In this document: in pieces, positions 1 through 64,000 of the stretch
How positions within the stretch are numbered: position 1 is the stretch's first letter
How the letters are laid out: each line of letters opens with the position of its first letter
Source of the DNA: a virus
Virus record (IMG/VR): IMGVR_UViG_3300042502_001732
Span: 1 to 64,000 of that record
Reading direction: 5' to 3' (one strand)
Length of the DNA: 64,000 nucleotides
Position numbers and translations under genes: made by a program
The notes under the pieces: model-generated
Told to the model about the DNA's origin: nothing
The model's database searches: none
The model's input: only the letters and a program-made list of their open reading frames with translations

Positions 1-1325
1 ACAGTATATCAAACAATAGATGGAGTTATTCAATCTTCTTCAACTTGTCCAAATTCAATTTATTTGTATTTCGGATCTACAGTAGGAACTTCGTGTACTA
101 GTAATACTGGATCAACTAGATATTATATCGGCGCTCTTAGTGTAGGAAATACATTATATACAGATGCTGATTTAACCATAACTGTTCCTAATGGATATCA
201 TAGAAGTGGAAGTACAGTATATCAAACAATAGATGGAGTTATTCAATCTTCTTCAACTTGTCCAAATTCAATTTATTTGTATTTCGGATCTACAGTAGGA
301 ACTTCGTGTACTAGTAATACTGGATCAACTAGATATTATACAGGATCTTTCGAAATAGGAACTATATTATATACAGATGCTGATTTAACTACAGTAGTAT
401 CTGATGGATATCATAGAAGTGGAAGTACAGTATATCAAACAATAGATGGAGTTATTCAATCTTCATCTTCTTGTCCAAATTCTACTTATTTAGATTTTGG
501 ATCTACTGTAGGAAATGCATGTACTAGTAATACTGGATCAACTGTATATTATACAGGATCTTTCGAAATAGGAACTACATTATATACTGATGCTGATTTA
601 ACTGCTGTTGTTTCTGATGGATATTATAGAAGTGGAAGTACAGTATATCTAGTATCTAGTGGAGTTATTCAATCTTCTTCAACTTGTCCAAATTCAATTT
701 ATTTGTATTTCGGATCTACTGTAGGAACTTCGTGTACTAGTAATACTGGATCAACTGTATATTATACAGGATCTCTCGGAATAGGAACTGTATTATATAC
801 AGATGCTGATTTAACTAATGTTGTTTCTGATGGGTATTATAATTATTACGGAACGGTATTTCTAGTATCTAGTGGGGTTATTCAATCTTCTTCAACTTGT
901 CCAAATTCGATTACTTTATTTTTTGGATCTACTGCACAAATTTCGTGTGTTAGTGGTACTGGTACGACTGTATATTATACAGGATCTCTCGGAATAGGAA
1001 CTATATTATATAGTGATATCGATTTAACCATAACCGTCCCCGATGGATATTATGAAAACGGAAGCACAGTATATCTAACAAACGGTGGAGTTATTCAATC
1101 TTCTTCAACTTGTCCAAATTCGGATACTTTATTATATAATTTAGATAATTCTTGTTCTACTGGAACATCATCTATATTATATTATGCTGCTACTCTTGCT
1201 GTAGGAACTTTTGTATATAGCAATTTTGATAGAACCATACCAGCAGCTGATGGTTATTATAGAGAAAATATAAATGTTGTTTATGTTGTTTTAAACGGAG
1301 TGATAACCAGCATTACAAAATGCAA
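1..1325 (+). repeat. Intragenic 213-bp (71-aa) tandem repeats, about 6 units, progressively diverging
   Basis: acagtatatcaaacaatagatggag recurs at 1, 214 and 427; later units diverge. Confidence 0.9.
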
Positions 1326-2163
1326 CTATCAAACCAGCACAACATCCACAACACTACCACCAACGCAACGCTGCCCTGGCAGAGCTATAGTTATACAAAT
1401 TTGCAATAGCAATGCTGCAAAAGATGATAATTTTGATATTTATGTAAATGGATATTATCTAGGTGGGCTTGATTTAAATTCAAATGCTCAAGTGGGTTCT
1501 ATATTTATAGGATCTGATATTCCAAATTTAACAATAGTAAATCAAGATTTTGCCTGTCCATTAAACCAAATGGTAGAATATAGATTTAATGAAAATATAT
1601 TAAATCTAGGAAATAACAATAACCTGTATATGAAAAATACGCAGGTTAATTTTAATGGCAATTTTGGAACAGTACAAATTAGAGCTTATGATATTATTGG
1701 AACTCTTTTGTTAAATCCAACTGTTATAGCAGATTTAACATATAGTGGAAGCAATGGTTCTGATTTTCTTTTTGAAAATGTTGATATTTTTTGCCCCACC
1801 ACAACAACCACAACATCAGCTCCTACTACTACCACTACTAGCACCACAACACTTGCTCCTGTCACCACTACTACTACCACTACCACTTCACCACCAACCA
1901 CTACATTACCGCCATGTCCTGTTCATACATCGCAACCCCCGCCATTTATCAATACTCCAAAAGGAATAGAATTAGAATCTATAATTTCTACAAATTCTCC
2001 CAGAAATATAACATTAGTTGAATCTTCAGATCCTTTAACTTCTGATATTATTTTAACAACTACCACAACTACTACCACAACTACCACAACCACGACTACA
2101 ACTACAATATATCCAACAACAATATTAAATTGTAACCCATATTGCAATAAATTGGGCTATTAA
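1..2163 (+). CDS. Repeat-built Ser/Thr/Gly/Tyr-rich putative virion surface/fibre protein with Thr-rich C-terminal linkers (5' truncated by window)
   Basis: Frame is open from base 1 (TVYQTIDGVIQSSSTCPNS...); ~71-aa Cys-containing repeats, then a globular domain and poly-Thr/Pro tracts. Confidence 0.7.
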   Translation, partial: TVYQTIDGVIQSSSTCPNSIYLYFGSTVGTSCTSNTGSTRYYIGALSVGNTLYTDADLTITVPNGYHRSGSTVYQTIDGVIQSSSTCPNSIYLYFGSTVGTSCTSNTGSTRYYTGSFEIGTILYTDADLTTVVSDGYHRSGSTVYQTIDGVIQSSSSCPNSTYLDFGSTVGNACTSNTGSTVYYTGSFEIGTTLYTDADLTAVVSDGYYRSGSTVYLVSSGVIQSSSTCPNSIYLYFGSTVGTSCTSNTGSTVYYTGSLGIGTVLYTDADLTNVVSDGYYNYYGTVFLVSSGVIQSSSTCPNSITLFFGSTAQISCVSGTGTTVYYTGSLGIGTILYSDIDLTITVPDGYYENGSTVYLTNGGVIQSSSTCPNSDTLLYNLDNSCSTGTSSILYYAATLAVGTFVYSNFDRTIPAADGYYRENINVVYVVLNGVITSITKCNYQTSTTSTTLPPTQRCPGRAIVIQICNSNAAKDDNFDIYVNGYYLGGLDLNSNAQVGSIFIGSDIPNLTIVNQDFACPLNQMVEYRFNENILNLGNNNNLYMKNTQVNFNGNFGTVQIRAYDIIGTLLLNPTVIADLTYSGSNGSDFLFENVDIFCPTTTTTTSAPTTTTTSTTTLAPVTTTTTTTTSPPTTTLPPCPVHTSQPPPFINTPKGIELESIISTNSPRNITLVESSDPLTSDIILTTTTTTTTTTTTTTTTTIYPTTILNCNPYCNKLGY

Positions 2164-2169
2164 TAAATA
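2164..2169 (+). promoter_or_regulatory. Late (gp55-type) promoter core TAAATA
   Basis: 7 nt before ATG 2177. Confidence 0.55.
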
Positions 2170-2176
2170 TGTCAAT

Positions 2177-3106
2177 ATGAGAAAATTGACCATTGGAATG
2201 GCGACTTATGATGATTATGATGGTGTTTATTTTACAATTCAATCAATTAGAATGTATCATAAAGAAGTTTTAAATGATATTGAATTTGTAATAATCGATA
2301 ATAATCCATCTGGAAATCATGCAAAACCAATCAGAGAATTGACTGATTGGATAAAAGAACCAGTTCAATACTTTCCATTTACTAAATTTAAATCAACCAC
2401 TGTAAAAAATAAAGTATTTGAAATAGCTGACACACCATATGTGATGTGTATTGATAGTCATGTATTATTAGAACCAGGAAGTTTAAAAAAATTAATAGAT
2501 TTTTATGATTCTGGTCTTGATAATGGCAATTTATTACAAGGTCCGCTTATATACGATGACTTATCAAACATCTCAACACACTTTGATTTAAAATGGAGCG
2601 GTCACATGTGGGGTACATGGGCTACTGATGATAAAGGAAAAGACATAGATTCGCCACCATTTGAAATTCCAGCACAAGGAATGGGTTTGTTTTCATGCAG
2701 AAAAAATTCTTGGTTGGGATTTAATAAAGAATTTCGTGGATTTGGCGGAGAAGAAGGATACATTCATGAAAAATACAGAAAAAACGGTAAACAAACGTTA
2801 TGTTTACCGTTTTTGAAATGGCTCCATAGATTTGGTAGACCATCAGGAGTTCCTTATGTTAATGATCTAAAAGATCGTTTTAGAAATTACATGATTGGAT
2901 TTATTGAACTTGATTTAGATACAACAGAACTTAAAAATCATTTTAGTCAAGCTTTATCTAAACAAGATATTGAAGCTATAGAGCAAGAAAGCATTCTTTT
3001 AAATAAAGAATTGGATAAAATTATAAATCCAACCAAAACTATAAAATGCATTGATGTTTGCTGTCAAGACAAAACACCCAATTCAATTTCTGTGTTAACA
3101 TCATGA
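2177..3106 (+). CDS. Glycosyltransferase family 2 (GT-A)
   Basis: LTIGMATYDD, IIDNN, CIDSH (DxD-like), GFGGEE motifs. Confidence 0.8.
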   Translation: MRKLTIGMATYDDYDGVYFTIQSIRMYHKEVLNDIEFVIIDNNPSGNHAKPIRELTDWIKEPVQYFPFTKFKSTTVKNKVFEIADTPYVMCIDSHVLLEPGSLKKLIDFYDSGLDNGNLLQGPLIYDDLSNISTHFDLKWSGHMWGTWATDDKGKDIDSPPFEIPAQGMGLFSCRKNSWLGFNKEFRGFGGEEGYIHEKYRKNGKQTLCLPFLKWLHRFGRPSGVPYVNDLKDRFRNYMIGFIELDLDTTELKNHFSQALSKQDIEAIEQESILLNKELDKIINPTKTIKCIDVCCQDKTPNSISVLTS

Positions 3107-3303
3107 AGCATTGCTGGATAGCGTTCTTCGATATAATGTTCAATAGCCACTGGTTTTAAAAAATTATCAACATCCAGCTTTAATTCTTCGGCTTTTCCTT
3201 GAATAAACTCAAGGGCTTCGATTAAACACGCCCATCTAGCGAAAGAAACGCTGCTCATTTGTTCAACTGTACCATTTGCTCGTTCGATTATTACTTTGTT
3301 CAT
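3064..3303 (-). CDS. Hypothetical protein
   Basis: 79-aa ORF in the minus-strand run. Confidence 0.6.
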   Translation of the reverse strand: MNKVIIERANGTVEQMSSVSFARWACLIEALEFIQGKAEELKLDVDNFLKPVAIEHYIEERYPAMLHDVNTEIELGVLS

Positions 3304-3312
3304 GCCAGAATA

Positions 3313-3807
3313 TTATTCTAGTTTTTTATTAATCAAATTTTCAAAAATTGTATTATTATCAGCTGGTTGAGCAACCAATATACTGTCATAACTTATAAAA
3401 ATCTTATATTTTTCTTTACAATTTTTACATTCTGTTAAGTTTTCAGAATTTGGAAGAAGGATTCCTTGAAATAAATCACCACCACAATTACAAGGTATGT
3501 TTACAAACTGTTCATCTAATAATCTTTCATACTCTTGAATAACTTCATCTTTTTCATTTATCAATTCTAACAATTCCTCTGAATTTACATCATTGTTGTT
3601 GGAATTTTTGGTATTTTTAGTGAGATTTATTATAAAATGGATACCCGTTAGTAAAAAAATCAAAGAAATTAAAATAAAAAAAGAACTTTGGAATGGAATA
3701 GATAAAAAACTCAACCCATATGAAAATGCAGTTGTGAATATCAGACCAATACCAAAGACGAAAGAATGAAATTTAATATTACTTGTCATCAACATCCATT
3801 TTACCAC
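3313..3807 (-). CDS. Hypothetical membrane protein with a CxC...CxxC zinc-ribbon-like motif
   Basis: Two hydrophobic N-terminal segments; PCNCG and CKNC; start uncertain. Confidence 0.55.
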   Translation of the reverse strand: MVKWMLMTSNIKFHSFVFGIGLIFTTAFSYGLSFLSIPFQSSFFILISLIFLLTGIHFIINLTKNTKNSNNNDVNSEELLELINEKDEVIQEYERLLDEQFVNIPCNCGGDLFQGILLPNSENLTECKNCKEKYKIFISYDSILVAQPADNNTIFENLINKKLE

Positions 3808-4141
3808 CTATAGTGTGCTTGTCAAGGATATTATCAACGTTTTTAAAAAGATACATCACCAATTTGTCCATATTATTTTTTAAATTAGCCAATTCTTTTT
3901 TATCCTTGATATTATTAGATTCTAACAATGGTTCTATAATTTTTGATGCTTTTATAGCATTTTCTACTATCGTTGCGAAACAAATTGGCAATTCTCTCAA
4001 CTCATAAGGTAATAAATCTGGTGATTTATGTGTTTCTTTCTCTTCTTTTTTACGTTCTTTGAAATTTCTACTATCATTAAAATCAAAATTGATATTTGCC
4101 GATAAAAAACCAGTAGCGTATGGAGAATCTTTGCTTCGCAT
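3779..4141 (-). CDS. Hypothetical late protein
   Basis: Start moved to ATG at 4141 (MRSKDSPY), 5 nt downstream of a minus-strand TAAATA. Confidence 0.55.
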   Translation of the reverse strand: MRSKDSPYATGFLSANINFDFNDSRNFKERKKEEKETHKSPDLLPYELRELPICFATIVENAIKASKIIEPLLESNNIKDKKELANLKNNMDKLVMYLFKNVDNILDKHTIGGKMDVDDK

Positions 4142-4146
4142 ATTAT

Positions 4147-4170
4147 TATTTATCAAATAAATACTAAATA
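4147..4170. promoter_or_regulatory. Back-to-back divergent TAAATA late promoters
   Basis: Minus TAAATA 4152-4147 before ATG 4141; plus TAAATA 4158 and 4165 before ATGs 4170 and 4176. Confidence 0.6.
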
Positions 4171-4607
4171 TGAATATGAGCAATTTATACGCTAAGAGAT
4201 TCAAAATGATGTTAGAAGCTGATGAAGACATTTCATTAGAAAGAGACGCTATGGAAGCTTCATTGGATGATAATACAGACCCAGCTCAATTCGATGCTAA
4301 TATTGATGATATGGTGCAAGCGCAAACTGACATAGATGATGGCATTTCAAAAAGAAATGAGCAAATAGTAACTGAATTGCAAGGTTGGATTGATAATATT
4401 GATTCATTTTTGAAAATTCTTAATAGTGGAGATGGTGCAAGTATGCAATCCAGACTTGCAAATGCTGAACCCGACACTATTTTTGATAAAATGAAGCAGT
4501 CCCAACAAACTAAAATATCCAGAGTTGCATCAGACTTAGCTTCTCTTCATCAGGCATTCCTTGGATTTATGGCACAGACCAAAAATCCAAAATATAAATA
4601 TGTTTAA
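4170..4607 (+). CDS. Hypothetical acidic late protein (candidate internal head protein)
   Basis: TAAATA boxes at 4158 and 4165 precede ATGs at 4170 and 4176; MLE|A near the N-terminus. Confidence 0.6.
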   Translation: MNMSNLYAKRFKMMLEADEDISLERDAMEASLDDNTDPAQFDANIDDMVQAQTDIDDGISKRNEQIVTELQGWIDNIDSFLKILNSGDGASMQSRLANAEPDTIFDKMKQSQQTKISRVASDLASLHQAFLGFMAQTKNPKYKYV

Positions 4608-5704
4608 ATTTTATTAAACAATAATTTAAATTTTAAAATAGCCGATGGTCCACATTGGCTATTTTTTTTGATAAAGTCTATAGGAACTTGATCTATTTTC
4701 TTATCAATACACAATTCATTGAAATCTTTAAACTGTTTATACTTCTCAGGCCAAATAAACACACATTCATCTTGTTCTAATAACACTATACTCTTTTTTC
4801 TTGCGGTTTCATCAATCCATTGATTGTCCAACACCCAAATCTTATTAAAGAACTTAAGTTCTTCCAATTGTTCCAACTGAATCGTTGTAAACTTGTGATA
4901 CCCCTCGTTGATACCCGCTACAGCTACTCCATTACGCACAAAACAGGCATCCAGCGGTCCTTCGAATATAAATACATCATCTAGTGAAGGATCTACCCTT
5001 TCTATCCCAAAAATTGATTTATCGGAGTTAATTTTTGATAAATAATTTGGTTTTTCATCCCATTTAACAAGTTTTCTGGTCTGATAATGAATAAATTTAC
5101 CAGAAGTATCTAAAAATGGTATAACTAATCTATTTTTATGATTAAAATCATTTAAAGATATATAAAATGCGCCTGGTTTATTGATTGCGGTGTCTAATCT
5201 ACGAGATTTTAAATAATCTAAAGCAGTTTGAACTATATTATTATCTTTATAATACTCTAATTGAATAGAATCGAATAAATTAATGCAATCATCTGGTAAA
5301 GATGGGCTTTTTTTAACTTTAACAGAGTCATTTATTGACATCACATCCAATAAATCATAAGAATCATCTGATATTTCACGACAAATTTCATCATAATTCA
5401 TCCCAGAAACACGCATAATCCATTTTAAAGGATTACTACTCCATCCACAGTTATGGCAATATATTAAATTATTTTCTGGTATATAAAAACAACGTTTCTT
5501 TTTTCCAAAACTTTTACCTTCTTTGCATATTGGGCAAGAACACTGATATGTATCATTGAATCTATTATGTTTTGGATAAAATCCCAACTCAAAAAACTTA
5601 GCTATTACATAATCAGTAGGTAATTCTTCAATTTTTTTCGTTTTCTTCGTGTTGAGCCCTCGCAATATTGCGGACAAATTTTGGGAGTCTTTCAACATAC
5701 TCAA
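4604..5704 (-). CDS. 61: DNA primase (T4 gp61-like)
   Basis: Zn finger CPIC...CHNC; TOPRIM FEGPLDA and VLDN; KDFNE; start uncertain (overlaps upstream ORF). Confidence 0.9.
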   Translation of the reverse strand: MSMLKDSQNLSAILRGLNTKKTKKIEELPTDYVIAKFFELGFYPKHNRFNDTYQCSCPICKEGKSFGKKKRCFYIPENNLIYCHNCGWSSNPLKWIMRVSGMNYDEICREISDDSYDLLDVMSINDSVKVKKSPSLPDDCINLFDSIQLEYYKDNNIVQTALDYLKSRRLDTAINKPGAFYISLNDFNHKNRLVIPFLDTSGKFIHYQTRKLVKWDEKPNYLSKINSDKSIFGIERVDPSLDDVFIFEGPLDACFVRNGVAVAGINEGYHKFTTIQLEQLEELKFFNKIWVLDNQWIDETARKKSIVLLEQDECVFIWPEKYKQFKDFNELCIDKKIDQVPIDFIKKNSQCGPSAILKFKLLFNKI

Positions 5705-5900
5705 TTATACCTTCGTTTAAAGCAAAGTCAAACTTATCTAATGGTACTTTTCTATTTTCCATCAGCGGAGATGCTAAAAAATCATAATCATCTTCATTTT
5801 TTGATATCAAAATAAACATTTGACCAGCATAATCACCAGTTTGGACTGCGTATACATCTCCAAATCTTGGACCTTTTTTAAAAAAGTTAAACATAATCAA
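5628..5900 (-). CDS. Hypothetical protein
   Basis: 90-aa ORF coupled to neighbours. Confidence 0.55.
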   Translation of the reverse strand: MIMFNFFKKGPRFGDVYAVQTGDYAGQMFILISKNEDDYDFLASPLMENRKVPLDKFDFALNEGIIEYVERLPKFVRNIARAQHEENEKN

Positions 5901-6190
5901 CCATCCATTATTTTTCTGTTCATAAAATCTCCAAATTCTTCTATGAATGCATTGTCCAAAGCTGATTTATCCAGCTTTGTTTTGCTCATAGTGAGCCTAA
6001 CTGGATTTCCATCTATATCATAACCTATCAACTTAAAACAAGTTAAAAATTCACTCAGCGATGCTGTAATGGCTTGATTTAATATTACTTTAGATGGTTT
6101 TTTTCTATCATCTTTTAATTTTATTTTTAATGAATCTATTAAAAGTTTTTTAATTTCATCATCTGAATAATTGTCATCCCCATTATCCAT
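5897..6190 (-). CDS. Hypothetical protein
   Basis: Start moved to ATG at 6190, 5 nt after TAAATA (6201-6196). Confidence 0.55.
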   Translation of the reverse strand: MDNGDDNYSDDEIKKLLIDSLKIKLKDDRKKPSKVILNQAITASLSEFLTCFKLIGYDIDGNPVRLTMSKTKLDKSALDNAFIEEFGDFMNRKIMDG

Positions 6191-6214
6191 ATAATTATTT
6201 AATCTCACACAATA

Positions 6215-6562
6215 TTAAATTGAAGATTCTTCTTTTTTAAAATATGTGTGATTATCGTACTTCTGAGGAACCATTTTTTCCAACAGTGTAGTGATTATAA
6301 TTTCCATTGAACTGGTTTTTAAATTATAATTCTTTGGAAAGAACGATCCACCATCGTTTATTTCAAACATGAGGTCTCCTTTAAATTCTTTATTTTGATA
6401 ACATGTTATCATGACGCTTCTTCCGCCAGGATCTATCATAACACTCCATTTTCTAGGATCTTGCTGTCCATAATCTTTAAATAATTTAATTGCAATGAAT
6501 CCCGAATCGCGGAGTCTTTTTAAGAAATAACTAAAGGTTGATATTTTATTTTTATTATTCAT
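6215..6562 (-). CDS. Hypothetical protein
   Basis: 115-aa ORF overlapping the clamp stop codon. Confidence 0.6.
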   Translation of the reverse strand: MNNKNKISTFSYFLKRLRDSGFIAIKLFKDYGQQDPRKWSVMIDPGGRSVMITCYQNKEFKGDLMFEINDGGSFFPKNYNLKTSSMEIIITTLLEKMVPQKYDNHTYFKKEESSI

Positions 6563-7281
6563 TTTACTAAACTTGATATAATATAATTTAGATAAACTTT
6601 TTCAAAATTCAAGTTTATATTAGCAACTCCAAACTTTGTATTGATTTTAAAATTAAAATCATTATCTTCTATGAAAGTTAAAAGACGTAAATTATCTAAA
6701 TTTATAATAAAATCAGATAATTCAAAATCTACATTTCCAGATGTTATACATATGACATCACTATTTGATGATGTTTTGTCTTGCAAACTCCAATATAATT
6801 GACCATCATTTGTATATATGTATAGTTTATTAGAATCTGAAAATGCAGAATTTGTCTTTAACAAATTCTTTATAAAATTTTTAGAAACATTAAATTCTAT
6901 ATCATAAGATATGCTTTTAATTTTCTCCAAACTCATTTTTGTTTTTGCAATGAGTCCATCTTCATATAGATGATATTTAAATTTTATCTTATTGCCTCTG
7001 TATTCTAAATTATTATTGTTTAAAATTAAAGTGATATCATCCGAACCATCGCACATTTTTAAAGCGCTTGATAGTTTAGAAACTGATGGGATGTTTAATA
7101 CTTTTTCCTCTTCAAAATCGATTTCTGTTCTTCCCCACAATATTAAAGATGCATCTTCACTGTTTGATATAAAATAAATTTCGCCATCCTTAATATTAAG
7201 AATGGCGGTATCATTTATTTTAGATAATGATTCTAATAAAAAGAGAAAGTTACTTTTATTAAGAGTTATCTTCTGATTCAT
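6559..7281 (-). CDS. 45: Sliding clamp (gp45-like)
   Basis: 240 aa, two-lobed alpha/beta pattern (LESLSKIN...IKFKYHL...FIINLDNLRLL), located in the replication block. Confidence 0.7.
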   Translation of the reverse strand: MNQKITLNKSNFLFLLESLSKINDTAILNIKDGEIYFISNSEDASLILWGRTEIDFEEEKVLNIPSVSKLSSALKMCDGSDDITLILNNNNLEYRGNKIKFKYHLYEDGLIAKTKMSLEKIKSISYDIEFNVSKNFIKNLLKTNSAFSDSNKLYIYTNDGQLYWSLQDKTSSNSDVICITSGNVDFELSDFIINLDNLRLLTFIEDNDFNFKINTKFGVANINLNFEKVYLNYIISSLVK

Positions 7282-7702
7282 GTTGTATTAATGTGAGTAA
7301 TTTATCAATTTTTTTATTTAAATCTTCTAATATTTTATTCTGTTTTCTTAACAATTCATTCGTCACTTCTTGTTCAGATTTATTGAACTTTAATTCTAAT
7401 TGATTCTCATCAACTGTAGATTGTGGTTGAATTTGAACTGGTTGTGGTGTTTGAGGCATCACAGGTTGATATGTTTGAGCAATTTCAATAGACTGAGGTG
7501 ATATTACTGGCGGTTGACGCACTTGAGAGGATCTAAAATCTCTCTCAAGTGCAGTTTTAATACCGCTAGATATCCCGCCATCCCTCATGCCATCAACTTT
7601 CGGTTGCTGATCATTGAAATACATTGAGTCTATATCCTTACCCAATGCAAACATTGGACCAGCAAATTCAATCAATGCTTGTTTTTCTTCGGGAGTCAAC
7701 AT
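7259..7702 (-). CDS. Hypothetical protein with Pro/Gln linker and coiled coil
   Basis: QPVMPQTPQPVQ; C-terminal heptads. Confidence 0.6.
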   Translation of the reverse strand: MLTPEEKQALIEFAGPMFALGKDIDSMYFNDQQPKVDGMRDGGISSGIKTALERDFRSSQVRQPPVISPQSIEIAQTYQPVMPQTPQPVQIQPQSTVDENQLELKFNKSEQEVTNELLRKQNKILEDLNKKIDKLLTLIQHESEDNS

Positions 7703-7704
7703 AT

Positions 7705-8616
7705 TCAGCTATCGAGTTGATCTAACAATGCATCGATTTCATCATCGACATCTTCGATTTGTGGTTTGGCTTTTTTAACTTCTTTCTTTGCAGGGAAATC
7801 AAAAGGGATTTCATCTTCTTCATCTTCTTGATCATATTTCGATGCTGTAGATTTAGCTACAACTGATGATGGTTTTGATTTTTCAACATCTGAAGATTTC
7901 CCAAAGAAATGAGTGTTTAAAATTTCTTCAAGCTCGTCAAATGTTTTAACTGGATAAATCTGTTCAAGATCGTGAACCTTTGAATAGATATCTTCAATTT
8001 CTTCATCATCAAGATTTAGAACTGGCTTGTTATAAAAGCCAGAAGATTCAAATGTGGTATAATCACCACGACCTTCTGCTTTGATCTTCAAATTAGCACC
8101 TTCTGGACCAAGATCAAAGATACGAGCGCCAAACTCATCAGCACCATCGCCAGTAAGAGCGTCATCAATAATCTTCTTAATTTGTGGTCCAATCTTCAGA
8201 ACTTTAACAGTCCCATTGTTTTCTGGATTTGATGGATCATCAATAACATAAATATTAACAAACCAATTTTCCTTACGACGAATGATTTTACCAAGTTCTT
8301 TTTCTGATTGATCTTCAGATTTAATAAGTTTCCAAAACGTTTCGGTAATTGGATCACGATCATTAAATGTTTGAAGAGATAGTGTTGAAATATAACTACC
8401 AGTCACCTTGCTTTTCCAACCATGAGTATAGTGGTGGAAAAATGTCTTCTCTGGATCATCCAAATTTGGAATAAGACGAACGGTATATGTCTTCCCAGCA
8501 GGAAACTTCATTACGTTCGCAAATGCACTGCTTCCAGATGATTCATTTGTTTTATTAAGAGCATCTTTGATTTTTTCAAACATGCTTGCATTGAATTTAG
8601 TTTTTGTCGTTTTCAT
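7705..8616 (-). CDS. 32: Single-stranded DNA-binding protein (gp32-like)
   Basis: VRLIP, NIYVIDDPSNPENNGTVK, FDLGPEGANLKIK; acidic C-terminal tail. Confidence 0.9.
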   Translation of the reverse strand: MKTTKTKFNASMFEKIKDALNKTNESSGSSAFANVMKFPAGKTYTVRLIPNLDDPEKTFFHHYTHGWKSKVTGSYISTLSLQTFNDRDPITETFWKLIKSEDQSEKELGKIIRRKENWFVNIYVIDDPSNPENNGTVKVLKIGPQIKKIIDDALTGDGADEFGARIFDLGPEGANLKIKAEGRGDYTTFESSGFYNKPVLNLDDEEIEDIYSKVHDLEQIYPVKTFDELEEILNTHFFGKSSDVEKSKPSSVVAKSTASKYDQEDEEDEIPFDFPAKKEVKKAKPQIEDVDDEIDALLDQLDS

Positions 8617-8622
8617 AGATAA

Positions 8623-8817
8623 TTATTGTTTAATTTTTTTAATGATTTTAATTGTTAATGTTATTATTATTAATGCTAATATTGATATACCGATCAAAGT
8701 TAGGATTAAGAATAATATCGGTGACATCACCCACATCCAACTTATATTAAGGATACCAACTAATTTTAGAAAAGCAAGTGCGAATGTCAAATATATAGAA
8801 ACTTTAAATATTGTCAT
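8623..8817 (-). CDS. Small membrane protein
   Basis: 64 aa, hydrophobic, LKLVG..ISWMWVMSP. Confidence 0.6.
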   Translation of the reverse strand: MTIFKVSIYLTFALAFLKLVGILNISWMWVMSPILFLILTLIGISILALIIITLTIKIIKKIKQ

Positions 8818-9457
8818 GTTTGTTTAATGTTTGTTTTATTTTTTCTATTGCTTGTTTTCCAAAAACTTTCATTTTCTTAGAAGACTGATATTTATTTCTT
8901 GTAACTTGGAAGGTTTTCCAAAAATCTCCAAAAGCAAAATTCAGTATGTCTGAATCTACATCAATATTTGAAAATGTCAAGGCGTGTAAAGTGTAATAAT
9001 TTATTTTGTGAGATTTCAAATGATCTATGAAAGATGGTAAGGTTCCTGTAGAATATGTTTTATATTTTTCCAAAGAAATATCACAGTCTTTACAGAACTT
9101 CAATATAAATTTTAAAGAATTTGAAAATCTCACCAATGATTCTGAAGAATCTGGATCTTCAGAATTCAAAATTTTCATATAATTAGTATAACAAGTGATC
9201 GCCTTTAATGTAGTATAGTATTCCAAAGGAAAATAAGTTTCATCTGGATATATTTTATAAGGAGCAATAAAGAAATAATCAACAACCACAGTTTTATTAG
9301 AATTTAAAAATTTTTCTATTTTTTGTAAAACTATAAGTTTACTCTCTTCTAAATTATCAAAGTTTTGTTTTTGTTTAAATGGTAAATTTTTTACTTTTCT
9401 AGATATAGCCAAGTGGCAATTATAAATGCGCTTTTGATTATCGTTTAGTTTTAGCAT
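8804..9457 (-). CDS. 59: Helicase loader (gp59-like)
   Basis: 217 aa, upstream of gp32 as in T4; C-terminal FIDHLKSHKINYYTL resembles the gp59 C-domain. Confidence 0.55.
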   Translation of the reverse strand: MLKLNDNQKRIYNCHLAISRKVKNLPFKQKQNFDNLEESKLIVLQKIEKFLNSNKTVVVDYFFIAPYKIYPDETYFPLEYYTTLKAITCYTNYMKILNSEDPDSSESLVRFSNSLKFILKFCKDCDISLEKYKTYSTGTLPSFIDHLKSHKINYYTLHALTFSNIDVDSDILNFAFGDFWKTFQVTRNKYQSSKKMKVFGKQAIEKIKQTLNKHDNI

Positions 9458-9737
9458 TTTTTTTATTTTTATTACAACTGTTTAGATATTTTGTAACATA
9501 CTTGCTCTTTACAAGACTTGGATCGAATTCCAAAAACAGTTTAACAACTTCATAGTCAGTGTCAATAGATAAAATGTCTTTAAGTAAATTTTTCATTTTT
9601 TCATTTTGTAATGTGAAAACGAAGACGTTCTGAACTGACATTTTCTTACCTTGAATATTCATAATGAACGTGCAGTAACACATAAACAAATGCATTTGTT
9701 CATTTTCAATGAGTGTGGTGTACGGGGGAGCTATCAT
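9438..9737 (-). CDS. Hypothetical protein (occupies the gp33 position)
   Basis: 99-aa ORF; synteny only. Confidence 0.5.
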   Translation of the reverse strand: MIAPPYTTLIENEQMHLFMCYCTFIMNIQGKKMSVQNVFVFTLQNEKMKNLLKDILSIDTDYEVVKLFLEFDPSLVKSKYVTKYLNSCNKNKKNAKTKR

Positions 9738-10591
9738 AATTCAATTAATGTTGTTGTAAAATCTAAAAATTTTTGAGTAAGTTTCCCACCAGAAGAATTC
9801 ACACTTCCTCCTCCGTTGCAAAGATTCTCTGCCATGAATTTTATATCAGCTGATGAGTTTCTTTTCTTTCTAAAAGAAACAAACTGAGTATTAACATTTA
9901 CTATGATTGCAATTTCATAATCATAATTATCTAATAACGAATTGGCTATTTCATTAGCGCTTCCTTTAGCAAAGGTAGCAATTACACTGTGACCTTTGTA
10001 CTCTCCTTGATATAAAAATAAATTCTCAAGTTCAGAATTTAAATCTTTATAAAATGATGATGATAATCTTAATTCAGATTCTGACAACTCTTGATAACCA
10101 GACCAGAACTTGTTTACAAAGTTATAAAATCTATTATTTCCGCTCTTTCTAAAAAGACCATTTAATATTTTAGCCTCTCTTGTTTTTAATTCATAACTAT
10201 TGTAATCATCTACATAAACTATTAATTTTTTAAGGTCTGATGAAAATTCAAATTTATCTTTAAATTTTTTGTATAATAGTTTCGTACATGATGTTGTATC
10301 GTCATCTATCAATGTAGAATCATACACCTTTATATTTTCTTTTTTATCAGAAATAATAATAACTTTTTTATCATCAATTTTATTAATGGTATTTTGATCT
10401 AATGGAATTCCAACTATGAATATTTTATCATATTTATTCGAATTCTCATTGAACCATTCTGTGTATTTCTTTTCAAAGTCTCCGAAAAATACACATTGAT
10501 AATCAAAATTGGATTTAGCAAACGCATTACCCAAAATAATAGTAGATGCAACTCCATCTAAATCACAGTTTGTCCATAAAAATACATTCAT
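9734..10591 (-). CDS. DHH/DHHA1-fold phosphoesterase-like protein with degenerate active site
   Basis: DLDG motif I and SFR...GGG DHHA1 motif retained; DHH appears as DKK and GGGH as GGGS. Confidence 0.7.
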   Translation of the reverse strand: MNVFLWTNCDLDGVASTIILGNAFAKSNFDYQCVFFGDFEKKYTEWFNENSNKYDKIFIVGIPLDQNTINKIDDKKVIIISDKKENIKVYDSTLIDDDTTSCTKLLYKKFKDKFEFSSDLKKLIVYVDDYNSYELKTREAKILNGLFRKSGNNRFYNFVNKFWSGYQELSESELRLSSSFYKDLNSELENLFLYQGEYKGHSVIATFAKGSANEIANSLLDNYDYEIAIIVNVNTQFVSFRKKRNSSADIKFMAENLCNGGGSVNSSGGKLTQKFLDFTTTLIEL

Positions 10592-10608
10592 GTATTATAT
10601 GATTTAAT

Positions 10609-11925
10609 TTAATTTGCAAATTTTTCAAGTAATGAAAGATCTTCTTCGTTGATCATTTCTTCTTCTTCATCAGATTGAACGATACTCAATGTAGAATAAT
10701 CAATTTTCATGGGTTGAACCATTCCTCTCGGACCGTATCTATTTTTCATCATGCCCAATCTAATCAATCCCAATTCTTGATCTTCTTCATTTTGGAAAAT
10801 AGATACAATAACATCAGCGGTGGCTGCTAATCCTACAGATTCTGAAATTGTAGCCAAATCTGGATTGTCAGTATTGAAACCTGACTTGTTAAGCTGTGTA
10901 GCACTAATAATAGGACATTTAAATATATAACTCATAGCACGAACCTGCTCACATATGTATTTCACACGTTCATAAGAATTAGAACCTATAGTGGAATGAA
11001 GCAAGTTAACATAATCTATAACAATAGCATCTACTTTCTCGCCAGAATCTTGGAATTTTTTGACAAATGCTGTGAGTTGTTTCGGAGTAACTGTACTAGG
11101 AGGAAATTCTTTAATAAAAATTTTACTCTTTGGAAATTTCTCTTTCTCAGATTTCAAAAAATGCTGTAAAGATTTACAAGAAGATTGAAATTCTTTAAGT
11201 GGAATTTTTGTTATATTTGAACATATTCTTTTTGCATATAACATTTCACTCATTTCAAGTGAAATGACAAGAACTGTTTTATTTTGTTTAGCAATGTTTG
11301 CTGCTATATTACCAAGAAATATACTCTTGCCGATGTTTGTCTGTCCAGCGAAAATATATAATGATTTCCCATCTTCTCTAAATCCTCCACCCAATGCATT
11401 ATCTAACCACTCCCACTTTGATGGAATTGTTTTTTCAATATTTGTAATATCGTCAATGATACGATCAGAATCTGAGAATATTTCTAATCCATTGTCAGTT
11501 ACTAATTTAATATTGCATGATTTTTCAAACTGCTCAAGTATATTTGATGTGTCTACAACACCATCAGATACATCATTTGCAACTTTTAATAAAGTGTGAT
11601 ATACACTCTTCTCTTTTAAGAAAATTTCAGTGTTTTCATATAGTTCATCAATATCTAAATTTTTATCTAGATCTTTAAAAGATGCTATGAGTTGTTTAAA
11701 TCCTTCTTTCAGAGAATCTTCAACTAAGTATGACTTAATTTCCGTCATACTTGGCAATTTTTGCCTTTTATCGTAAAAATTTCTAACTATTTCAAAATAT
11801 TTCGAAATTCTTTTGTCTTCAAAATATTCGGGATTTATATAATCTGCAATTGCATTTAAATAAGTTGCATCAATTAAGCATTGTCTCGCTAATATTTTTT
11901 CAAAATGTTCTAAATCAAGATTCAT
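10609..11925 (-). CDS. 41: Replicative DnaB-like helicase (gp41)
   Basis: Walker A GQTNIGKS, SLEMSE, IDYVNL, SATQLN, KNRYG. Confidence 0.95.
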   Translation of the reverse strand: MNLDLEHFEKILARQCLIDATYLNAIADYINPEYFEDKRISKYFEIVRNFYDKRQKLPSMTEIKSYLVEDSLKEGFKQLIASFKDLDKNLDIDELYENTEIFLKEKSVYHTLLKVANDVSDGVVDTSNILEQFEKSCNIKLVTDNGLEIFSDSDRIIDDITNIEKTIPSKWEWLDNALGGGFREDGKSLYIFAGQTNIGKSIFLGNIAANIAKQNKTVLVISLEMSEMLYAKRICSNITKIPLKEFQSSCKSLQHFLKSEKEKFPKSKIFIKEFPPSTVTPKQLTAFVKKFQDSGEKVDAIVIDYVNLLHSTIGSNSYERVKYICEQVRAMSYIFKCPIISATQLNKSGFNTDNPDLATISESVGLAATADVIVSIFQNEEDQELGLIRLGMMKNRYGPRGMVQPMKIDYSTLSIVQSDEEEEMINEEDLSLLEKFAN

Positions 11926-12577
11926 ATTTGTTCAAAAACCACTTTTCGGCTGCTTTCCACTCATCTGTAAACTCTTTTAATCCTGGAGATTCATGATTTA
12001 TATAGATATCTCCAACACCAACCTTATGACCCATATTATGGCAATTTAAAGAAAAGTCAAGATCATAAAAATGAGCCTTCGCTGGATTTGTAATATCAAA
12101 TCTTGCAGTTTCAATCACTTTACGATTCATTGCCATGAAAACACCATCCAACATAACCACTCTATGTGGATATGGTCCAAAACTTGTCATATTTTTAATC
12201 GTTTCGTTTCCATGCGCTACCGCACCATGGAGATTTCCTCCTCCAAACCCACCGCCCATGATGTGCCATAATGCTGGACTTTTTAAGTTTATTTGAGATG
12301 TTCCAGCCACTCCAATCAAATCATATTTTTCAAATAATTTTATTAGTTTTGGAGTGGGGTCATATTCTAACCAAATATCATCATGAGCTAATACCAAAGC
12401 GTCCCAATCTTCTTCTAATGCCTTATCTATGGCTTTATTATACGCCTTTGGTAATCCTTCACTATTGTTTAAATCAAAAGCTATATTTATATCTAAATTT
12501 ATTTCTTTTATGCTTTTTAATAAAGCGGTATCTTTAGGGTCGGTTTTTCTTGTCGCTGAAAAGAACGCAATTCTCAT
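11915..12577 (-). CDS. GT-A glycosyltransferase-like protein
   Basis: GLPKAYN, AHDD, GVAG, LDGVFMA, HFYDLDFSL, HESPG. Confidence 0.75.
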   Translation of the reverse strand: MRIAFFSATRKTDPKDTALLKSIKEINLDINIAFDLNNSEGLPKAYNKAIDKALEEDWDALVLAHDDIWLEYDPTPKLIKLFEKYDLIGVAGTSQINLKSPALWHIMGGGFGGGNLHGAVAHGNETIKNMTSFGPYPHRVVMLDGVFMAMNRKVIETARFDITNPAKAHFYDLDFSLNCHNMGHKVGVGDIYINHESPGLKEFTDEWKAAEKWFLNKYES

Positions 12578-12583
12578 ATTTAA

Positions 12584-12611
12584 ACGATATCAGATCTATT
12601 TAATTTGTCAA
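12584..12611 (-). promoter_or_regulatory. Sigma70-type promoter for the GT-helicase operon
   Basis: TTGACA-N16-TATCGT, 6 nt before ATG 12577. Confidence 0.65.
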
Positions 12612-12616
12612 TTTGC

Positions 12617-12622
12617 TAAATA
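12617..12622 (+). promoter_or_regulatory. Late promoter core TAAATA
   Basis: 5 nt before ATG 12628. Confidence 0.6.
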
Positions 12623-12627
12623 TATTC

Positions 12628-14463
12628 ATGAATTTGTTTAATTTTGAATATTTTACAGAAAGAGCTGAAATATTGACTGAAATGGCAAGACCATTTGTAT
12701 TGTTTGGTGCTGGAACACCAGCTAATGTGAAATATAAAGAATTAATGAATCAATTAGTTCAAGAATATCCAGGAAAACCTCCCACATCATATAGAATAAC
12801 ATTAGATAAGTATTTTCTAGACAAATTTAATGAAAAGTTTGAAATTTATAAATTTTCAAAGCAAGATTTATCAGATTATATAGAATCTAATTTAAGAAAT
12901 ATAGCTTCCGTAATGTTTGATGATGAAAATGCTTTAGATTTGACCGATGAAGAGATGCAAAGCTTTGAATTGAATTCAGATTCATCATTGGAAGGTGATA
13001 TTTTATATCATTTTGAAAAGAAATTGGATAAAAATGATTATAAAGCATTTAATAAGAATTTTTCAACTATGGTTAGAAACAACAATAAGTTGAAAATGTC
13101 TTTAAAAATGATCAAATCATTGATTGCAGAAGATGAAAATGAATATGTGTTGAGTGGAAATGAAATTGTCAGGTATGAATCCGACGGTTTAAGTGATGCA
13201 TCTGCATCCAGATCTACTTTAGAAAAAGTTTCAAGTGAAAATAAAGAACAATTTAATAATTCCGATTTTATAAACTCACTAAATTCAGAAGAGGCAATTT
13301 CTTATGCTGAAACCGCTTCAGAAAGATCAATAAGATCCAAGGGAATGGAAAAAGCCAGAGTGGAAACCACTGGTATAAAATTTAAAGATTTTTCTCAACT
13401 TGAAAATTATTTAAAACCTACTTTAAAACAATTGAATCGTGATATGCACACACGAAACATAAGTATTGGAAGAGGTGGAAAAGGAGGAACAAAAGCAGAA
13501 TCAGAAACAGTAGATTCTCAAGGATCTGATATTGGATTACCATTTTCTACTTTATATATAGATAACATTTTAGATATTTTATCTATATTGATATCAGAAA
13601 GAAAAAAATTACCAACAGAAACATCCAATGATATATGGGGTAAAAGAGATCAACAACTCGGATCATCTAATATTTCAATAAAGCCACAATATTTAAATTA
13701 TGAAATTTCTATTCCATCACAATTATTAAAATCATTCTCTGCTAAAGAAATTGAAGACATATATTTAGGATTTGAAAAAACATATGATAATTTCGAAAAT
13801 AAACAATTAGAATATACTGAAGATGATTTATCAAAAACTATAAACAAATTTAAAGATTCTCTTCCCAAATTATCAAATCTTTTAGAATTTTTCAAAACAT
13901 CATTATCTGGAATCGAAAAACAAAAAGATGAAATTGAACAAGATCAATCTTTCATAGGATATGATGATGATTTAGTTAGAAAATATTTTCCAGATACTGA
14001 AAGTGAAGAATTTAAAAATTTCACAAACTGGTATACAGCTAAAACAAAGTATGAAGAAAAATTAAAGAATGATCTTTTGGAAAGAATATTCAATTATCTT
14101 TCTAGTATGAAGGAAAAAGAATCACCAGACTCTGTTGAGAATGAATTTAAAGGAACTGATTCCGATTTAATGAAAAAATTACAAACTTATGAAAATAAAG
14201 TTAGAAGTTTAGAAAAAGCATACAAATATAGACCAACTGATCAATTAAAATCCGAAATAGATAATTTAAAAGAGATTATAGATTCAATTAAATCCAAGTA
14301 TAACATAGAAGAACCACAACAAGATGAAGAAGAATTAGCGGTCATGGATTATATGACAGAACAAGTTAAAAAAGATAAATTATTAAATTCAAAAGGACAG
14401 TTTGTTGAAAAAATGAACAAAAAACCATTAAACTATTGGCACTGGAGTCAAATAAATGGATAA
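12628..14463 (+). CDS. Large acidic hypothetical late protein (candidate internal head/ejection protein)
   Basis: Lone plus-strand gene in the replication block; TAAATA 12617-12622 lies 5 nt before ATG 12628. Confidence 0.65.
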   Translation: MNLFNFEYFTERAEILTEMARPFVLFGAGTPANVKYKELMNQLVQEYPGKPPTSYRITLDKYFLDKFNEKFEIYKFSKQDLSDYIESNLRNIASVMFDDENALDLTDEEMQSFELNSDSSLEGDILYHFEKKLDKNDYKAFNKNFSTMVRNNNKLKMSLKMIKSLIAEDENEYVLSGNEIVRYESDGLSDASASRSTLEKVSSENKEQFNNSDFINSLNSEEAISYAETASERSIRSKGMEKARVETTGIKFKDFSQLENYLKPTLKQLNRDMHTRNISIGRGGKGGTKAESETVDSQGSDIGLPFSTLYIDNILDILSILISERKKLPTETSNDIWGKRDQQLGSSNISIKPQYLNYEISIPSQLLKSFSAKEIEDIYLGFEKTYDNFENKQLEYTEDDLSKTINKFKDSLPKLSNLLEFFKTSLSGIEKQKDEIEQDQSFIGYDDDLVRKYFPDTESEEFKNFTNWYTAKTKYEEKLKNDLLERIFNYLSSMKEKESPDSVENEFKGTDSDLMKKLQTYENKVRSLEKAYKYRPTDQLKSEIDNLKEIIDSIKSKYNIEEPQQDEEELAVMDYMTEQVKKDKLLNSKGQFVEKMNKKPLNYWHWSQING

Positions 14464-14466
14464 AAT

Positions 14467-14491
14467 AAAACCCCGCTTTCGCGGGGTTTTT
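14467..14491. terminator. Bidirectional rho-independent terminator
   Basis: AAAA-CCCCGC-TTTC-GCGGGG-TTTTT between convergent genes. Confidence 0.9.
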
Positions 14492-14495
14492 GTTA

Positions 14496-15623
14496 TTAAT
14501 CTTCTAATATCTCATCTTCATCTTCTTCAATTTCTTCTAAAGGAGGTTCTCCAACTTTATTACCATATGACCATTCTTGTTTTAAACGAGATTCAAGTTC
14601 TGGAAGAAGTTTATCCCATACAGATTGATCCTTTCTCCATGATTTATAAAATCCCAACTTTTCACCATTCCAGTCTGTATATGTAGATCCATTGGAAACT
14701 ACAACCCCCATTTCTTTCATGATATCAAGTAGACCATGATGTTTGTCCAAACCTGTGGCGAATGAAAGATACATCTCACCTTCAAGATATTGCTTGATAA
14801 AGCGATTTTTAACAGTGAGTGCTCTAATAATAACACCAGAGTAACTTTTCTGTCCAGCTGCTTTTGTATCCTCAATTGTTTTACCTCCATCATCTTTAAC
14901 TGGCTTTCTAGCTAATTGAACCGTTACAGAAGGTAAATAAATTGCAGCTTTGCCACCAGCAATATCTTTTTCAAGAGTTGGATACATTTGACCAGGATTA
15001 TCATAAACATGATTTGTCATCAAAATAGGAGTCTTGGTCAGTGTTGACATGTTTGTACATGTTTTCAACAAACTCTTGATACTTTTAGCAAAAGTTCCCA
15101 TATCAGAAGAAGTATTTTCTTTATCCATTCTACTGATTTCCAATTCACTTTGCAGGTTAGCCAAAGAATCAATTGCAATAATGAACTTGCCTTCTAATCC
15201 TTTTTCTTTTACTGATTTTAAAAGTTTGTAAATTGAATTTCTTGTATTTTCAGCAGTTTGAACATTTACTTTTTTTACTTTAGTGGTATCAAGACCCATT
15301 TTAGATGCGGTTTCGTCATCAATAGCACCCTCTGTATCATAAATTACAACTTGCATTCCTTTTTTTTGAGCGTTTGCTAAGATTTTAAGAATAAAACCTG
15401 TTTTAAATGTCTGACTTGGACCTACGAATTGTGTTACGCGACCTCTTGGAACACCACCATACAATGAACCAGAGATCAGCCCATTCAGCACCATCGATCC
15501 AGTGTCAATCCAATCATCAATTCCAGTTAACTTACTGTCACTTAGATATGATGAGTATGGTGTAATGTCATCAATGCTGCTCAATACATCATCAATGTCT
15601 TTTTGACTGCTGTTTTTTGCCAT
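14496..15623 (-). CDS. uvsX: RecA-like recombinase UvsX
   Basis: DTGSMVLN, GPSQTFKT, YDTEGA, IDSLANL, GGKA, KNRF. Confidence 0.95.
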   Translation of the reverse strand: MAKNSSQKDIDDVLSSIDDITPYSSYLSDSKLTGIDDWIDTGSMVLNGLISGSLYGGVPRGRVTQFVGPSQTFKTGFILKILANAQKKGMQVVIYDTEGAIDDETASKMGLDTTKVKKVNVQTAENTRNSIYKLLKSVKEKGLEGKFIIAIDSLANLQSELEISRMDKENTSSDMGTFAKSIKSLLKTCTNMSTLTKTPILMTNHVYDNPGQMYPTLEKDIAGGKAAIYLPSVTVQLARKPVKDDGGKTIEDTKAAGQKSYSGVIIRALTVKNRFIKQYLEGEMYLSFATGLDKHHGLLDIMKEMGVVVSNGSTYTDWNGEKLGFYKSWRKDQSVWDKLLPELESRLKQEWSYGNKVGEPPLEEIEEDEDEILED

Positions 15624-15624
15624 A

Positions 15625-15969
15625 TTACAGATCGTTAATAGAGATTACTTTAGGTGAATTTTGAGCAACTGTGTCTTGAGGGGTATTAATCTTTTGGTAT
15701 TGAGAAACGATGCGATCATCTAGTTCAACATCTGAAATAGCGACGTTCGATTTAGTATATGTCCAAATATTCTTGTCACGGCTTTCTTTACTGATAAATT
15801 CAAAAAAGAATAGAGGAAATGTTTGGACTTGAAGTTGACCAGATGGTTCTGGTTGAACATGAATAATAACAGGATTATTAATACTAACGGTAGCTGCATC
15901 TTCAGATGCTAACACACCCATGATTGTTCTTCCGATTTGGTCTTGGATTACGATATGTTTTTCTTTCAT
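15625..15969 (-). CDS. Hypothetical protein (possible Sm-like beta fold)
   Basis: 114 aa, beta-rich GRTIMG...INNPVII; own promoter. Confidence 0.55.
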   Translation of the reverse strand: MKEKHIVIQDQIGRTIMGVLASEDAATVSINNPVIIHVQPEPSGQLQVQTFPLFFFEFISKESRDKNIWTYTKSNVAISDVELDDRIVSQYQKINTPQDTVAQNSPKVISINDL

Positions 15970-15976
15970 ATGATTT

Positions 15977-16004
15977 AATTTACCATATCTTATTCTGAAG
16001 TCAA
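15977..16004 (-). promoter_or_regulatory. Sigma70-type promoter
   Basis: TTGACT-N16-TAAATT, 7 nt before ATG 15969. Confidence 0.6.
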
Positions 16005-16412
16005 CATCTTTCGATGTTCTTTTAAAATTTTATTAAATGCTTTTCCGACATTGTGTTTTTTAGAAGCTAATAATATAAAATGTTTCATTAAAGATTCGAA
16101 CGTTTTTATAATTAAGTTATGTTTTTGTGAAAATTCTTTAATTTTAGTATATTTTTTTCCAAAAATAATATCTTCAAATATTTCTAATGTATACTCCATA
16201 TTTTCAGAAGAAATATTTTCAATTTTCTTTTCAATAATTTGAACTTTCACAGGCTTTTGTTTTTTAACTTGTAATATTTTTAAACGTAATTCTTCCATTT
16301 TTGGATTTATAAATGGAGTATCATTTACACCTTGCAATGCATTTGATAGTTTTTGATATGCTTCATTTTCAGCAACATCTAAACCTTTATTGTAAGCTTC
16401 TTGTGGGGTCAT
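15990..16412 (-). CDS. Hypothetical protein
   Basis: 140-aa ORF directly downstream of the polymerase. Confidence 0.6.
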   Translation of the reverse strand: MTPQEAYNKGLDVAENEAYQKLSNALQGVNDTPFINPKMEELRLKILQVKKQKPVKVQIIEKKIENISSENMEYTLEIFEDIIFGKKYTKIKEFSQKHNLIIKTFESLMKHFILLASKKHNVGKAFNKILKEHRKMLTSE

Positions 16413-16414
16413 GA

Positions 16415-19003
16415 TTAATCTTCTGAAAATAAATCTAATAAATCAACTTTAACATTTTCATTTGGTTTTCTTAAAATCCAACCAACCGCTTCATAAAAAA
16501 AATCAATATTTCTATACATTAAATTTTCAAACATTTTTTCATAATCGATTTCAAATTCTTTTTTAAATTCTTCAGGATAATTACCACCATATCCAACAAC
16601 GTCAATATTATATCTGTTTGGCTTTTTAACATTGATATATTTTATTTTATCACCTTGTTTTAATTTTGGATATTTTCCCGATATTCCAAGCTTTTCAAGT
16701 AATACATTGTGATAATGAGCAGCCTTCATGTGCTCTTGCATTCCTTTAGCTATTTGATTAAATCCATCACAATCAGAACTATACTTATCAAATGTATTGA
16801 TTCCACTTATTCTGGATACCATTTCATAAGGTAATGTTTTGAAAGTCTCATATGCTTGGTTAAAAAGATCATCAGCAATATTTTTTCTTTTATCAATTAT
16901 CATGCTTTCTATGATTTCCTTCAAGTATGGTTTGAGTTTTTTAGGCATTGTAGTTTTAACTACTGACACACCTTTGTATTTAAATTTATCTACTTTAAAG
17001 CCTTCATCATCAATCATGTGAAGTACGTAATATTTTTTCTTTAAGAAAATTCCAGAATCGCATATCGTTTCTCTTTTAAAGACAAAACGAGGATCTAAAC
17101 TTTTCAATTCATTCTTTGCCCAGTTTGTCATTTCTGTGTTTATATAATTTTCAATATAATCACAGAAATTTAAAAAATCGGGATTGATCTCATCGTTTTT
17201 GTAAATTGGTATTCCTTTCTTATCTAAACATTTTAAAGAAACATATAAACTATCTGTATCATTGTATATGATAGAATCGTTCAATTCACATTGAGTTAAT
17301 TCTGGATATTTTTCAATTAATGATTTTTGAAAAACGTCATTTGAACTTTTAATAACAGCCTGTCCAGTTAGCGTTACTGAGGATGCAATATCATCATCTC
17401 CCATAGGGGCATATGCATTTCCCATATAACCATACAATGAATTCAAATTAATTTTGTACGCATATTGAATAGAATCATATCTATTTTGTTCAGATTGAAT
17501 AAACTCTCTTTCTTTTTTAGAAAGATTTTTATCTTCTTTCAATTTAGTTTTACAATCTTTCATCGCTTTTTGCATTTTCTTTCGTTCGGAATACAACCAA
17601 TCTAGATATTCGGGAACAATGCCTTTTCGTTTTTGAGAGAACAAAAATCCAGCTTTCGTAAATGCTATTTTTTCAGCAGCTATATAATTTTCGAATTTTT
17701 CCTTATCGAATTCATACACTCTACCAGTCACATGATATATCTTGTATGTGTTTTCAAATTCTTCATATCTTCCAATTTTTGTTTCTGGAGAAAGATTCAA
17801 AGAAATCATAACACTTGGATATAGAGAGTTGGCATCGAAACTTACCAAGTTCTCAGAAAGCCCTCTTTTCGGCTCTCTAACATATGCTCCTGGGTTTTTA
17901 CCATTTTTTATAGGTCTTATGAAGGTTGGTATTCTTTGATTTCTTTTTCTCGCTTGTACAGCCAAAGCTCCATTCATAATAGGAACTGTATCGATAGCCT
18001 TTTCAATATTAGTCAATCCAATATTTGCAAGGAATCTTAAAGTTTTCATATATCTCAATTCATCATCCAACCTTACAAGAAGTTCAACGTCGAGAATGTT
18101 ATAGTCCACAAAGGTTTTCCAATCTTTAATTGACAACTCCCACAATTGCCCTTCATATTCTATTTTATTTTTACCAAGCTCGACTTCAGCAATGTAATCT
18201 AACTTATACGATTCTTGCTTATCTAATTTAAACTTTTGATAAAGTACCATATAATCAACTGATGATACTCCTTCGATTACAATTTGAACAGGCGGCTCTC
18301 CAAATTTAATTCTTTTTTTAACTTTTTCATATATACGTCCTATTGGAGATAATCTCTTTTGCCATTCTTCATCTAATACAACAGCAATTCGATTTACCAA
18401 ATAAGGCATATCAAAACCAGAACTATTCCATCCAGATACAACGTCTGGATAATCATTTTCCCAAAATTTAATAAATGTTTTTAATAAAATTTCTTCACTT
18501 TTACAATGAATATATTTTATTTTTTTATCTGTAATGTGAGAAGCATCAAAAGGTTTCAATCCAAATGTCACATAACGTTCTCTTATAGAATCATAACATG
18601 TTATTAGGTTGATGATATCTTCTGGATTTTGAATATCTGGAAATTTTCCTTTGTTACTGAAAGTTTCAATATCTATAAACATTACTTTAAGAGGAAATTT
18701 GGAAAAATCCTCATCAGTATTTTGATGCCAATAATTATCAATTAAAAATTGCTGGGCTGGTGGTAAATTTTCAAAAACTCTTTTTATATTAGAATCTTTT
18801 AAAAATTTATTTCTTTCAAACCCAGAATCAAATTCTTTTTTTGTTAATTTGGTTTTGAATATGCTTTCTTCTTCCCCGTTGACCTTTTCCAGTAAAAGAT
18901 ATGGATTAAAATCCAAATCATACTTCACACGATTTCCATCGACATCCCAAGAAAACAAATGGACGCATCTTTCTTTATTGTTGTAAACGCAGTTTCTGTA
19001 CAC
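16415..19003 (-). CDS. 43: Family B DNA polymerase (gp43)
   Basis: Exo DIET and GWNSSGFD, YNILDV; Pol SFDANSLYPS, KINLNSLYG, YNDTDS; GTG start; no intein evident. Confidence 0.97.
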   Translation of the reverse strand: MYRNCVYNNKERCVHLFSWDVDGNRVKYDLDFNPYLLLEKVNGEEESIFKTKLTKKEFDSGFERNKFLKDSNIKRVFENLPPAQQFLIDNYWHQNTDEDFSKFPLKVMFIDIETFSNKGKFPDIQNPEDIINLITCYDSIRERYVTFGLKPFDASHITDKKIKYIHCKSEEILLKTFIKFWENDYPDVVSGWNSSGFDMPYLVNRIAVVLDEEWQKRLSPIGRIYEKVKKRIKFGEPPVQIVIEGVSSVDYMVLYQKFKLDKQESYKLDYIAEVELGKNKIEYEGQLWELSIKDWKTFVDYNILDVELLVRLDDELRYMKTLRFLANIGLTNIEKAIDTVPIMNGALAVQARKRNQRIPTFIRPIKNGKNPGAYVREPKRGLSENLVSFDANSLYPSVMISLNLSPETKIGRYEEFENTYKIYHVTGRVYEFDKEKFENYIAAEKIAFTKAGFLFSQKRKGIVPEYLDWLYSERKKMQKAMKDCKTKLKEDKNLSKKEREFIQSEQNRYDSIQYAYKINLNSLYGYMGNAYAPMGDDDIASSVTLTGQAVIKSSNDVFQKSLIEKYPELTQCELNDSIIYNDTDSLYVSLKCLDKKGIPIYKNDEINPDFLNFCDYIENYINTEMTNWAKNELKSLDPRFVFKRETICDSGIFLKKKYYVLHMIDDEGFKVDKFKYKGVSVVKTTMPKKLKPYLKEIIESMIIDKRKNIADDLFNQAYETFKTLPYEMVSRISGINTFDKYSSDCDGFNQIAKGMQEHMKAAHYHNVLLEKLGISGKYPKLKQGDKIKYINVKKPNRYNIDVVGYGGNYPEEFKKEFEIDYEKMFENLMYRNIDFFYEAVGWILRKPNENVKVDLLDLFSED

Positions 19004-19010
19004 TACAACA

Positions 19011-19038
19011 AGTAAAACACGTTTTTCGAAATTGTCAA
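19011..19038 (-). promoter_or_regulatory. Sigma70-type promoter for DNA polymerase
   Basis: TTGACA-N16-TTTACT, 7 nt before GTG 19003. Confidence 0.55.
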
Positions 19039-20237
19039 TTGAACTTCAGTATGTATTTTCTAGATGATGAACCGTATGGAGTGTCTAGAGCTTCCATGAA
19101 AGCTCCTATATTTTCTGGTCTTTCTAAAAATCTCGCTTCTCCAATTTTACGAAGTTCTGGGATTAATTGATAATATCTAGCTCTATTTTTCCAATTCAAT
19201 AATTCTTCTACTTTGTTTTCTAAATCTTCTCCTGTTTTAAATTTTAAAACATTCAGCGCATTTTCATATGTTGTCATATCTTGAACTAGACATGGGATTC
19301 CCAAACATGCAGCTTCAATGTATTTGATATCAGATTTACTTCTATTAAATGAATTATCTTGCAAGGGAGCTAAAAACAATTGAGCATTTAAACTATCTAA
19401 AAAGTTAGGGTATTCAATTAATGTCTTCCAAGGATGAAATTCAATTTTTCTATTTTCAACTAAATGTCTAATGGGAGGAGGTACAGCTCCGATAAAAACA
19501 AATTGATATTTATCAACATTTTTAGAAATAAATTCTATAACATGAGTAAAATCATCTTGTTGTTTTGTCTTATTTCCAACATCAAAATGTGCTCCAGATC
19601 CTGAATATACAATGCGAGGTTTCTTTTTATTTTTATCAAAATTATCAATGATTTTACGATAATTGAACTGATGACCGATCCACCAATATGGAGGGAAATT
19701 AGGTATTACCGAAATTTCTTCTTTACCAGTTCTTAATTTATATAAATCTCTCATGTGTTTACATGTAACTGTAACCTCATCAGACATATTAATCATATCA
19801 ATGCAGTTTTGGCGAATTTCATCATTATCAAACGCTGGCTTATAGATATTATAATCTGGAATGTCTTCTCTGAATACGACATCATCAACTTCATATATAA
19901 TTTTAAATCCAAGTTCTGGTTGTATACTTTTCAAAAACTCAAAAAACATTTTCTGTTCTTTACTTGCTTGTCTTTGAAGCTTAATAGTTTTTATATCTCT
20001 GTACCATTCTTTATCAAAAATCATTTTAGTAAGAGATGCTGAATCTCCCATGTTGGACATATTGATATGAAGTTCTGGCCAACCTATTCTCCACTGACCA
20101 CACCCCTGACGATCTGCCATGAAATTTAAATATCTAGCTGGTCCATTTGGAACACTATTGATTTCTGGTGCTTTGGAAATTACACTATTTGAAAATGGTG
20201 ATGTTGGAAACGGAGATGGAAATGGATTGGAAAACAT
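19035..20237 (-). CDS. GT-B glycosyltransferase-like protein
   Basis: GCGQWR, YEVDD, IPNF, SGSGAH, APLQDNSFNRSKSDIKYIE. Confidence 0.75.
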   Translation of the reverse strand: MFSNPFPSPFPTSPFSNSVISKAPEINSVPNGPARYLNFMADRQGCGQWRIGWPELHINMSNMGDSASLTKMIFDKEWYRDIKTIKLQRQASKEQKMFFEFLKSIQPELGFKIIYEVDDVVFREDIPDYNIYKPAFDNDEIRQNCIDMINMSDEVTVTCKHMRDLYKLRTGKEEISVIPNFPPYWWIGHQFNYRKIIDNFDKNKKKPRIVYSGSGAHFDVGNKTKQQDDFTHVIEFISKNVDKYQFVFIGAVPPPIRHLVENRKIEFHPWKTLIEYPNFLDSLNAQLFLAPLQDNSFNRSKSDIKYIEAACLGIPCLVQDMTTYENALNVLKFKTGEDLENKVEELLNWKNRARYYQLIPELRKIGEARFLERPENIGAFMEALDTPYGSSSRKYILKFN

Positions 20238-20275
20238 ATATATTGTAGTTATATTTTAATGTAAAAATGTCAATC

Positions 20276-22078
20276 TTATTGATAAACTCTTCTAGTTATT
20301 CCGTTTTCTTTTTCTAGGTTGACAATTTCACCATCTACATGTTTAATGGTTTCTTTTCTATGCGATATTGCATATACAGACATATTATTTTTATTAATTC
20401 TACTTTTCAAAACATTAATTAATAAATCCAATCCTCGTTCATCAAATGCACTATCGAAAATTTCATCATAAAATTCAAGATTTGAAGAAATTCCACTGAT
20501 TTTTCTTCTCATGTCTGAAAAACTCAATACGCATGCGATATCAACGCTTCTTTTTTCTGCTCCTGACAAATTACTGTATGAAAATTCATTTCCTTTTTCA
20601 GTAGAAATATGTTCATCAAAATATTCATCAAATTTACATTTAACATTCATTCCAAGATCAGTTATGTATGTTGAAATAGTAGAATTTAACATACATAATA
20701 ATTTCTTTATAACATAACTTTTAACACCCTCTTCGCCCAATACAAATTTACAAATTTCATAATCTGAATCCTTTTGTTTGAAGGTATTCAAATTTTCTTC
20801 TTGTTCTTTTTTTCTAGTTTCAGAATTTTTAATGTTTTCTTCGAATGAATCTGTAGATATGATAGAGTTTTTAAAATCATCATTTATATTTTTAAAAGAC
20901 TCTTCATATTCTTTTAAGATATTATTCAAGTTTATTCTTTTTTGAGTTGTATCTTTCTGTTTTTGAATTTCATTATGAACTTTTGAAATATTTTTTTGAA
21001 CTTTTGCTTTTTTATCTAACCAATCTTCTTTTTGATTATTAATTTCAGTTAAATTAATTTTATATTCACTTATATTATTTTGAATTTCTTCTTTTTTAGA
21101 ATTAATATACTTTATATGATCATGTGAAATGTTTTGAAAACACTTATCACATTGAACTTCATCAACGGAGTTCATTTTCATTAATTCTTTTTTCAAAAGA
21201 TCAAGATCTTTACTTATTTCAATATGTTTTATTTGAAAATTTCCAAGTTTACCATCGATTTTTTTCCAAGCATCTTCTAATTTTAAATATTGATTCTGTA
21301 ATTCGTCAATATTTTGATTTTCTGGCAATTCTTCAATTTTTATTTTAATATTTTGAATTTTATTTGTAATTTCTTCCTTACGTGTATTTAAAAGTTCAGT
21401 TCTTTCTTCTATCTGTTTCTTAATATCATCGAATTGTTTTTGATAAGTGGTGATAGATGTTTTTAATTCTTCGACACGTGCTAAAGATACACTCATATCG
21501 TTTTTATTTTCACTTATATATTTTTTAAGATCTTTCAACATCAAACCAAATATTTCAATGTTGAAAATATCTTCAATAAATTTTCTTTTTTCAGCAGCAT
21601 TCTTCAACATGAATGGTGTTGTGTCACTCAATGTCATTATATCGCAACTTTTATGGATAATTGGATTGGTTCCCAATAAATCACAAATATATTTGTTGGT
21701 ATTTGCAATACTATCCCTGGTAATATCTTCATCACCCCTCCAAAGTTCAACTTTGGTTGGCTTTACATGTCTGATAATTTTATAAGATTGTGTATTTTCA
21801 GTAGTTTCAACATCAAATTGCAATTCAATGCGTCCTTTACCTTTAGTTATATTATTTACAATATATTCATTCTTAATTTTTCCAATAGTTTCACCAAATA
21901 ATGCATAAAAATATGCAGACATGAGTGAACTTTTACCAACTGCATTTTTTCTTTCAGGATTATCAATATTTTGTCCAGTTATAAGGTTCAGACCTTCTTT
22001 AAATTCAATTTCTATAGCATCATTTCCAATACTTAAAAAGTTTTGAACAATTATTTTTTTATATTTTATTTTTCTCAT
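20276..22078 (-). CDS. 46: Recombination exonuclease ATPase subunit (gp46, SbcC/Rad50-like)
   Basis: NFLSIGN, NAVGKSS, CDKC zinc hook, LSGAE signature, DEIFD, ISH. Confidence 0.95.
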   Translation of the reverse strand: MRKIKYKKIIVQNFLSIGNDAIEIEFKEGLNLITGQNIDNPERKNAVGKSSLMSAYFYALFGETIGKIKNEYIVNNITKGKGRIELQFDVETTENTQSYKIIRHVKPTKVELWRGDEDITRDSIANTNKYICDLLGTNPIIHKSCDIMTLSDTTPFMLKNAAEKRKFIEDIFNIEIFGLMLKDLKKYISENKNDMSVSLARVEELKTSITTYQKQFDDIKKQIEERTELLNTRKEEITNKIQNIKIKIEELPENQNIDELQNQYLKLEDAWKKIDGKLGNFQIKHIEISKDLDLLKKELMKMNSVDEVQCDKCFQNISHDHIKYINSKKEEIQNNISEYKINLTEINNQKEDWLDKKAKVQKNISKVHNEIQKQKDTTQKRINLNNILKEYEESFKNINDDFKNSIISTDSFEENIKNSETRKKEQEENLNTFKQKDSDYEICKFVLGEEGVKSYVIKKLLCMLNSTISTYITDLGMNVKCKFDEYFDEHISTEKGNEFSYSNLSGAEKRSVDIACVLSFSDMRRKISGISSNLEFYDEIFDSAFDERGLDLLINVLKSRINKNNMSVYAISHRKETIKHVDGEIVNLEKENGITRRVYQ

Positions 22079-23081
22079 ATAAATCTTCGTTAATTTTTTT
22101 AATTCTGGCTAATTGATCATCATCTAATCCTAATTGATCATAAAATTCTTCAAACATTTCTTTAATATCAATAGAATCTATATTTTCTACATCATTTAAA
22201 GTCTTTGAATTCACATTATATTCGAAAGATATCTGCCAAGGATTGTAACTTTTGAATATATTTGATATTTTGGTAAATTCTTCTTCTGATAATTCAGAAT
22301 CGACAATCAATTTAATGATATTATTTTCAATTTCTGATTCTTCATATGATTCATATCCACTCAAAGCTAGTTTTATGAAACGAGGAGATGCGGTATTTTC
22401 GAAAAATTCAATAGACCCATCTTCAATATCTAAAATATGGTATCCTTTTGTGTTATTTTGGTCGCTGAAGTCTAAAGGAAAACAACTACCAACATAGTAT
22501 ATTGACCCCTCGTTGTATTTTTTACTATTTCTATTGTGAAAATGACCAGAAAATACAGCATTCGTCTTCTCAATAAGTATATCAACTGGGTTTAATCCAT
22601 GATTACATACTGTATAATTGTTCATTTTGAATGTTTGTATCTCAAAATGCCCAAAAATGTAGTCATATTTGCTGTTTGGAATATCATTATTCCATGGAAC
22701 AAACAAAAAACGCTTATTAAAAGCTTCAAATTCTAAATTTTTATCAATTAATGTGATATTTTCATGCCCTTTCATCATTCCAAGGCTATGAACATCACTT
22801 CTGTTCTTATAATATGCATCATGATTTCCAATAATCATGAAAACGTTAAATTTTTTAAACTTTTCTATAATTTTAGAAGCAACGTGTATAGTTTGAACAC
22901 TAATTTCGCTTCTATTATCAAAAAAATCACCCAAAAAGAATATATCTTTTATTTTTTTCTGATTTAATTCATCAACAATCCAATCAGCCCACGTTAAAGC
23001 TGTTTCGTGCCATTTTTCAGAATTTCCATATATTCCTAAATGAAGATCACTGAATATTGCAACTTTAGTCTTTTTAATCAT
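22059..23081 (-). CDS. 47: Recombination nuclease subunit (gp47, SbcD/Mre11-like)
   Basis: SDLHLG, GDFFD, GNHD, GHFE, SGHFH; start set at MIKKTK (23081). Confidence 0.95.
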   Translation of the reverse strand: MIKKTKVAIFSDLHLGIYGNSEKWHETALTWADWIVDELNQKKIKDIFFLGDFFDNRSEISVQTIHVASKIIEKFKKFNVFMIIGNHDAYYKNRSDVHSLGMMKGHENITLIDKNLEFEAFNKRFLFVPWNNDIPNSKYDYIFGHFEIQTFKMNNYTVCNHGLNPVDILIEKTNAVFSGHFHNRNSKKYNEGSIYYVGSCFPLDFSDQNNTKGYHILDIEDGSIEFFENTASPRFIKLALSGYESYEESEIENNIIKLIVDSELSEEEFTKISNIFKSYNPWQISFEYNVNSKTLNDVENIDSIDIKEMFEEFYDQLGLDDDQLARIKKINEDLYEKNKI

Positions 23082-23085
23082 ATTA

Positions 23086-23541
23086 TTAGTTTGAAAAATC
23101 GTATTGTTCATCATCATCAGAAAAACCTGATGGTTTGGTATATACATTTCCTTCAGATTCAATCATATTTTGCTCATAAAGCATTTGTTTATACTCTTGT
23201 AAACCTTCATGTTGCTTGTTTTCTTTCTTTATTCGGTTAGTAAACGCATTCCAAGCTATTTGATTGAAATAACTAAATGGATTATAACCAGAATCCATGT
23301 TATATTTCTTACCTTCCAACGCTGAATACATTTTTATAACAGCATCTCCTACCATTTCTTCTTTCCAAGACTTCGTATAATTAATAAATCGCCAATTATA
23401 ACTCAACCCTTCGGCTATTTTAACTACATTAATAGCTAATTCATCTGTCATTTTATCACTGTCGTAATATTCCTGGATCTGTCTTTTAAAATCATTGGAG
23501 TTTACGTATATACTTGCTTTTATTTCTGGATTAAGTTTCAT
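23086..23541 (-). CDS. 55: Late transcription sigma factor (gp55)
   Basis: YVNS, IAEGLS...F.NY...EEMVGDA, NPFSYFNQIAWNAF.NRIKKE. Confidence 0.92.
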   Translation of the reverse strand: MKLNPEIKASIYVNSNDFKRQIQEYYDSDKMTDELAINVVKIAEGLSYNWRFINYTKSWKEEMVGDAVIKMYSALEGKKYNMDSGYNPFSYFNQIAWNAFTNRIKKENKQHEGLQEYKQMLYEQNMIESEGNVYTKPSGFSDDDEQYDFSN

Positions 23542-24983
23542 AAATCTATTTCTATTTCTTTATATGGTATCTGTTCATCGTCGTAAATTTGTTTTCTTTC
23601 TTCAGCGTGGTTTGTCGAGTATTTTAAATTATCATATATATCAAAAATAACAAGTTTGGACTTGTTTTCATGCAATCTCAACCCTCTACCTATTCCTTGC
23701 ACGATACGAACGAAGCTTTTTCCACCAGATGCAAACACAATATTGTGTAAATTTTTAATATTTATACCTGTTGAAAATATACTACTCATTGCAATACACA
23801 CTATGTTATCACAAACTTCCATATTTGCAATAACTTCAACCCTTTCGTTCAACTCGACCTCGCCTTTTATAAAAACTACACTCTTATCATTCAACACATT
23901 CAGAGATTTTAAAAGCGCTTCCCCGTGTTCAAGGTGATTTACCAATATTAATGTATTGTTTGGTATCTTAGAAACTATTTTATATATGATATTGTTTCTT
24001 TTTTCAGAATTGTATATATAAGATAACTCTATATTATAATCTTCTGTTGGAGTTTTATCTTTATTTTTATTTTTTTTAGGAATATCTGAAGAAGAATGAT
24101 TCAATAAAATCATTTTAACCACCACATCAGTTAAAATATTTTCGTCTCTGAGTTCTTTACTGTTCTTTTCAAACAATAATGGACCAAATGTACCTAATAT
24201 TTTCCACACATCATATTGATCTTTTGGAAAAGTGCCTGTGAAACCGAAACGGTTCGGTGTTTTTATTTTTGTGATGAGCTTTGATATTTTACTAGTGCCA
24301 GTACATCTATGACATTCATCAACTATTAACAAATCTACATCTTTGATCCATGAATTATCATCAAATTTGGATACTAAATTTTCAGAATTGACTATTATTA
24401 CATCGGTATTTTCTAATTTATTAGTTCCAGTCCATCCCGAATATGAAAAATTAACTTTGTAAGATTCAAAATCTTTTTGAAGTTGTGATACAAGAGAAAT
24501 TCCAGGTACTACAACCAACACTTTGTATGTTTGCTTGGGTCTATTTGCCCAAAAGTTTTCAATCAATGATGCTATACAAAAACTTTTACCAGAACCTGTA
24601 GCACTTTTTATTGTACCTCGTCCATATTTCAAACACAATTTCACAATTTCCATTTGAAAGTCTCTATGAGGAAATGCAAAACCATCAAATACTGTTGTTG
24701 TTTTTATACCACAACTTAAAAATTGTTTAAATTCTTCAGTGTATTCTATATTTGTATATTGTTCTTGTATTAAGATATTGATTATCTCTTTATAAAGACC
24801 GAAATCGAATTTTCCAGATTTATCAATTGCATATTTTCTATCTGGAATTTTTCTTCCGTACTTTTTTGCAAATTTTGCAGCGTCATTCTTGACACTGAAT
24901 TTATTTTTTACGCAATAAAACGTGGCCTGATCACAAATAATCTGACCTTTGTTTGTTTTTGCATCGTAATGCAGCTTAATCAA
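23538..24983 (-). CDS. uvsW: SF2 helicase UvsW
   Basis: ATGSGKS, DECH, GFTGT, STGINI, QGIGRGLR. Confidence 0.93.
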   Translation of the reverse strand: MIKLHYDAKTNKGQIICDQATFYCVKNKFSVKNDAAKFAKKYGRKIPDRKYAIDKSGKFDFGLYKEIINILIQEQYTNIEYTEEFKQFLSCGIKTTTVFDGFAFPHRDFQMEIVKLCLKYGRGTIKSATGSGKSFCIASLIENFWANRPKQTYKVLVVVPGISLVSQLQKDFESYKVNFSYSGWTGTNKLENTDVIIVNSENLVSKFDDNSWIKDVDLLIVDECHRCTGTSKISKLITKIKTPNRFGFTGTFPKDQYDVWKILGTFGPLLFEKNSKELRDENILTDVVVKMILLNHSSSDIPKKNKNKDKTPTEDYNIELSYIYNSEKRNNIIYKIVSKIPNNTLILVNHLEHGEALLKSLNVLNDKSVVFIKGEVELNERVEVIANMEVCDNIVCIAMSSIFSTGINIKNLHNIVFASGGKSFVRIVQGIGRGLRLHENKSKLVIFDIYDNLKYSTNHAEERKQIYDDEQIPYKEIEIDL

Positions 24984-25049
24984 AATTAATTAATAAGTGG
25001 AAATATCCACTTTTCGTTAATTCAAATTCCTTTATGTGTGGAACTTCTA

Positions 25050-25460
25050 TCATCCTTCTTGCAATTGAATAAATTTTATTATATTTTCAAAATCTTTGGC
25101 TATGTATTTTACACAGTCATAAATTCTTTCAAGTTGTTTAAAATTCAATTTTAATTCGTCTATTTGTAGATTTATTTCTTCAACATCTTGACTTTCTTCT
25201 ATTTTATCAAGTGTTGATTTATTTATTTTTATCTCCGAATTATCTATTAATTTTTTCTGTAATGTTTTGATTATATATTTCTTTTTTTGCTCAAGTGATT
25301 TAATTTCTTGTTCAGTTTCTGACAAGACGTTTGCCCAATATGATTTTTCTCCTGGAACTTGATTAAGTTTATCAGCTAAACTAAGCATATCGATATTTGT
25401 GGCAAATTCGGCATACTTTTTAGCATAAAACTTTCTTTTTTCAGAATTATTCATAATCAA
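25050..25460 (-). CDS. uvsY: Recombination mediator (UvsY-like)
   Basis: 136-aa helical protein next to uvsW; ends FENIIKFIQLQEG like the UvsY C-terminus. Confidence 0.6.
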   Translation of the reverse strand: MIMNNSEKRKFYAKKYAEFATNIDMLSLADKLNQVPGEKSYWANVLSETEQEIKSLEQKKKYIIKTLQKKLIDNSEIKINKSTLDKIEESQDVEEINLQIDELKLNFKQLERIYDCVKYIAKDFENIIKFIQLQEG

Positions 25461-25471
25461 TTATTCTTTAT

Positions 25472-25479
25472 TATAAATA
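25472..25479 (+). promoter_or_regulatory. T4-consensus late promoter TATAAATA
   Basis: Exact T4 late box, 5 nt before ATG 25485. Confidence 0.7.
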
Positions 25480-25484
25480 ATAAT

Positions 25485-25757
25485 ATGAGAATGTCAAGAA
25501 CTGATGCTACAAAATTAGAAAATATTTATTTAGAAATGACATCAGTTGGTGTAGTTGGCCCAGTCACTTCTATTGTGACTGATTTAGGTGCAGAAAATGT
25601 AGATTCATATGCTGAAAGAGACACCAGAATTCCAAAAGGACCAAAAAAGAAAAAAGGCAAACCAGAAATAGCTAGAAGAAATCTATCATTTGATAGTACA
25701 TTAGATTATCAAACTCCTGAAGTTAAAGCTAATATTAAAAATATTAGAAAACAGTAA
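25485..25757 (+). CDS. Small hypothetical late protein
   Basis: TATAAATA 5 nt upstream; YLE|M; basic PKKKK stretch. Confidence 0.6.
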   Translation: MRMSRTDATKLENIYLEMTSVGVVGPVTSIVTDLGAENVDSYAERDTRIPKGPKKKKGKPEIARRNLSFDSTLDYQTPEVKANIKNIRKQ

Positions 25758-25765
25758 AAAGGCAC

Positions 25766-25884
25766 TTGACAAATAAAAAAACCATATTATATATGGGTGG
25801 TGGGTGGGATTTGATATATATTATAATATATTATATATAATATTAATTTATATTGTATATTATTATTAATATTATAATTATTAT
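25766..25884 (+). other. Candidate replication origin: promoter, G-rich tract, then AT-only unwinding element
   Basis: TTGACA at 25766, GGGTGGTGGGTGGG at 25795-25808, then ~70 nt almost purely A/T; near uvsY and the strand switch. Confidence 0.45.
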
Positions 25885-26316
25885 ATGTCAGAATGGATAA
25901 ATTTACCTGAAAATAAAAATAGTTTTCATGGATTTGTTTATATTATTAATAATAATCATCCAGATTCTAAAAAAAAGTATTATATTGGATGTAAAAAAAT
26001 ATTAAAAAGAATAAAAAGAAAACCATTAAAAGGTAAAAAGAGAAATAGAATAGACTATGTTGATAATAATGTAGATTCTTATTGGGGAAGTTCAGAAGAA
26101 TTGAAAAAAGATATAGAAATATATGGTTTGGAATATTTTGAAAGAAAAATTCTACACATGTGTGAAAATCAATGGGAAATGAAGTTTTTAGAAATGTACG
26201 AACAGATGAAATATAATGTTCTATTTGACAAAAGCTCATACAATGGCATAATAAATGTTAGAATTAACAGCGTTCCTAAATCTTTAGAGGAGAAATATAA
26301 AAATTTTAAATTTTAA
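25885..26316 (+). CDS. GIY-YIG family nuclease
   Basis: GFVY...KYYIGCK, YWGSS, YNG motifs. Confidence 0.75.
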   Translation: MSEWINLPENKNSFHGFVYIINNNHPDSKKKYYIGCKKILKRIKRKPLKGKKRNRIDYVDNNVDSYWGSSEELKKDIEIYGLEYFERKILHMCENQWEMKFLEMYEQMKYNVLFDKSSYNGIINVRINSVPKSLEEKYKNFKF

Positions 26317-26859
26317 ATGACTTTTATTAAAAAAAATACAAATAATTTAACAGTTTCATTAATTTTTGAAAAAGAAAATAAAGAAATGGTGGATATTGAT
26401 TATATTTTTAAAAAAACCAATGATAATTTTTGTGTTTATTTAAATAATTTATCACTACCCATCAATTTTGATTTCAGAAATAGAGATAATAAAAAAATTT
26501 ACATGAATGAATTTATAAAAACGTTCACTCATTACGTAAAATTTAGGGAAAATAAAGAAAAGTTATATTTTTACAGCAATATCTTAACTAAAGATGATTT
26601 TAGAAATAAACTAGTTTTAAAATTAAAAACATTATTTGGAATTACTATTCTTGAGGACTACAAAAGTCTTGAAAATATATCAACATTGATGGAAATAGGC
26701 TGTTGTGATACTGTTACTAAAATTATAAATTTCTTGAATCAAGAAAGGAAAGTAAAATCATTCAAGCAAATTAAAAAATATTTAGAAAAAAATGGGTTTG
26801 TGTATTTGAATGATGTTTATTTCAATGATTTTTCTAATAAGCTGCGTTTATTTACATAA
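26317..26859 (+). CDS. Hypothetical protein
   Basis: 180-aa ORF abutting the nuclease. Confidence 0.55.
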   Translation: MTFIKKNTNNLTVSLIFEKENKEMVDIDYIFKKTNDNFCVYLNNLSLPINFDFRNRDNKKIYMNEFIKTFTHYVKFRENKEKLYFYSNILTKDDFRNKLVLKLKTLFGITILEDYKSLENISTLMEIGCCDTVTKIINFLNQERKVKSFKQIKKYLEKNGFVYLNDVYFNDFSNKLRLFT

Positions 26860-26868
26860 ATATTATAT

Positions 26869-27255
26869 ATGAGTAAGTTTCTTCAATTAATTGAAGATTT
26901 TGATCCAACAAATGATCAAAATCTTGACGATGTTGCATATAATTTCGTTAATTTTTTAAAAAGTAATGACATAAAATATGGAAGAGTTAAATCAACTAAC
27001 ACTTTTTATGTTCATGATAAAGAAGATATGAATAAAGTCTTTGTTGTGGAAGTTAAAGATGTAGTCAATACAAAACCATCTGAGGAAGATGGAGAAGCTG
27101 AAACTGTTGTAGATTCTTTAGCTGACATAGACCCAAAAGCTAATAAAGCCAAACAGGCAAGAATGACTGTAGTTAAAGGATTGGCAAATAAAGTACTTCC
27201 TTCATATTTGAAGAAAACTGAACAATTAAAAAGTTTTAAAACTCCATCTTTATGA
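26869..27255 (+). CDS. Hypothetical late protein (candidate internal head protein)
   Basis: TAAATA 6 nt upstream; N-terminus MSKFLQLIE|D. Confidence 0.6.
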   Translation: MSKFLQLIEDFDPTNDQNLDDVAYNFVNFLKSNDIKYGRVKSTNTFYVHDKEDMNKVFVVEVKDVVNTKPSEEDGEAETVVDSLADIDPKANKAKQARMTVVKGLANKVLPSYLKKTEQLKSFKTPSL

Positions 27256-27614
27256 AAAGTAAAACACTCCAACTCATAAATAAATATTCCCAAATTCTCA
27301 AAGAACAAGGAGAAATGGATGTTCAACCAACAGCCGATGCTGCTGTTGATGTTAATGATGTTACTCAAGAGCCAGTTGCTCAAGAATTACCATTCACAGC
27401 AGAGTCTGAAAATGATTATATCCTTCAAATGTTACATGCTGCAAAATTTGAACCCACTCCTGAACAAAATACAGAACTTGATAATCTTATTTACAAAATG
27501 AAAGATAAAGAGGTTAAAAATGCAAGAGCTGAAATATTACCAATTATACAAAAAATGATAAGTTCTCAAATTGATTCAAATCAAATTAGAGATCTTTCTG
27601 ATCAAGTAGATTAA
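27252..27614 (+). CDS. Hypothetical acidic protein (candidate internal head protein)
   Basis: ILKE|Q near the N-terminus; coupled to upstream gene. Confidence 0.6.
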   Translation: MKSKTLQLINKYSQILKEQGEMDVQPTADAAVDVNDVTQEPVAQELPFTAESENDYILQMLHAAKFEPTPEQNTELDNLIYKMKDKEVKNARAEILPIIQKMISSQIDSNQIRDLSDQVD

Positions 27615-27622
27615 ATAATACT

Positions 27623-28171
27623 ATGAATTTCAAATTAAAAGAAAATGGACTTATTTGGGAAAATTACGCTAACATCCCAAGTATTCAAAAACGTCAAAAC
27701 TATTCAGATGAATCTGAAGAAAAGGAAGACCATGGATTGGACGTTGAGAAGTCAGATCTTAATGATGACGGTGAGCTTTCTGAATATGAACAGGCGAGAG
27801 GATCTGCTGTAGCTAATGCTATGGGAGATGACTCGGAAGATGCAGAACATTTTCACGGTGATGAAGAATTAGATGATGTTAAAAATGTCGTAATGTCATT
27901 TGATACATCCGAACCAGTTAAACCAGAATACAAAGAAGAAGATCTTGATGAAGATGATCATGAAAGAAATGAAATGATCAAATCTGAAATTAAAAAACTC
28001 TGTGAATTTGCCAAACGATTAGAAAATATGGTATGTGATGCTAATTTTGAAGAATGGATGGCTGCTAAAATTACCAAAGCTGCTGATTACACTTCAGATG
28101 TATATTTTAGATTGAGCGCTAAAGCTGATTATGCTAATGGCTCACATGAACATTCAGAATATGAATATTAA
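27623..28171 (+). CDS. Acidic hypothetical late protein with EF-hand-like DLNDDGELSEYE loop
   Basis: TAAATA 5 nt upstream; IWE|N; C-terminal EEWMAAKITKAADY. Confidence 0.6.
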   Translation: MNFKLKENGLIWENYANIPSIQKRQNYSDESEEKEDHGLDVEKSDLNDDGELSEYEQARGSAVANAMGDDSEDAEHFHGDEELDDVKNVVMSFDTSEPVKPEYKEEDLDEDDHERNEMIKSEIKKLCEFAKRLENMVCDANFEEWMAAKITKAADYTSDVYFRLSAKADYANGSHEHSEYEY

Positions 28172-28173
28172 AA

Positions 28174-28620
28174 ATGGATAATTTCGAATCATTTTTTTAT
28201 GAGAAATATGTCATTGGATTAATAGAAGATATCCATATTGAGGATCTTGGGACAATTTCTTCAAAAATAGATAGCGGCAACGGTGCTTATAATGTTCTTC
28301 ATGGTAATGATATTGAAATAGATGAAAAGAATAAATTGGTTAGATTTACAACAGTGCATTCTATTTCTTTAGAAAAAGAACTGATAGATCAGATAACAAT
28401 AAATATAGGGGCTGGAAAAATGGAAAAGAGACCAGTTGTCAATTTCAATTTAAAAATGGGAGATCGAACATTCGAAAATATACCATTCAGCATAGGAAAT
28501 AGATCATCAAATACTCATAAAGTTTTAATAGGTAAATCCTTTATTGAAAATGAATTGGATGCTTTAATTGATGTGAGTATAAATAATATTGCAGATAAAA
28601 ATTTTGAAGTTGATTTATGA
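28174..28620 (+). CDS. Retropepsin-like aspartic protease (RimK-associated 'ATP-dependent Zn protease' family)
   Basis: KIDSGN catalytic motif, RPVV, NRS...VLIG. Confidence 0.8.
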   Translation: MDNFESFFYEKYVIGLIEDIHIEDLGTISSKIDSGNGAYNVLHGNDIEIDEKNKLVRFTTVHSISLEKELIDQITINIGAGKMEKRPVVNFNLKMGDRTFENIPFSIGNRSSNTHKVLIGKSFIENELDALIDVSINNIADKNFEVDL

Positions 28621-29048
28621 AAAAATATTCACAGAAAGAACTATTAAATGAAGGATTCTGGAAAGGGATCGGTAAAGTAATTGGAGGAGTAGCTAGAGGG
28701 GTTGATTATACATTAGGTAAAGTTGCTCCCGAATTACAAAGCCTTTATAAAGACCCTTACAAAGCAGCTGTTGGTTTAGGCAGGGCTATCAAAGGATCAC
28801 CATCTGGGGAGGATAAACAAGGCTATACAACTAATAATACACCCCAAAAAACTAATTATGCAAGTCCTCAAGAGACTGCAAACATAAGACAAGGATTGTC
28901 AAGTAAAAATATAACTTTATTAAACAATCCAACTCTTAGTTATATTGATTCAAGAACAAGAATGAAATATTTCAATGTTGAAATTGAAAATCAAGGTAGA
29001 AAAATGAATATTATAGTGGATTCGAATGGTAATTATTCAAACCCCTGA
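28617..29048 (+). CDS. Hypothetical protein (candidate internal head protein)
   Basis: MKKYSQKELLNE|G followed by an amphipathic Gly-rich helix. Confidence 0.6.
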   Translation: MKKYSQKELLNEGFWKGIGKVIGGVARGVDYTLGKVAPELQSLYKDPYKAAVGLGRAIKGSPSGEDKQGYTTNNTPQKTNYASPQETANIRQGLSSKNITLLNNPTLSYIDSRTRMKYFNVEIENQGRKMNIIVDSNGNYSNP

Positions 29049-29076
29049 TTGACATTTGGTTTATATTTATTAAAAT
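29049..29076 (+). promoter_or_regulatory. Sigma70-type promoter
   Basis: TTGACA-N16-TAAAAT, 6 nt before ATG 29083. Confidence 0.7.
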
Positions 29077-29082
29077 ATAATT

Positions 29083-29298
29083 ATGAAGATTGAAATTCAA
29101 GCAACAAATGATGAATCATTTTCTCTTGTAAATCCAGAACAAGAAGTTACAGAAACTACGAATGTAGAACCTGAAATCAGTATTACATCAGCAGAAACAG
29201 TAGAAGAAGTTACCAGTGTTGCTAATAAAGTACCAAGAGCAGCACCTATTGAAAATAACAAAGGTGCTGGTTGGTTTTCTGGTACAAGTTGGGGGTGA
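29083..29298 (+). CDS. Small acidic hypothetical protein
   Basis: 71 aa; preceded by TTGACA-16-TAAAAT. Confidence 0.55.
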   Translation: MKIEIQATNDESFSLVNPEQEVTETTNVEPEISITSAETVEEVTSVANKVPRAAPIENNKGAGWFSGTSWG

Positions 29299-30042
29299 TT
29301 AAACCTTTAAAACTTGCGTAATATGTTTTAATATAGGACTTCTTACAACATCATCAGAATCAAATTTCATACAATGTATGTTATTTTTTCTTGAATGTTC
29401 AGTATTGAATAATTGATGGATTTTTTCAAATCCTGAATCTTTAATATCACATTGTTTAGCATCTCCACAAACGATATATTTGCTATTTCTGCCAAATCTG
29501 GTTAAAATAGTTGTTAATTCTCCTCTACTCATGTTTTGGGCTTCATCGACAATAACAAATGAATCATGGAATGTTAATCCTCTGACAAAATTTACAGGTA
29601 TTGCTCTTATATATTTTTGAGTTAATAACATATGAGATACTGTTGGATCAACAATTTCGTTCAATTTATCCATTAACGGCATGGTATAAGGGCTGAATTT
29701 TTCATCAAGTTCCCCAGGAAGAGCGCCCATGCTTCTAGATGAGCTTTCTACGACAGATCTAATATAAATTATTTGATCCACTTTAGATTCTTTTAGATGC
29801 TCTAAAGCCGCATATACAGACATATAAGTTTTATTTGTACCTGCGAGACCATCAATAAACATAATATTTGTATTAGGATCGTTTATTGTATAGTAACACT
29901 GGGTTTGATTTTCCGTAAATGGGAAGTGTTTTTTTAAATTAACTTTCTCGAAATCGAAATTTTTCTTATAAGATTCGATAAATTCTTTTTCAAGATCCAA
30001 CGAGGTTTCCTTACGCTTGCGCGTAGATTTTTTTGTGCTCAT
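29299..30042 (-). CDS. phoH: PhoH-like ATPase
   Basis: GLAGTNKT, RSVVE, GALPG, RGLTF, DEAQN, GDAKQCD, DVVRS. Confidence 0.93.
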   Translation of the reverse strand: MSTKKSTRKRKETSLDLEKEFIESYKKNFDFEKVNLKKHFPFTENQTQCYYTINDPNTNIMFIDGLAGTNKTYMSVYAALEHLKESKVDQIIYIRSVVESSSRSMGALPGELDEKFSPYTMPLMDKLNEIVDPTVSHMLLTQKYIRAIPVNFVRGLTFHDSFVIVDEAQNMSRGELTTILTRFGRNSKYIVCGDAKQCDIKDSGFEKIHQLFNTEHSRKNNIHCMKFDSDDVVRSPILKHITQVLKV

Positions 30043-30125
30043 GTATTAATATTTAATTGATAATTGAAGGCCCGTATTGCATTTTTGATAGTGATCTAAA
30101 TGACTAAATAATATAACCTATTGGC

Positions 30126-30152
30126 TTGACTTTTATTAAAAATATGTAAAAT
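30126..30152 (+). promoter_or_regulatory. Sigma70-type promoter for the kinase/glycan operon
   Basis: TTGACT-N15-TAAAAT, 6 nt before ATG 30159. Confidence 0.6.
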
Positions 30153-30158
30153 ATTTGA

Positions 30159-30893
30159 ATGAGAATAGCAATAAGCGGTGCTTCAAATTCTGGCAAATCA
30201 ACATTAATAAATTCATTTCTTCGAAGATGGCCAATGTATTCAACTCCGATGAAATCTTACAGAGATATTCTAAAAGAACATAATTTAGAGCATTCGACTA
30301 AAACAAATGAAGAGACTCAATTATTAATATTAGATTCTATGATGAAAGTCCAAGAAGGATTTAAATCTACAGATAATATAATTTTCGATAGATGCACGTG
30401 GGATAATCTAGCATATACATTAGTTGCTAATTCTTATGAACAAGTTTCCGATGAAGTCACAGCAGCTTCTATTTCTTTTGTAAAAGAAAGCATGAAAGAT
30501 ATAGATATCATATTTTGGTTAGAATATGATTCAGATATTAAAGTTTTAGATAATGGCACAAGAGATACTAATACTGATTATATCAAAGAAGTTGATGGTG
30601 TTTTTAAACAATTATATGAACATTATTCTAATGATTTAGAAACTGATATTTTCTATCCAAAAGAAGATTGCCCAGCTATTATTCCAGTAGAAGGAAAAAC
30701 CGTCGATGATAGAATTTTTTATATTTCTCAATTTATTGATGATACAGGTAGATTAATCGAGCCTGATAGTTCTTTGTTTAGTGAAGAAAATCTTCAAATA
30801 TTAGAACAAATGCTTACTGATCAAACTAAAGCAAAAAATGATGATGCTGAAGTTATAAATTTAATGAAAGAAATTAGCAAATTTAAAAAATAA
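30159..30893 (+). CDS. P-loop nucleotide kinase-like ATPase (AAA_28/dNMP-kinase-like)
   Basis: ISGASNSGKST, FDRC..D. Confidence 0.7.
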   Translation: MRIAISGASNSGKSTLINSFLRRWPMYSTPMKSYRDILKEHNLEHSTKTNEETQLLILDSMMKVQEGFKSTDNIIFDRCTWDNLAYTLVANSYEQVSDEVTAASISFVKESMKDIDIIFWLEYDSDIKVLDNGTRDTNTDYIKEVDGVFKQLYEHYSNDLETDIFYPKEDCPAIIPVEGKTVDDRIFYISQFIDDTGRLIEPDSSLFSEENLQILEQMLTDQTKAKNDDAEVINLMKEISKFKK

Positions 30894-31714
30894 TGTTAAA
30901 TGATAAGAAAATAGGGGTTGGTATTATCACTTACAATAGAATTGACAACCTTAGAAAATTACTTGATTCATTAAATCAATGCGAATCAATTATTGATGAA
31001 TTGATAGTTGTAAATGATGGAGAATCTATTAATGATTTTTCAAAATTTCAATTTCCTATTCTAAATAGCAACTGGGTTAATAACCCGCAAAATCTTGGGG
31101 TGGGTAAGTCTAAAAATATAGCTCTTAAACATTTACATGAATCTGGATGCGATCATCTATTTTTAATAGAGGATGATATTTTTATTAAAAATAAAAATGT
31201 ATTTGAAAGATATATAGAATCATCCAAGATATCAGGAATACAGCATTTTATGTATTCTCAACACGGCGTTATGAACAAATCATGGCATAGTGGAAATGCA
31301 AATCCTATAATGATAATTGATTATGGAACTTTGAAAATTCCATTATATCCAGCAGCCGTTGGTGCGTTTTCTTATTTTTCCAAACTTTGTATAGAAAAAG
31401 CAGGATATTTTGATGAAAGATATTATAATGCATGTGAACATGTAGATCATACATATGAAATTATTAAAAAAGGCATGCATCCTCCATTTTGGTATAATGC
31501 GGATATTGAAAATTCTTGGGAATATCTAGAAGACGAAGCTTGGAGTATGGAACAATCTACAATTTCATCTAAGCCTAATTTAAATCAAATCGTCTCTAAA
31601 TCTGATGAAATTTTCTTTTTGAAGCATGGAACTGTGCCAACAGCTGTTCCTTTTTCTAGAGAAGAAGAAGTAATACAATCTATTAAAAAAATTAAAAAAG
31701 AATATGGACAATAA
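30893..31714 (+). CDS. Glycosyltransferase family 2
   Basis: IITYNR, VNDG, NLGVGKSKN, IEDD, GYFDE. Confidence 0.85.
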   Translation: MLNDKKIGVGIITYNRIDNLRKLLDSLNQCESIIDELIVVNDGESINDFSKFQFPILNSNWVNNPQNLGVGKSKNIALKHLHESGCDHLFLIEDDIFIKNKNVFERYIESSKISGIQHFMYSQHGVMNKSWHSGNANPIMIIDYGTLKIPLYPAAVGAFSYFSKLCIEKAGYFDERYYNACEHVDHTYEIIKKGMHPPFWYNADIENSWEYLEDEAWSMEQSTISSKPNLNQIVSKSDEIFFLKHGTVPTAVPFSREEEVIQSIKKIKKEYGQ

Positions 31715-32267
31715 TATTTGGGAAATAGCTAAAAATAAATATAAAATTCAACAAATCCAAGAGGAATGGTTTTGGTTGATTGACACTGCAATTGTAACAC
31801 CATACAAAGATAAGAAAATCAACATTTTTGAAATCGGTTGTTATGATGGAGGATCGACTTATTATTTGAGTAATTTTGCAAAAAATATGATAACTGTGGA
31901 TAATAATAATCCATGCCGTTTCGATCCTTCAAGTATCCCAGCGAGTGAAAGTTATCAATATTTTGGTGGTGACAGTCACGATCCAAATATAATAAAAAAT
32001 GTAAGTAAATTTGATTGGGATTTTGTTTTTATTGATGGCGATCATTCATACGAAGGAGTCAAAGCTGACTTTTATAATGTTTTACCGTACCTTAAAAAAG
32101 GAACGCCTGTCGCATTTCACGACATTGCCATTTCACATTTTCATCATACACATGGATGCTATGTCGGTGAGTTTTGGAGAGATTTGAAAAATGAATACAA
32201 AGCAACTAAATTTGAAGAATACCAAACTGATAAAGAATGGGCTGGAATAGGTCTACTTTTCGTATGA
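31704..32267 (+). CDS. Class I SAM-dependent methyltransferase (Methyltransf_24-like)
   Basis: EIGCYDGGS, GDSH, FIDGDHSYEGV, FHD. Confidence 0.85.
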   Translation: MDNNIWEIAKNKYKIQQIQEEWFWLIDTAIVTPYKDKKINIFEIGCYDGGSTYYLSNFAKNMITVDNNNPCRFDPSSIPASESYQYFGGDSHDPNIIKNVSKFDWDFVFIDGDHSYEGVKADFYNVLPYLKKGTPVAFHDIAISHFHHTHGCYVGEFWRDLKNEYKATKFEEYQTDKEWAGIGLLFV

Positions 32268-32284
32268 AAAGACTAAATATATGA

Positions 32285-33040
32285 ATGGGACAAGGAAGAT
32301 ACTCAAAATATCCAAACAAGGCGGGGATTTATAAATTCAAATGCATTATCAACGATAAGATTTACATAGGAAAATCTATAAACATTAGGGATAGGATAAA
32401 CAGTCATAGATATACACTATCAGAAACAAATAAAAGAAAAAAAGGATATTTTGAAAGTGCTATCAAAAAATATGGATGGGATTCTTTTGAATTTGAAATA
32501 TTAGAGATTGTGGAGGATTTTGATAAACATAAAGATAACGATGATCTCTTAAAGAGAGAAGCATATTACATAAAGTTATTTGATTCTACTGATCCAAATA
32601 AAGGGTATAATTTATGTAAGTATTCAAGTGATAGAACTGGGGTTCCGTGTTCGGAAGAATCTAAAGAAAAATTAAGACAGGCTAATTTGGGAAAGAAACA
32701 CTCAGAAGAAACCAAACTTAAAATGAAAGAAAGCTCTGCTAAATTAACTAAAGATAAACAAAAAAGACAATCTGGTAGACCTCTTCCAGAGGAAACCAAA
32801 AGAAAATTATCTAAAATTAATAAAGGAAAGACACCATCTAAAAATACTATAGATGCTATTAAAAATAGAGTTCGTAAAAGGTATAAAGTCCAAACTCCCA
32901 GCGGTGATTGTGTTGAAATTGTTAATATGGCTAAGTTTTGCAGAGATGAAAAATTAGGAAGGGATAGTATGGATAGGTTAGTTAGAGGGATTATAACTAA
33001 CTATATGGGGTGGACATTTATAGAAGCTGTGATAATATAG
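32285..33040 (+). mobile_element. Free-standing GIY-YIG homing endonuclease (Seg-like) with NUMOD3 repeats
   Basis: GIY...YIGKS, RE..YI, GYN; repeated SEE(S/T)K.K; interrupts the glycan locus. Confidence 0.85.
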
Positions 33041-33176
33041 GAATTATTAAAGATCCGATGTCAGAAAAACATAAAGAAAAAATTAAACAGTTAAATTTAA
33101 GAAAACCTAAATCTAGAAAAATTAAAAATGTAAAAATGTAGAAATATTAGCAAATGAATAATATAAAAAATAAAGT

Positions 33177-33920
33177 ATGGACTTAACATTAATAACTTGC
33201 AATTATAATACGCCGATACAGATAGTAAGACTGTTGCAAAGCGTAAAAGAAACATCGTCACAGTTACCGAAGGTTATTGTGATGAATACATCAACAACCC
33301 AAGATTCTGATAAAATTTTATCAGATAATGATATACCTTATTATAATTTTAGAGGAGGATCGCATGGTGAATCTGTTAATTTAGCCTTTAAAAAAGTAAA
33401 AACTAAATATGTTCTATTGGTGGATTCTGATGTAATATTTTTAAAAGATTTTCTCCCAGCTTTTGAAAAATTCAAATCTTCAAATTTAACTCTTATGGGT
33501 AAAGTTGTCGGCAATGTCGCTGGTAAAAATCTGTATGAAAGAGTGGAACCTTGGTATTGTTTCATGAATTATGAAATTTTGAAAAATAAAAAAATTGAGT
33601 TTTTCGATAGAGAAAGAGTTAAGAAAAGCAAAGAGGACAATATAAAAGTATATGATATAGGTTCTACAATGTTTGAAGATGTTGAAAAATCTAATCTACT
33701 GATTGGAGATGTAGATTTAGAAAACAAATATTTTAAACATTACGGAGGAATGTCATGGCATTGTCAAAAATATAATTCTTCAGAAGATGATACTGATATT
33801 GATTTTGGTGGAACTCATCCACATGAAATTCTTTGGAATATTGGTCAACAAAGAAAAAATCAATACGATATCGAAACAGAATACTTAAAAGATATAGATA
33901 TTAAATCTTGTTTTAAATGA
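33177..33920 (+). CDS. Glycosyltransferase family 2-like
   Basis: LITCNYNT, HGE..N, LVDSD, YDIG. Confidence 0.75.
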   Translation: MDLTLITCNYNTPIQIVRLLQSVKETSSQLPKVIVMNTSTTQDSDKILSDNDIPYYNFRGGSHGESVNLAFKKVKTKYVLLVDSDVIFLKDFLPAFEKFKSSNLTLMGKVVGNVAGKNLYERVEPWYCFMNYEILKNKKIEFFDRERVKKSKEDNIKVYDIGSTMFEDVEKSNLLIGDVDLENKYFKHYGGMSWHCQKYNSSEDDTDIDFGGTHPHEILWNIGQQRKNQYDIETEYLKDIDIKSCFK

Positions 33921-34669
33921 ATAAATGTTTTGTAAAAGTTGGAGGTGGGTTAGGAAATCAATTGTTTCAAATAGCCGCCGCTTATTCTTATTGTAAGAAA
34001 TATAATAAAAAATTATATATAGATATATCAGATTGGAGCGCATCTCAAGGAGTTAATCCAATAAAATATAAAGATTCAATATTTAAAAATTTTGAATACC
34101 ATTTATATTCTACTCCAGAAACTACAAAAATTGAAGAAGAAAGTTTAATTTATAAAGAACTTCCATATCATGATGGGGATGTATCGTTTCATGGCTATTT
34201 TCAATCTGATAAATATTTTATAGAACATAAGGATGAATTTGTAAATTGTTTAAGTTTGCCAAATCTTGATAGTTCCTTTATGCAAGAAAAAAATGTTGCA
34301 TTTCATATAAGAAGAGGAGATTATATTAGTTATTCTCATATATATAATGTGTGTAATACTGATTATTTTAATAAACAATTTGAAGCATTTAAAGATTATC
34401 AAATAAATGTTTTTACTGATTCTCCCGACTTTATATGTAATGAATTTAAAAATCAAAAATTCAATTTAATAATATCACATTCGGAATTAGAAGACTTGAC
34501 TTTAATGAGTTTGCATACAAATATAGTATGCAGTAATTCATCATTTTCTTGGTGGGCATCTTTGCTAGGCAAAGAAAAAGATAACATAATTGTTCCAAAT
34601 AGATGGTTCAATAATTCAGAAAATCATTATGACATATACAGATCAGACTTTACAAAAATCGAAGTATAA
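33917..34669 (+). CDS. GT11 alpha-1,2-fucosyltransferase-like
   Basis: GGLGNQLFQ, GYFQS, HIRRGDY, SNSSFSWW. Confidence 0.9.
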   Translation: MNKCFVKVGGGLGNQLFQIAAAYSYCKKYNKKLYIDISDWSASQGVNPIKYKDSIFKNFEYHLYSTPETTKIEEESLIYKELPYHDGDVSFHGYFQSDKYFIEHKDEFVNCLSLPNLDSSFMQEKNVAFHIRRGDYISYSHIYNVCNTDYFNKQFEAFKDYQINVFTDSPDFICNEFKNQKFNLIISHSELEDLTLMSLHTNIVCSNSSFSWWASLLGKEKDNIIVPNRWFNNSENHYDIYRSDFTKIEV

Positions 34670-35414
34670 TTTAACTGAAACATCATTCATAATACATTTT
34701 AGAAGAGATTCCGATGATAGAATTTTCAATCTTAAATGTATTTTAAATTATTTTGATACTTATATTGATTATAAAGAATTATTCATAATTAATGATGATT
34801 CTGAACTTGATAATGAATTAAAAAATCTTAAAGAAAAATATCCAAAAATATCTATAGGTTTTTTTAAAAATGATGATGTTTATCAAAGAACTTTATGTTT
34901 CAATAAAATTGCAAAAATAGCAAACGGTAAAGTGTTGTGTTTTTATGATACTGATGTTTTGGTAAAGCCAGAATGTTTACAACATGCTCAAAAATTAATT
35001 ATAACTGGAGAGTTGGATCATGTTTATCCATACAACGGATTATTTGTAGGTGTTAAAAAACCACATAGAGATTTATTAGTAAATTTTGAATTTAATAAAT
35101 TAGAATCATTATTATTAGAACGTCATATAGGTTATGACAATGAATATATGGCAGTTGGACACGATCACTCCGTTGGAGGGATGCACATGATGTCTAAAGA
35201 AGCATTTAATAAAATTGAAGGATACAACGTTAATTTTATCGGTTGGGGATGTGAAGATGTTGATATTTATACTAGATCAGGCCAGAAAAATAAAGTAGCT
35301 GGTATCAGTTCCCCTGATGCGATATGTTGGCATATTGATCATGATAATACTATAAGAACTGAGAATAAATACTATCAAAATAATTTAAATTTATTATACA
35401 GAAATAATAAATGA
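34629..35414 (+). CDS. GT-A glycosyltransferase with GT7-C (galactosyltransferase-like) motif
   Basis: YDTD, GYN..FIGWGCED; start uncertain (34590 or 34629). Confidence 0.8.
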   Translation: MTYTDQTLQKSKYNLTETSFIIHFRRDSDDRIFNLKCILNYFDTYIDYKELFIINDDSELDNELKNLKEKYPKISIGFFKNDDVYQRTLCFNKIAKIANGKVLCFYDTDVLVKPECLQHAQKLIITGELDHVYPYNGLFVGVKKPHRDLLVNFEFNKLESLLLERHIGYDNEYMAVGHDHSVGGMHMMSKEAFNKIEGYNVNFIGWGCEDVDIYTRSGQKNKVAGISSPDAICWHIDHDNTIRTENKYYQNNLNLLYRNNK

Positions 35415-36127
35415 ATTTAAAAAAACGACCCAAATTATCAGTTGCCATTCCATGTTATGAAATGAGTGGTAAGGGTGTTGAATTTTTAGAAAAATCTTTA
35501 AACATTATTAAAAATCAAAATGTAGATTTTTCTGAAATTGAAATTGTAATATCTGATCATTCTATAAATGATGATATAAAAAAATGCTGCGATAAGTATA
35601 ACAATATAAATTTAAAATATTATAAAAATGAAGAATGCAGAGGTTCAATGTCTGGAAATATTAATAGTTGTATTAGACAGAGTTCTGGGGAATATATAAA
35701 ACCATTATTTCAAGATGATTTTTTAAATTCTTCAAATTCTCTAAAAGCTATTTTGGATAATTTGAATTCCCCATGGATAGCTCATGAATATACTCATTTA
35801 GATCTTTCGACAGATTCATTTTATAATCAAAGAACTCCTTTCTATAATGATAGAATTTTAGAAGGAATTAACACAATTGGACCTCCAACAGTGACAGCTT
35901 TTTTGAATGATAATAATTATTTCGATGAAAATTTATTATGGTTTATGGATATAGAATTTTATCACAGAATGATGATAAAATATGGTCATCCTACAATTTT
36001 AAAATGTAATGACCCTATAGCTACAGTTACAACATGGAGTGGACAAACTACAGAAACATCAATCAATCAAGTTTTAATTGACAAAGAAACCAATTATATT
36101 AAATTAAAATATAATGAAAATATCTGA
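35411..36127 (+). CDS. Glycosyltransferase family 2
   Basis: SVAIPCYE, ISDHS, LFQDD, FDENL...D.EF. Confidence 0.85.
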   Translation: MNLKKRPKLSVAIPCYEMSGKGVEFLEKSLNIIKNQNVDFSEIEIVISDHSINDDIKKCCDKYNNINLKYYKNEECRGSMSGNINSCIRQSSGEYIKPLFQDDFLNSSNSLKAILDNLNSPWIAHEYTHLDLSTDSFYNQRTPFYNDRILEGINTIGPPTVTAFLNDNNYFDENLLWFMDIEFYHRMMIKYGHPTILKCNDPIATVTTWSGQTTETSINQVLIDKETNYIKLKYNENI

Positions 36128-36689
36128 GTTATTTTTAAAATATCAAAGTGATAAAAATGAAGGATCTTTATATCCTTCAGATCATCTTAGGGGTCACACA
36201 TATGGAAAATCATATGATAAAATATTTGAAAAATTTGATAGAAAATCAAATTTCAATATATTAGAAATTGGAATTCAAAAGGGTGGTAGTATGCTGGCAT
36301 GGAAAGATTACTTTGAAAATTCTAACATTTATGGTGTAGATATAGTAGATTGTATTTTACCAGAATATAGACGAGAGGATTTTAATTATATATTTGATGA
36401 TATTAAATCTGATAATGTTACAAAAATTTTAAGTAATTTAACTTTTGATATTATTATAGATGATGGAAGTCATTTTTTGAGTGATGTTCTATTTACAGTT
36501 TCCAATTATCTATCAAAACTTAACGATGGCGGTGTTTTAATTATAGAAGATTGTCAGCACCCAGAGGGATGGATAGAAGAAATAGGAAAGTTGGTTGATG
36601 ATAATTATAGAATAATTACAGCTGATTTGAGATATGATAGAGGTCAACCTCAATACGATAATTTTCTAATTATTATAGAAAAACAATAA
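36114..36689 (+). CDS. Class I SAM-dependent (sugar O-)methyltransferase
   Basis: LEIGIQKGGS, GVDI, IIDDGSH, GGVLIIED. Confidence 0.85.
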   Translation: MKISELFLKYQSDKNEGSLYPSDHLRGHTYGKSYDKIFEKFDRKSNFNILEIGIQKGGSMLAWKDYFENSNIYGVDIVDCILPEYRREDFNYIFDDIKSDNVTKILSNLTFDIIIDDGSHFLSDVLFTVSNYLSKLNDGGVLIIEDCQHPEGWIEEIGKLVDDNYRIITADLRYDRGQPQYDNFLIIIEKQ

Positions 36690-36709
36690 AATTTATAATT
36701 TTAATTTAA

Positions 36710-37621
36710 ATGATAACAACCAATTTAACTGGTAATTTAGGAAATCACATGTGGCAATACGCTGTATGTAGAATGATAGCCGAACATAAAGGTTATGATT
36801 GGGGTATAAATTCAACACCAAGCCATGATTATTTTAATGGTAAAAGCCAAATGGAATTCATGGAGATTGATTATGGAAAACCTGTTGATGGTATAATTAA
36901 TTCATTTCATGAAAGATGGATTCATATACAACATGTGGATATAGTTAACATCGCGATGTTGGACAAAAGAATCTATGATATTGAAGATAACACGGTACTA
37001 TTAGGAGAAAATGGTGCATATGGTGGATTGTTTCAATGTGAAGATTATCTAATAGATAGAAAGTCTGATGTTGAAAAATGGTTTTCTATAAAACCAGAAT
37101 ATAAAAATCAATACGATAATAAATTAAAAGAATTAGGTATTGAATTGGATGAAAATTTATGCGTTATTAATTTCAGAGGGGGGGAATATAGAGGAATTTC
37201 CACGTGCTTGTTGAGAAAAGAATATTGGAAAGATGCTACCAATCATATGTTAGCAATCAATCCATTTATGGTTTTTTTAGCAATAACTGATGATCCTGAG
37301 CTGTGTAAAGAATATATGCCGTTTGATATTCAAACGTTGCATATTGATGCAGGTTTTGATTTTTATGTAGTTAATCAAGCTCATTGGTTGATAATTTCAA
37401 ATTCATCATTTGGATGGTGGGCTGCTTGGTTAAACAAAAAATCCAAAAAAACTATAGCTCCTAAATATTGGGCTAGACATAATGTCAGCAATGGGTATTG
37501 GGCTCTTGGTAATTCGTATACAAGAGGATTTACTTTTATGGATAGAGAAGGTAAATTATTCAATTATGATGATTGTTTAATTGAAGCAACTGAATTTTAT
37601 AAAAACCATAATATCATATAA
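36710..37621 (+). CDS. Second GT11-like glycosyltransferase
   Basis: GNLGNHMWQY, NFRGGEY, SNSSFGWW. Confidence 0.8.
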   Translation: MITTNLTGNLGNHMWQYAVCRMIAEHKGYDWGINSTPSHDYFNGKSQMEFMEIDYGKPVDGIINSFHERWIHIQHVDIVNIAMLDKRIYDIEDNTVLLGENGAYGGLFQCEDYLIDRKSDVEKWFSIKPEYKNQYDNKLKELGIELDENLCVINFRGGEYRGISTCLLRKEYWKDATNHMLAINPFMVFLAITDDPELCKEYMPFDIQTLHIDAGFDFYVVNQAHWLIISNSSFGWWAAWLNKKSKKTIAPKYWARHNVSNGYWALGNSYTRGFTFMDREGKLFNYDDCLIEATEFYKNHNII

Positions 37622-37623
37622 AT

Positions 37624-38487
37624 ATGAGAAAAATTTACGACTGTTTTATTTTTTTTAATGAATTGGATTTACTTGAATTAAGATTAAATGTTTTAGATTC
37701 TTATGTTGATTATTTTGTTATTTGTGAAGCTTCCGTAACACACAGCGGAATTAATAAAGAATATATTTTTGAAAATAATAAACATAGATTTTCAAAATTC
37801 TTACATAAGATTATTCATTTGAAAATTGATGATATTCCTACAAATTTTTCCAATCTTCCAATTTCATCAAACGTAAATACATTCGATGAGGAATGCGTTA
37901 ATGATATTCATTCATTTATAAATGAAACAACTCTGTTTAATAAAATAACAGAAAGTCATTTTGGTAGAGATTTTTTTCAAAAAGAATCTCTCAGAAGAGG
38001 TTTAGAGAATTGTGAAGATGATGATATTGTAATATTATCTGATTGTGATGAAATTCCAAATCCTAAAGTTTTAGAAAAAGTCGATAAGTTTATCAAAGAT
38101 TATGAATTTTTTACATTTAATCAAAAGACTTATTATTATTATATAAATCTATTGAAAGAAACTTCATGGAAAGGTTCTAGAATGGGGTTATATAAAAACT
38201 TAAAAAAATATTCATTCAATAAATTAAGAGCGCAACAAAATTGCGAAATTTCTGAAGGTGGGTGGCATTTTAGTTTCATGGGAGGTTCTGAACAAGTTAA
38301 ATTGAAAATTAAATCGTATTCACATCAAGAATTGAATACTTCAGAATATATAAATAATGTTGATAAAAACATAGAAAATAATATAGATCCATTTTTTAGA
38401 GGATCTTTGACGAAAGTTGATATTGATTCATCTTATCCAGAATATATTTTAAATAATTTGCAAAAATATCAACACATGATAAAATAA
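37624..38487 (+). CDS. GT17 (beta-1,4-GlcNAc-transferase-like) glycosyltransferase
   Basis: DCFIFFNELDLLELRL, SDCDEIP, GWHFSF. Confidence 0.85.
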   Translation: MRKIYDCFIFFNELDLLELRLNVLDSYVDYFVICEASVTHSGINKEYIFENNKHRFSKFLHKIIHLKIDDIPTNFSNLPISSNVNTFDEECVNDIHSFINETTLFNKITESHFGRDFFQKESLRRGLENCEDDDIVILSDCDEIPNPKVLEKVDKFIKDYEFFTFNQKTYYYYINLLKETSWKGSRMGLYKNLKKYSFNKLRAQQNCEISEGGWHFSFMGGSEQVKLKIKSYSHQELNTSEYINNVDKNIENNIDPFFRGSLTKVDIDSSYPEYILNNLQKYQHMIK

Positions 38488-38491
38488 ATTT

Positions 38492-39136
38492 ATGTTAGAT
38501 TTATCAAATGTAACGCTTATAGCGATGACATCTGTGAAAATACCTCAAACTATAAAAGCATTGCAATATAGTTCTAGAGATATAAAATTTGGAGCTATAA
38601 AAATTATTTCAGATATTAAACCAGATGATCTTCCTAGTGATATTATCCATGAATATACTGAGAAAATGTCTAATATAGATGATTGGAATTATTCAATTAT
38701 CTATAAACTTGGGAAGCATATAGATACCGAATTTGCTATACTTATTCATGATGATGGTTTTATTATAAATCCTAAATCTTGGAGACCAGAGTTTTTTGAA
38801 TATGATTATATTGGAGCGCCTTGGCCGTTGCCGATGGATGATTTTTCTTATAGAGATATAAATGGTGAAATTATAAGAGTTGGTAATAGTGTATCATTAC
38901 GAAGTAAAAAATTAATAGATTTACCTGTAAAATTAAATTTAGAATGGAAACCATTTCATGGCTATTATAATGAAGACGGTTTTATTTGTGTAAATTATAG
39001 ACATATATATAAAGAACACGGTATTAAATTTGCAGATATAGATGTTGCTAAATATTTTTCACACGAAACCCAATTACCAGAAACTTTTGGAATCGAACCA
39101 TTCGCCTTTCATGGAAAGAAAGGATTATTTGATTAA
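38492..39136 (+). CDS. DUF5672-like GT-A protein
   Basis: HDDGF, YDYIGAPW, GN..SLRS, NED.F, FAFHG. Confidence 0.75.
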   Translation: MLDLSNVTLIAMTSVKIPQTIKALQYSSRDIKFGAIKIISDIKPDDLPSDIIHEYTEKMSNIDDWNYSIIYKLGKHIDTEFAILIHDDGFIINPKSWRPEFFEYDYIGAPWPLPMDDFSYRDINGEIIRVGNSVSLRSKKLIDLPVKLNLEWKPFHGYYNEDGFICVNYRHIYKEHGIKFADIDVAKYFSHETQLPETFGIEPFAFHGKKGLFD

Positions 39137-39137
39137 T

Positions 39138-39815
39138 ATGAAAAAGGAAATAGTGATAGCCGCATATGATAAAGATTTACATTGGTTAAGTAGATTAAAT
39201 TCCGATGTGAAGAAAACTATATATCGAAAAGGAAACAGAAGTGAGGATATAAATGAAATTTATATAGAGAATAATAAAGGAAGATGTGTGCATACATTCT
39301 TTAATCATATTTTTGAAAATTATAATAATCTTTCTGATGTAACATATTTTGCACAAGATTATCCTTTCGATCACTGGGAAAATATAATAGAAATTATAAA
39401 TGATATTCCAACTATACAAAAAGAACAATTAAAAATAGGAGGTTATTGCGGATATCATTGGAATAGTATACAGACACCATCATCAAGTGGTGGTATTATG
39501 TGGGAATTATATCCATCCATTCATCATGGAAATGGTAATATACTTTCATGTGATAGCAAAGGACATCCTCATGCATCTGCTGATTTTCATATTGATGCTG
39601 ATAAATATTGGAATTTATTTTTTAATAACAAACCTCCTAACTTTTATGAATTCATTCCTGGGGGTCACTTTTCAATAACAAAAGAACACGCTCATTTAAG
39701 AACTAGAGATTTTTATAAAAAAGTTGTAGATTTTTTAATAGATTATGAATTTGCACCCTGGATTGTTGAAAGATTAGAGTGTTATATTTTCAATCCAAAA
39801 TATTCAACTATTTAA
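39138..39815 (+). CDS. DUF3431-like GT-associated protein
   Basis: IVIAAY, NKGR..HT...HI..NY..L, F.Q..PFDH, PW..ER; start set at MKKEIV. Confidence 0.7.
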   Translation: MKKEIVIAAYDKDLHWLSRLNSDVKKTIYRKGNRSEDINEIYIENNKGRCVHTFFNHIFENYNNLSDVTYFAQDYPFDHWENIIEIINDIPTIQKEQLKIGGYCGYHWNSIQTPSSSGGIMWELYPSIHHGNGNILSCDSKGHPHASADFHIDADKYWNLFFNNKPPNFYEFIPGGHFSITKEHAHLRTRDFYKKVVDFLIDYEFAPWIVERLECYIFNPKYSTI

Positions 39816-39820
39816 ATGAT

Positions 39821-39848
39821 TTGACATTTCAAAAAAATTTGGTAGATT
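39821..39848 (+). promoter_or_regulatory. Sigma70-type promoter for rfbH
   Basis: TTGACA-N16-TAGATT, 7 nt before ATG 39856. Confidence 0.65.
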
Positions 39849-39855
39849 TTAGAAT

Positions 39856-41145
39856 ATGATTTTAAAAGAAGATATTAAAACATTGGTAGGTAATCACGTT
39901 TCACCTTATATCTACAATGCAAAGGAATTTAAAGCTGGTAAAACACCGATATATTATTCTGGTCCATATTGGGACAATCAAGAGACAGAAGCTGCTCTAG
40001 ATTCATTTTTAAATGGTAAATGGATCACTGCTGGTGAAAAAGTTCATAAATTTGAAAGTCAGTTTTCCAAGAGGTTCAATACCAAATATGGTCATATGGT
40101 AAATTCTGGAAGTTCGGCCAATTTAATTTTAATTTCTGGTTTAAAGAGAAGATTTAATTGGCAAGATGGTGATGAAATCATTGTATCACCTGTTGGATTT
40201 GCAACTACAATTTCTGTAATTTATCAAACCAGACTAACCCCAGTTTTTGTAGATATCGAATGGGACACTTTGAACTTTGATATTGACCAAATTGAATCTA
40301 AAATAACAAACAAGACGAAGGCTATTTTTATATCTCCAGTTTTAGGAAATCCTCCAGATATGGATAGATTGATTGAAATTAGCGAAAAGCATGGAATTCA
40401 ACTTGTAGGGGATAACTGCGATAGTCTTGGAAGCAAGTGGGATGGAAAATATCTAAATGAATATTATGTAGCTTATTCAAATTCTTTTTATCCAGCCCAT
40501 CATATTTCAACAGGTGAAGGCGGTATGGTATGCACTGATGATGTCGATCTTAAAAAGCTTTTCGTTAGTTTAAGCTGGTGGGGTCGTGATTGTTATTGTG
40601 TAGGATCTGCCAATCTTCTACCATGCGGTACTTGTGGAAATAGATTCGATAACTGGCTTGAGAATTTTGATGGTGTGATTGATCATAAATACGTATTTTC
40701 TGAAATGGGATACAATTTAAAACCATTGGATATGCAAGGTGCTATCGGGTTGGTTCAGCTTGAAAAATTAGATGAAATTGAAAATAATAGAAGAATTTCT
40801 AGAGATACAATTTCTAAAATTTTCTGTAACAATATTCCGAATGTTAAAATTCCTAAAACCTTAGATAAGGCAGATCCTTGCTGGTTTGGAACTCCGTTCA
40901 TTTGTGAAGAAAGTGGATTAAAACCCGAATTAGTCAAATACTTAGAGGATAATAAAATACAGACTAGAAACTATTTTGCTGGTAATATTTTGTTACATCC
41001 AGGATACAAACACTTGGATGATTATAAAAAATATCCAGAAGCGAATAAAGTTTTAGATAAAGTATTTTTCATTGGTGCTGCTCCTCATTATACAACTCCA
41101 GTGTTTGAATATATTGAAGATGTAATTTCAAAATTTAGAAAATAA
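39856..41145 (+). CDS. rfbH: NDP-4-keto-6-deoxyglucose 3-dehydrase (RfbH/DdhC-type, DegT family)
   Basis: NSGSSANL, DNCDSLG, SFYPAHHI (His in place of Lys), GRDCYC...CG Fe-S motif, GYNLKP. Confidence 0.88.
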   Translation: MILKEDIKTLVGNHVSPYIYNAKEFKAGKTPIYYSGPYWDNQETEAALDSFLNGKWITAGEKVHKFESQFSKRFNTKYGHMVNSGSSANLILISGLKRRFNWQDGDEIIVSPVGFATTISVIYQTRLTPVFVDIEWDTLNFDIDQIESKITNKTKAIFISPVLGNPPDMDRLIEISEKHGIQLVGDNCDSLGSKWDGKYLNEYYVAYSNSFYPAHHISTGEGGMVCTDDVDLKKLFVSLSWWGRDCYCVGSANLLPCGTCGNRFDNWLENFDGVIDHKYVFSEMGYNLKPLDMQGAIGLVQLEKLDEIENNRRISRDTISKIFCNNIPNVKIPKTLDKADPCWFGTPFICEESGLKPELVKYLEDNKIQTRNYFAGNILLHPGYKHLDDYKKYPEANKVLDKVFFIGAAPHYTTPVFEYIEDVISKFRK

Positions 41146-41148
41146 TTT

Positions 41149-41964
41149 ATGATATCGGTTTTTGGAGGTACTGGATTTGTTGGTAGTGAATTTTGCCAGC
41201 AATTTAAAGATGAAGTTGCAATTATAGATAGAAATTCTTTTATCCCTATCAGTGATAAAGTTTTATATTTTATAAGTACGGTAGATAATTACAATGTATT
41301 GACAGATTCTAAAAAAGACATCAACACTAATTTAATTCATCTTATGAATGTATTGGATGAATGTAAAAATAAAAATATAGAATTTACATTTATAAGTTCA
41401 TGGTTCGTTTATGGAGAGACTGATTTACCAGCAACTGAAAGTTCTATATGTAAACCTAAAGGATTTTATTCAATAACCAAATACGCTGCAGAATTATTAT
41501 TAGAATCTTATTGTAAAACATTTAATATAAAATATAAAATCATAAGGCTTGGAAATGTTTTGGGAAATTCTGATGGTAAAATTTCTAAAAAGAAAAACGC
41601 TCTTCAATTTTTAATAAGTGAGATTAAAGAAAATAAAGATATAAATCTTTATAATAATGGCAATTTTTATAGAGATTTTATACACGTTAGTGATGTTGCC
41701 AAAGGTATCAAATATGTAATGGAGCGTGGCAACTTCAATGAAATATATAATTTAGGGTGCGGAATTCCTATAGTTTTTAAATCTATAATTGATTACGCTG
41801 TTGAAAAAACAAATTCAACTAGTAAAATTGGAATTATGGATGCTACTGATTTTCATAAAATAGTTCAAGTCGAATCTATGTACTTAGATACTAATAAGTT
41901 GAATAGTTTGGGATTTAAACCAGAAAAAAACATCTATCAAATTGTAGATGAATTATTGGAATAA
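41149..41964 (+). CDS. NAD-dependent sugar epimerase/reductase
   Basis: GGTGFVG, SSWFVYG, YSITK, RDFIHV.D. Confidence 0.9.
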   Translation: MISVFGGTGFVGSEFCQQFKDEVAIIDRNSFIPISDKVLYFISTVDNYNVLTDSKKDINTNLIHLMNVLDECKNKNIEFTFISSWFVYGETDLPATESSICKPKGFYSITKYAAELLLESYCKTFNIKYKIIRLGNVLGNSDGKISKKKNALQFLISEIKENKDINLYNNGNFYRDFIHVSDVAKGIKYVMERGNFNEIYNLGCGIPIVFKSIIDYAVEKTNSTSKIGIMDATDFHKIVQVESMYLDTNKLNSLGFKPEKNIYQIVDELLE

Positions 41965-42311
41965 TGTTTAAAGCAATAAATCATATATTATTTGAAAATC
42001 CTTCTAAGGAAATAGATTCGGAAACTTTAGAAGAGTTTGTTCCTTATATGGTAACAAGATATTTTTCATTTTATGAAAATGGAAAATATATAGATTATAT
42101 TAATTCTACAATTAATAAATATCAAAATATTTTTTACACTAAAGAAGATGAATATAAATTTTATGAAAATGTAATTCCTAAATTAAAAAATAAAAAGATT
42201 AATTACATTAAAAAAAATAAAAAGGAAAAGACAAAAAAAGATATTGTCGAAGCAGTTCCTGATTTTTATTCAAGAAAAGAATGGGAAAACTTGACATCTA
42301 ATGATATATAA
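41964..42311 (+). CDS. 62: Clamp loader small subunit (gp62-like)
   Basis: F.PYMVTRYFS...Y.FY..VIPK...YIKK pattern. Confidence 0.7.
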   Translation: MFKAINHILFENPSKEIDSETLEEFVPYMVTRYFSFYENGKYIDYINSTINKYQNIFYTKEDEYKFYENVIPKLKNKKINYIKKNKKEKTKKDIVEAVPDFYSRKEWENLTSNDI

Positions 42312-42318
42312 TTAAATT
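42291..42318 (+). promoter_or_regulatory. Sigma70-type promoter for the GroES-like gene
   Basis: TTGACA-N16-TAAATT, 5 nt before ATG 42324. Confidence 0.6.
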
Positions 42319-42323
42319 TATAT

Positions 42324-42746
42324 ATGTCAGTTTCAATAGATGTTTTAGCTCCTCAAAAATCACACATAGATCTTTCAGATAAAATGCTACCCAGTGATTT
42401 TGGGTTAGATGATTATCAATTATCAAATTTATTTGATGATGTTATATTAATCGAATATTGTGATTTACATGGTGGTGAAGACGGTTCGGAGTATATTTTA
42501 AGAGGAGGAATTGCAGTTCCTATAAATCAAGTTCACAATGCTTGGAGAAAAGGAAAGGTTATCCTGAATGGACCCAGAGTTCAATATGCTAAAGTTGGAG
42601 ATGTTGTAGTGTTCCCTAATAATATGGGAATTCCAATTACCAATTTAGAAGTTGAAGGTTATGGTAAAATTAAAAATGGACTGTTCATAAATGAACAGAG
42701 GATGTTTGGAATTTGTAAAGTTAACGATAAAGCTAACAATAAATAA
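42324..42746 (+). CDS. GroES-like co-chaperonin (possible gp31 analogue)
   Basis: DVILIE...GGIAVP...GKV...GP....KVGDVVVF...E..MFG. Confidence 0.75.
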   Translation: MSVSIDVLAPQKSHIDLSDKMLPSDFGLDDYQLSNLFDDVILIEYCDLHGGEDGSEYILRGGIAVPINQVHNAWRKGKVILNGPRVQYAKVGDVVVFPNNMGIPITNLEVEGYGKIKNGLFINEQRMFGICKVNDKANNK

Positions 42747-42751
42747 TTTAG

Positions 42752-43240
42752 ATGGATCTTCCTAAATTATCTGATATTGTAAAAACAGCATTTGAATTTT
42801 TTAAAAATACAAAAAATTCAATTTTAACAAATATCAATAATAGAAGTAGAAGAAAAATAAGCAGATCTGAATTAAAAAATCTAGTAAGTTCTAACGTTTG
42901 TGAAATTATCTTTTTAAGAAGAACTCCAGAGAGAGCCCCAGTTCCACCTAGAGCGCAATGGAGAAGAATGTTATGTACAAACAGTATTGAAATTTTAAAC
43001 AGTACAAATGGAAAGATATCTTTAAACTTTCGTTTTCCTAAAACTCCTAGAAGGATAGATGAAGTAAAACATAATATAGTTGTAGCTTGGGACATTATAA
43101 TGCAAGATTATAGAAATATAAGTATGGAAAATTGTTATTTGATTCAAACTATTCCAGGAGATGAAACCTTTTGGAAGTATTATAATGAAGTTCTTTATAC
43201 TATGACACCTGCTCAAAAAATGAATTTCATGGATACTTAA
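42752..43240 (+). CDS. Hypothetical protein (WYL_2/SH3-like barrel)
   Basis: CEIIF.RR...RRM.CT...WD....YR. Confidence 0.5.
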   Translation: MDLPKLSDIVKTAFEFFKNTKNSILTNINNRSRRKISRSELKNLVSSNVCEIIFLRRTPERAPVPPRAQWRRMLCTNSIEILNSTNGKISLNFRFPKTPRRIDEVKHNIVVAWDIIMQDYRNISMENCYLIQTIPGDETFWKYYNEVLYTMTPAQKMNFMDT

Positions 43241-43241
43241 A

Positions 43242-43568
43242 ATGAACAATATCGATCAACAATTAAAAAAATGTATTTTAAAAAATGTCAATTTTACTAT
43301 TGATAATAAATGTGTACGTTCTGGAAAAGTTAAAGTTTTTAATATAAAGCAATTTTTTATAAAATTTAAAATTTTATCCGACAATATAGAAAAAGAATAT
43401 GAACTTCCATACCCATTTAAATTGGTTGAACTTGAAGATGGCTTTTTGTTTGATTACAGCTTGAGTGCATTTTGCCCACCATCAAATGAAAATTATTATA
43501 AAATGTTAGTTTACGATAAAGGCAATGCATCTAAATTATACAATAATTATCTGTTTATGAAGTTTTAA
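43242..43568 (+). CDS. Hypothetical protein
   Basis: 108-aa ORF. Confidence 0.55.
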   Translation: MNNIDQQLKKCILKNVNFTIDNKCVRSGKVKVFNIKQFFIKFKILSDNIEKEYELPYPFKLVELEDGFLFDYSLSAFCPPSNENYYKMLVYDKGNASKLYNNYLFMKF

Positions 43569-43572
43569 CAGT

Positions 43573-43600
43573 TTGACATTTTTCCATTTCAGGTTAAGCT
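43573..43600 (+). promoter_or_regulatory. Sigma70-type promoter for the DinG-like helicase
   Basis: TTGACA-N16-TAAGCT, 7 nt before ATG 43608. Confidence 0.65.
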
Positions 43601-43607
43601 ATTTGAA

Positions 43608-45224
43608 ATGTCTAACTTAATACTTAATTTTCCAGAATCATATACTCCATCATCGTCACAGGTTAAGATTCTAAAAAAAATAGAACAGTCTATTTCAAAC
43701 GGTGAGAAATTCATAGTCTGCAACGCTCCAACAGGATCTGGTAAATCTTTTTTCGCACCAACACTAGCAAAATACATAGGAGGACCAAGCGATACTTGGA
43801 AATCAAGGGTTGATGATTATAGTATTTTTGGAGATAAGGGATCTGAATATGTAAATGAAGAGGATTTGTTCGGAGTTTATGCTTTGACTATTACGAAATC
43901 GTTACAAGATCAATATAAAAGCTCGTTCGATTTTGCATCTGTGTTGAAAGGTCAATCAAACTATCAATGTAATTATGATGATATGTTGACTGTTGATGTG
44001 GCTCCTTGTATATATATACCAACATTAAAAAAAGAATGCTGGAGTTGTAATAGATGTAGTTATTACAACGATAGAAATAAAATGCTCAAAAGTGAATTTG
44101 CAACTTTGAATTATAGTATGTATTTTTCATTACCTGATCATTTAAAGAAAAGAAAAATATTAGTATTAGATGAGGCATCAGAGCTAGAAGAACAATTGGT
44201 AAATCAATTTACATGCGAAATTGATTTAATCTTTTTAAAGAAAACATCAATTAAAATATCAGCTTTTCCATCTGAAGAAAAAGCCATCAATGTGTTGTCT
44301 TGGCTTGGTAATTTATTATCCGAAATAAAAATAAACATTGATTTATATTTGGATTATTTTAAAAACAAAAAAACTAAAAATTCAGAATTTCATAAAAAGA
44401 AATCCGAATATTCTAAACTTTTAAATATTTCTAAAAGTATAGAATTATTAATTGAAACTTATTATGATAGTCAATATATAATCGAACACGGCGATTCTAT
44501 TTTAAAATTCATACCTCTTAAAATTGATAAATTGAGTAAATATTTGTTTGATAATGCGGATCATGTGATACTTTTAAGTGCTACTATAATCGACCCTGTT
44601 AATTTTTGTAATACGTTGGGAATTGCAAAACATTCATATATTGAAGTAGATTCTATTTTTGATTCTGAAAAATCACCTATTTATATTTTAGCGACACAAA
44701 AAATAAATTATAGTAATCTTAAATCATTATTGCCAAAAATTTGTAAACAAATTGAAGGCATTTTAGAAGAACATAAAGAAGAAAAAGGAATTATTCACAC
44801 CCATACTCAATTTATATCTGATTATATTAGAGATAATGTAAATACCGATAGATTTTTATGTAGAGAACTTGGGATATCTAATGATATTATTTTAGAAAAA
44901 CATGTTAAAACTTCAAAACCTACAGTGTTGGTATCACCATCCATGACATATGGTGTAGATTTGAAAGGAGATTTAGCCAAATTTCAAATTGTATTAAAGG
45001 CTCCTTGGTTGCCTACAAAAGATCCAAGAGTTGAAAGAATGATGAAAATTGATAAAAATTGGTATTCTAATAAAATGTTGTGTAATTTAGTTCAAGCCTG
45101 TGGAAGAGGAGTAAGATCTACAGCGGATGAATGCATTACTTATATTTTAGATGGTAGTATATTTGATACTATTGCTAAAAATAAGAAAAAATTACCCAAA
45201 TACTTTTTAGACAGGCTTCAATAA
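43608..45224 (+). CDS. DinG/XPD-like SF2 helicase
   Basis: APTGSGKS, Cys cluster, DEA, LSAT, GVDL, QACGRGVR. Confidence 0.9.
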   Translation: MSNLILNFPESYTPSSSQVKILKKIEQSISNGEKFIVCNAPTGSGKSFFAPTLAKYIGGPSDTWKSRVDDYSIFGDKGSEYVNEEDLFGVYALTITKSLQDQYKSSFDFASVLKGQSNYQCNYDDMLTVDVAPCIYIPTLKKECWSCNRCSYYNDRNKMLKSEFATLNYSMYFSLPDHLKKRKILVLDEASELEEQLVNQFTCEIDLIFLKKTSIKISAFPSEEKAINVLSWLGNLLSEIKINIDLYLDYFKNKKTKNSEFHKKKSEYSKLLNISKSIELLIETYYDSQYIIEHGDSILKFIPLKIDKLSKYLFDNADHVILLSATIIDPVNFCNTLGIAKHSYIEVDSIFDSEKSPIYILATQKINYSNLKSLLPKICKQIEGILEEHKEEKGIIHTHTQFISDYIRDNVNTDRFLCRELGISNDIILEKHVKTSKPTVLVSPSMTYGVDLKGDLAKFQIVLKAPWLPTKDPRVERMMKIDKNWYSNKMLCNLVQACGRGVRSTADECITYILDGSIFDTIAKNKKKLPKYFLDRLQ

Positions 45225-45249
45225 TGGATGAAAATCTTAAATAATTTTA

Positions 45250-46446
45250 GTGATTAAATATTCTTATCATCGTGAGCAGTTAGATTTATTGATGCTTTTT
45301 ACATCAGCATTCGATGATACGTTTGTATATAGATATGATTTCAATACCAAAACGCCAGAATCTAAAATTCAAGTTAGATATATTCATGGTCCAAAACAAC
45401 GAGTAATCCATGACATAGTAACAAAAGAGAAAAATCTCACATTACCAGTGGTTTCAATAGAACAAACTGGATTATCGAGAGATCCAGATAGAGTAGTTCA
45501 CAAACATCAAAATATCTATAGACCATTATTAGGAAATGTTTCAAAAGTTGGTAAAATTCCAATGCCTATACCTGTAACTATGGATGTCAAAGTATCTATA
45601 ATTGCAAAATATAAAGAAGATATTGATCAAATTATTCAAAATTTTGCAACCGTTTGCAATCCCTATTTTGTTGTTTCTTGGAAAATTCCAGAAGAATTTG
45701 GATTAGATTTTACTGATGAATTGAGAGTTCAAATCGAATGGGCTGGAAATATTTCATATACAACTCCAACAACATTAGGAATAGATGACAAATATAGAAT
45801 AAGTGCTGATACAACTTTCACTATCAAAGGTTGGCTTTTTCCATCTTTACAAAATCCAGAAGCTCCCATTTATGTTGTCAATACTAAATTTATAAATCAA
45901 AATTTAGCATCAAGAGTAACAGGATACGACGATTATCCATCGTTATCTGCGTCATATGTTGAATCGGATACTGTTATGGTATCGGCATATCCAGAATTTA
46001 CTAATTTTTATTATTCTGTATCTGGTGATATAATACCCTTATTAGCACCTGCAAGATTTAATTATACAGTAAGAAATAATTTCTTGATATTAGGAAAGAG
46101 ATTTGGGTATAATAATACTTGGTATTTGAGTTCTTCAAAACAGGAGTTTTTATTAGACTTTGTAGAAATTAAAACTGCCAAGTTCCCAATCATATCAGCT
46201 TATAAAATTCCTGAGAATTTAATAACTACTTATACAGATAATAATGTAACTATTTCAATTCCAGAAAACTTTTTATCAGGATCATCTGGAGATTTTACTA
46301 TAGTAACTGCCAACAGTGCTGGATGGACATCTTCCAAATATAAATTTTCTATAGATGACATTAATAATAAAAATATGTATATTCAACCAGATTTGATTAG
46401 TACATATTATCAACCAAACAGTGCAAATACATATATTAGACCTTAA
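45250..46446 (+). CDS. 15: Tail terminator/sheath stabiliser (gp15-like) with C-terminal extension
   Basis: F...FDD, GPKQ, LTLP..S, RDPDR, PVT, QIIQ...PYF, FTIKGWLF; extra ~150-aa beta-rich domain. Confidence 0.8.
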   Translation: MIKYSYHREQLDLLMLFTSAFDDTFVYRYDFNTKTPESKIQVRYIHGPKQRVIHDIVTKEKNLTLPVVSIEQTGLSRDPDRVVHKHQNIYRPLLGNVSKVGKIPMPIPVTMDVKVSIIAKYKEDIDQIIQNFATVCNPYFVVSWKIPEEFGLDFTDELRVQIEWAGNISYTTPTTLGIDDKYRISADTTFTIKGWLFPSLQNPEAPIYVVNTKFINQNLASRVTGYDDYPSLSASYVESDTVMVSAYPEFTNFYYSVSGDIIPLLAPARFNYTVRNNFLILGKRFGYNNTWYLSSSKQEFLLDFVEIKTAKFPIISAYKIPENLITTYTDNNVTISIPENFLSGSSGDFTIVTANSAGWTSSKYKFSIDDINNKNMYIQPDLISTYYQPNSANTYIRP

Positions 46447-46454
46447 ATATAATT

Positions 46455-46913
46455 ATGTCAGATATTGTAGTAAGCCAACATATTGATGATCTTTTAAGAA
46501 GTTCAAGCGCTTCTGGATCTAGAAATGTATTAAATGTTCCTAGTGTATCGGAAGTTCCAACTATTCAAAGTTTCAACGCACTTTCTGAATCTGTAGCTAG
46601 AATAGATGGATCTCTTATAAACGTTCTTAGTCTCAGTGGAGATACTTATACATTACAATTATCTAATTTAGGAGCTTACATAAGAAAATTTCATAGTTCT
46701 CCTCATACTATTATCATACCTAATTCATCTGATGTTTCGTTTCAGGTTGGTAGTACGTTTGTAATTAGAAACACAAGTTCAAGCAGCTTAACCATATCAA
46801 GCGGACCTACAGTATCATTAAGTTATTTTGCAGACTTGAGTGCTAATATATTAGATCAATATGCTTCTGCTCAAATAGTTTGTGTTGGAACAGATAACTG
46901 GGATATAATTTAA
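46455..46913 (+). CDS. Putative virion structural protein (fibre-associated domain)
   Basis: TYTL...G, TIIIP...F.VGS, QYASA....GTDNW; late promoter. Confidence 0.55.
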   Translation: MSDIVVSQHIDDLLRSSSASGSRNVLNVPSVSEVPTIQSFNALSESVARIDGSLINVLSLSGDTYTLQLSNLGAYIRKFHSSPHTIIIPNSSDVSFQVGSTFVIRNTSSSSLTISSGPTVSLSYFADLSANILDQYASAQIVCVGTDNWDII

Positions 46914-46914
46914 T

Positions 46915-49884
46915 ATGAGAATATCAACAGCTTCTAGATACAAGTTTTTAAAAGATTATAGAATAGGAGTTCCTGAATTATTGTCAGAAACATCCTATAG
47001 TGGTAATATTATTTTTAATGAAAGTGATTTAAGAAAAAGCATTGGATGGTTAGCTAATACCGCTGTAAGACAAGTCGGTACCACTTTCACTGGATTGTTT
47101 TTTCTCGATAGACAGGGTGATGCTGTATCAATTAATACTGAGGGTGATGTTGTTGCTGTAGGAGCTTCAAATGGTAGAACAACAGATATCGGATATACCA
47201 GAATATTTAGACTTACTTCTTATTCTGGTAATGGGTCTTGGGGTCAAATAGGGCAAACTATTGATGGTGAGGCATCGGGAGATTTCAGTGGTTTTTCTGT
47301 TTCTTTAAACAATATTGGTGATAGAGTAGCTATAGGAGCAAGGGGGAATGATAATATTGGTGGAGTTGATAGTGGACATGTGAGAGTATATCAATTAAGT
47401 ACATTTGGTAGTAATAATTCCTGGGTTCGGTTGGGTCAAGATATCGACGGGGAAGCTGCGGCAGATCAATTTGGATCTACAATAGATTTGAATGGTGAAG
47501 GGAATATATTAGCAACGGGTACACCTTTTAATGATAGTTATGGTTCTAGTTCTGGTCGCGTAAAAATATATCAATTAAGTTCATTCGATGTTAATAATTC
47601 TTGGGTGCAAATTGGACAAAATATAGACGGTGAAAGTGGAGATAGTGCAGGAACAAACGTGTCCTTAAATAACGCAGGTGATAGAATAGCTGTATCCTTC
47701 CCTTACCGCGCAGTTAACGGCTTTAATAATTCTGGAATAGTTAAGGTTTTTAATTTAAGCGCATATAGTGGCAATTATACTTGGGTTCAAGTAGGGCAAG
47801 ATATAACAGGTATTGCAGAAGAGTATGGATACTTCGGTATCGGTGGTATATCAATGAATTATAGTGGTGATAGGATAGCTATAGGTTCTAATCAAAGTGG
47901 TAATGGATTAGTAAGTGTTTATGAATTAAGTGGTAATAATTGGTTACAGGTAGGCCAGTTTATAACTGGGCAGCAGACTAATGAGAGTTTTGGTAATGAA
48001 ATATCTATTAATGATGCTGGAGATAAAATAGCAGTGACTTCAAATCTTTATGTATCTGATAGTGGATATCAAAGTTGCTTGAGATTATATCAATTAAGTT
48101 CTTACAACAATTTAAACACTTGGGTGCAAGAAGGATTAACTTTAGATTCTAACACAAATAACGGTGAATTTAATAAAATTAAGATGAATGGTTCTGGTGA
48201 TACATTTATTGTAGGTGGTCCATTTGCAACTTCACGTGGTAATGCGAAAGTATTTAAAACCTATTCGCAAAAAACAGATAATTTATATACAGGATTTAAT
48301 GATGATCTTATACAGGCTTCTAGACCAAGATGGAAATATCCAAACAATTTAAATATATATGGAGGTTGGTATAATAATTATACAAATAGCTTTTTAACAG
48401 ACCTGCAAAATATAACATTTTCTGCTCCTACAAGTTCGAATTTTTTTACGGAAATACCAGCGTTAACAGCTATAAATCAAGCTCAGGGTATAAAGTGGGT
48501 AGAAATAGCAACTAAAAAAAATACTTCAATTACATTATCTTCAACTCCATCTTCAGCAATATATTTTAAAAGAAATGGATTTAATATTAGATTAAAAACA
48601 ACACCTCAAGTATCATGGATTTATAATTCGAATTTATATAAAGATACTGCACTAGGTTTTTCTCTTGGTGTTGAATACGCGCCAGATATAGTAGTCAATA
48701 ATATTTTTTGTAATCTAGCTCCATTAAACACCACCTTTTCTGCCTTTAGCGCAAATTATGATAACTGGTTTGTAAATTTTTCTTCGGAAATTCAACCCAT
48801 TTCTGGTGTTGATAGATGGCTTCTAAACAATACAAATTACATTAATTCAAAAACCATAACTCTAACAGCCAACAACCAATATATACGCTATCAACCACTA
48901 GGCATCTCTTATAAAAACTTATCATCTTTATCTGCATCTAGTGAATTTAATGTATATGTAAATTCAAATATATTAGATTTTGGTTTAAAATCAACATCAT
49001 CGCTACGATCAAGACTTACAAGCGTCACTCCATTAACATCTACAAGAAATGTATTTACAACTTACAACCGAACAACTAATACCTTTATAAGAAATCCAAA
49101 TCTTTGGTGTGCTGATTTAACAGATCAATTAACAGCTCTTGTTGTTCAAAAATTGGGAGAAGCTGTATTTTCATACGGCGGTACTCTAATAACACCAAGA
49201 CACTTATTATATGTTCAACATGCTTTTCCTAGAACTGACAGAGTAAGATTTGTAAGATCAGACAATACTGTTATTTCAGCAGCGCCATTAGCATCTTCTG
49301 ATAGTACAACGTATAAAAATGATTTTCCAATAGCATCGCTCTCCTCAGTAGATAGTCTATATACAGATATTGGTATTGTTGTACTTGATAGAGATGTATC
49401 TTTATCTGGTATTCATGTAATGCCGATAGCAGCGATTACTCCAACAGAAAGAGAAATATTAAATCAACAATTTATACCTACACTTTTGTGTACGCAAGCT
49501 CCAGGTAGATCTACTGGGTCATCAAATCCAAATGCGGTTAGTGCGAGCGATATTCAGATGACTATAAGTTCAACTAACTTTTTAAATATGACCACAGCAT
49601 GGGAATCTCAAAGCGCAAACCCGTTTTTAAATTGGGATGTGATGGGAGCTGGAGGATCAGGGTATACTATTTGGGACGGTGACAGTGGCAATTCTCATTT
49701 ATTATTCTGTAATGATAAACTTTATGTTTATAGCATTACTTTTTCCTTTACAGGTAGAGGTGCTATTGTTTCAGCACTTTCGGGAGCTATAAACTACTTA
49801 ATAGACAAAGCAGATCAATTAGCGGGTATTACTACTAATATGAAACCAACATATTACACTATAGAGCAGATTGCGAATAGATGA
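46915..49884 (+). CDS. Putative virion protein: FG-GAP-like beta-propeller plus trypsin-like serine protease domain
   Basis: Repeats W.Q.GQ.IDGE...FG.SVSLN..GD..A.G; C-terminal GTLITPRH...H, TDIGIV, GDSG. Confidence 0.75.
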   Translation: MRISTASRYKFLKDYRIGVPELLSETSYSGNIIFNESDLRKSIGWLANTAVRQVGTTFTGLFFLDRQGDAVSINTEGDVVAVGASNGRTTDIGYTRIFRLTSYSGNGSWGQIGQTIDGEASGDFSGFSVSLNNIGDRVAIGARGNDNIGGVDSGHVRVYQLSTFGSNNSWVRLGQDIDGEAAADQFGSTIDLNGEGNILATGTPFNDSYGSSSGRVKIYQLSSFDVNNSWVQIGQNIDGESGDSAGTNVSLNNAGDRIAVSFPYRAVNGFNNSGIVKVFNLSAYSGNYTWVQVGQDITGIAEEYGYFGIGGISMNYSGDRIAIGSNQSGNGLVSVYELSGNNWLQVGQFITGQQTNESFGNEISINDAGDKIAVTSNLYVSDSGYQSCLRLYQLSSYNNLNTWVQEGLTLDSNTNNGEFNKIKMNGSGDTFIVGGPFATSRGNAKVFKTYSQKTDNLYTGFNDDLIQASRPRWKYPNNLNIYGGWYNNYTNSFLTDLQNITFSAPTSSNFFTEIPALTAINQAQGIKWVEIATKKNTSITLSSTPSSAIYFKRNGFNIRLKTTPQVSWIYNSNLYKDTALGFSLGVEYAPDIVVNNIFCNLAPLNTTFSAFSANYDNWFVNFSSEIQPISGVDRWLLNNTNYINSKTITLTANNQYIRYQPLGISYKNLSSLSASSEFNVYVNSNILDFGLKSTSSLRSRLTSVTPLTSTRNVFTTYNRTTNTFIRNPNLWCADLTDQLTALVVQKLGEAVFSYGGTLITPRHLLYVQHAFPRTDRVRFVRSDNTVISAAPLASSDSTTYKNDFPIASLSSVDSLYTDIGIVVLDRDVSLSGIHVMPIAAITPTEREILNQQFIPTLLCTQAPGRSTGSSNPNAVSASDIQMTISSTNFLNMTTAWESQSANPFLNWDVMGAGGSGYTIWDGDSGNSHLLFCNDKLYVYSITFSFTGRGAIVSALSGAINYLIDKADQLAGITTNMKPTYYTIEQIANR

Positions 49885-49934
49885 TAAACTATTTTTATTA
49901 GTATAATTCGGAATTGATATTTAGTAATTTAGCC

Positions 49935-49940
49935 TAAATA
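49935..49940 (+). promoter_or_regulatory. Late promoter core TAAATA (portal)
   Basis: 6 nt before ATG 49947. Confidence 0.65.
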
Positions 49941-49946
49941 AGATAT

Positions 49947-51779
49947 ATGGCAGGGTCTGACAGTTCCACAACAGCAAATTCAAATAGAAATTTTGTATCC
50001 AGAGATGGGAGAAGTGCAACTTTTGACAGATCCATGACTTCTTATTTGAATTCAAGAAGTACAAATTCTTATGATATTTTAGATTCTGACGAAAATAAAA
50101 ATACAAAATACAAGTATTTCAAAAAGGTTGGAATGCGAAGAGCGGAAGCAATTTCCAAAAATTCAATAGCATTAAGCAACGATTTTAATAACACTGCATA
50201 TGGAATGATGCATAAAGATTCATCATTCGGTGATGTGATGTATGCAACCGTTTCAGAAGATAAACCAGGAAGATTAAGAGATTATAGATCAATAGCTGCA
50301 TATTCTGAAGTTTCAGATGCATTAGATGAAATTTGCGACGAGTGTGTAAATTATGATGAAAATTCAAATATATTGAAACTTTTATTTGTAAATGATAATT
50401 TAAAGTCTATTGAAAAAGAAAAAATAGCCGACGAATTTGATAAATTTATAGATCATTTTGATTTTAAAAATAAAGGATGGAGATATTTTAGACAATTCTT
50501 AATAGAAGGTGAACTGTATTTTGAAAATATAATCCACGAAGATTATACAAAACAAGGCATTTTAGCTGTTCAAAATTTACCAGCCGATAATATAGATCCT
50601 GTATATGCTAATATACAAAACATGTTGATTAAAGGATTTTTATATAAAAAACCTGTTTTTGATCCAAACGATCCGAAAAAAGTTGAAAGATTTGAATATA
50701 TACCATTTGAAGAAAATCAAATTATATATGTCAACAACGAAGCTTACAATGAAACAAAAGAATTTGTAGTTCCATTTGTTGAAAATTGCAGACGCGCATA
50801 TCGTCAATTATCAATGATTGAAGATAGTGTTGTTATACATAGATTAGTACACGCTCCTCTTCGTTTTATGTTTAATGTGGACGTTGGTAGAATGCCAGTT
50901 CCACAAGCAGAATCATATCTTCGTAAATTACAACAACAATATTGGTCTACAAAAACATTTGATTCTGATCAAAATGATATTGTTAAAAAATATAATCCAC
51001 AGTCAATGTTGGATAGTTATTGGTTTGCAAAACGTCAAGGTCAAGAAGCTACATCAGTTCAAACTTTCGGAGGACAACCAAGCGATGGCAATTTAGATGT
51101 TTTGGATTGGTTCCTTAGAAAGCTTTATCGTTCTTTAAAAGTACCAACAAGTAGATTGAAAGATGATAGCGGATTATCAGACGGTTCTCAAATTTTAAAT
51201 GAAGAATTGAAATTTGCAAAAATGATAGTTCGCCAACAACAAAAATTTGCAGCAGCTATTAAAAAAGGATTTATTACTCACATCAAACTTCGTGGAATGT
51301 TCGACGAATATGATGTCGAAGAACAAAACATCGATATTTCTTTTGTTCCACCTGGAACATTTTTCGAAATGAGAGAAAATCAAAAGAAACAATTGAAAGT
51401 TGAAATGTATGGTAGTGTTATGAATACACAAAATATTTCTGACACTTTTGCAAAGAAAAAATATTTGGGCTGGAGTGATAAAGATGTGTTGGCTGATAGA
51501 GAATTTAGACGATCTGATGCTGCATTTACTTGGGAACTTCAACAAATTTCATCAGCTGGACCAAATTGGAAAGCACAATTATTACAAGGTGCTGCAGAAC
51601 CAGCGGCGGCTGGAGAAGCTCCAGAAATGGGCGGCGGTATTGGTGGTGGAATGCCTCCTGATTTTGGAGGAGGTCCAGCGGCAATTGGTGGAGAGACAGG
51701 AGCACCACCTCCTCAAGAAGAACCATTTGGAGGAGAAACTAATACAGAACCACCACCTGGAGAAGGAACCCCAGCTTAA
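49947..51779 (+). CDS. 20: Portal protein (gp20)
   Basis: YR.IA...EV..A.DEI, IEDSVVIHRL..AP..MFNVDVG, MLDSYWF, LYRSLKVP.SRL, ELKF. Confidence 0.95.
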   Translation: MAGSDSSTTANSNRNFVSRDGRSATFDRSMTSYLNSRSTNSYDILDSDENKNTKYKYFKKVGMRRAEAISKNSIALSNDFNNTAYGMMHKDSSFGDVMYATVSEDKPGRLRDYRSIAAYSEVSDALDEICDECVNYDENSNILKLLFVNDNLKSIEKEKIADEFDKFIDHFDFKNKGWRYFRQFLIEGELYFENIIHEDYTKQGILAVQNLPADNIDPVYANIQNMLIKGFLYKKPVFDPNDPKKVERFEYIPFEENQIIYVNNEAYNETKEFVVPFVENCRRAYRQLSMIEDSVVIHRLVHAPLRFMFNVDVGRMPVPQAESYLRKLQQQYWSTKTFDSDQNDIVKKYNPQSMLDSYWFAKRQGQEATSVQTFGGQPSDGNLDVLDWFLRKLYRSLKVPTSRLKDDSGLSDGSQILNEELKFAKMIVRQQQKFAAAIKKGFITHIKLRGMFDEYDVEEQNIDISFVPPGTFFEMRENQKKQLKVEMYGSVMNTQNISDTFAKKKYLGWSDKDVLADREFRRSDAAFTWELQQISSAGPNWKAQLLQGAAEPAAAGEAPEMGGGIGGGMPPDFGGGPAAIGGETGAPPPQEEPFGGETNTEPPPGEGTPA

Positions 51780-52072
51780 CTACAAAATTTTACACAATTG
51801 AATGAGGATGAATAATAAAATCCAGTTCCATTATTTGATGCGAAATTAAATCCTGGTGTGCTGGCATCAACACATTGATAAAAATAATACGTTGTTCCAT
51901 TGTTTGAAGATACATGATTATATCTGGTTGATTGTCCCCATAAAATAAAATCATTGGCTGAGAGATAATAATATCTGGAACCATTATTTGCTTGTAAATC
52001 GATACCTATTTGACTAAGAACTCCGCAAGATATCGGAAAATAGAAAGTTCCATTATTATCGGTTATTGCCAC
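51776..52072 (-). CDS. Small Cys/Tyr-rich protein with four NNG(T/S)xxx repeats
   Basis: NNGTFYF, NNGSRYY, NNGTTYY, NNGTGFY; GTG start 5 nt after TAAATA. Confidence 0.6.
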   Translation of the reverse strand: MAITDNNGTFYFPISCGVLSQIGIDLQANNGSRYYYLSANDFILWGQSTRYNHVSSNNGTTYYFYQCVDASTPGFNFASNNGTGFYYSSSFNCVKFCS

Positions 52073-52077
52073 AATAT

Positions 52078-52104
52078 TATTTAATTAAAGCAATAGATTA
52101 AATA
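52078..52104. promoter_or_regulatory. Divergent TAAATA late promoters
   Basis: Minus 52083-52078 before GTG 52072; plus 52099-52104 before ATG 52110; both 5-nt gaps. Confidence 0.65.
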
Positions 52105-52109
52105 CATTT

Positions 52110-53252
52110 ATGTCTCAATTGTGCCAAATAAGTCCGATATCAGCATTCATGTCAACGAATTTAAATTCAAAGATAGAATGTTTTCAGCAATTGGGAGAGC
52201 GTATCATGAGAATGTTGGGACATCCAATTATAAATGTAGAAATTCATCCTGATCAATTATATGATTCTATTTCAATGGCAGTTGAGTTTTTTACAAAGTA
52301 TGCTGGTTACACTCAAGAATATTTGATATTTGATAGTAATTTATACGAATCAAACAAAGGTATAAGGCTTGATCATTTATTTACAGTTGCAAATACTGGA
52401 TTTACATTGAGTCAAAAATTACAACAACCAAATAGATCAAATCCAGATTTTACTGTTGATATTCCAGAAGCATTGTATGTATCATTATCTTCAATTCCAC
52501 AATCTTATTTTTCAGCGAGTAGTGCATTGAGTTCTGCAGTTGCATCAGATGGAATTTACGAAATGCAAATAATTAACTCTGAAATATATAATCAATTTAT
52601 ATCATACAATCCTCAGCTGAGTGCGCATTTTAAAATGTCTCCTCAAAGAAAGATATCTTCTCAATGTCAAAACATAGAAAATGCAACTCAATACAATAAC
52701 ATGTTTGATTATGATGTGATGGATTATAGAAAAGTAATGTCTGTTACTGATTTTGAAGAAGGAAGCAATCAAGGTATAAATACATTATTCACCTTAGAAC
52801 AAACACTTGCACAACAAACATATTTTAGTTATGCTATGGGTAATTATGGTTTTGATTTACTTTCATGGCATACTATGAAAGATTGGATTGAAACAAGAGA
52901 AAAGCTTTTAGCAATTCGTAGAGATATACATTTTGATGCAAGAACACAATATCTAAAATTCTATCCGCAACCAAAAAATACAAGATTCTATGGTGTAATT
53001 TCTTGTTATGTTGAAAGACCAATAAGAGACATAATCAAAGAAAAATGGGTATTGGAATACAGTGTAGCATTAGCTAAAGTAATGTGGGGAAGAATCCTTA
53101 CAAAAATAACAGGAGTTTCATTACTTGGTGGTGGAAATTTCAACGGTGATACTATTCTCGCAGAAGGTATCAGAGAAAAAGAAGCATTGGAAACAATGTT
53201 GGTCGAAGGTGGATACGGAGATTTTGCACCTGTCTCGCTACTAGTTGGATAA
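52110..53252 (+). CDS. 13: Neck protein (gp13-like) with central insertion
   Basis: RMLGHPIINVEI...Q, WV..Y..ALAK..WG..LTK..GV.L.GG..FNG. Confidence 0.85.
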   Translation: MSQLCQISPISAFMSTNLNSKIECFQQLGERIMRMLGHPIINVEIHPDQLYDSISMAVEFFTKYAGYTQEYLIFDSNLYESNKGIRLDHLFTVANTGFTLSQKLQQPNRSNPDFTVDIPEALYVSLSSIPQSYFSASSALSSAVASDGIYEMQIINSEIYNQFISYNPQLSAHFKMSPQRKISSQCQNIENATQYNNMFDYDVMDYRKVMSVTDFEEGSNQGINTLFTLEQTLAQQTYFSYAMGNYGFDLLSWHTMKDWIETREKLLAIRRDIHFDARTQYLKFYPQPKNTRFYGVISCYVERPIRDIIKEKWVLEYSVALAKVMWGRILTKITGVSLLGGGNFNGDTILAEGIREKEALETMLVEGGYGDFAPVSLLVG

Positions 53253-53253
53253 T

Positions 53254-53706
53254 ATGCTTCCTTTAAAAAGAGACAAAAGATTCCGTCAAGGAATTTACAA
53301 ACCAAAAAATCCTAAAAAATTTATTGGAACTACTGCAATTTATCGTAGTGGTTTAGAATGTAAGTTTTTTATGTTTTGTGACAATAATAGTAATGTTATA
53401 AAATGGGGAAGTGAAAATATAATAATACCTTACGTTTCAAAAATTGATGGAAAGTGGCACAAGTATTATGTGGATAATTATGTTGAAATAATGGAAGGAA
53501 CTAAATTAGTGAAATATTTAGTGGAAATAAAACCACACAAACAGACTTTAAAACCAGAAGCGAAGCAGGGAAAACGAAAAAGTAGTTTGCTGTATGAACA
53601 AACACAATGGATCATAAATCACGAAGGTAAATGGCCAGCAGCTAGAAAATTTTGTGAAAGTAAAGGATGGAAGTTCCTTATTTTAACAGAGAAGGAATTG
53701 AATTAA
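53254..53706 (+). CDS. 4: Head completion nuclease (gp4, TnsA-like)
   Basis: G.YKPKNP.K, YRSGLE, W.SE...IPY, Y.VD, EIKP..QT, KW.AA, F.ILTE. Confidence 0.9.
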   Translation: MLPLKRDKRFRQGIYKPKNPKKFIGTTAIYRSGLECKFFMFCDNNSNVIKWGSENIIIPYVSKIDGKWHKYYVDNYVEIMEGTKLVKYLVEIKPHKQTLKPEAKQGKRKSSLLYEQTQWIINHEGKWPAARKFCESKGWKFLILTEKELN

Positions 53707-53730
53707 AAATTCTTTTAATAAATAAGATAA

Positions 53731-55719
53731 ATGAGGATTTTTACGGAAAATGTCAATTTTATCTCCACATCGGGGGATAAAAATATTCTTCAAATAGAAA
53801 ATTATGAAGAAGTATTTTTTGATGTTTATGAAATATCAATAAATGGTAAAAAATTCATTTCTGAAAAAATAGGAGAATATGAAAAAAAACCTATTGTAAA
53901 AATACCCGTGGAAATCGACGGGATTAAAAAAGAATACCCATTTATATTAAACGAAGGTAAATTTCAAATAGTGTTCAATGAACAAAATGAATTGATTCAA
54001 GAATCTGTAGAAGAAAATATTCCAGCGATAACTGAAGAATTTGATGAGGTTGAAGAATATTCCAAAGAATCGTTTGAAAAAGAACTCATAGATATTCAAG
54101 AAAAGAAAAATAAAATTCTGGAATATATAGAAAATGTTAAAAAAACTGCAAAACAGCAAACTGATGAATATAATAAAAACCAGTTAAAAATTCTAGAACA
54201 GCAAAAAGAAGAAAATAAAAAAGAATTAAAATCTTTATTGGAATCTTCTAAGCAATCATGGTTTGAAGAATTTGTCGATGTATCAGATAAAATTAAAAAA
54301 GAATTATTTGATAGATTGAATATTAATAATTCTGAAATTTATGAATCAATTGATTTGAAATTAGAAATCATTTCTGATGATTTTAAGAAATTAATTGAAG
54401 AAGATTTTTCAAATACCGAAAAAATATTTGAAAATAAAATAAAAGAATTAATAACAGAAATTTATAATAATCAGGTTATCAAAGTCATCAACGATGGTAT
54501 TGATAAAATTTCACAACAATCAGAAGTTTCTTTTGAAAATATAAAAAATGATTTTGATTTGGCTCTTTCTGAAAAAGCAACCAGCGTTGATTTAAAAAAT
54601 GTCGAAGATAAGTTAGAAACTGAAATTTTATCAGTACAAAAAGAATCAATTGAATTACACGATTTAATTTCAAAAAGCGTATCATCAAATAAAAAATCAA
54701 TAACATATATTGAAAATAAAATTGATGAAACTCAAAAAGAATTAAAAGAGAACATCATAAAAATAATTGATGAAAAGATCGAAGAAAACGAAGATAGCAT
54801 AACAACATATTACAATGAAAAACTTGACGTTGTTGAAAATAAACTTATAGATCTTTCAGACGAAAACAGACAGTATTTCATTGGATTGATAAACGAAAGC
54901 AGAGATAATCTCTTAAAAGAAATCAAATCCATTAAAGAAAATAAAGCAATAGAATATATTGTTGAAAATAAAAAAACTGGGGAAAAGAAAGAAATTGATA
55001 TTAATTCAATAAAAAGCGATCTCCAGAAAGAAATATCAAATAAAATCTCAAATGAGATAATCTCTCTTAGAAAATATACAGCATATCATGGCGGCGGTGG
55101 AGGTACTGTAGCTCAACAATTTGCAGATGGTGGAACCATGAACGGATCATTGAATATCAATGGTCAAATATTAAGTGGTGGTGTTGATATAGCTACATTA
55201 TTTACAATTGGGGGAACTTCAAATTTCGCAACTTATGATTTTGTAAATAATAATTTTTTAAATTTATCAGGAGGTATAATTACTGGAAGTACACGCTTCA
55301 ACAGTAATGTAACAATTTACGGTAATCTTACCGCTACTGGCACTACAACATTTAACAATACGATATTCTCTGTTACAAGTGCATTAAGTGTTGTTCATAT
55401 AGGTGAGGGTCCAGCAGTGTGGGTAGGTAATAGCGGCCTTGGTGATATAGCTTCTTTCAATGATATAGATACAGGGCTTGAAGTATTACACGTTGGCGGT
55501 AGTAACGGCGCATTCCCCAATGTCGGCGTAAAGACTAGTACACCTAATGTTGATTTTACGGTTAATGGTCAAATTAGCGCTTCCAATACAATTTGGAGTT
55601 CTGGTGGTAATTCTAATAACTGGAATAGTACTTATAGTATGGTAAACGCTTTAAGTGCTACATGGAGTTTAGGTCCTGATGACTCAAATACAATTATAGG
55701 TCTTTCAATCTTTTTATAA
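53731..55719 (+). CDS. Long coiled-coil protein with Gly hinge and C-terminal fibre-like beta domain
   Basis: ~400-aa E/K/I heptads, GGGGG, then GGTMNG.L, LSGG.ITG, VGV.TSTP. Confidence 0.65.
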   Translation: MRIFTENVNFISTSGDKNILQIENYEEVFFDVYEISINGKKFISEKIGEYEKKPIVKIPVEIDGIKKEYPFILNEGKFQIVFNEQNELIQESVEENIPAITEEFDEVEEYSKESFEKELIDIQEKKNKILEYIENVKKTAKQQTDEYNKNQLKILEQQKEENKKELKSLLESSKQSWFEEFVDVSDKIKKELFDRLNINNSEIYESIDLKLEIISDDFKKLIEEDFSNTEKIFENKIKELITEIYNNQVIKVINDGIDKISQQSEVSFENIKNDFDLALSEKATSVDLKNVEDKLETEILSVQKESIELHDLISKSVSSNKKSITYIENKIDETQKELKENIIKIIDEKIEENEDSITTYYNEKLDVVENKLIDLSDENRQYFIGLINESRDNLLKEIKSIKENKAIEYIVENKKTGEKKEIDINSIKSDLQKEISNKISNEIISLRKYTAYHGGGGGTVAQQFADGGTMNGSLNINGQILSGGVDIATLFTIGGTSNFATYDFVNNNFLNLSGGIITGSTRFNSNVTIYGNLTATGTTTFNNTIFSVTSALSVVHIGEGPAVWVGNSGLGDIASFNDIDTGLEVLHVGGSNGAFPNVGVKTSTPNVDFTVNGQISASNTIWSSGGNSNNWNSTYSMVNALSATWSLGPDDSNTIIGLSIFL

Positions 55720-55736
55720 AAAAAATAAATAAAATC

Positions 55737-56102
55737 ATGGCAACATATACAAAGCAATTATTATCACAAAGCACAAATGGCAAGTCTATTGTTATAGCTG
55801 CCAGTGGTGCTAACACTACAACAATACACACAACACAAGCATCATCAAGTGTAGTTGATGAGGTGTGGTTATACGCTACAAACTCTACAACATCAGATAT
55901 AATGTTTAATTTATTATATGGAGGTACAGATTTTTCAACTGATATTTTATTTGAAGGTGTTATTGAGGCTTATGCTGGAAATACATTAATCTGCCCTGGT
56001 TTAATTTTACAAGGAGATGGAACTACGGGATCTTCTATATATGGAAATGCTAGTGTATTGAGTGGCATTAATGTTTTTGGCTATGTAAATAGGATAAGTT
56101 AA
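55737..56102 (+). CDS. Putative structural protein
   Basis: DEVWLYA.N...GYVNRI; late promoter. Confidence 0.55.
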   Translation: MATYTKQLLSQSTNGKSIVIAASGANTTTIHTTQASSSVVDEVWLYATNSTTSDIMFNLLYGGTDFSTDILFEGVIEAYAGNTLICPGLILQGDGTTGSSIYGNASVLSGINVFGYVNRIS

Positions 56103-56103
56103 T

Positions 56104-58773
56104 ATGAGTATTCGTTACGGAAATAAAGTTGGACCGTTAGTCTCACGTAAGTCTTCTTTTTTTAAAAAGGATAGATTTGATCGACTGCGTATAAAACAAC
56201 CAACAGCAGCAGCAACTCCAGCCACACCGTCTCCATGGGTTCGTCCTGCTGATTGGTTGACAATGCCGACTATAATATCTTCAGAGCAAAAAATAGCTTT
56301 GTTGATGCCAGTGTTTCCGCAACAATCTAACTTTCTCGCTTTTACAATATCTGGAGCATATACAGTTGATTGGGGTGATGGTGTAACAGAAAATGTTGCA
56401 TCTGGTGTTAAAGCTCAACATGAATACTCTTATACCGACCCAGATTTAAATGCCACCGTTGCAAGTGATGGTTATAAAATGGCAGTTGTAGTCATTACTC
56501 CTCAAGCTGGTCAAAATATAACAAGTGTAAACTTTAACCAAAAGTATGCACAAGCAGGATCTACATTTCCCGATTCATCTCCTATATTAGAAATAGCTTT
56601 ATCTTGCCCAAGTTTAACAGGTTTAACTCTTGGTAATACAACCGCTTCTTTGGCTTTTTGTAAAAATTTAGTTAGTTTCACTGGAGTCAATATAGGATTA
56701 TTAACTGACTTATCTAGTTCATTTGCAAATTTAGTTTCATTAAAAAATGTATCTTTTAATGATCTTACTAATATTACTAATATGAGTAGTATGTTTCGGA
56801 GTTGCTCTTCTCTTACAACAGTACCGCTTTTTAATACAGAGAATGTTATTAATATGACTAGTATGTTTCAGAGTTGCACTGCTCTTACAAGCGTACCTCT
56901 GTTTAATACATCAGCTGTTACTAGTATGAGTGGTATGTTTAGTAGTTGCACTGCTCTTACAAGCGTACCTCTGTTTAATACATCAGCTGTTACTAGTATG
57001 AGTAGTATGTTTAATGGCTGCACTACTCTTACAACTGTACCGCTTTTTAATACAGGGGCCGTTACTAATATGGGTAGTATGTTTAATAGTTGTACTACTC
57101 TTACAACTGTACCGCTTTTTAATACAGGGGCCGTTACTAATATGGGTAGTATGTTTGCCTCTTGTTCCCGTCTTCAGACTGTACCATTATTTAACACGCA
57201 AAATGTTACTACTATGGGAGGTGCTTTTCCACCAAATGGAATGTTTTCTGGCTGTAGATCACTTATAACTGTACCACTATTCAATACAGTAGCTGTTACT
57301 GATATGGGTGGTATGTTTTTTAGTTGCTTTTCTCTTACAAGTGTACCGCTTTTTAATACAGTAGCTGTTACTAGGATGTCTTTTATGTTTGCTAGTTGTT
57401 CCTCACTTACAAGTGTACCACTATTCAATACAGCAGCTGTACAATTCATAAATAATATGTTTGCTAGTTGTTCCTCACTTACAACTGTACCACTATTCAA
57501 TACAGCAGCTGTTACTAATATGAATAGTATGTTTAATAGTTGCACTACTCTTACAACCGTACCGTTATTCAATACATCAGCTGCTACTGATATGGGTAGT
57601 ATGTTTTCTAGTTGCACTACTCTTACAACCGTACCGTTATTCAATACAGTAGCTGTTACTAGTATGAGTGGTATGTTTAGTAGTTGCACTGCTCTTACAA
57701 GCGTACCGTTATTCAATACAGTAGCTGTTACTAGTATGAGTAGTATGTTTAGTAGTTGCACTGCTCTTACAAGCGTACCTCTGTTTAATACATCAGCCGT
57801 ACAATTGATGAATAGTATGTTTAGTGGTTGCTCTTCTCTTACAAGTGTACCGTTATTCAATACAGCAGCTGTTACTAATATGAATAGTATGTTTTCTAAT
57901 TGCACTACTCTTACAAGTGTACCTCTGTTTAATACAGCAGCTGTTATTGATATGTCTAGTATGTTTAATGGTTGTACTTCTCTTACAACTGTACCACTGT
58001 TTAATACAGCAGCTGTTACTAGTATGAGTAATATGTTTAACGGTTGTACTTCTCTTACAACTGTACCGTTATTAATTTCAGGTGCTGGAACAAATACAGG
58101 AAAGTTTGGTGGTATTTTTGCAAGTTGTATATCACTTACAAGAGCAGCATTGAATGGTTCTGAATATTCAATAAGTTATAGTGGTTGTAAATTATCAAAA
58201 GAAGAATTAGAATCTATATTCAATTATCTAGACACAATAGGTGCTGCTTCTCAAACAATAACAGTATCAAATAATTGGGGAGCGCCGACACCTGTAACTC
58301 TTACAGGAACTACAACTGTTGGTAGCACAACAATAAGCATGGCAAACACCACTGGTATTGCTGTAGGTATGCAAATTACAGGAACAGGATCACCTCTTAC
58401 ATCAACTAGAGCAGTAACATTTACCGATGCAGGTGATTTAGTCAACCTTGCAAGTCATGGATTAAGTAATGGAGATGAAGTTTCTTTTGCAACTAGAGTA
58501 ACAACGACTGGTATTGTTATTAATACGATTTATTATGTAGTTAATGCTACGGCAGGTACATTTCAAGTAGCAGCAACTCTAGGTGGTCCAGCATTAGCAT
58601 TAACGACAAACGGTTCTGGAACCTTACGCTATCGTACACAGGTTGTATCAATTAACCCCAACGTAAGCATCACAGTATCACGACAAATGGCTGCGGGGGG
58701 TGCAAATAGTTTAACATTTAGACAATTAAGAACTGGAACAGCCCTATTAAAAGGCTGGGCAGTAACAGCATAA
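56104..58773 (+). CDS. BspA/DUF285-like leucine-rich-repeat surface (receptor-binding-like) protein
   Basis: W.RP.DW N-terminus, VDWGDG (PKD-like), ~18 x 22-aa M..MF..C..LT.VPLFNT..V repeats, HGL..GD.V C-terminal domain. Confidence 0.8.
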   Translation: MSIRYGNKVGPLVSRKSSFFKKDRFDRLRIKQPTAAATPATPSPWVRPADWLTMPTIISSEQKIALLMPVFPQQSNFLAFTISGAYTVDWGDGVTENVASGVKAQHEYSYTDPDLNATVASDGYKMAVVVITPQAGQNITSVNFNQKYAQAGSTFPDSSPILEIALSCPSLTGLTLGNTTASLAFCKNLVSFTGVNIGLLTDLSSSFANLVSLKNVSFNDLTNITNMSSMFRSCSSLTTVPLFNTENVINMTSMFQSCTALTSVPLFNTSAVTSMSGMFSSCTALTSVPLFNTSAVTSMSSMFNGCTTLTTVPLFNTGAVTNMGSMFNSCTTLTTVPLFNTGAVTNMGSMFASCSRLQTVPLFNTQNVTTMGGAFPPNGMFSGCRSLITVPLFNTVAVTDMGGMFFSCFSLTSVPLFNTVAVTRMSFMFASCSSLTSVPLFNTAAVQFINNMFASCSSLTTVPLFNTAAVTNMNSMFNSCTTLTTVPLFNTSAATDMGSMFSSCTTLTTVPLFNTVAVTSMSGMFSSCTALTSVPLFNTVAVTSMSSMFSSCTALTSVPLFNTSAVQLMNSMFSGCSSLTSVPLFNTAAVTNMNSMFSNCTTLTSVPLFNTAAVIDMSSMFNGCTSLTTVPLFNTAAVTSMSNMFNGCTSLTTVPLLISGAGTNTGKFGGIFASCISLTRAALNGSEYSISYSGCKLSKEELESIFNYLDTIGAASQTITVSNNWGAPTPVTLTGTTTVGSTTISMANTTGIAVGMQITGTGSPLTSTRAVTFTDAGDLVNLASHGLSNGDEVSFATRVTTTGIVINTIYYVVNATAGTFQVAATLGGPALALTTNGSGTLRYRTQVVSINPNVSITVSRQMAAGGANSLTFRQLRTGTALLKGWAVTA
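56782..58070 (+). repeat. 66-bp intragenic tandem repeats, about 18 units
   Basis: Recurring ...tcttacaa..gtacc..t.tt.aatac...gctgttact; several adjacent near-identical pairs. Confidence 0.9.
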
Positions 58774-58777
58774 TTTT

Positions 58778-58969
58778 ATGACATCAGGATTTTACAAAAA
58801 AGATAATGAGGAACTTTTCTATGCTCCAAACATAGTAGAAGGAAATGGGTTTGTGTTAGTAGCTCAAGACAAAGATCAATATGAATATCCAGTAGATGGA
58901 TGGTATTGGTTTGATAGTGAAGATGAAGCAGAAGAGGTTTTCAATATTTTTAATGAAAACAAAGTGTAA
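58778..58969 (+). CDS. Small protein (possible fibre chaperone/adaptor)
   Basis: GFYK...APN.V...YPVDGWYWFDSE; follows the LRR protein. Confidence 0.55.
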   Translation: MTSGFYKKDNEELFYAPNIVEGNGFVLVAQDKDQYEYPVDGWYWFDSEDEAEEVFNIFNENKV

Positions 58970-59014
58970 ATTAATAAAGATATTAATAATATTAGATTTT
59001 TTATAATAAAAAGA

Positions 59015-59020
59015 TAAATA
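59015..59020 (+). promoter_or_regulatory. Late promoter core TAAATA (gp21)
   Basis: 6 nt before ATG 59027. Confidence 0.65.
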
Positions 59021-59026
59021 ATTTAT

Positions 59027-59692
59027 ATGTTAAAATTAAGATTGATTGCGGAGAACCCAGACCTCTTAGAAAGATTTGAAATTGTTGAAGAACAAGACAA
59101 TTTAAAAAAAGGCAGCTCTTTATATGTAAAAGGTCCATTCATAGGATGTAATCAAGTTAATAAAAATCGTCGCATGTATAATTTAGATGAAACACGCGAA
59201 GAAGTTAATCGTTATATCAGTGAAATGGTAACTCCTGGCAGAGCTATGGGAGAACTCAATCATCCATCAAGTGCTGAAGTTAATCTTGAAAGAGCATGTC
59301 ATTTAGTCACTGAACTTTATGAAAGCGACAATGCTTTTTTCGGCAAAGCTAAAGTTTTATCTACACCAATGGGTCAAATTTTAAGAGCATTGATAAATGA
59401 TGGTGTTAAAGTTGGAATGTCCACAAGAGCATTGGGATCATTGCAAGAAGAATCATCATACAATCTTGTAAAAAACATGAAGCTCGTAGCTATTGATGCA
59501 GTAGCAGATCCATCATTTCCAAAAGCATTTGTTAATGGTATTTTAGAATCAAAACAATGGGTAGTTTCTGATAATGGCAAGTATGAAGAAATTTATGAAA
59601 ATTTTGAAAAATCAATAGGTAAATTACCTAAACATGATATGGGTTCTTATCTTAAAGATCAAATTTTAAAATTTATTAATTCACTTAGTTAA
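59027..59692 (+). CDS. 21: Prohead protease (gp21)
   Basis: NKNRRMY, GELNHP, GMSTRALG, DAVADPS. Confidence 0.95.
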   Translation: MLKLRLIAENPDLLERFEIVEEQDNLKKGSSLYVKGPFIGCNQVNKNRRMYNLDETREEVNRYISEMVTPGRAMGELNHPSSAEVNLERACHLVTELYESDNAFFGKAKVLSTPMGQILRALINDGVKVGMSTRALGSLQEESSYNLVKNMKLVAIDAVADPSFPKAFVNGILESKQWVVSDNGKYEEIYENFEKSIGKLPKHDMGSYLKDQILKFINSLS

Positions 59693-59700
59693 ATACTGTT

Positions 59701-60186
59701 ATGCCATTAAAAAAAGGATCATCAGATAAAACAATTTCCGCTAATATAGCAACGGAAATGAAATCTTATAAAAAGACTGGAAAGATCGGAACATCTAAAC
59801 CAAAGTCAGACAAAGCTGCTCAAAAGCAAGCAGTTGCTATTGCATACTCCAAAGCTGGTAAAAGCAAAAAGAAAAAAGAAAAACCAGAAGAAGATGCTGA
59901 ATCCGTTGTCAAGCAAATGAAAAAAAATAACGGAAAGATGTCATTTAAAGGTCCAAAAACAAAAGAACGTAAACATTCTGCACCTCCTGTTAAAGTACAT
60001 AAAACCAAGAAAGGTAAAGGATCTTACAACAGAAATCAAGAATTGCACGAAAATAATGACATTACTGCATTTATTAATTGTATTTTTGAAAAAAATTACA
60101 ACGCTGCGAATAAATATTTAACAGACGTTCTTAATTCAAAGATACAACAACGTATTGAGAATGAACTATCAACTCCCTTATTCTAA
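59701..60186 (+). CDS. Basic prohead-core-like protein: MPLKKG...QAVAIA module, ArfA-like KKGKGSYxR motif, gp67/68-like C-terminal helix
   Basis: Between gp21 and gp22; three compositionally distinct segments separated by EEDAE and LHE. Confidence 0.6.
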   Translation: MPLKKGSSDKTISANIATEMKSYKKTGKIGTSKPKSDKAAQKQAVAIAYSKAGKSKKKKEKPEEDAESVVKQMKKNNGKMSFKGPKTKERKHSAPPVKVHKTKKGKGSYNRNQELHENNDITAFINCIFEKNYNAANKYLTDVLNSKIQQRIENELSTPLF

Positions 60187-60189
60187 TTT

Positions 60190-61065
60190 ATGAAAATAAC
60201 AGATCTATTAAACGAAGAAGTCGTAAGCGTAATCGGTGAAGAATCACTAGTTGCAATTCAAGAAGCTTTTGAAAAGAAAGTTGAATTAACAACCGAAGCA
60301 GCGCTTATATCACAAGACGAAGTTTATGCTGAAAAACTTGATCAACTTATTCAAGCAATTGATAAAGATCATAGTACAAAGATGAAGAGAGTTGTAGAAG
60401 CTGTTGATGCTGACAGAACTCAAAAACTTCTTAAAGTTGTCAACAAATACGAAAGAGCGTTGAACGAAGATTCAGCTACTTTCAAAAAGCAAATGGTAGG
60501 TGCAGTTAGTGCATATCTTGATGAGTTTTTAGAAGAATCAATTTCAAAAGAAGATTTAGCAACTGCTGTTAAAAACAAAAGCGCATATAATGTTTTAGAA
60601 AAACTTCGCGGTGTTTTAGCTGTTGATTCAGTATTAATGAAAGAGTCTGTTCAAGAAGCTGTTCTTGACGGCAAGACTCAAATTGATAATCTTCAATCTG
60701 AAAATTCAGAATTGAAAAAGCAACTTTCATCATTGCAAGAAAGCTTCAACAATATTAGAGTCAATGCTTTAATTGAAGAGAAAATTTCCAATATGGAAAC
60801 TGAGAAAAAGTCTTTCATAAGAAAGACTCTCAAAGACAAATCATTCGATTTCGTTAATGAAAATTTTGATTATGTTTCTCGTCTTTTTGATAAAAAAGAA
60901 AAAGAAAAAATCAAATCAATCACCGAAGAAGCAAAACAAAAGAAAATGGATGTAGATTTCATTCCAGAATATCAGAAAGTTGTTTCAGAAAGTGTAAATA
61001 ATACAACCGATGATTCATACAACAGCTATGTTGAAGAATTATCAAAAGTTTTCGGTAAGAGATAA
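60190..61065 (+). CDS. 22: Prohead scaffolding protein (gp22)
   Basis: Acidic coiled coil, AFE..V, V..YLD, directly upstream of gp23. Confidence 0.85.
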   Translation: MKITDLLNEEVVSVIGEESLVAIQEAFEKKVELTTEAALISQDEVYAEKLDQLIQAIDKDHSTKMKRVVEAVDADRTQKLLKVVNKYERALNEDSATFKKQMVGAVSAYLDEFLEESISKEDLATAVKNKSAYNVLEKLRGVLAVDSVLMKESVQEAVLDGKTQIDNLQSENSELKKQLSSLQESFNNIRVNALIEEKISNMETEKKSFIRKTLKDKSFDFVNENFDYVSRLFDKKEKEKIKSITEEAKQKKMDVDFIPEYQKVVSESVNNTTDDSYNSYVEELSKVFGKR

Positions 61066-61129
61066 TTTTCACCAAGAACCATGAGGTCTTATGACCTGAA
61101 TATAGAAACAGAAAATATACGTAAAACAT

Positions 61130-62581
61130 ATGAAACCTAATTCCCCAGTTAACGAAAGCAGAACTGACGCTCTTGTAAAGAAGTGGTCAAAGGTTCTGGA
61201 TTATAGCAGCAATGCTATCCCAGCAATCCGCGACGAGCACACTTACAGAACTACAGCTATGCTTCTCGAAAACCAAGAACAATGGTGCATCCAAGAAGCG
61301 AATACTGGTACTGGTATCTTTGGCGCTACTGGCGCTCAAGGCCCATCAACCATTCCTAACACTGACGGTTATGCCGCTGGTGATAGTCGCCTTCCAAAGA
61401 TTCTCATTCCTATGATCCGCCGTACTTTTCCTGAGTTGATTTCCAACGAAATTGTTGGTGTTCAGCCAATGGGTGGTCCAGTTGGACTTGCTTTCGCCCT
61501 TCGTTATGCCTATCAGCAAGAGACTCTCGGTGCTGATGGTGTCGATGGTCGTGCATTTGATACTGCTAACCGCGCTAATGGCACTGCTTACCTTTCTGGT
61601 GCAGACGGCCTGAACGCTACCGAACTTGGTTATCAACTTCTTGACACACGATTCACAGGTACTTCTTCAAGTGCTCTCTCTGGTAACGGAGAGTGGACAT
61701 TTGCAGATGCAGACCGTGGTGTTGCAGAACTTCTTTCAAACTACGAACTGACAGGTAAAATCCCTCAGATCGAGATGAAGTTCGAAAAGACCGCTGTCGA
61801 AGCTGGAACTCGCAGACTTGCTACTCGCTGGTCTGTTGAGCTTGAGCAAGACCTTAAGAACATGCAAGGTATCGATATCGACGGTGAACTCACTAATGCT
61901 ATGTCATATGAGATTCAAGCCGAAATCGACCGTGAGGTTGTGATTCGTATGATTCAGTCCGCCATGAATGGTGGATTCGGGGCTGGTTACTCCTTCTGGA
62001 GCCCAGTAAGTTCAGACGGTCGTTGGACTGCAGAGCGTAATATCACTTTCTATCAAAAGCTACTCATCGAAGCTGGTCGTATGGCCGCTCGTAACCGTAG
62101 AGGCGCTGCTAACTTTGTTATCGCAACTCCTCGCGTTTGCACCATCCTTGAAATGCTTCCTGACTTCAAGACATTTGAAATCACTGGAAACGTTACAACC
62201 GCTGGTGTCGGAGTATCCAAGGTAGGAACTGTAGGAAGCCGCTTCACAGTATATCGTGATACACGTACCGAAGTACAAAATCAAACTCTCTATTCACCGA
62301 ACTACTATCGCAATAGTCCAAATTCTGGACAAGGCGTTGAGTATGCTCTTCTTGGATATAAGGGTTCTGAGTACTACGACACTGGTATCATCTATTGTCC
62401 TTACATTCCGATCATGGTTCAAAGAACCATCGGACCAAATGATTTCGCTCCTCGCGTTGGTCTCATGACCCGTTATGGAATCGTTAATAATATCTTTGGT
62501 GCGAATCTTTATTACCATCTGATCATTGTTAAAGGTCTTGGTGCAGCATTTACTCCTGGTACAGTTTCCACATACTTATAA
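61130..62581 (+). CDS. 23: Major capsid protein (gp23)
   Basis: KW..VL, LLENQ, RRTFPELI...IVGVQPM.GP.G, ELEQDL, EIDRE, YCPY, RYG. Confidence 0.97.
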   Translation: MKPNSPVNESRTDALVKKWSKVLDYSSNAIPAIRDEHTYRTTAMLLENQEQWCIQEANTGTGIFGATGAQGPSTIPNTDGYAAGDSRLPKILIPMIRRTFPELISNEIVGVQPMGGPVGLAFALRYAYQQETLGADGVDGRAFDTANRANGTAYLSGADGLNATELGYQLLDTRFTGTSSSALSGNGEWTFADADRGVAELLSNYELTGKIPQIEMKFEKTAVEAGTRRLATRWSVELEQDLKNMQGIDIDGELTNAMSYEIQAEIDREVVIRMIQSAMNGGFGAGYSFWSPVSSDGRWTAERNITFYQKLLIEAGRMAARNRRGAANFVIATPRVCTILEMLPDFKTFEITGNVTTAGVGVSKVGTVGSRFTVYRDTRTEVQNQTLYSPNYYRNSPNSGQGVEYALLGYKGSEYYDTGIIYCPYIPIMVQRTIGPNDFAPRVGLMTRYGIVNNIFGANLYYHLIIVKGLGAAFTPGTVSTYL

Positions 62582-62619
62582 TGTGAACTGACTGAAGTAA
62601 GTACTTCAAAAAGTCTATC

Positions 62620-62655
62620 AAACCATGGGGGCCGAAGACCCCATGGTTTCTTTTT
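62620..62655 (+). terminator. Rho-independent terminator after gp23
   Basis: AAACCATGGGG-loop-CCCCATGGTTT followed by CTTTTT. Confidence 0.9.
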
Positions 62656-62668
62656 ATATATTTAATAA

Positions 62669-62698
62669 TTGACAATATATTTGGATGTAATATAAATA
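62669..62698 (+). promoter_or_regulatory. Overlapping sigma70 (TTGACA) and late (TATAAATA) promoter
   Basis: TTGACA at 62669, TATAAATA at 62691-62698, ATG at 62704. Confidence 0.65.
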
Positions 62699-62703
62699 AT
62701 TAT

Positions 62704-64000
62704 ATGGATATAAAAACTATCATTCAAAAAGAATCTGATGAAAAGTACAATGGATCTTTTAGATTTTTCAAAGAACAAAACTTAAAAAAGTTGGTAAGTG
62801 AAAAGGGATTTAAATATATCAAATCTAAAATTTCTGAAGATTTACATTTTCCTATATCTTTAATGGTATATTGTTTTGTGAATGACATATACAAACATCC
62901 CACATGTGTCTGCGGAAATAAACAAAAATTCAACACTGCTAAAAAAGAATTTTCAAAATATTGTTCTAATAAATGTAGATATGAAAATTTTTCAGATATT
63001 ATATCTGTTAGACAGCAAACAAATTTAAAAAAGTACGGATCTACTAATGTATTAGCCAGTGAATATGGTAAGAAAAAAATATTAGAAACTAACTTATCAA
63101 AATACGGTGTTTCTAATTACACAAAAACTAAAGAATTTAAAGAAAAAGTTAAAGGTAAAAGTAATTTAACTTCCGATGGTAAGAAAATGTTAATTGAAAA
63201 AATAAAAAGAAAACATTACGATTCCATTTTTACAAAGTATACAAATTTTATTCCATTGTTTAAATTTGAAGAATATGATGGAGTAAAAGGATATAAAAAA
63301 TATCCATGGTTTTGTAAAACATGTAACTCTAATTTTATATCATCTTTTGATAATGGTTGTGCTCCTATATGTGATAATTGCAAACCTAAAGGAACAGATT
63401 TAGAAATATTCATTAAGAAGTTTTTGGATAAATATAAAATTGAATATATATTCAGATATAGAAAATTAGAATCTGGAAGAGAAATTGATTTTTACATACC
63501 TTCTAAGAATTTAGGAATAGAAACCAGCGGATTATATTGGCATTCAACTGCAAATAAAACATATTCAAAAAATGATCATATTTCTAAATTAGAAGAATGT
63601 GAACATCAAGGAATAAATTTAATAAATATTTTCGCTGATGAAATTTATAACAAACCTAAAATTGTAATTAATAGATTAAAAAGTAAATTAAGTCTTGTAA
63701 AAAGAAAAATACCAGCCAGAAAATGTCAAGTTGGAAAAATTAGTAATATTCAATGTGAACATTTTTTAAAAAAATATCACATACAAGGAAGTATCAAAAC
63801 AAATATTAAATATGGCTTGTTTTATAAAACTCGTTTAGTTGCAGTTATGACATTTAACAAAGGAAGATTAGCAACTGGTAACAAATCAATAAATGGAATT
63901 TTTGAGCTTGGTAGATATGCAACAATAGCCAATTTTAATATTGTTGGAGGTGCTGGTAAATTATTATCTTTTTTCAAAAATCAACACAGTCCAGAAAAAA
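62704..64000 (+). mobile_element. Hef-like/PD-(D/E)XK free-standing homing endonuclease (3' truncated; absent from the ORF track)
   Basis: Open frame from ATG 62704 to window end: CVCG..YCS..C, TNL.KYG repeats, EIDFYIP...GIE..GLYWHS, HIQG, VGGAGKL. Confidence 0.75.

Follow-up and report, generated by a model that had tools for sequence, protein, structure and literature searches.

A contiguous block of putative glycosyltransferase genes in an uncultured lake phage raises the question of what these enzymes build and onto which acceptor the product is placed. The phage is represented by record IMGVR_UViG_3300042502_001732, a 144-kb fragment whose parent is a freshwater T4-like phage of about 205 kb; the window analyzed here comprises positions 1 to 64,000 of this record. 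The phage has a GC content of 29%, its polymerase and capsid are only about 31–34% identical to those of cultured phages, and no lysogeny functions turned up. An earlier note on this DNA had proposed a phage-owned, cytoplasmic assembly line that decorates virion proteins. This is still the single most likely reading, with a probability that falls somewhat short of an even chance.

The possibility that the locus is an assembly chimera can be dismissed. GC content is flat along the locus, phage core genes lie on both flanks, independent contigs (L002–L004) carry it again at about 99%, and at least 89% of a 10-kb stretch is present in 20 lake DNA runs from 2016 to 2024.

Composition and expression signals of the locus

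Positions 30159–41964 of the plus strand hold 15 ORFs, which run without gaps over about 12 kb. In agreement with the earlier note, nine of them are glycosyltransferase (GT)-like (three GT2, one GT2/GT7C, two GT11, one GT17, one DUF5672 and one DUF3431) and two encode methyltransferases; every Pfam assignment exceeds the gathering score. The 5' gene encodes not a GT but a P-loop kinase, which the note overlooked together with a mobile insert. The kinase (30159..30893; AAA_28/dNK-like, Pfam AAA_28 1.9e-09) has homologues of 48–56% identity in the complete relatives G006, G007 and G008, and viral AAA_28 proteins predominate among its closest Atlas clusters; no PDB relative was found. The adjoining GT2 (30893..31714; Pfam 27.2 bits), 39–56% identical in all three complete relatives and likewise with no PDB relative found by sequence, is a candidate for the transferase of the first or an inner sugar.

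The kinase and this GT2 are conserved family-wide. Behind them, ORFs 31704–41964 form an island at a fixed site, where the complete relatives have other GT and methyltransferase genes. The island opens with a SAM methyltransferase (31704..32267; Methyltransf_24, Pfam 1.2e-12; rhamnosyl O-methyltransferase CmcI-like, RMNT_CmcI 3.5e-05), a homologue of which is absent from G006–G008. It is followed by the mobile insert of 868 bp (32271..33138), which carries a GIY-YIG/NUMOD3 homing endonuclease ORF (32285–33040; Pfam) and is missing from contigs L002 and L003, with flanks that are 97–99% identical. Next are a GT2 (33177..33920; 9.4e-10), a GT11 of the fucosyltransferase family (33917..34669; 8.7e-17) and a GT-A enzyme with Glyco_transf_7C and GT2 signatures (34590..35414; 1.3e-11 and 3.9e-11). 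A module shared with bacteria begins with another GT2 (35411..36127; 3.7e-08) and comprises the second SAM methyltransferase (36114..36689; Methyltransf_24, 6.7e-06), a GT11 (36710..37621; 2.4e-10), the module marker GT17 (37624..38487; 1e-28) and a GT-A-type DUF5672 protein (38492..39136; 5.7e-11), whose homologue in Synechococcus phage RN05-S is 42% identical and annotated as GT-A-type. For the subsequent DUF3431 protein (39120..39815; 5.7e-13) the longest ORF begins at 39042, but homologue lengths point to the later start. The best PDB matches of its structural model (pLDDT 77) are all GT-A transferases, with TM values of only about 0.4, suggesting that it is probably a divergent GT-A fold.

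A sigma70-like promoter (TTGACT-N15-TAAAAT, 30126..30152) heads the island operon 33 nt upstream of the kinase ATG, and the same type precedes the kinase homologue in G007 and G008. An internal sigma70-like promoter (36078..36105) is situated 36 nt upstream of the second methyltransferase, and a third (TTGACA-N16-TAGATT, 39821..39848) 35 nt upstream of the dehydrase ATG. This pre-late class is that of the replication genes. The late TAAATA motif is located at -11 to -13 in 41 of 229 ORFs, which take in nearly every virion gene; it was not found before the glycan genes of the island, and the homing-endonuclease insert has its own at -11.

Two of the three further GTs that had been noted outside the locus are upheld: a GT2 on the plus strand (2177..3106; Pfam; 66–73% identity in relatives), with a late motif at -13 that is not kept in the relatives, and a GT-A enzyme on the minus strand (11915..12577; Pfam Glyco_tranf_2_5) with a conserved sigma70-like promoter. 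The third (19035..20237, minus strand), encoded between the DNA polymerase and an SbcC-like gene and 60–67% identical in relatives, reaches 21.5 bits for GT-B against a cut-off of 27, and its model is poor (pLDDT 51). All three belong to the family core. Beyond the 64-kb window, a further GT11 and GT2 pair with a late motif lies within the structural module (genome positions 73949–75567).

Deoxysugar enzymes and ancestry of the module

The last two genes of the locus encode deoxysugar enzymes. The first product (39856..41145; PDB 3BCX, 1.9e-77) is an E1/DdhC/RfbH-type, PMP-dependent NDP-4-keto-6-deoxyhexose 3-dehydrase of the DegT family, 55% identical to a Synechococcus phage protein. Alignment to PDB entries 3BCX and 3BB8 bears out the features previously noted: a histidine (YPAHH) replaces the PLP lysine, and the CxC...C cluster as well as an upstream cysteine are conserved. 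The best NCBIfam match is RfbH, at 368.7 bits and thus under the 423-bit equivalog cut-off. The second product (41149..41964; Pfam Epimerase 1.6e-32), a short extended-SDR enzyme with GGTGFVG and YxxxK motifs, is the sole SDR within 144 kb and shows 41% identity to the SDR adjoining the same module in RN05-S. It had been called an epimerase; the family assignment stands, but the protein could equally be a 4-ketoreductase, and its motifs suggest that it is probably an NDP-4-ketosugar reductase or epimerase.

The dehydrase resembles that of the ddh/asc pathway of Yersinia and Salmonella (DdhA-D or AscA-D plus a final reductase or epimerase) in its full length, the histidine and the retained Fe-S cysteines, and the adjoining SDR could serve as the final 4-ketoreductase. 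However, glucose-1-phosphate cytidylyltransferase, CDP-glucose 4,6-dehydratase and the FNR-type E3 reductase were not found in the 144 kb, so that the 3,6-dideoxysugar pathway, of which the earlier note had recognized two enzymes, is incomplete in this record. A further difference is that the partner transferases of the phage are of the GT11 type, a family that uses GDP-sugars.

Many large phages carry the module of GT2, methyltransferase, GT11, GT17 and DUF5672, as do cultured Synechococcus phages and bacterial undecaprenyl-phosphate (Und-P) polysaccharide loci. Homologues of GT2 35411 are found in 36 viral and 46 bacterial loci, those of GT11 36710 in 41 and 51, those of GT17 in 49 viral loci and those of DUF5672 in 61 bacterial loci; GT11 and GT17 are fused in bacterial locus L171, and methyltransferases of the 36114 type adjoin the GT module in L166, L167 and L178. 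In Lachnospiraceae bacterium G11, Saccharibacteria and Elusimicrobia examples, which extend to DUF3431, the same four to six genes are immediate neighbours as in the phage. Unlike the phage loci, these bacterial loci also carry a Bac_transf priming transferase, an ABC exporter, an MBOAT protein and large membrane proteins, and identity to the phage proteins is at most 43% for GT17 and 60% for DUF5672. The GT17 of the lake phage falls in a virus-only clade of 20 members (support 99), and the virus/cell label changes 5 times over the tree versus 34 times with shuffled labels. Compared with the 43% of the best bacterial match, identity between GT17s of phages from distinct lineages, one of them a 476-kb record in which no T4-type capsid was matched, is 48–70%. 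Judged by this phylogeny, the viral GT17s form virus-only clades and are not repeated host captures.

Possible acceptors of the glycan

A hydropathy scan detected no membrane segments in any locus ORF, which agrees with the earlier note; all 13 glycan genes encode soluble proteins. No credible polytopic membrane protein was found in the three complete relatives (202–207 kb) or the 144-kb record, and in 32 viral loci that contain the module no ORF has six or more hydrophobic segments. This solubility, together with the virus-only GT17 clades and the late motif of the GT11 and GT2 pair in the structural module, favours virion proteins as acceptor, as does island turnover at a fixed site, which parallels the way glycan clusters of giant viruses differ from clade to clade. 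The T4-like character of the phage, with no lysogeny function coming to light, and its lack of the known means of glycosylating DNA bases point in the same direction. The argument from soluble enzymes is weaker than had been assumed, since in bacteria the same soluble module stands beside Bac_transf and an ABC exporter: soluble GTs are normal in lipid-carrier pathways, and the phage could thus borrow host membrane parts. Also counting against virion proteins are the replication-type promoters of the island in place of the late motif.

The motif Leu-Ser-(Ala/Gly/Ser) is enriched 2.3–3-fold in the virion proteins across the family, with 43 occurrences in the structural region against 18.6 expected (gp15 7.7-fold, orf76 7.4-fold and capsid 2.3-fold by homologue set), compared with 1.2-fold in the replication region and none against 2.9 expected in the locus. 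This excess speaks for virion glycosylation; however, it is as strong (2.96-fold) in complete relatives lacking GT17 and RfbH. It therefore does not track the island and could reflect something other than glycosylation.

Alternatively, the phage GTs may act at the inner membrane face on Und-P-linked host intermediates, which a host priming transferase, a flippase or ABC exporter and a ligase would convert into an altered O-antigen or capsule. Such remodelling, which we regard as rather unlikely, would block superinfection by competitors or keep progeny off infected cells and debris. Published interpretations of similar clusters prefer it (PMC7029224, PMC12801897), and it accords with the module homologues accompanied by Bac_transf, ABC exporter, MBOAT and GT4 in Lachnospiraceae bacterium G11, with pre-late promoters of the timing that superinfection exclusion would need, with an island turnover that could mirror strain-specific host O-antigens, and with the missing first dideoxyhexose steps, for which the phage would rely on a precursor-making host. 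Yet the module travels among phages of very different hosts and forms virus-only clades that do not match host genes, GT genes with a late motif would be pointless at the host surface, and the motif excess in virion proteins is left without explanation. Moreover, host flippases and ligases (Wzx, WaaL) are selective, and we know of no lytic phage for which remodelling of host LPS by a set of several GTs has been demonstrated. Quite improbable, by comparison, is a different acceptor (a soluble or secreted carrier, host proteins, or a free oligosaccharide or decoy) or a largely dispensable, drifting accessory region. The conserved kinase with no known substrate and the highly variable island content would suit this explanation, and no test pointed out an acceptor; but the genes are intact, tightly packed and held at 97–99% identity in lake populations from 2016 to 2024, and in every complete relative a GT and methyltransferase island occupies this site downstream of the kinase and GT2, which argues for selection. 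The probability is very small that some or all GTs glycosylate a modified base as a defence against restriction, in the manner of T-even phages, RB69/DLP3 or methyltransferase/TET/GT systems. The phage is T4-like, two outlying GTs lie within the replication module, GT2 30893 faintly matches TET-associated GTs (E 0.0054, below cut-off), and multi-sugar glycans on DNA have been described (PMC13326640; bioRxiv 10.1101/2023.12.21.572611). Nevertheless, a ThyA-homologous hydroxylase or hydroxymethylase of the thymidylate-synthase family and a C5-cytosine methyltransferase are both absent from the record and four 100%-complete relatives (0 of 5), and a Tet_JBP search gave no match, its control being silent as well. 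By these searches the phage family lacks the routes by which DNA bases are known to become glycosylated, and no DNA system described so far comes close to a set of nine to fourteen GTs with sugar O-methyltransferases.

Related systems and the proposed pathway

Comparable clusters, described as LPS or cell-wall synthesis genes, have already been published for cyanomyoviruses (P-SSM2, S-SCSM1, S-SCSM2R with 13 GTs, and the S-B05/S-B43/S-H68/RN05-S/RB11-B group) and pelagimyophages. These T4-like phages are likewise large and of aquatic origin, and their hypervariable regions encode many soluble GTs (GT2 and GT11 among them), sugar epimerases or reductases and methyltransferases; one such region has been described between the replication and structural modules (PMC7029224). 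RN05-S shares the SDR, GT17 (33% identity), GT11 (28%), dehydrase and DUF5672 as common neighbours. In contrast to the lake phage, it has a cytidylyltransferase, a 4,6-dehydratase and RmlC; the lake phage also differs from this group in its freshwater origin, low GC content and divergent core proteins, and in an island anchored by the conserved kinase and GT2.

Chlorovirus capsids carry N-glycans and the fibrils of Mimivirus and Megavirinae are glycosylated as well, by soluble, ER/Golgi-independent viral GTs together with sugar methyltransferases and enzymes that tailor nucleotide sugars, in gene clusters that vary between clades. These are eukaryotic viruses with unrelated capsids, and to our knowledge GT17, DUF5672 and E1-type dehydrases are not among their described glycan enzymes. 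Freeman et al. 2023 reportedly described virion O-glycosylation of mycobacteriophages Che8, Corndog and Myrna, in which phage-encoded soluble GTs would likewise act in the cytoplasm on capsid and tail proteins. Mass spectrometry reportedly locates these O-glycans at the C-terminal tails of both the capsid and the tail-tube subunits (PMC12619734, PMC12801897), and Xanthomonas jumbo phage XacN1 has two virion glycoproteins (PMC5852040); both cases are precedents for the virion-protein reading. The candidate sites of the lake phage differ in being internal, and its GT set is far larger than that of the mycobacteriophages.

If virion proteins are the acceptor, host RNA polymerase would read the block ahead of the late genes from the promoters at 30126, 36078 and 39821. 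The dehydrase and SDR would convert a host-supplied, most likely CDP-linked NDP-4-keto-6-deoxyhexose into a 3,6-dideoxyhexose donor, with the electron-donor step performed by a host reductase. A family-conserved transferase, for which GT2 30893 and the three core GTs outside the locus are candidates, would place the first sugar onto surface-exposed serines of virion proteins, with the enriched motifs as candidate sites. The island GT2s, the GT7C-like enzyme, the GT11s, GT17, DUF5672 and DUF3431 may then extend the chain, the GT11s capping it with deoxyhexose-type sugars and the two methyltransferases O-methylating sugars. Since island gene content varies among close relatives, phage strains would have the attachment in common but differ in the outer glycan that they display.

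Genes of the locus and the phage that carries it

The glycan locus (window positions 30159–41964) comprises 15 tightly packed ORFs, all on the plus strand. Each family that the earlier note had assigned to it was recovered by Pfam above the gathering score: GT2 (ORFs starting at 30893, 33177 and 35411), GT2 plus Glyco_transf_7C (34590), GT11 (33917 and 36710), GT17 (37624), DUF5672 (38492), DUF3431 (39042), Methyltransf_24 (31704 and 36114), a DegT-family protein (39856) and an SDR (41149), the last displaying GGTGFVG and YxxxK motifs. Two genes on the same strand had been overlooked, a P-loop kinase of the AAA_28/dNK type (30159; Pfam) and a GIY-YIG/NUMOD3 homing endonuclease (32285) located on an 868-bp insert. 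In agreement with the note, no membrane protein is encoded in the locus, since a Kyte-Doolittle scan gave zero membrane segments in all of its ORFs.

The predicted model of the DUF3431 protein (pLDDT 77) matched exclusively GT-A transferases, all weakly (TM ~0.4), and the DUF5672 homologue in the cultured phage RN05-S is annotated with a GT-A-type note. No relative of the kinase was found in the PDB, and its matches in the Atlas are mostly viral AAA_28 clusters to which no function is assigned; a sequence search of two core GT2s against the PDB likewise gave no match. Outside the locus, two of the three glycosyltransferases (GTs) proposed earlier were confirmed (2177 and 11915), whereas the third (19035) gave sub-threshold matches only; its product is GT-B-like, with a poor predicted model (pLDDT 51). 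A second glycan pair, consisting of a GT11 (3.2e-30) and a GT2, is located within the structural/baseplate region at genome positions 73949–75567 (9949–11567 of L165, a later stretch of the same record). A late motif precedes the GT11 of this pair, and a nucleoside 2-deoxyribosyltransferase-like gene (L165:9162–9698) is found just upstream. Including this pair, the 144 kb contain about 14 GT-like genes in total.

The window forms the first 64 kb of an IMG/VR virus record that is linear, 143,932 bp long and 69% complete according to CheckV. The record encodes the T4-like markers portal (phrog_213), major head protein (phrog_138), DNA polymerase (phrog_262) and an SbcC-like protein, together with gp32, a DnaB-type helicase, a RecA/UvsX-like protein, the gp15 tail-sheath stabiliser and PhoH. 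This gene content identifies it as a myovirus of the T4-like type, albeit a divergent one. Its capsid protein and polymerase share 31–34% identity with those of cultured phages, the best matches being Synechococcus and Caulobacter T4-like phages, and capsid relatives are encoded on more than 598 IMG/VR stretches, including four 100%-complete genomes of 202–230 kb. A megablast search of the locus against the phage collection yielded no DNA match, and a tRNA scan of the window found none. At least 89% of a 10-kb stretch used as query is contained in 20 DNA runs from lakes and freshwater (2016–2024); no RNA run was among the holders listed. An assembly chimera with host DNA, which the earlier note had named as fatal to its proposal, is contradicted by phage core genes on both sides of the locus and by copies of it at ~99% identity in independent contigs. 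A giant virus or host contamination was ruled out by the T4-like core genes, the repeated independent assemblies and a flat GC content, which ranges from 25 to 38% in the window without a break at the locus.

Fixed-site island and portable module

To analyze the anatomy of the family, every ORF was compared by tblastn with three complete relatives (G006, G007 and G008). The conserved backbone runs in the order PhoH, kinase, GT2 (30893), a gap, four small genes, helicase, gp15 and portal. Within the gap, G008 carries five GT2s, an FkbM methyltransferase and a DUF1796 protein, and G007 homologues of 33177, 34590 and 33917 plus an FkbM-GT2 fusion and an FkbM methyltransferase. G006 harbors homologues of 34590, 35411, 36710, 37624 and 39042, without DUF5672, dehydrase or SDR. 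Since the backbone is kept while the content of the gap differs, ORFs 31704–41964 represent one allele of a fixed-site glycan island. The family core, in turn, is formed by the kinase, the first GT2 and the outlying GTs 2177, 11915 and 19035 (56–73% identity).

Differences on a finer scale can be observed among near-identical independent contigs. L002, L003 and L004 are otherwise 98–100% identical to the record, but single island genes within window positions 33917–35414 fall to 88%, namely GT11 33917 in L004 and GT 34590 in L002, which suggests allele exchange within the island. The homing-endonuclease cassette (window 32271–33138), situated between the methyltransferase and the next GT2 and provided with its own late TAAATA motif, is missing as an 868-bp unit in L002 and L003, where the flanks (97–99% identical) join over 8 shared bases. 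Virion proteins beside conserved genes also seem to be swapped, as far as the comparison of genomes indicates. For a 989-aa protein of the virion module (window 46915–49884), the three complete relatives offer no full-length counterpart and tblastn gave no match in the 99%-identical L002, although L002 should extend into the gene; this protein also leads in Leu-Ser-(Ala/Gly/Ser) content, at 10 sites where about 2 would be expected. Similarly, an 889-aa DUF285-repeat protein and its two small neighbours (window 55737–58969) found no match in the complete relatives.

Part of the island recurs far beyond this family. A search with the GT17 retrieved 49 viral loci, in about 36–49 of which GT2 (35411), GT11 (36710), GT17 and DUF5672 occur together; the dehydrase is present in 29. 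Carriers of the module formed by GT2 (35411), methyltransferase (36114), GT11, GT17 and DUF5672 include T4-like jumbo phages of 222–372 kb and two records of ~477 kb without a match to the record's capsid. GT17 and dehydrase adjoin in the cultured Synechococcus phages S-B05, S-B43, S-H68, RN05-S and RB11-B and are also neighbours in a 642-kb uncultured phage. RN05-S has five genes in common with the locus (SDR, GT17, GT11, dehydrase and DUF5672), but in addition encodes a cytidylyltransferase, a 4,6-dehydratase-like gene and RmlC.

In bacteria, GT2, methyltransferase, GT11, GT17 and DUF5672 (plus DUF3431) are contiguous. The module of Lachnospiraceae bacterium G11 lies beside a Bac_transf priming transferase, an ABC exporter, an MBOAT protein and a GT4, and by these neighbours its locus is a lipid-carrier surface-polysaccharide locus. 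A membrane protein is found near the bacterial homologues in 41 of 45 loci, about the same as expected for random 20-kb bacterial stretches, and the count was therefore judged uninformative. In the GT17 tree, the window copy falls within a virus-only clade of 20 (99*), and the label virus or cell changes 5 times, compared with 34 times when labels are shuffled; the best bacterial GT17 shares 43% identity. In an uncultured gammaproteobacterium (L171:8132–10858), a single fusion protein of 908 aa combines the GT11 with the GT17 of the module, which argues for consecutive steps on the same glycan.

Proposed sugar pathway and predicted timing of expression

Over its full length, the 39856 protein can be aligned with E1 of Yersinia, the CDP-6-deoxy-L-threo-D-glycero-4-hexulose 3-dehydrase of the 3,6-dideoxyhexose pathway (3BCX; E 1.9e-77). 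It displays the histidine-for-lysine exchange of E1, DdhC and RfbH, reading YPAHH where wild-type 3BCX has AHH and the H220K mutant 3BB8 has AKH. A DCYC...C motif and the cysteine of an upstream NCD align with E1, with a 4-residue insert; the aligned cysteines correspond to the [2Fe-2S] ligands of E1 (C...CxC...C). The RfbH equivalog model NF011936 scores 368.7 bits against a cut-off of 423, and by sequence the protein is thus a close E1/RfbH homologue below the certified equivalog. Of the partners E3, DdhA and DdhB no candidate was found in the 144 kb, which lack PF00175 (FNR-type reductase, the E3 role) and PF00483 (NTP_transferase), encode one SDR only and leave about 31% of the genome missing. 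Homologues of the RN05-S cytidylyltransferase and RmlC are likewise absent from the 144 kb, and the sole match of the RN05-S 4,6-dehydratase-like protein is the SDR of the locus. The dehydrase would therefore need host precursors and a host electron donor, unless these functions are encoded in the missing part.

Two promoter classes could be distinguished. In its exact form, the late promoter of T4 (TATAAATA) shows no enrichment (13 found, 16.8 expected); the informative late motif is the shorter TAAATA, which keeps a constant spacing to the ATG. It starts 11–13 nt before the start codon in 41 of 229 ORFs, nearly all virion genes among them, compared with 0–1 ORFs at other offsets (examples at window 25472, 45238, 49935 and 62691). 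Upstream of the locus, a retropepsin-like protein of the 'Zn_protease' family (PF05618; window 28174–28620) is encoded in the midst of small genes with late motifs. The second class is a sigma70-like TTGAC[AT]-N15-18-TAnnnT. In 11 of its 13 upstream occurrences, it begins 33–37 nt ahead of the start codon (examples at window 29049, 30126, 39821 and 43573) and precedes replication-module genes, 29083, the start of the locus at 30159, 36114, 39856, 42324 and the helicase at 43608. Within the locus, the late motif is restricted to the homing endonuclease. G007 and G008 have retained the kinase promoter, and all three relatives the late motifs of gp15 and portal. Sigma70-like promoters, combined with the lack of late motifs on its glycan genes, mark the island as a pre-late operon set. 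Given the short distance of both classes from the ATG (TAAATA at -11 to -13, the -35 hexamer at -33 to -37), the predicted transcripts would have almost no leader; a Shine-Dalgarno-like sequence is not evident ahead of these starts.

Possible acceptors of the glycan

The earlier note had favoured virion proteins over the host envelope as the target. We retain this ranking, albeit with somewhat less than even confidence in virion proteins, but its argument from soluble enzymes is weak, as membrane steps could come from the host. Phage-encoded soluble GTs, a feature of virion glycosylation of the mycobacteriophage type, are present in the locus. Precedents are virion-protein glycosylation in mycobacteriophages, as summarised in PMC12619734, and two virion glycoproteins of the Xanthomonas jumbo phage XacN1 (PMC5852040). 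The motif LS[AGS] is enriched 2.3-fold in the structural region and 1.2-fold in the replication region, with zero in the locus, and its excess in virion proteins (2.3–3-fold) is family-wide. It is equally strong in relatives without GT17 and dehydrase and thus cannot be tied to the island of this record; as all complete relatives have some GT island, a GT-free control is lacking. The excess can only be tied to the conserved GTs of the family, with the island as a variable extension.

That the glycan is instead built into the host envelope appears possible but rather unlikely. The lipid-carrier polysaccharide context of the bacterial module and the pre-late promoters of the island point in this direction, and published opinion favours it (PMC7029224, PMC12801897). 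However, the module spreads among phages of different hosts and forms virus-only clades, and some GT genes carry late motifs. We know of no lytic phage with an experimentally shown rebuilding of the host envelope, which also counts against this target. Gtr-type serotype conversion, a known envelope system of temperate phages, combines a membrane GtrA flippase, a GtrB bactoprenol GT and a polytopic serotype-specific GT; a polytopic membrane protein is absent from the locus, the record and the three complete relatives, and the gene set is that of a T4-like lytic rather than a temperate phage. The priming transferase and exporter that accompany the bacterial homologues in Und-P loci are missing in the phage, where neither priming transferase, flippase/ABC exporter nor polymerase/ligase occurs in locus or genomes. 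DNA is a highly improbable target. The glycosylation routes described for DNA, among them T-even hmC, RB69 5hoC and the MT/TET/GT systems, depend either on a ThyA homologue (PMC13326640) or on a methyltransferase combined with TET (bioRxiv 10.1101/2023.12.21.572611), but PF00303 (ThyA family) is absent from the record and four complete relatives, as is PF00145 (C5-methyltransferase) from all five genomes; a search for PF12851 (Tet_JBP) gave no match, with the positive control equally silent. Some other acceptor is improbable, though less so than DNA.

With its T4-like core, its variable island and a module common to cultured cyanomyoviruses, the locus resembles the 'LPS-like' clusters of aquatic T4-like phages. 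Large soluble GT clusters are on record for S-SCSM2R (13 GTs) and, similarly, for P-SSM2, S-SCSM1 and pelagimyophages, and the S-H68 dehydrase is already annotated in GenBank; the locus accordingly belongs to a described type. What appears to be new, as far as genome comparison can tell, is the placement of the island at a fixed site that follows a conserved kinase and GT2, a five-gene module common to bacteria and many phages, the predicted promoter assignment and the probable exclusion of the known DNA routes. Multi-GT clusters make up 5–8% of some abundant aquatic phage genomes, and to our knowledge no experimental test of their target is on record. The analysis narrows the question, in that DNA is an unlikely target, the promoters predict pre-late expression of the island, and the island occupies a swap region at a fixed site after the conserved kinase and GT2. 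Since the five-gene module is also carried by cultured Synechococcus phages, the question is open to a bench test.

Speculatively, this widespread freshwater T4-like family might coat its particles with a strain-specific, O-methylated, 3,6-dideoxyhexose-containing glycan. The kinase/GT2 core would start the chain on Leu-Ser-(Ala/Gly/Ser), the swappable fixed-site GT island would diversify it, and the portable GT2-methyltransferase-GT11-GT17-DUF5672 module would spread the system among unrelated large phages. With the host envelope as target, the locus would be the first case of a lytic phage that rewrites a cell surface by means of several enzymes. With the particle as target, the glycosylation of phage virions would no longer be confined to mycobacteriophages but would include common aquatic myoviruses of the Gram-negative type, with consequences for adsorption and stability as well as for grazing and for recognition by defences. 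A strain-specific coat, if true, would parallel in phages the O-antigen variation of bacteria and the clade-specific glycans of giant viruses.

Follow-up and report, generated by a model that had tools for sequence, protein, structure and literature searches.

A tripeptide motif recurs in outward-facing virion proteins

Why should one short tripeptide recur across the exterior of a virion? In the outward-facing virion proteins of an uncultured freshwater T4-like phage and its relatives, Leu-Ser-(Ala/Gly/Ser), hereafter LS[AGS], occurs at about three times its chance frequency. A sequence-only reading of the 64,000-nucleotide stretch analysed here (the window) had noticed the broader pattern L-[S/T]-[A/G/S] and interpreted it as an acceptor sequon for phage glycosyltransferases (GTs), retained in insertions added to conserved structural proteins. 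This interpretation is partly supported: the enrichment and the location in insertions stand, whereas the threonine does not, and the propeller and LRR copies, being repeat-derived, had been overstated. Every site that it listed is present where it was placed, and the polymerase (16415-19003) and both helicase candidates contain no LS[AGS]; it had observed this by eye for the polymerase and gp41. The protein that it had called gp45 (11915-12577) has Pfam matches to GT2-like families and contains no site.

Serine and leucine composition fails as the cause of the excess, since both global and local shuffles stay below the observed counts: all 13 structural-region proteins of the window together contain 27 sites, against 10.1 expected from a global shuffle and 10.8 from a local 20-aa shuffle (p<3e-4). 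The non-structural proteins of the window contain 14 sites against 12.8 expected. Two of the structural proteins are built of repeats. The first, a 989-aa protein with six FG-GAP-like propeller blades (46915-49884, + strand), carries (v/i)(y/f)xL(S/T)x at the equivalent position of each blade (100 LTS, 161 LST, 221 LSS, 281 LSA, 338 LSG and 394 LSS, spaced 56-61 aa apart) and LS[AGS] at 541, 669, 672, 809, 830 and 955 in its non-repeat C-terminal half; its total is 10 LS[AGS] against 2.2 expected, the blade copies descending from one repeat. In the second, protein 56104, a 24-aa DUF285/BspA-type repeat (LT[ST]) supplies many of the L[ST][AGS] counts. Because they are repeat-derived, the propeller and LRR counts are not independent events. 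With both proteins left out, the remaining 11 structural proteins of the window contain 16 LS[AGS] against 5.05 expected.

An unbiased scan of these non-repeat proteins placed L-S-[AG] first among 10,263 three-position motifs, with a family-wise p of about 0.04 (4% of shuffled sets reach an equally small minimum p). The leucine of the motif is encoded by five codons and the serine by both AGY and TCN; since codons vary across sites, this is a protein-level motif and not a DNA motif. The enrichment is moderate (2.5-3.5x), with just 1-3 sites in many proteins, and non-structural proteins have the motif at 1.1-1.5x, without visible avoidance.

The motif replicates in unrelated proteins and is residue-specific

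The motif, now fixed, was examined in a hold-out set defined beforehand as ORFs of at least 300 aa from two complete relatives, G001 and G004, for which BLAST finds no counterpart in the present genome. These 67 ORFs contain 124 sites against 47.9 expected (p 4e-20). At position 1, Leu was enriched 2.59x, with Ile at 0.90x and Val at 1.37x; at position 2, Ser reached 2.59x and Thr 1.05x; and at position 3 the values were 3.5x for Ala, 3.0x for Gly and 1.7x for Ser. The threonine alternative in the original pattern is therefore unsupported, L-T-[AGS] being present in these independent data at only 1.05x. Residue order matters too: LS[AGS] occurs 267 times in the external proteins of the relatives and the five other orders of its residues 104-140 times, and permuted orders are not enriched. 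Across all ORFs of G001, the motif was found 119 times against 63 expected (p 2e-10), ranking first of 27,672 motifs, and it was again the top motif in ORFs of at least 500 aa (41 against 12).

Three phages served as controls outside the clade, namely T4, a cyanophage (S-MbCM100) and a pelagiphage (HTVC008M). Their whole-genome motif ratios, 0.99, 1.00 and 1.18, respectively, reveal no excess. Some low-complexity class motifs are strongly enriched in other phages as well. In the clade, the excess of LS[AGS] is specific in order and residue and recurs among unrelated proteins, and the motif is better conserved than the sequence around it (see below), as would be expected of a short linear motif read by an enzyme.

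Sites lie in lineage-specific parts of the neck, tail and capsid

The sites are concentrated in insertions and extensions, as the first reading had claimed: in gp15, gp13 and gp23, there are 8 sites in 362 aa of inserted sequence and none in 899 aa of conserved core (p 1.4e-6). The tail terminator gp15 (45250-46446, + strand; Pfam T4-gp15_tss at residues 4-218) has a C-terminal Ig-like extension (residues ~225-398) with LS[AGS] at residues 232 (nt 45943-45951), 293 (46126-46134) and 342 (46273-46281). An AF2 model matches T4 gp15 (4HUH) over its N-terminal part and predicts a beta sandwich at residues 241-368; one of the three sites would lie in a disordered linker, another at the end of a strand and the third in a loop. 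A Leu with small residues after it is also suited to a strand end or turn, and some of the sites occupy Ig-domain positions at which a small residue is expected on structural grounds. Among 14 gp15 homologues with 32-43% identity, S294 never varies, and conservation reaches 90% or more at L232, L293 and L342.

The neck protein gp13 (52110-53252, + strand; PHROG head-tail adaptor Ad2) contains a lineage-specific insertion (residues ~95-200), missing from more distant relatives, with sites LSS 126 (nt 52485-52493), LSS 140 (52527-52535) and LSA 170 (52617-52625). These LS[SAG] positions are the best-conserved elements within the insertion, although S, A and G interchange at the third residue. 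The major capsid protein gp23 (61130-62581, + strand; Pfam Gp23; 483 residues) has two sites, LSG 155 (nt 61592-61600) and LSG 183 (nt 61676-61684), both of which had been assigned to its variable region. This is correct for LSG 155, which lies in a variable loop, but LSG 183 belongs to a clade-conserved block, FTGtSSxxLSG, that is flanked by variable loops and is absent from T4 and cyanophage gp23. Within this block L183 and G185 are invariant in 36 sequences, and position 184 is Ser in 84% and Thr in 10% of 79 relatives. When the protein is aligned with T4 gp23, residues 155 and 183 both fall in the part that corresponds to the I-domain linker and I domain, and it is the I domain that protrudes from the surface of the T4 capsid (PMC9546572). 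The insertions, the alignment with T4 and one medium-confidence model together suggest that the sites are exposed on the surface.

Further sites occur in smaller proteins and fibres. A Ser-rich 152-aa virion-module protein (46455-46913, + strand), with weak PHROG matches only, to families annotated as of unknown function, carries LSG 60 and LSA 128; a 98-aa ORF between gp20 and gp13 (51776-52072, - strand), with homologues in four relatives (48-58% identity), carries LSA 37 (nt 51956-51964); a 662-aa fibre-like protein (53731-55719, + strand) carries LSG 481, LSG 512 and LSA 641; and a 121-aa virion-module protein (55737-56102, + strand) carries LSG 108. In the relatives, the sheath protein gp18 has five sites in G001, all confined to the middle third to half of the polypeptide, and three in G004, and the most site-rich ORFs lie beside gp6/gp25, in the baseplate-fibre module. 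The portal, protease, scaffold, tube and baseplate-core proteins are almost devoid of the motif, with about zero sites in gp20, gp21, gp22, gp6, gp25, gp19 and gp3.

Motif serines are better conserved than other serines of the same proteins (0.50 versus 0.27, p 0.009); conserved sites hold L-S while the third residue alternates between S, A and G. Counts in homologous families, which are not phylogenetically independent, are 56 sites against 7.3 expected for gp15, 67 against 16.8 for gp13 (50-70% identity) and 35 against 12.3 for the 53731 fibre, where the 22 distinct sites compare with 9-12 for non-overlapping permuted motifs. New sites have appeared at non-homologous positions in gp15, the fibre and the small protein encoded downstream of gp23. 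The contexts of the motif are diverse in sequence and fold, and an HMM of the gp15 extension matches no other protein of the genome, so the motif does not represent one shared domain.

The clade encodes a large set of soluble glycosyltransferases

The genome contains at least 14 soluble GT-type genes, of which at least two are kept in all four complete relatives. A glycan-synthesis island (30893-41964, + strand), a candidate source of modifying enzymes, holds four GT2-type genes (one with a GT7C-like match), two GT11 genes and a GT17 gene, together with DUF5672, DUF3431, two SAM methyltransferases, a DegT-type aminotransferase and an NAD epimerase/dehydratase. The island is split by a GIY-YIG endonuclease gene. 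Its first gene, a GT2 (30893-31714), is conserved in all four complete relatives and, in G001 and G004, has kept its neighbour, a nucleoside-kinase-like P-loop protein (30159-30893). Among the GTs of the clade, the best conserved is a 400-aa GT-B type enzyme encoded elsewhere (19035-20237, - strand; Pfam Glyco_trans_1_4, weak, and PHROG glycosyltransferase), with 46-68% identity in all four. Finally, a GT2-family enzyme is encoded in the tail-fibre neighbourhood (2177-3106, + strand; Pfam GT2), and the G001 homologue of this enzyme (166101-166940; 68% identity) is encoded next to the ORFs that are richest in LS[AGS] in that genome. No membrane spans were predicted in the 22 glycan-island and other GT proteins, and none of these 22 has a homologue in T4, S-MbCM100 or HTVC008M. 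Alternatively, such soluble enzymes could have other targets: lipid-linked glycans of the host, reached at the face of the membrane, small molecules or, through a route not recognised here, DNA.

Comparison with known glycosylation systems

Among Bacteroidota, the sequon for general protein O-glycosylation is D-[ST]-[AILVMT], and transfer takes place in the periplasm from a lipid-linked glycan. Like LS[AGS], this is a three-residue sequon with a central hydroxy amino acid followed by a small or methyl-bearing residue, and it occurs in many unrelated proteins. However, the Bacteroidota sequon begins with Asp rather than Leu and also admits Thr, which is not enriched here; Asp-Ser-small is in fact depleted in the clade (0.52-0.74x), Leu being the only enriched residue at that position, and we rejected the Bacteroidota sequon. 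Phage particles assemble in the cytoplasm, and the GTs found are soluble. Cytoplasmic N-glycosylation of the NGT type (N-X-S/T) was likewise rejected, N-X-[ST] showing no excess (1.01-1.05) in the structural sets of G000, G001 and G004, as in T4.

Chloroviruses and other giant viruses infect eukaryotes, and their glycans are mainly N-linked and carried by a single major capsid protein. Virus-encoded soluble GTs glycosylate these capsids (reviews: PMC5408694; PMC9614988), and the system resembles the present one in its own GTs and sugar-nucleotide enzymes, Golgi-type families, methylated or rare sugars, independence from host membrane pathways and acceptor motifs that differ from canonical cellular ones. 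Here, by contrast, many proteins of a tailed phage would carry the acceptor, and the candidate residue is the Ser of L-S-[AG].

Mycobacteriophage virions are O-glycosylated by phage GTs (Freeman et al. 2023, Cell Host Microbe 31:1216, as reported in PMC12619734). Going by that report, the two systems share phage-encoded GT genes and, as proposed targets, capsid and tail proteins made in the cytoplasm, but the mycobacteriophage glycans are reported at the C-termini of capsid and tail-tube proteins, with no internal tripeptide sequon described. The candidate sites here are internal, defined by L-S-[AG] and spread over many outer proteins, and the GT set is much larger and of different families. 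C-terminal sites of the mycobacteriophage type were not found: the sites of gp23 lie at residues 155 and 183 of 483, with none near the C-terminus, and the gp19 tube protein of G004 has none at all.

Glycan hypermodification of DNA is also documented in phages (Pyle et al. 2024, cited in PMC12619734). The present phage shares with T4-type DNA glucosylation a T4-like genome with several soluble GTs, and GT 19035 sits in the replication module. We found no support for this route: neither a ThyA-type hydroxymethylase nor a C5 methyltransferase was found in four complete clade genomes, PF00303 and PF00145 being absent from G000-G004, no hydroxymethyl-pyrimidine route was recognised, and a phmmer sequence search with GT 19035 against all PDB chains returned nothing relevant, T4 DNA glucosyltransferases included. 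DNA modification would in any case leave a peptide motif on virion proteins unexplained.

Alternative explanations for the motif

It is very improbable that the motif is an artefact of chance or selection, picked by eye after the fact and swollen by repeats and Ser-rich composition. The window alone gives a family-wise p that is only just small, repeat proteins supply many copies and other phages also have strongly enriched low-complexity motifs, but the fixed motif replicated in 67 proteins unrelated to the discovery set, was the best of some 27,000 motifs in a complete relative and lost its enrichment when permuted. A clade-specific structural element is a better candidate, though still an unlikely one. 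On this account a strand end or turn of beta-rich accessory domains, with Leu packed inward, Ser as a cap and a small residue permitting the turn, has been inherited and reused and no enzyme reads it. Two gp15 sites do occupy IPT/Ig-like positions that are usually hydrophobic-small-small, the propeller copies represent a single repeated blade position, the excess in gp13 and gp23 comes from a few conserved sites, their distinct sites being no more numerous than for permuted motifs, and beta structure abounds in the outer proteins, the internal controls being mostly helical. Yet the beta-rich fibre, baseplate and Ig-bearing proteins of T4, the cyanophage and the pelagiphage have no excess, and packing should accept Ile or Val and also Thr, whereas only Leu and Ser are enriched. 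Sites also lie in linkers, loops and many unrelated folds, and against a common element stand both the failure of the gp15-extension HMM to find relatives elsewhere in the genome and the gain of sites at non-homologous positions.

A motif that is read, but not for glycosylation, is somewhat less probable again. The reader might be an enzyme that modifies Ser in another way (phosphorylation, acylation, or addition of a phospho-sugar or nucleotide), or a chaperone or assembly factor that docks on the motif as a tag. The statistics for a read motif are silent on what reads it, and the conserved P-loop protein beside the island GT2 counts in favour of this reading. However, no protein kinase, acyltransferase or dedicated chaperone could be tied to the motif, glycan-related enzymes are the only large set specific to the clade, and one would not expect the surface loops of mature domains to conserve a chaperone tag.

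A candidate sequon for cytoplasmic O-glycosylation

The best explanation, to which we give about an even chance, is that L-S-[A/G>S] is a serine O-glycosylation sequon. The clade would place and retain it on solvent-facing, lineage-specific virion parts: the I-domain region of the capsid, the insertion in the neck protein gp13, the Ig-like extension of gp15, the outer domains of the sheath, the periphery of the baseplate, fibres and the small protein encoded downstream of gp23. Most likely, a protein O-glycosyltransferase that is soluble and encoded by the phage would attach a sugar to the motif serine of freshly synthesised virion proteins while these are in the cytoplasm, with the GT-B enzyme (19035-20237), the island GT2 (30893-31714) or the fibre-module GT2 (2177-3106) as candidate initiating enzymes. 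From that first sugar, the other GTs (GT2, GT11, GT17 and GT7C-like) may build up a glycan coat, together with the two methyltransferases and with the amino/deoxy-sugar enzymes encoded in the island (30.9-42 kb). The link between GTs and motif is one of co-occurrence only; no relative lacking either was found among the clade members examined, and because every one has both, the clade offers no natural contrast.

The fuller reading, in which a soluble phage O-glycosyltransferase reads L-S-[A/G] and the whole exterior is coated with a complex, methylated, rare-sugar glycan, is possible, though we put it a little short of even. If true, a widespread clade of freshwater T4-like phages would coat its capsid protrusions, neck, sheath, baseplate and fibres, and would do so by sequon-directed cytoplasmic O-glycosylation of a kind so far undescribed in tailed phages.

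Enrichment of L-S-[AGS] in structural proteins of the window

The window is the first part of a 143,932-bp IMG/VR record (CheckV completeness 69%, GC ~29%) from an uncultured freshwater T4-like myovirus, and the catalogued major capsid proteins nearest to its gp23 are those of cyanophages, at only 34% identity. Its structural stretch encodes gp15 (starting at 45250), a 152-aa protein (46455), a 989-aa protein with six FG-GAP-like propeller blades (46915), the portal gp20 (49947), a small minus-strand ORF (51776), gp13 (52110), a fibre-like protein of 662 aa (53731), a 121-aa protein (55737), a DUF285/BspA-type repeat protein of 889 aa (56104-58773, +) and then the protease gp21, a small protein, the scaffold gp22 and gp23 (61130). 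The 889-aa protein lies in the virion module and is made up of 24-aa repeats (sCtsLTsVPLF) with a match to Pfam DUF285 (BspA-type leucine-rich repeat); it has a Thr/Ser-rich C-terminal part and is the source of most L-T-[ST] copies. Three nuclease genes are inserted within conserved modules, encoding a TnsA-like endonuclease between gp13 and the fibre gene (53245-53706, +), a GIY-YIG/NUMOD3 endonuclease within the glycosyltransferase island (32285-33040, +) and an HNH-type homing endonuclease directly after gp23 (62704-64254, +). A second protease gene besides that of the gp21 prohead protease, at 67078-67749 of the genome (L002:3078-3749, -) and ClpP/S49-like according to PHROG, adjoins the ribonucleotide reductase genes.

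A sequence-only reading had proposed L-[S/T]-[A/G/S] as a phage glycosylation sequon, and every site that it listed was found in place at both the residue and the nucleotide level. Its suggestion that the motif is concentrated in virion proteins was borne out when each protein was shuffled 3,000 times, either globally or locally over 20 aa. The 13 structural-region proteins contain 27 LS[AGS] tripeptides, compared with 10.1 (global) and 10.8 (local) expected, and the 11 that remain without the two repeat proteins contain 16, compared with 5.05; no shuffle matched the observed count for either set, whereas the remaining window proteins contain 14 with 12.8 expected. Since the motif had been picked by eye, we also scanned the 11 non-repeat proteins without bias for 10,263 three-position motifs, each position being a single residue or one of 11 residue classes. 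The top rank went to L-S-[AG] (12 versus 2.7 expected, p 2.6e-5), and L-S-[AGS] came third. A minimum p-value as small as this arose in 4% of 400 shuffled sets, and the signal from the window alone is therefore real but borderline once corrected.

The codons used at 25 sites are diverse (five Leu codons and both Ser codon families), which rules out a DNA-level cause and implies that no nucleotide motif lies behind the tripeptide. A lipobox (L-[AS]-[GA]-C) was likewise rejected, as Cys follows none of the window's sites, and the N-X-S/T sequon is not enriched. Across all ORFs of the whole record the top motifs are I-T-A (41 versus 11.3) and T-T-T (51 versus 18.1), probably contributed by repeat or fibre proteins rich in Thr, for example ORF 1-2163 or 141042-143144. 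A 616-aa protein encoded at 12613-14463 (+), on the strand opposite to the neighbouring replication genes, has no Pfam or PHROG match and contains three LS[AGS] sites (1.0 expected); it may be a virion protein located outside the structural block.

Location and conservation of the sites

In gp15, gp13 and gp23, all eight LS[AGS] sites fall in lineage-specific segments, namely the gp15 extension, the gp13 insertion and the gp23 I-domain region (362 aa, 0.76 expected, p 1.4e-6), and the 899-aa core of the same proteins contains none, in agreement with the earlier proposal that the motif resides in insertions added to T4-like structural proteins. Because the AF2 model of gp23 is poor (mean pLDDT 37), we positioned its sites by aligning it with T4 gp23 and consulting the published description of the domains; the site-bearing stretch falls opposite the I domain of T4 gp23 and its linker. 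In the gp15 model (mean pLDDT 63), the N-terminal part resembles T4 gp15 (4HUH, E 1e-8) and residues 241-368 fold into an Ig-like beta sandwich; of the three sites, one is in a disordered linker, one at the end of strand 290-294 and one in the loop 338-346. The sheath protein gp18 carries five sites in G001 and three in G004, two complete relatives of the same clade, and all five in G001 lie between residues 129 and 419 of 805, a central region that in T4 forms the outer sheath domains. The conserved buried or core proteins gp20, gp21, gp6, gp25, gp19 and gp3, together with terminase, have 0-1 sites each. We infer, with good support, that the motif sites are surface-exposed.

Hundreds of gp23 relatives are present in IMG/VR, from which we fetched 80 loci (gp23 identity 57-99%). 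LS[AGS] is in excess among homologues of gp15 (30-47% identity to the window; 56 versus 7.3 expected), gp13 (50-70%; 67 versus 16.8), the 53731 fibre protein (below 50%; 35 versus 12.3) and gp23 (57-99%; 97 versus 42). Homologues of the portal gp20, protease gp21 and scaffold gp22, at all identities, have 2 (14 expected), 8 (16) and 13 (26) copies, respectively. In the external set of relatives the ordered motif occurs 267 times, compared with 104-140 for the five other orders of the same residues, and in the internal set L-S-[AGS] is the rarest of the residue orders.

Alignment of the gp15 extension reveals three positions at which L-S is kept and S, A and G alternate as the third residue; gp15 relatives have extra sites at non-homologous places. 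The gp13 insertion is missing in more distant relatives, and its LS[SAG] positions are its best-conserved elements. Site 183 of gp23 lies within a clade-wide block, FTGtSSxxLSG, that is missing from T4 and cyanophage gp23 in the alignment; L183 and G185 are invariant in 36 sequences, and among 79 relatives 84% have Ser and 10% have Thr at residue 184. Overall, the motif Ser has a higher conservation (0.50) than the remaining 146 Ser residues of these proteins (0.27; Mann-Whitney p 0.009). Distinct alignment sites number 17 in gp15 and 22 in the fibre protein, compared with 4-13 for non-overlapping permuted motifs; those in gp13 and gp23 are not above permuted motifs, so the excess in these two proteins rests on few conserved sites.

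The genes for gp23 and the homing endonuclease are followed, just beyond the window at 64289-64666 of the genome (L002:289-666, +), by that for a 125-aa protein, which keeps this position in many relatives. With conserved N-terminal xTFxTxxLSA and C-terminal RRKxLLGY sequences, it is the densest LS[AGS] carrier (four sites; 92 versus 13.9 expected in 26 homologues) and may be a capsid accessory or decoration protein.

Hold-out test in complete relatives and control phages

For an independent test we fetched the complete relatives G001 (207 kb, terminal repeats, GC 39%) and G004 (230 kb, GC 35%). In all 333 G001 ORFs, L-S-[AGS] is the most enriched of 27,672 motifs (119 versus 63.1, p 2.4e-10), and it again ranks first in the 18 ORFs of at least 500 aa (41 versus 12.0, p 4.4e-11). 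In the large ORFs of G004 it is also enriched (97 versus 37.4, p 3.5e-16) at rank 144, below motifs led by the W-D-[AS] type that apparently derive from an Ala-Asp-Trp-Asp-Ser repeat. The strongest motifs in these G004 ORFs (L099-L110) are W-D-[AS], A-D-W and D-W-D, with W-D-S found 68 times (4.9 expected). The ORFs richest in LS[AGS] in both relatives adjoin gp6/gp25 in the baseplate-fibre module; PHROGs gave no name for most of them and none has a BLAST homologue in the window's own record, and it is their synteny with gp6/gp25 that points to baseplate/fibre proteins.

ORFs of at least 300 aa without a homologue in that record contain 49 LS[AGS] (15.0 expected) in G001 and 99 (40.4) in G004. 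With two repeat-rich ORFs left out and the motif fixed beforehand, the resulting hold-out set of 67 proteins (35,558 aa) contains 124 copies, compared with 47.9 expected (p 4e-20). The enrichment is specific at each position, with ratios of 2.59 for Leu, 1.37 for Val and 0.90 for Ile at position 1, and of 3.48 for Ala, 3.01 for Gly, 1.82 for Thr and 1.73 for Ser at position 3; permuted residue orders give 0.88-1.52. At position 2 the ratio is 2.59 for Ser and 1.05 for Thr, and Thr, the alternative acceptor in the motif as originally proposed, is rejected. Flanking positions have mild preferences only, in diverse sequence contexts. The test was specified in advance and run on independent proteins, and it establishes the LS[AGS] excess as a genuine feature of the outer virion proteins of the clade.

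The control phages do not have this bias, and it is not general to fibre-rich, beta-rich T4-like virion proteins. T4 structural proteins contain 11 copies (12.5 expected) and a cyanophage set 4 (5.5); whole-genome ratios are 0.99 in T4, 1.00 in Synechococcus phage S-MbCM100 and 1.18 in Pelagibacter phage HTVC008M, and those for proteins of at least 500 aa are 1.42, 1.04 and 1.25, respectively. Large HTVC008M proteins have a very strong [GS]-[AGS]-[NQST] class motif instead (p 3e-22).

Glycosyltransferases encoded by the clade

A glycan-synthesis island at 30.9-42 kb, upstream of the structural stretch, contains GT2-type genes, two GT11 genes, GT17, DUF5672, DUF3431, two methyltransferases, a DegT aminotransferase and an epimerase/dehydratase. 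Further glycosyltransferase genes lie outside it at 2177, 11915 and 19035, and at 73949 beyond the window. At least 14 glycosyltransferase-type genes plus sugar-modifying enzymes are present. None of 22 island-related proteins has a predicted membrane span. The ORF at 11915-12577 (-), previously called gp45, instead matches GT2-like Pfam families (Glyco_tranf_2_5, E 3e-10); its homologues are 57% identical in G001 and 36% in G004.

Two enzymes are present in all four complete relatives: the GT-B type protein 19035 (19035-20237, -; 46-68% identity) and the GT2 protein 30893 (30893-31714, +; 40-57%). GT17 and the kinase-like neighbour of 30893 are common to G001 and G004. The GT2 gene 2177 (2177-3106, +) lies in the fibre module, and its G001 counterpart is directly beside the richest LS[AGS] ORFs. 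PDB sequence searches with 19035 and 2177 returned no relevant match, and a protein atlas search for glycosyltransferase function found viral "GT group 1" clusters only. T4, HTVC008M and S-MbCM100, which are also without the motif excess, have no homologues of the 22 glycan-island and other glycosyltransferase proteins. All complete relatives have both the glycosyltransferases and the motif, so that the link between the two is one of co-occurrence, without a natural contrast within the clade.

Interpretation of the motif

The order and residue specificity of LS[AGS], its occurrence in outer proteins of many folds, its above-background conservation and the turnover of its sites are what one expects of a motif that something reads, and not of a single fold. 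These properties weigh against a clade-specific structural turn, which we consider an unlikely source of the excess. Nor is shared domain ancestry the cause, since an HMM of the gp15 extension finds gp15 only in the genome. The enrichment is moderate, and non-structural proteins, with ratios of 1.1-1.6, do not avoid the motif; chance is nevertheless excluded for practical purposes.

As to what reads the motif, the one large set among the clade-specific enzymes is glycan-related. Phage glycosyltransferases are otherwise used mainly to glycosylate hydroxymethylated DNA, and this use is without an acceptor pathway here because neither a ThyA-type hydroxymethylase nor a C5 methyltransferase was found in four complete genomes. 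The soluble glycosyltransferases could have other acceptors. A different Ser modification, or a docking tag, is a further reading of the motif that we regard as quite improbable. For these reasons, a Ser O-glycosylation sequon is the best single explanation of L-S-[A/G], and on this sequence evidence we give it about an even chance. The original sequon proposal is supported in part: it stands as regards motif excess and location, and fails as regards Thr. The Ser of L-S-[A/G] would be the putative acceptor for a soluble phage-encoded enzyme, with 19035, 30893 and 2177 as the three candidate initiating enzymes, and gp15 residues 225-398 and the 125-aa protein after gp23 as the best predicted substrates.

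Chloroviruses and giant viruses are known to encode the glycosylation of their capsids. Among tailed phages, to our knowledge, glycosylation of the particle by the phage's own enzymes is experimentally known only in mycobacteriophages, without a defined internal sequon. There it is established, and the glycans reportedly sit at the C-terminal ends of the capsid and tail-tube subunits (Freeman 2023, as cited in PMC12619734). The system proposed here would share with the mycobacteriophage and eukaryotic virus cases the logic of a virus-encoded, soluble glycosylation machinery, but would differ from both in its acceptor, a Ser within an internal three-residue sequon that recurs in many outer proteins of a T4-like phage. 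The sites do not have the sequence hallmarks that define the Bacteroidota D-[ST]-x sequon or N-X-S/T systems. The HFTV1 paper deals with the binding of glycans and not with glycosylation of the virion.

With motif, substrates and three candidate initiating enzymes named, the L-S-[A/G] sequon is directly testable. If it is correct, a three-residue tag and a soluble enzyme would be available for cytoplasmic O-glycosylation of recombinant proteins, and the reason for large glycosyltransferase islands in such phages would be explained. Sugar coats would then be a common feature of environmental T4-like phages, with possible consequences for decay, grazing, aggregation, adsorption and host recognition in lakes.
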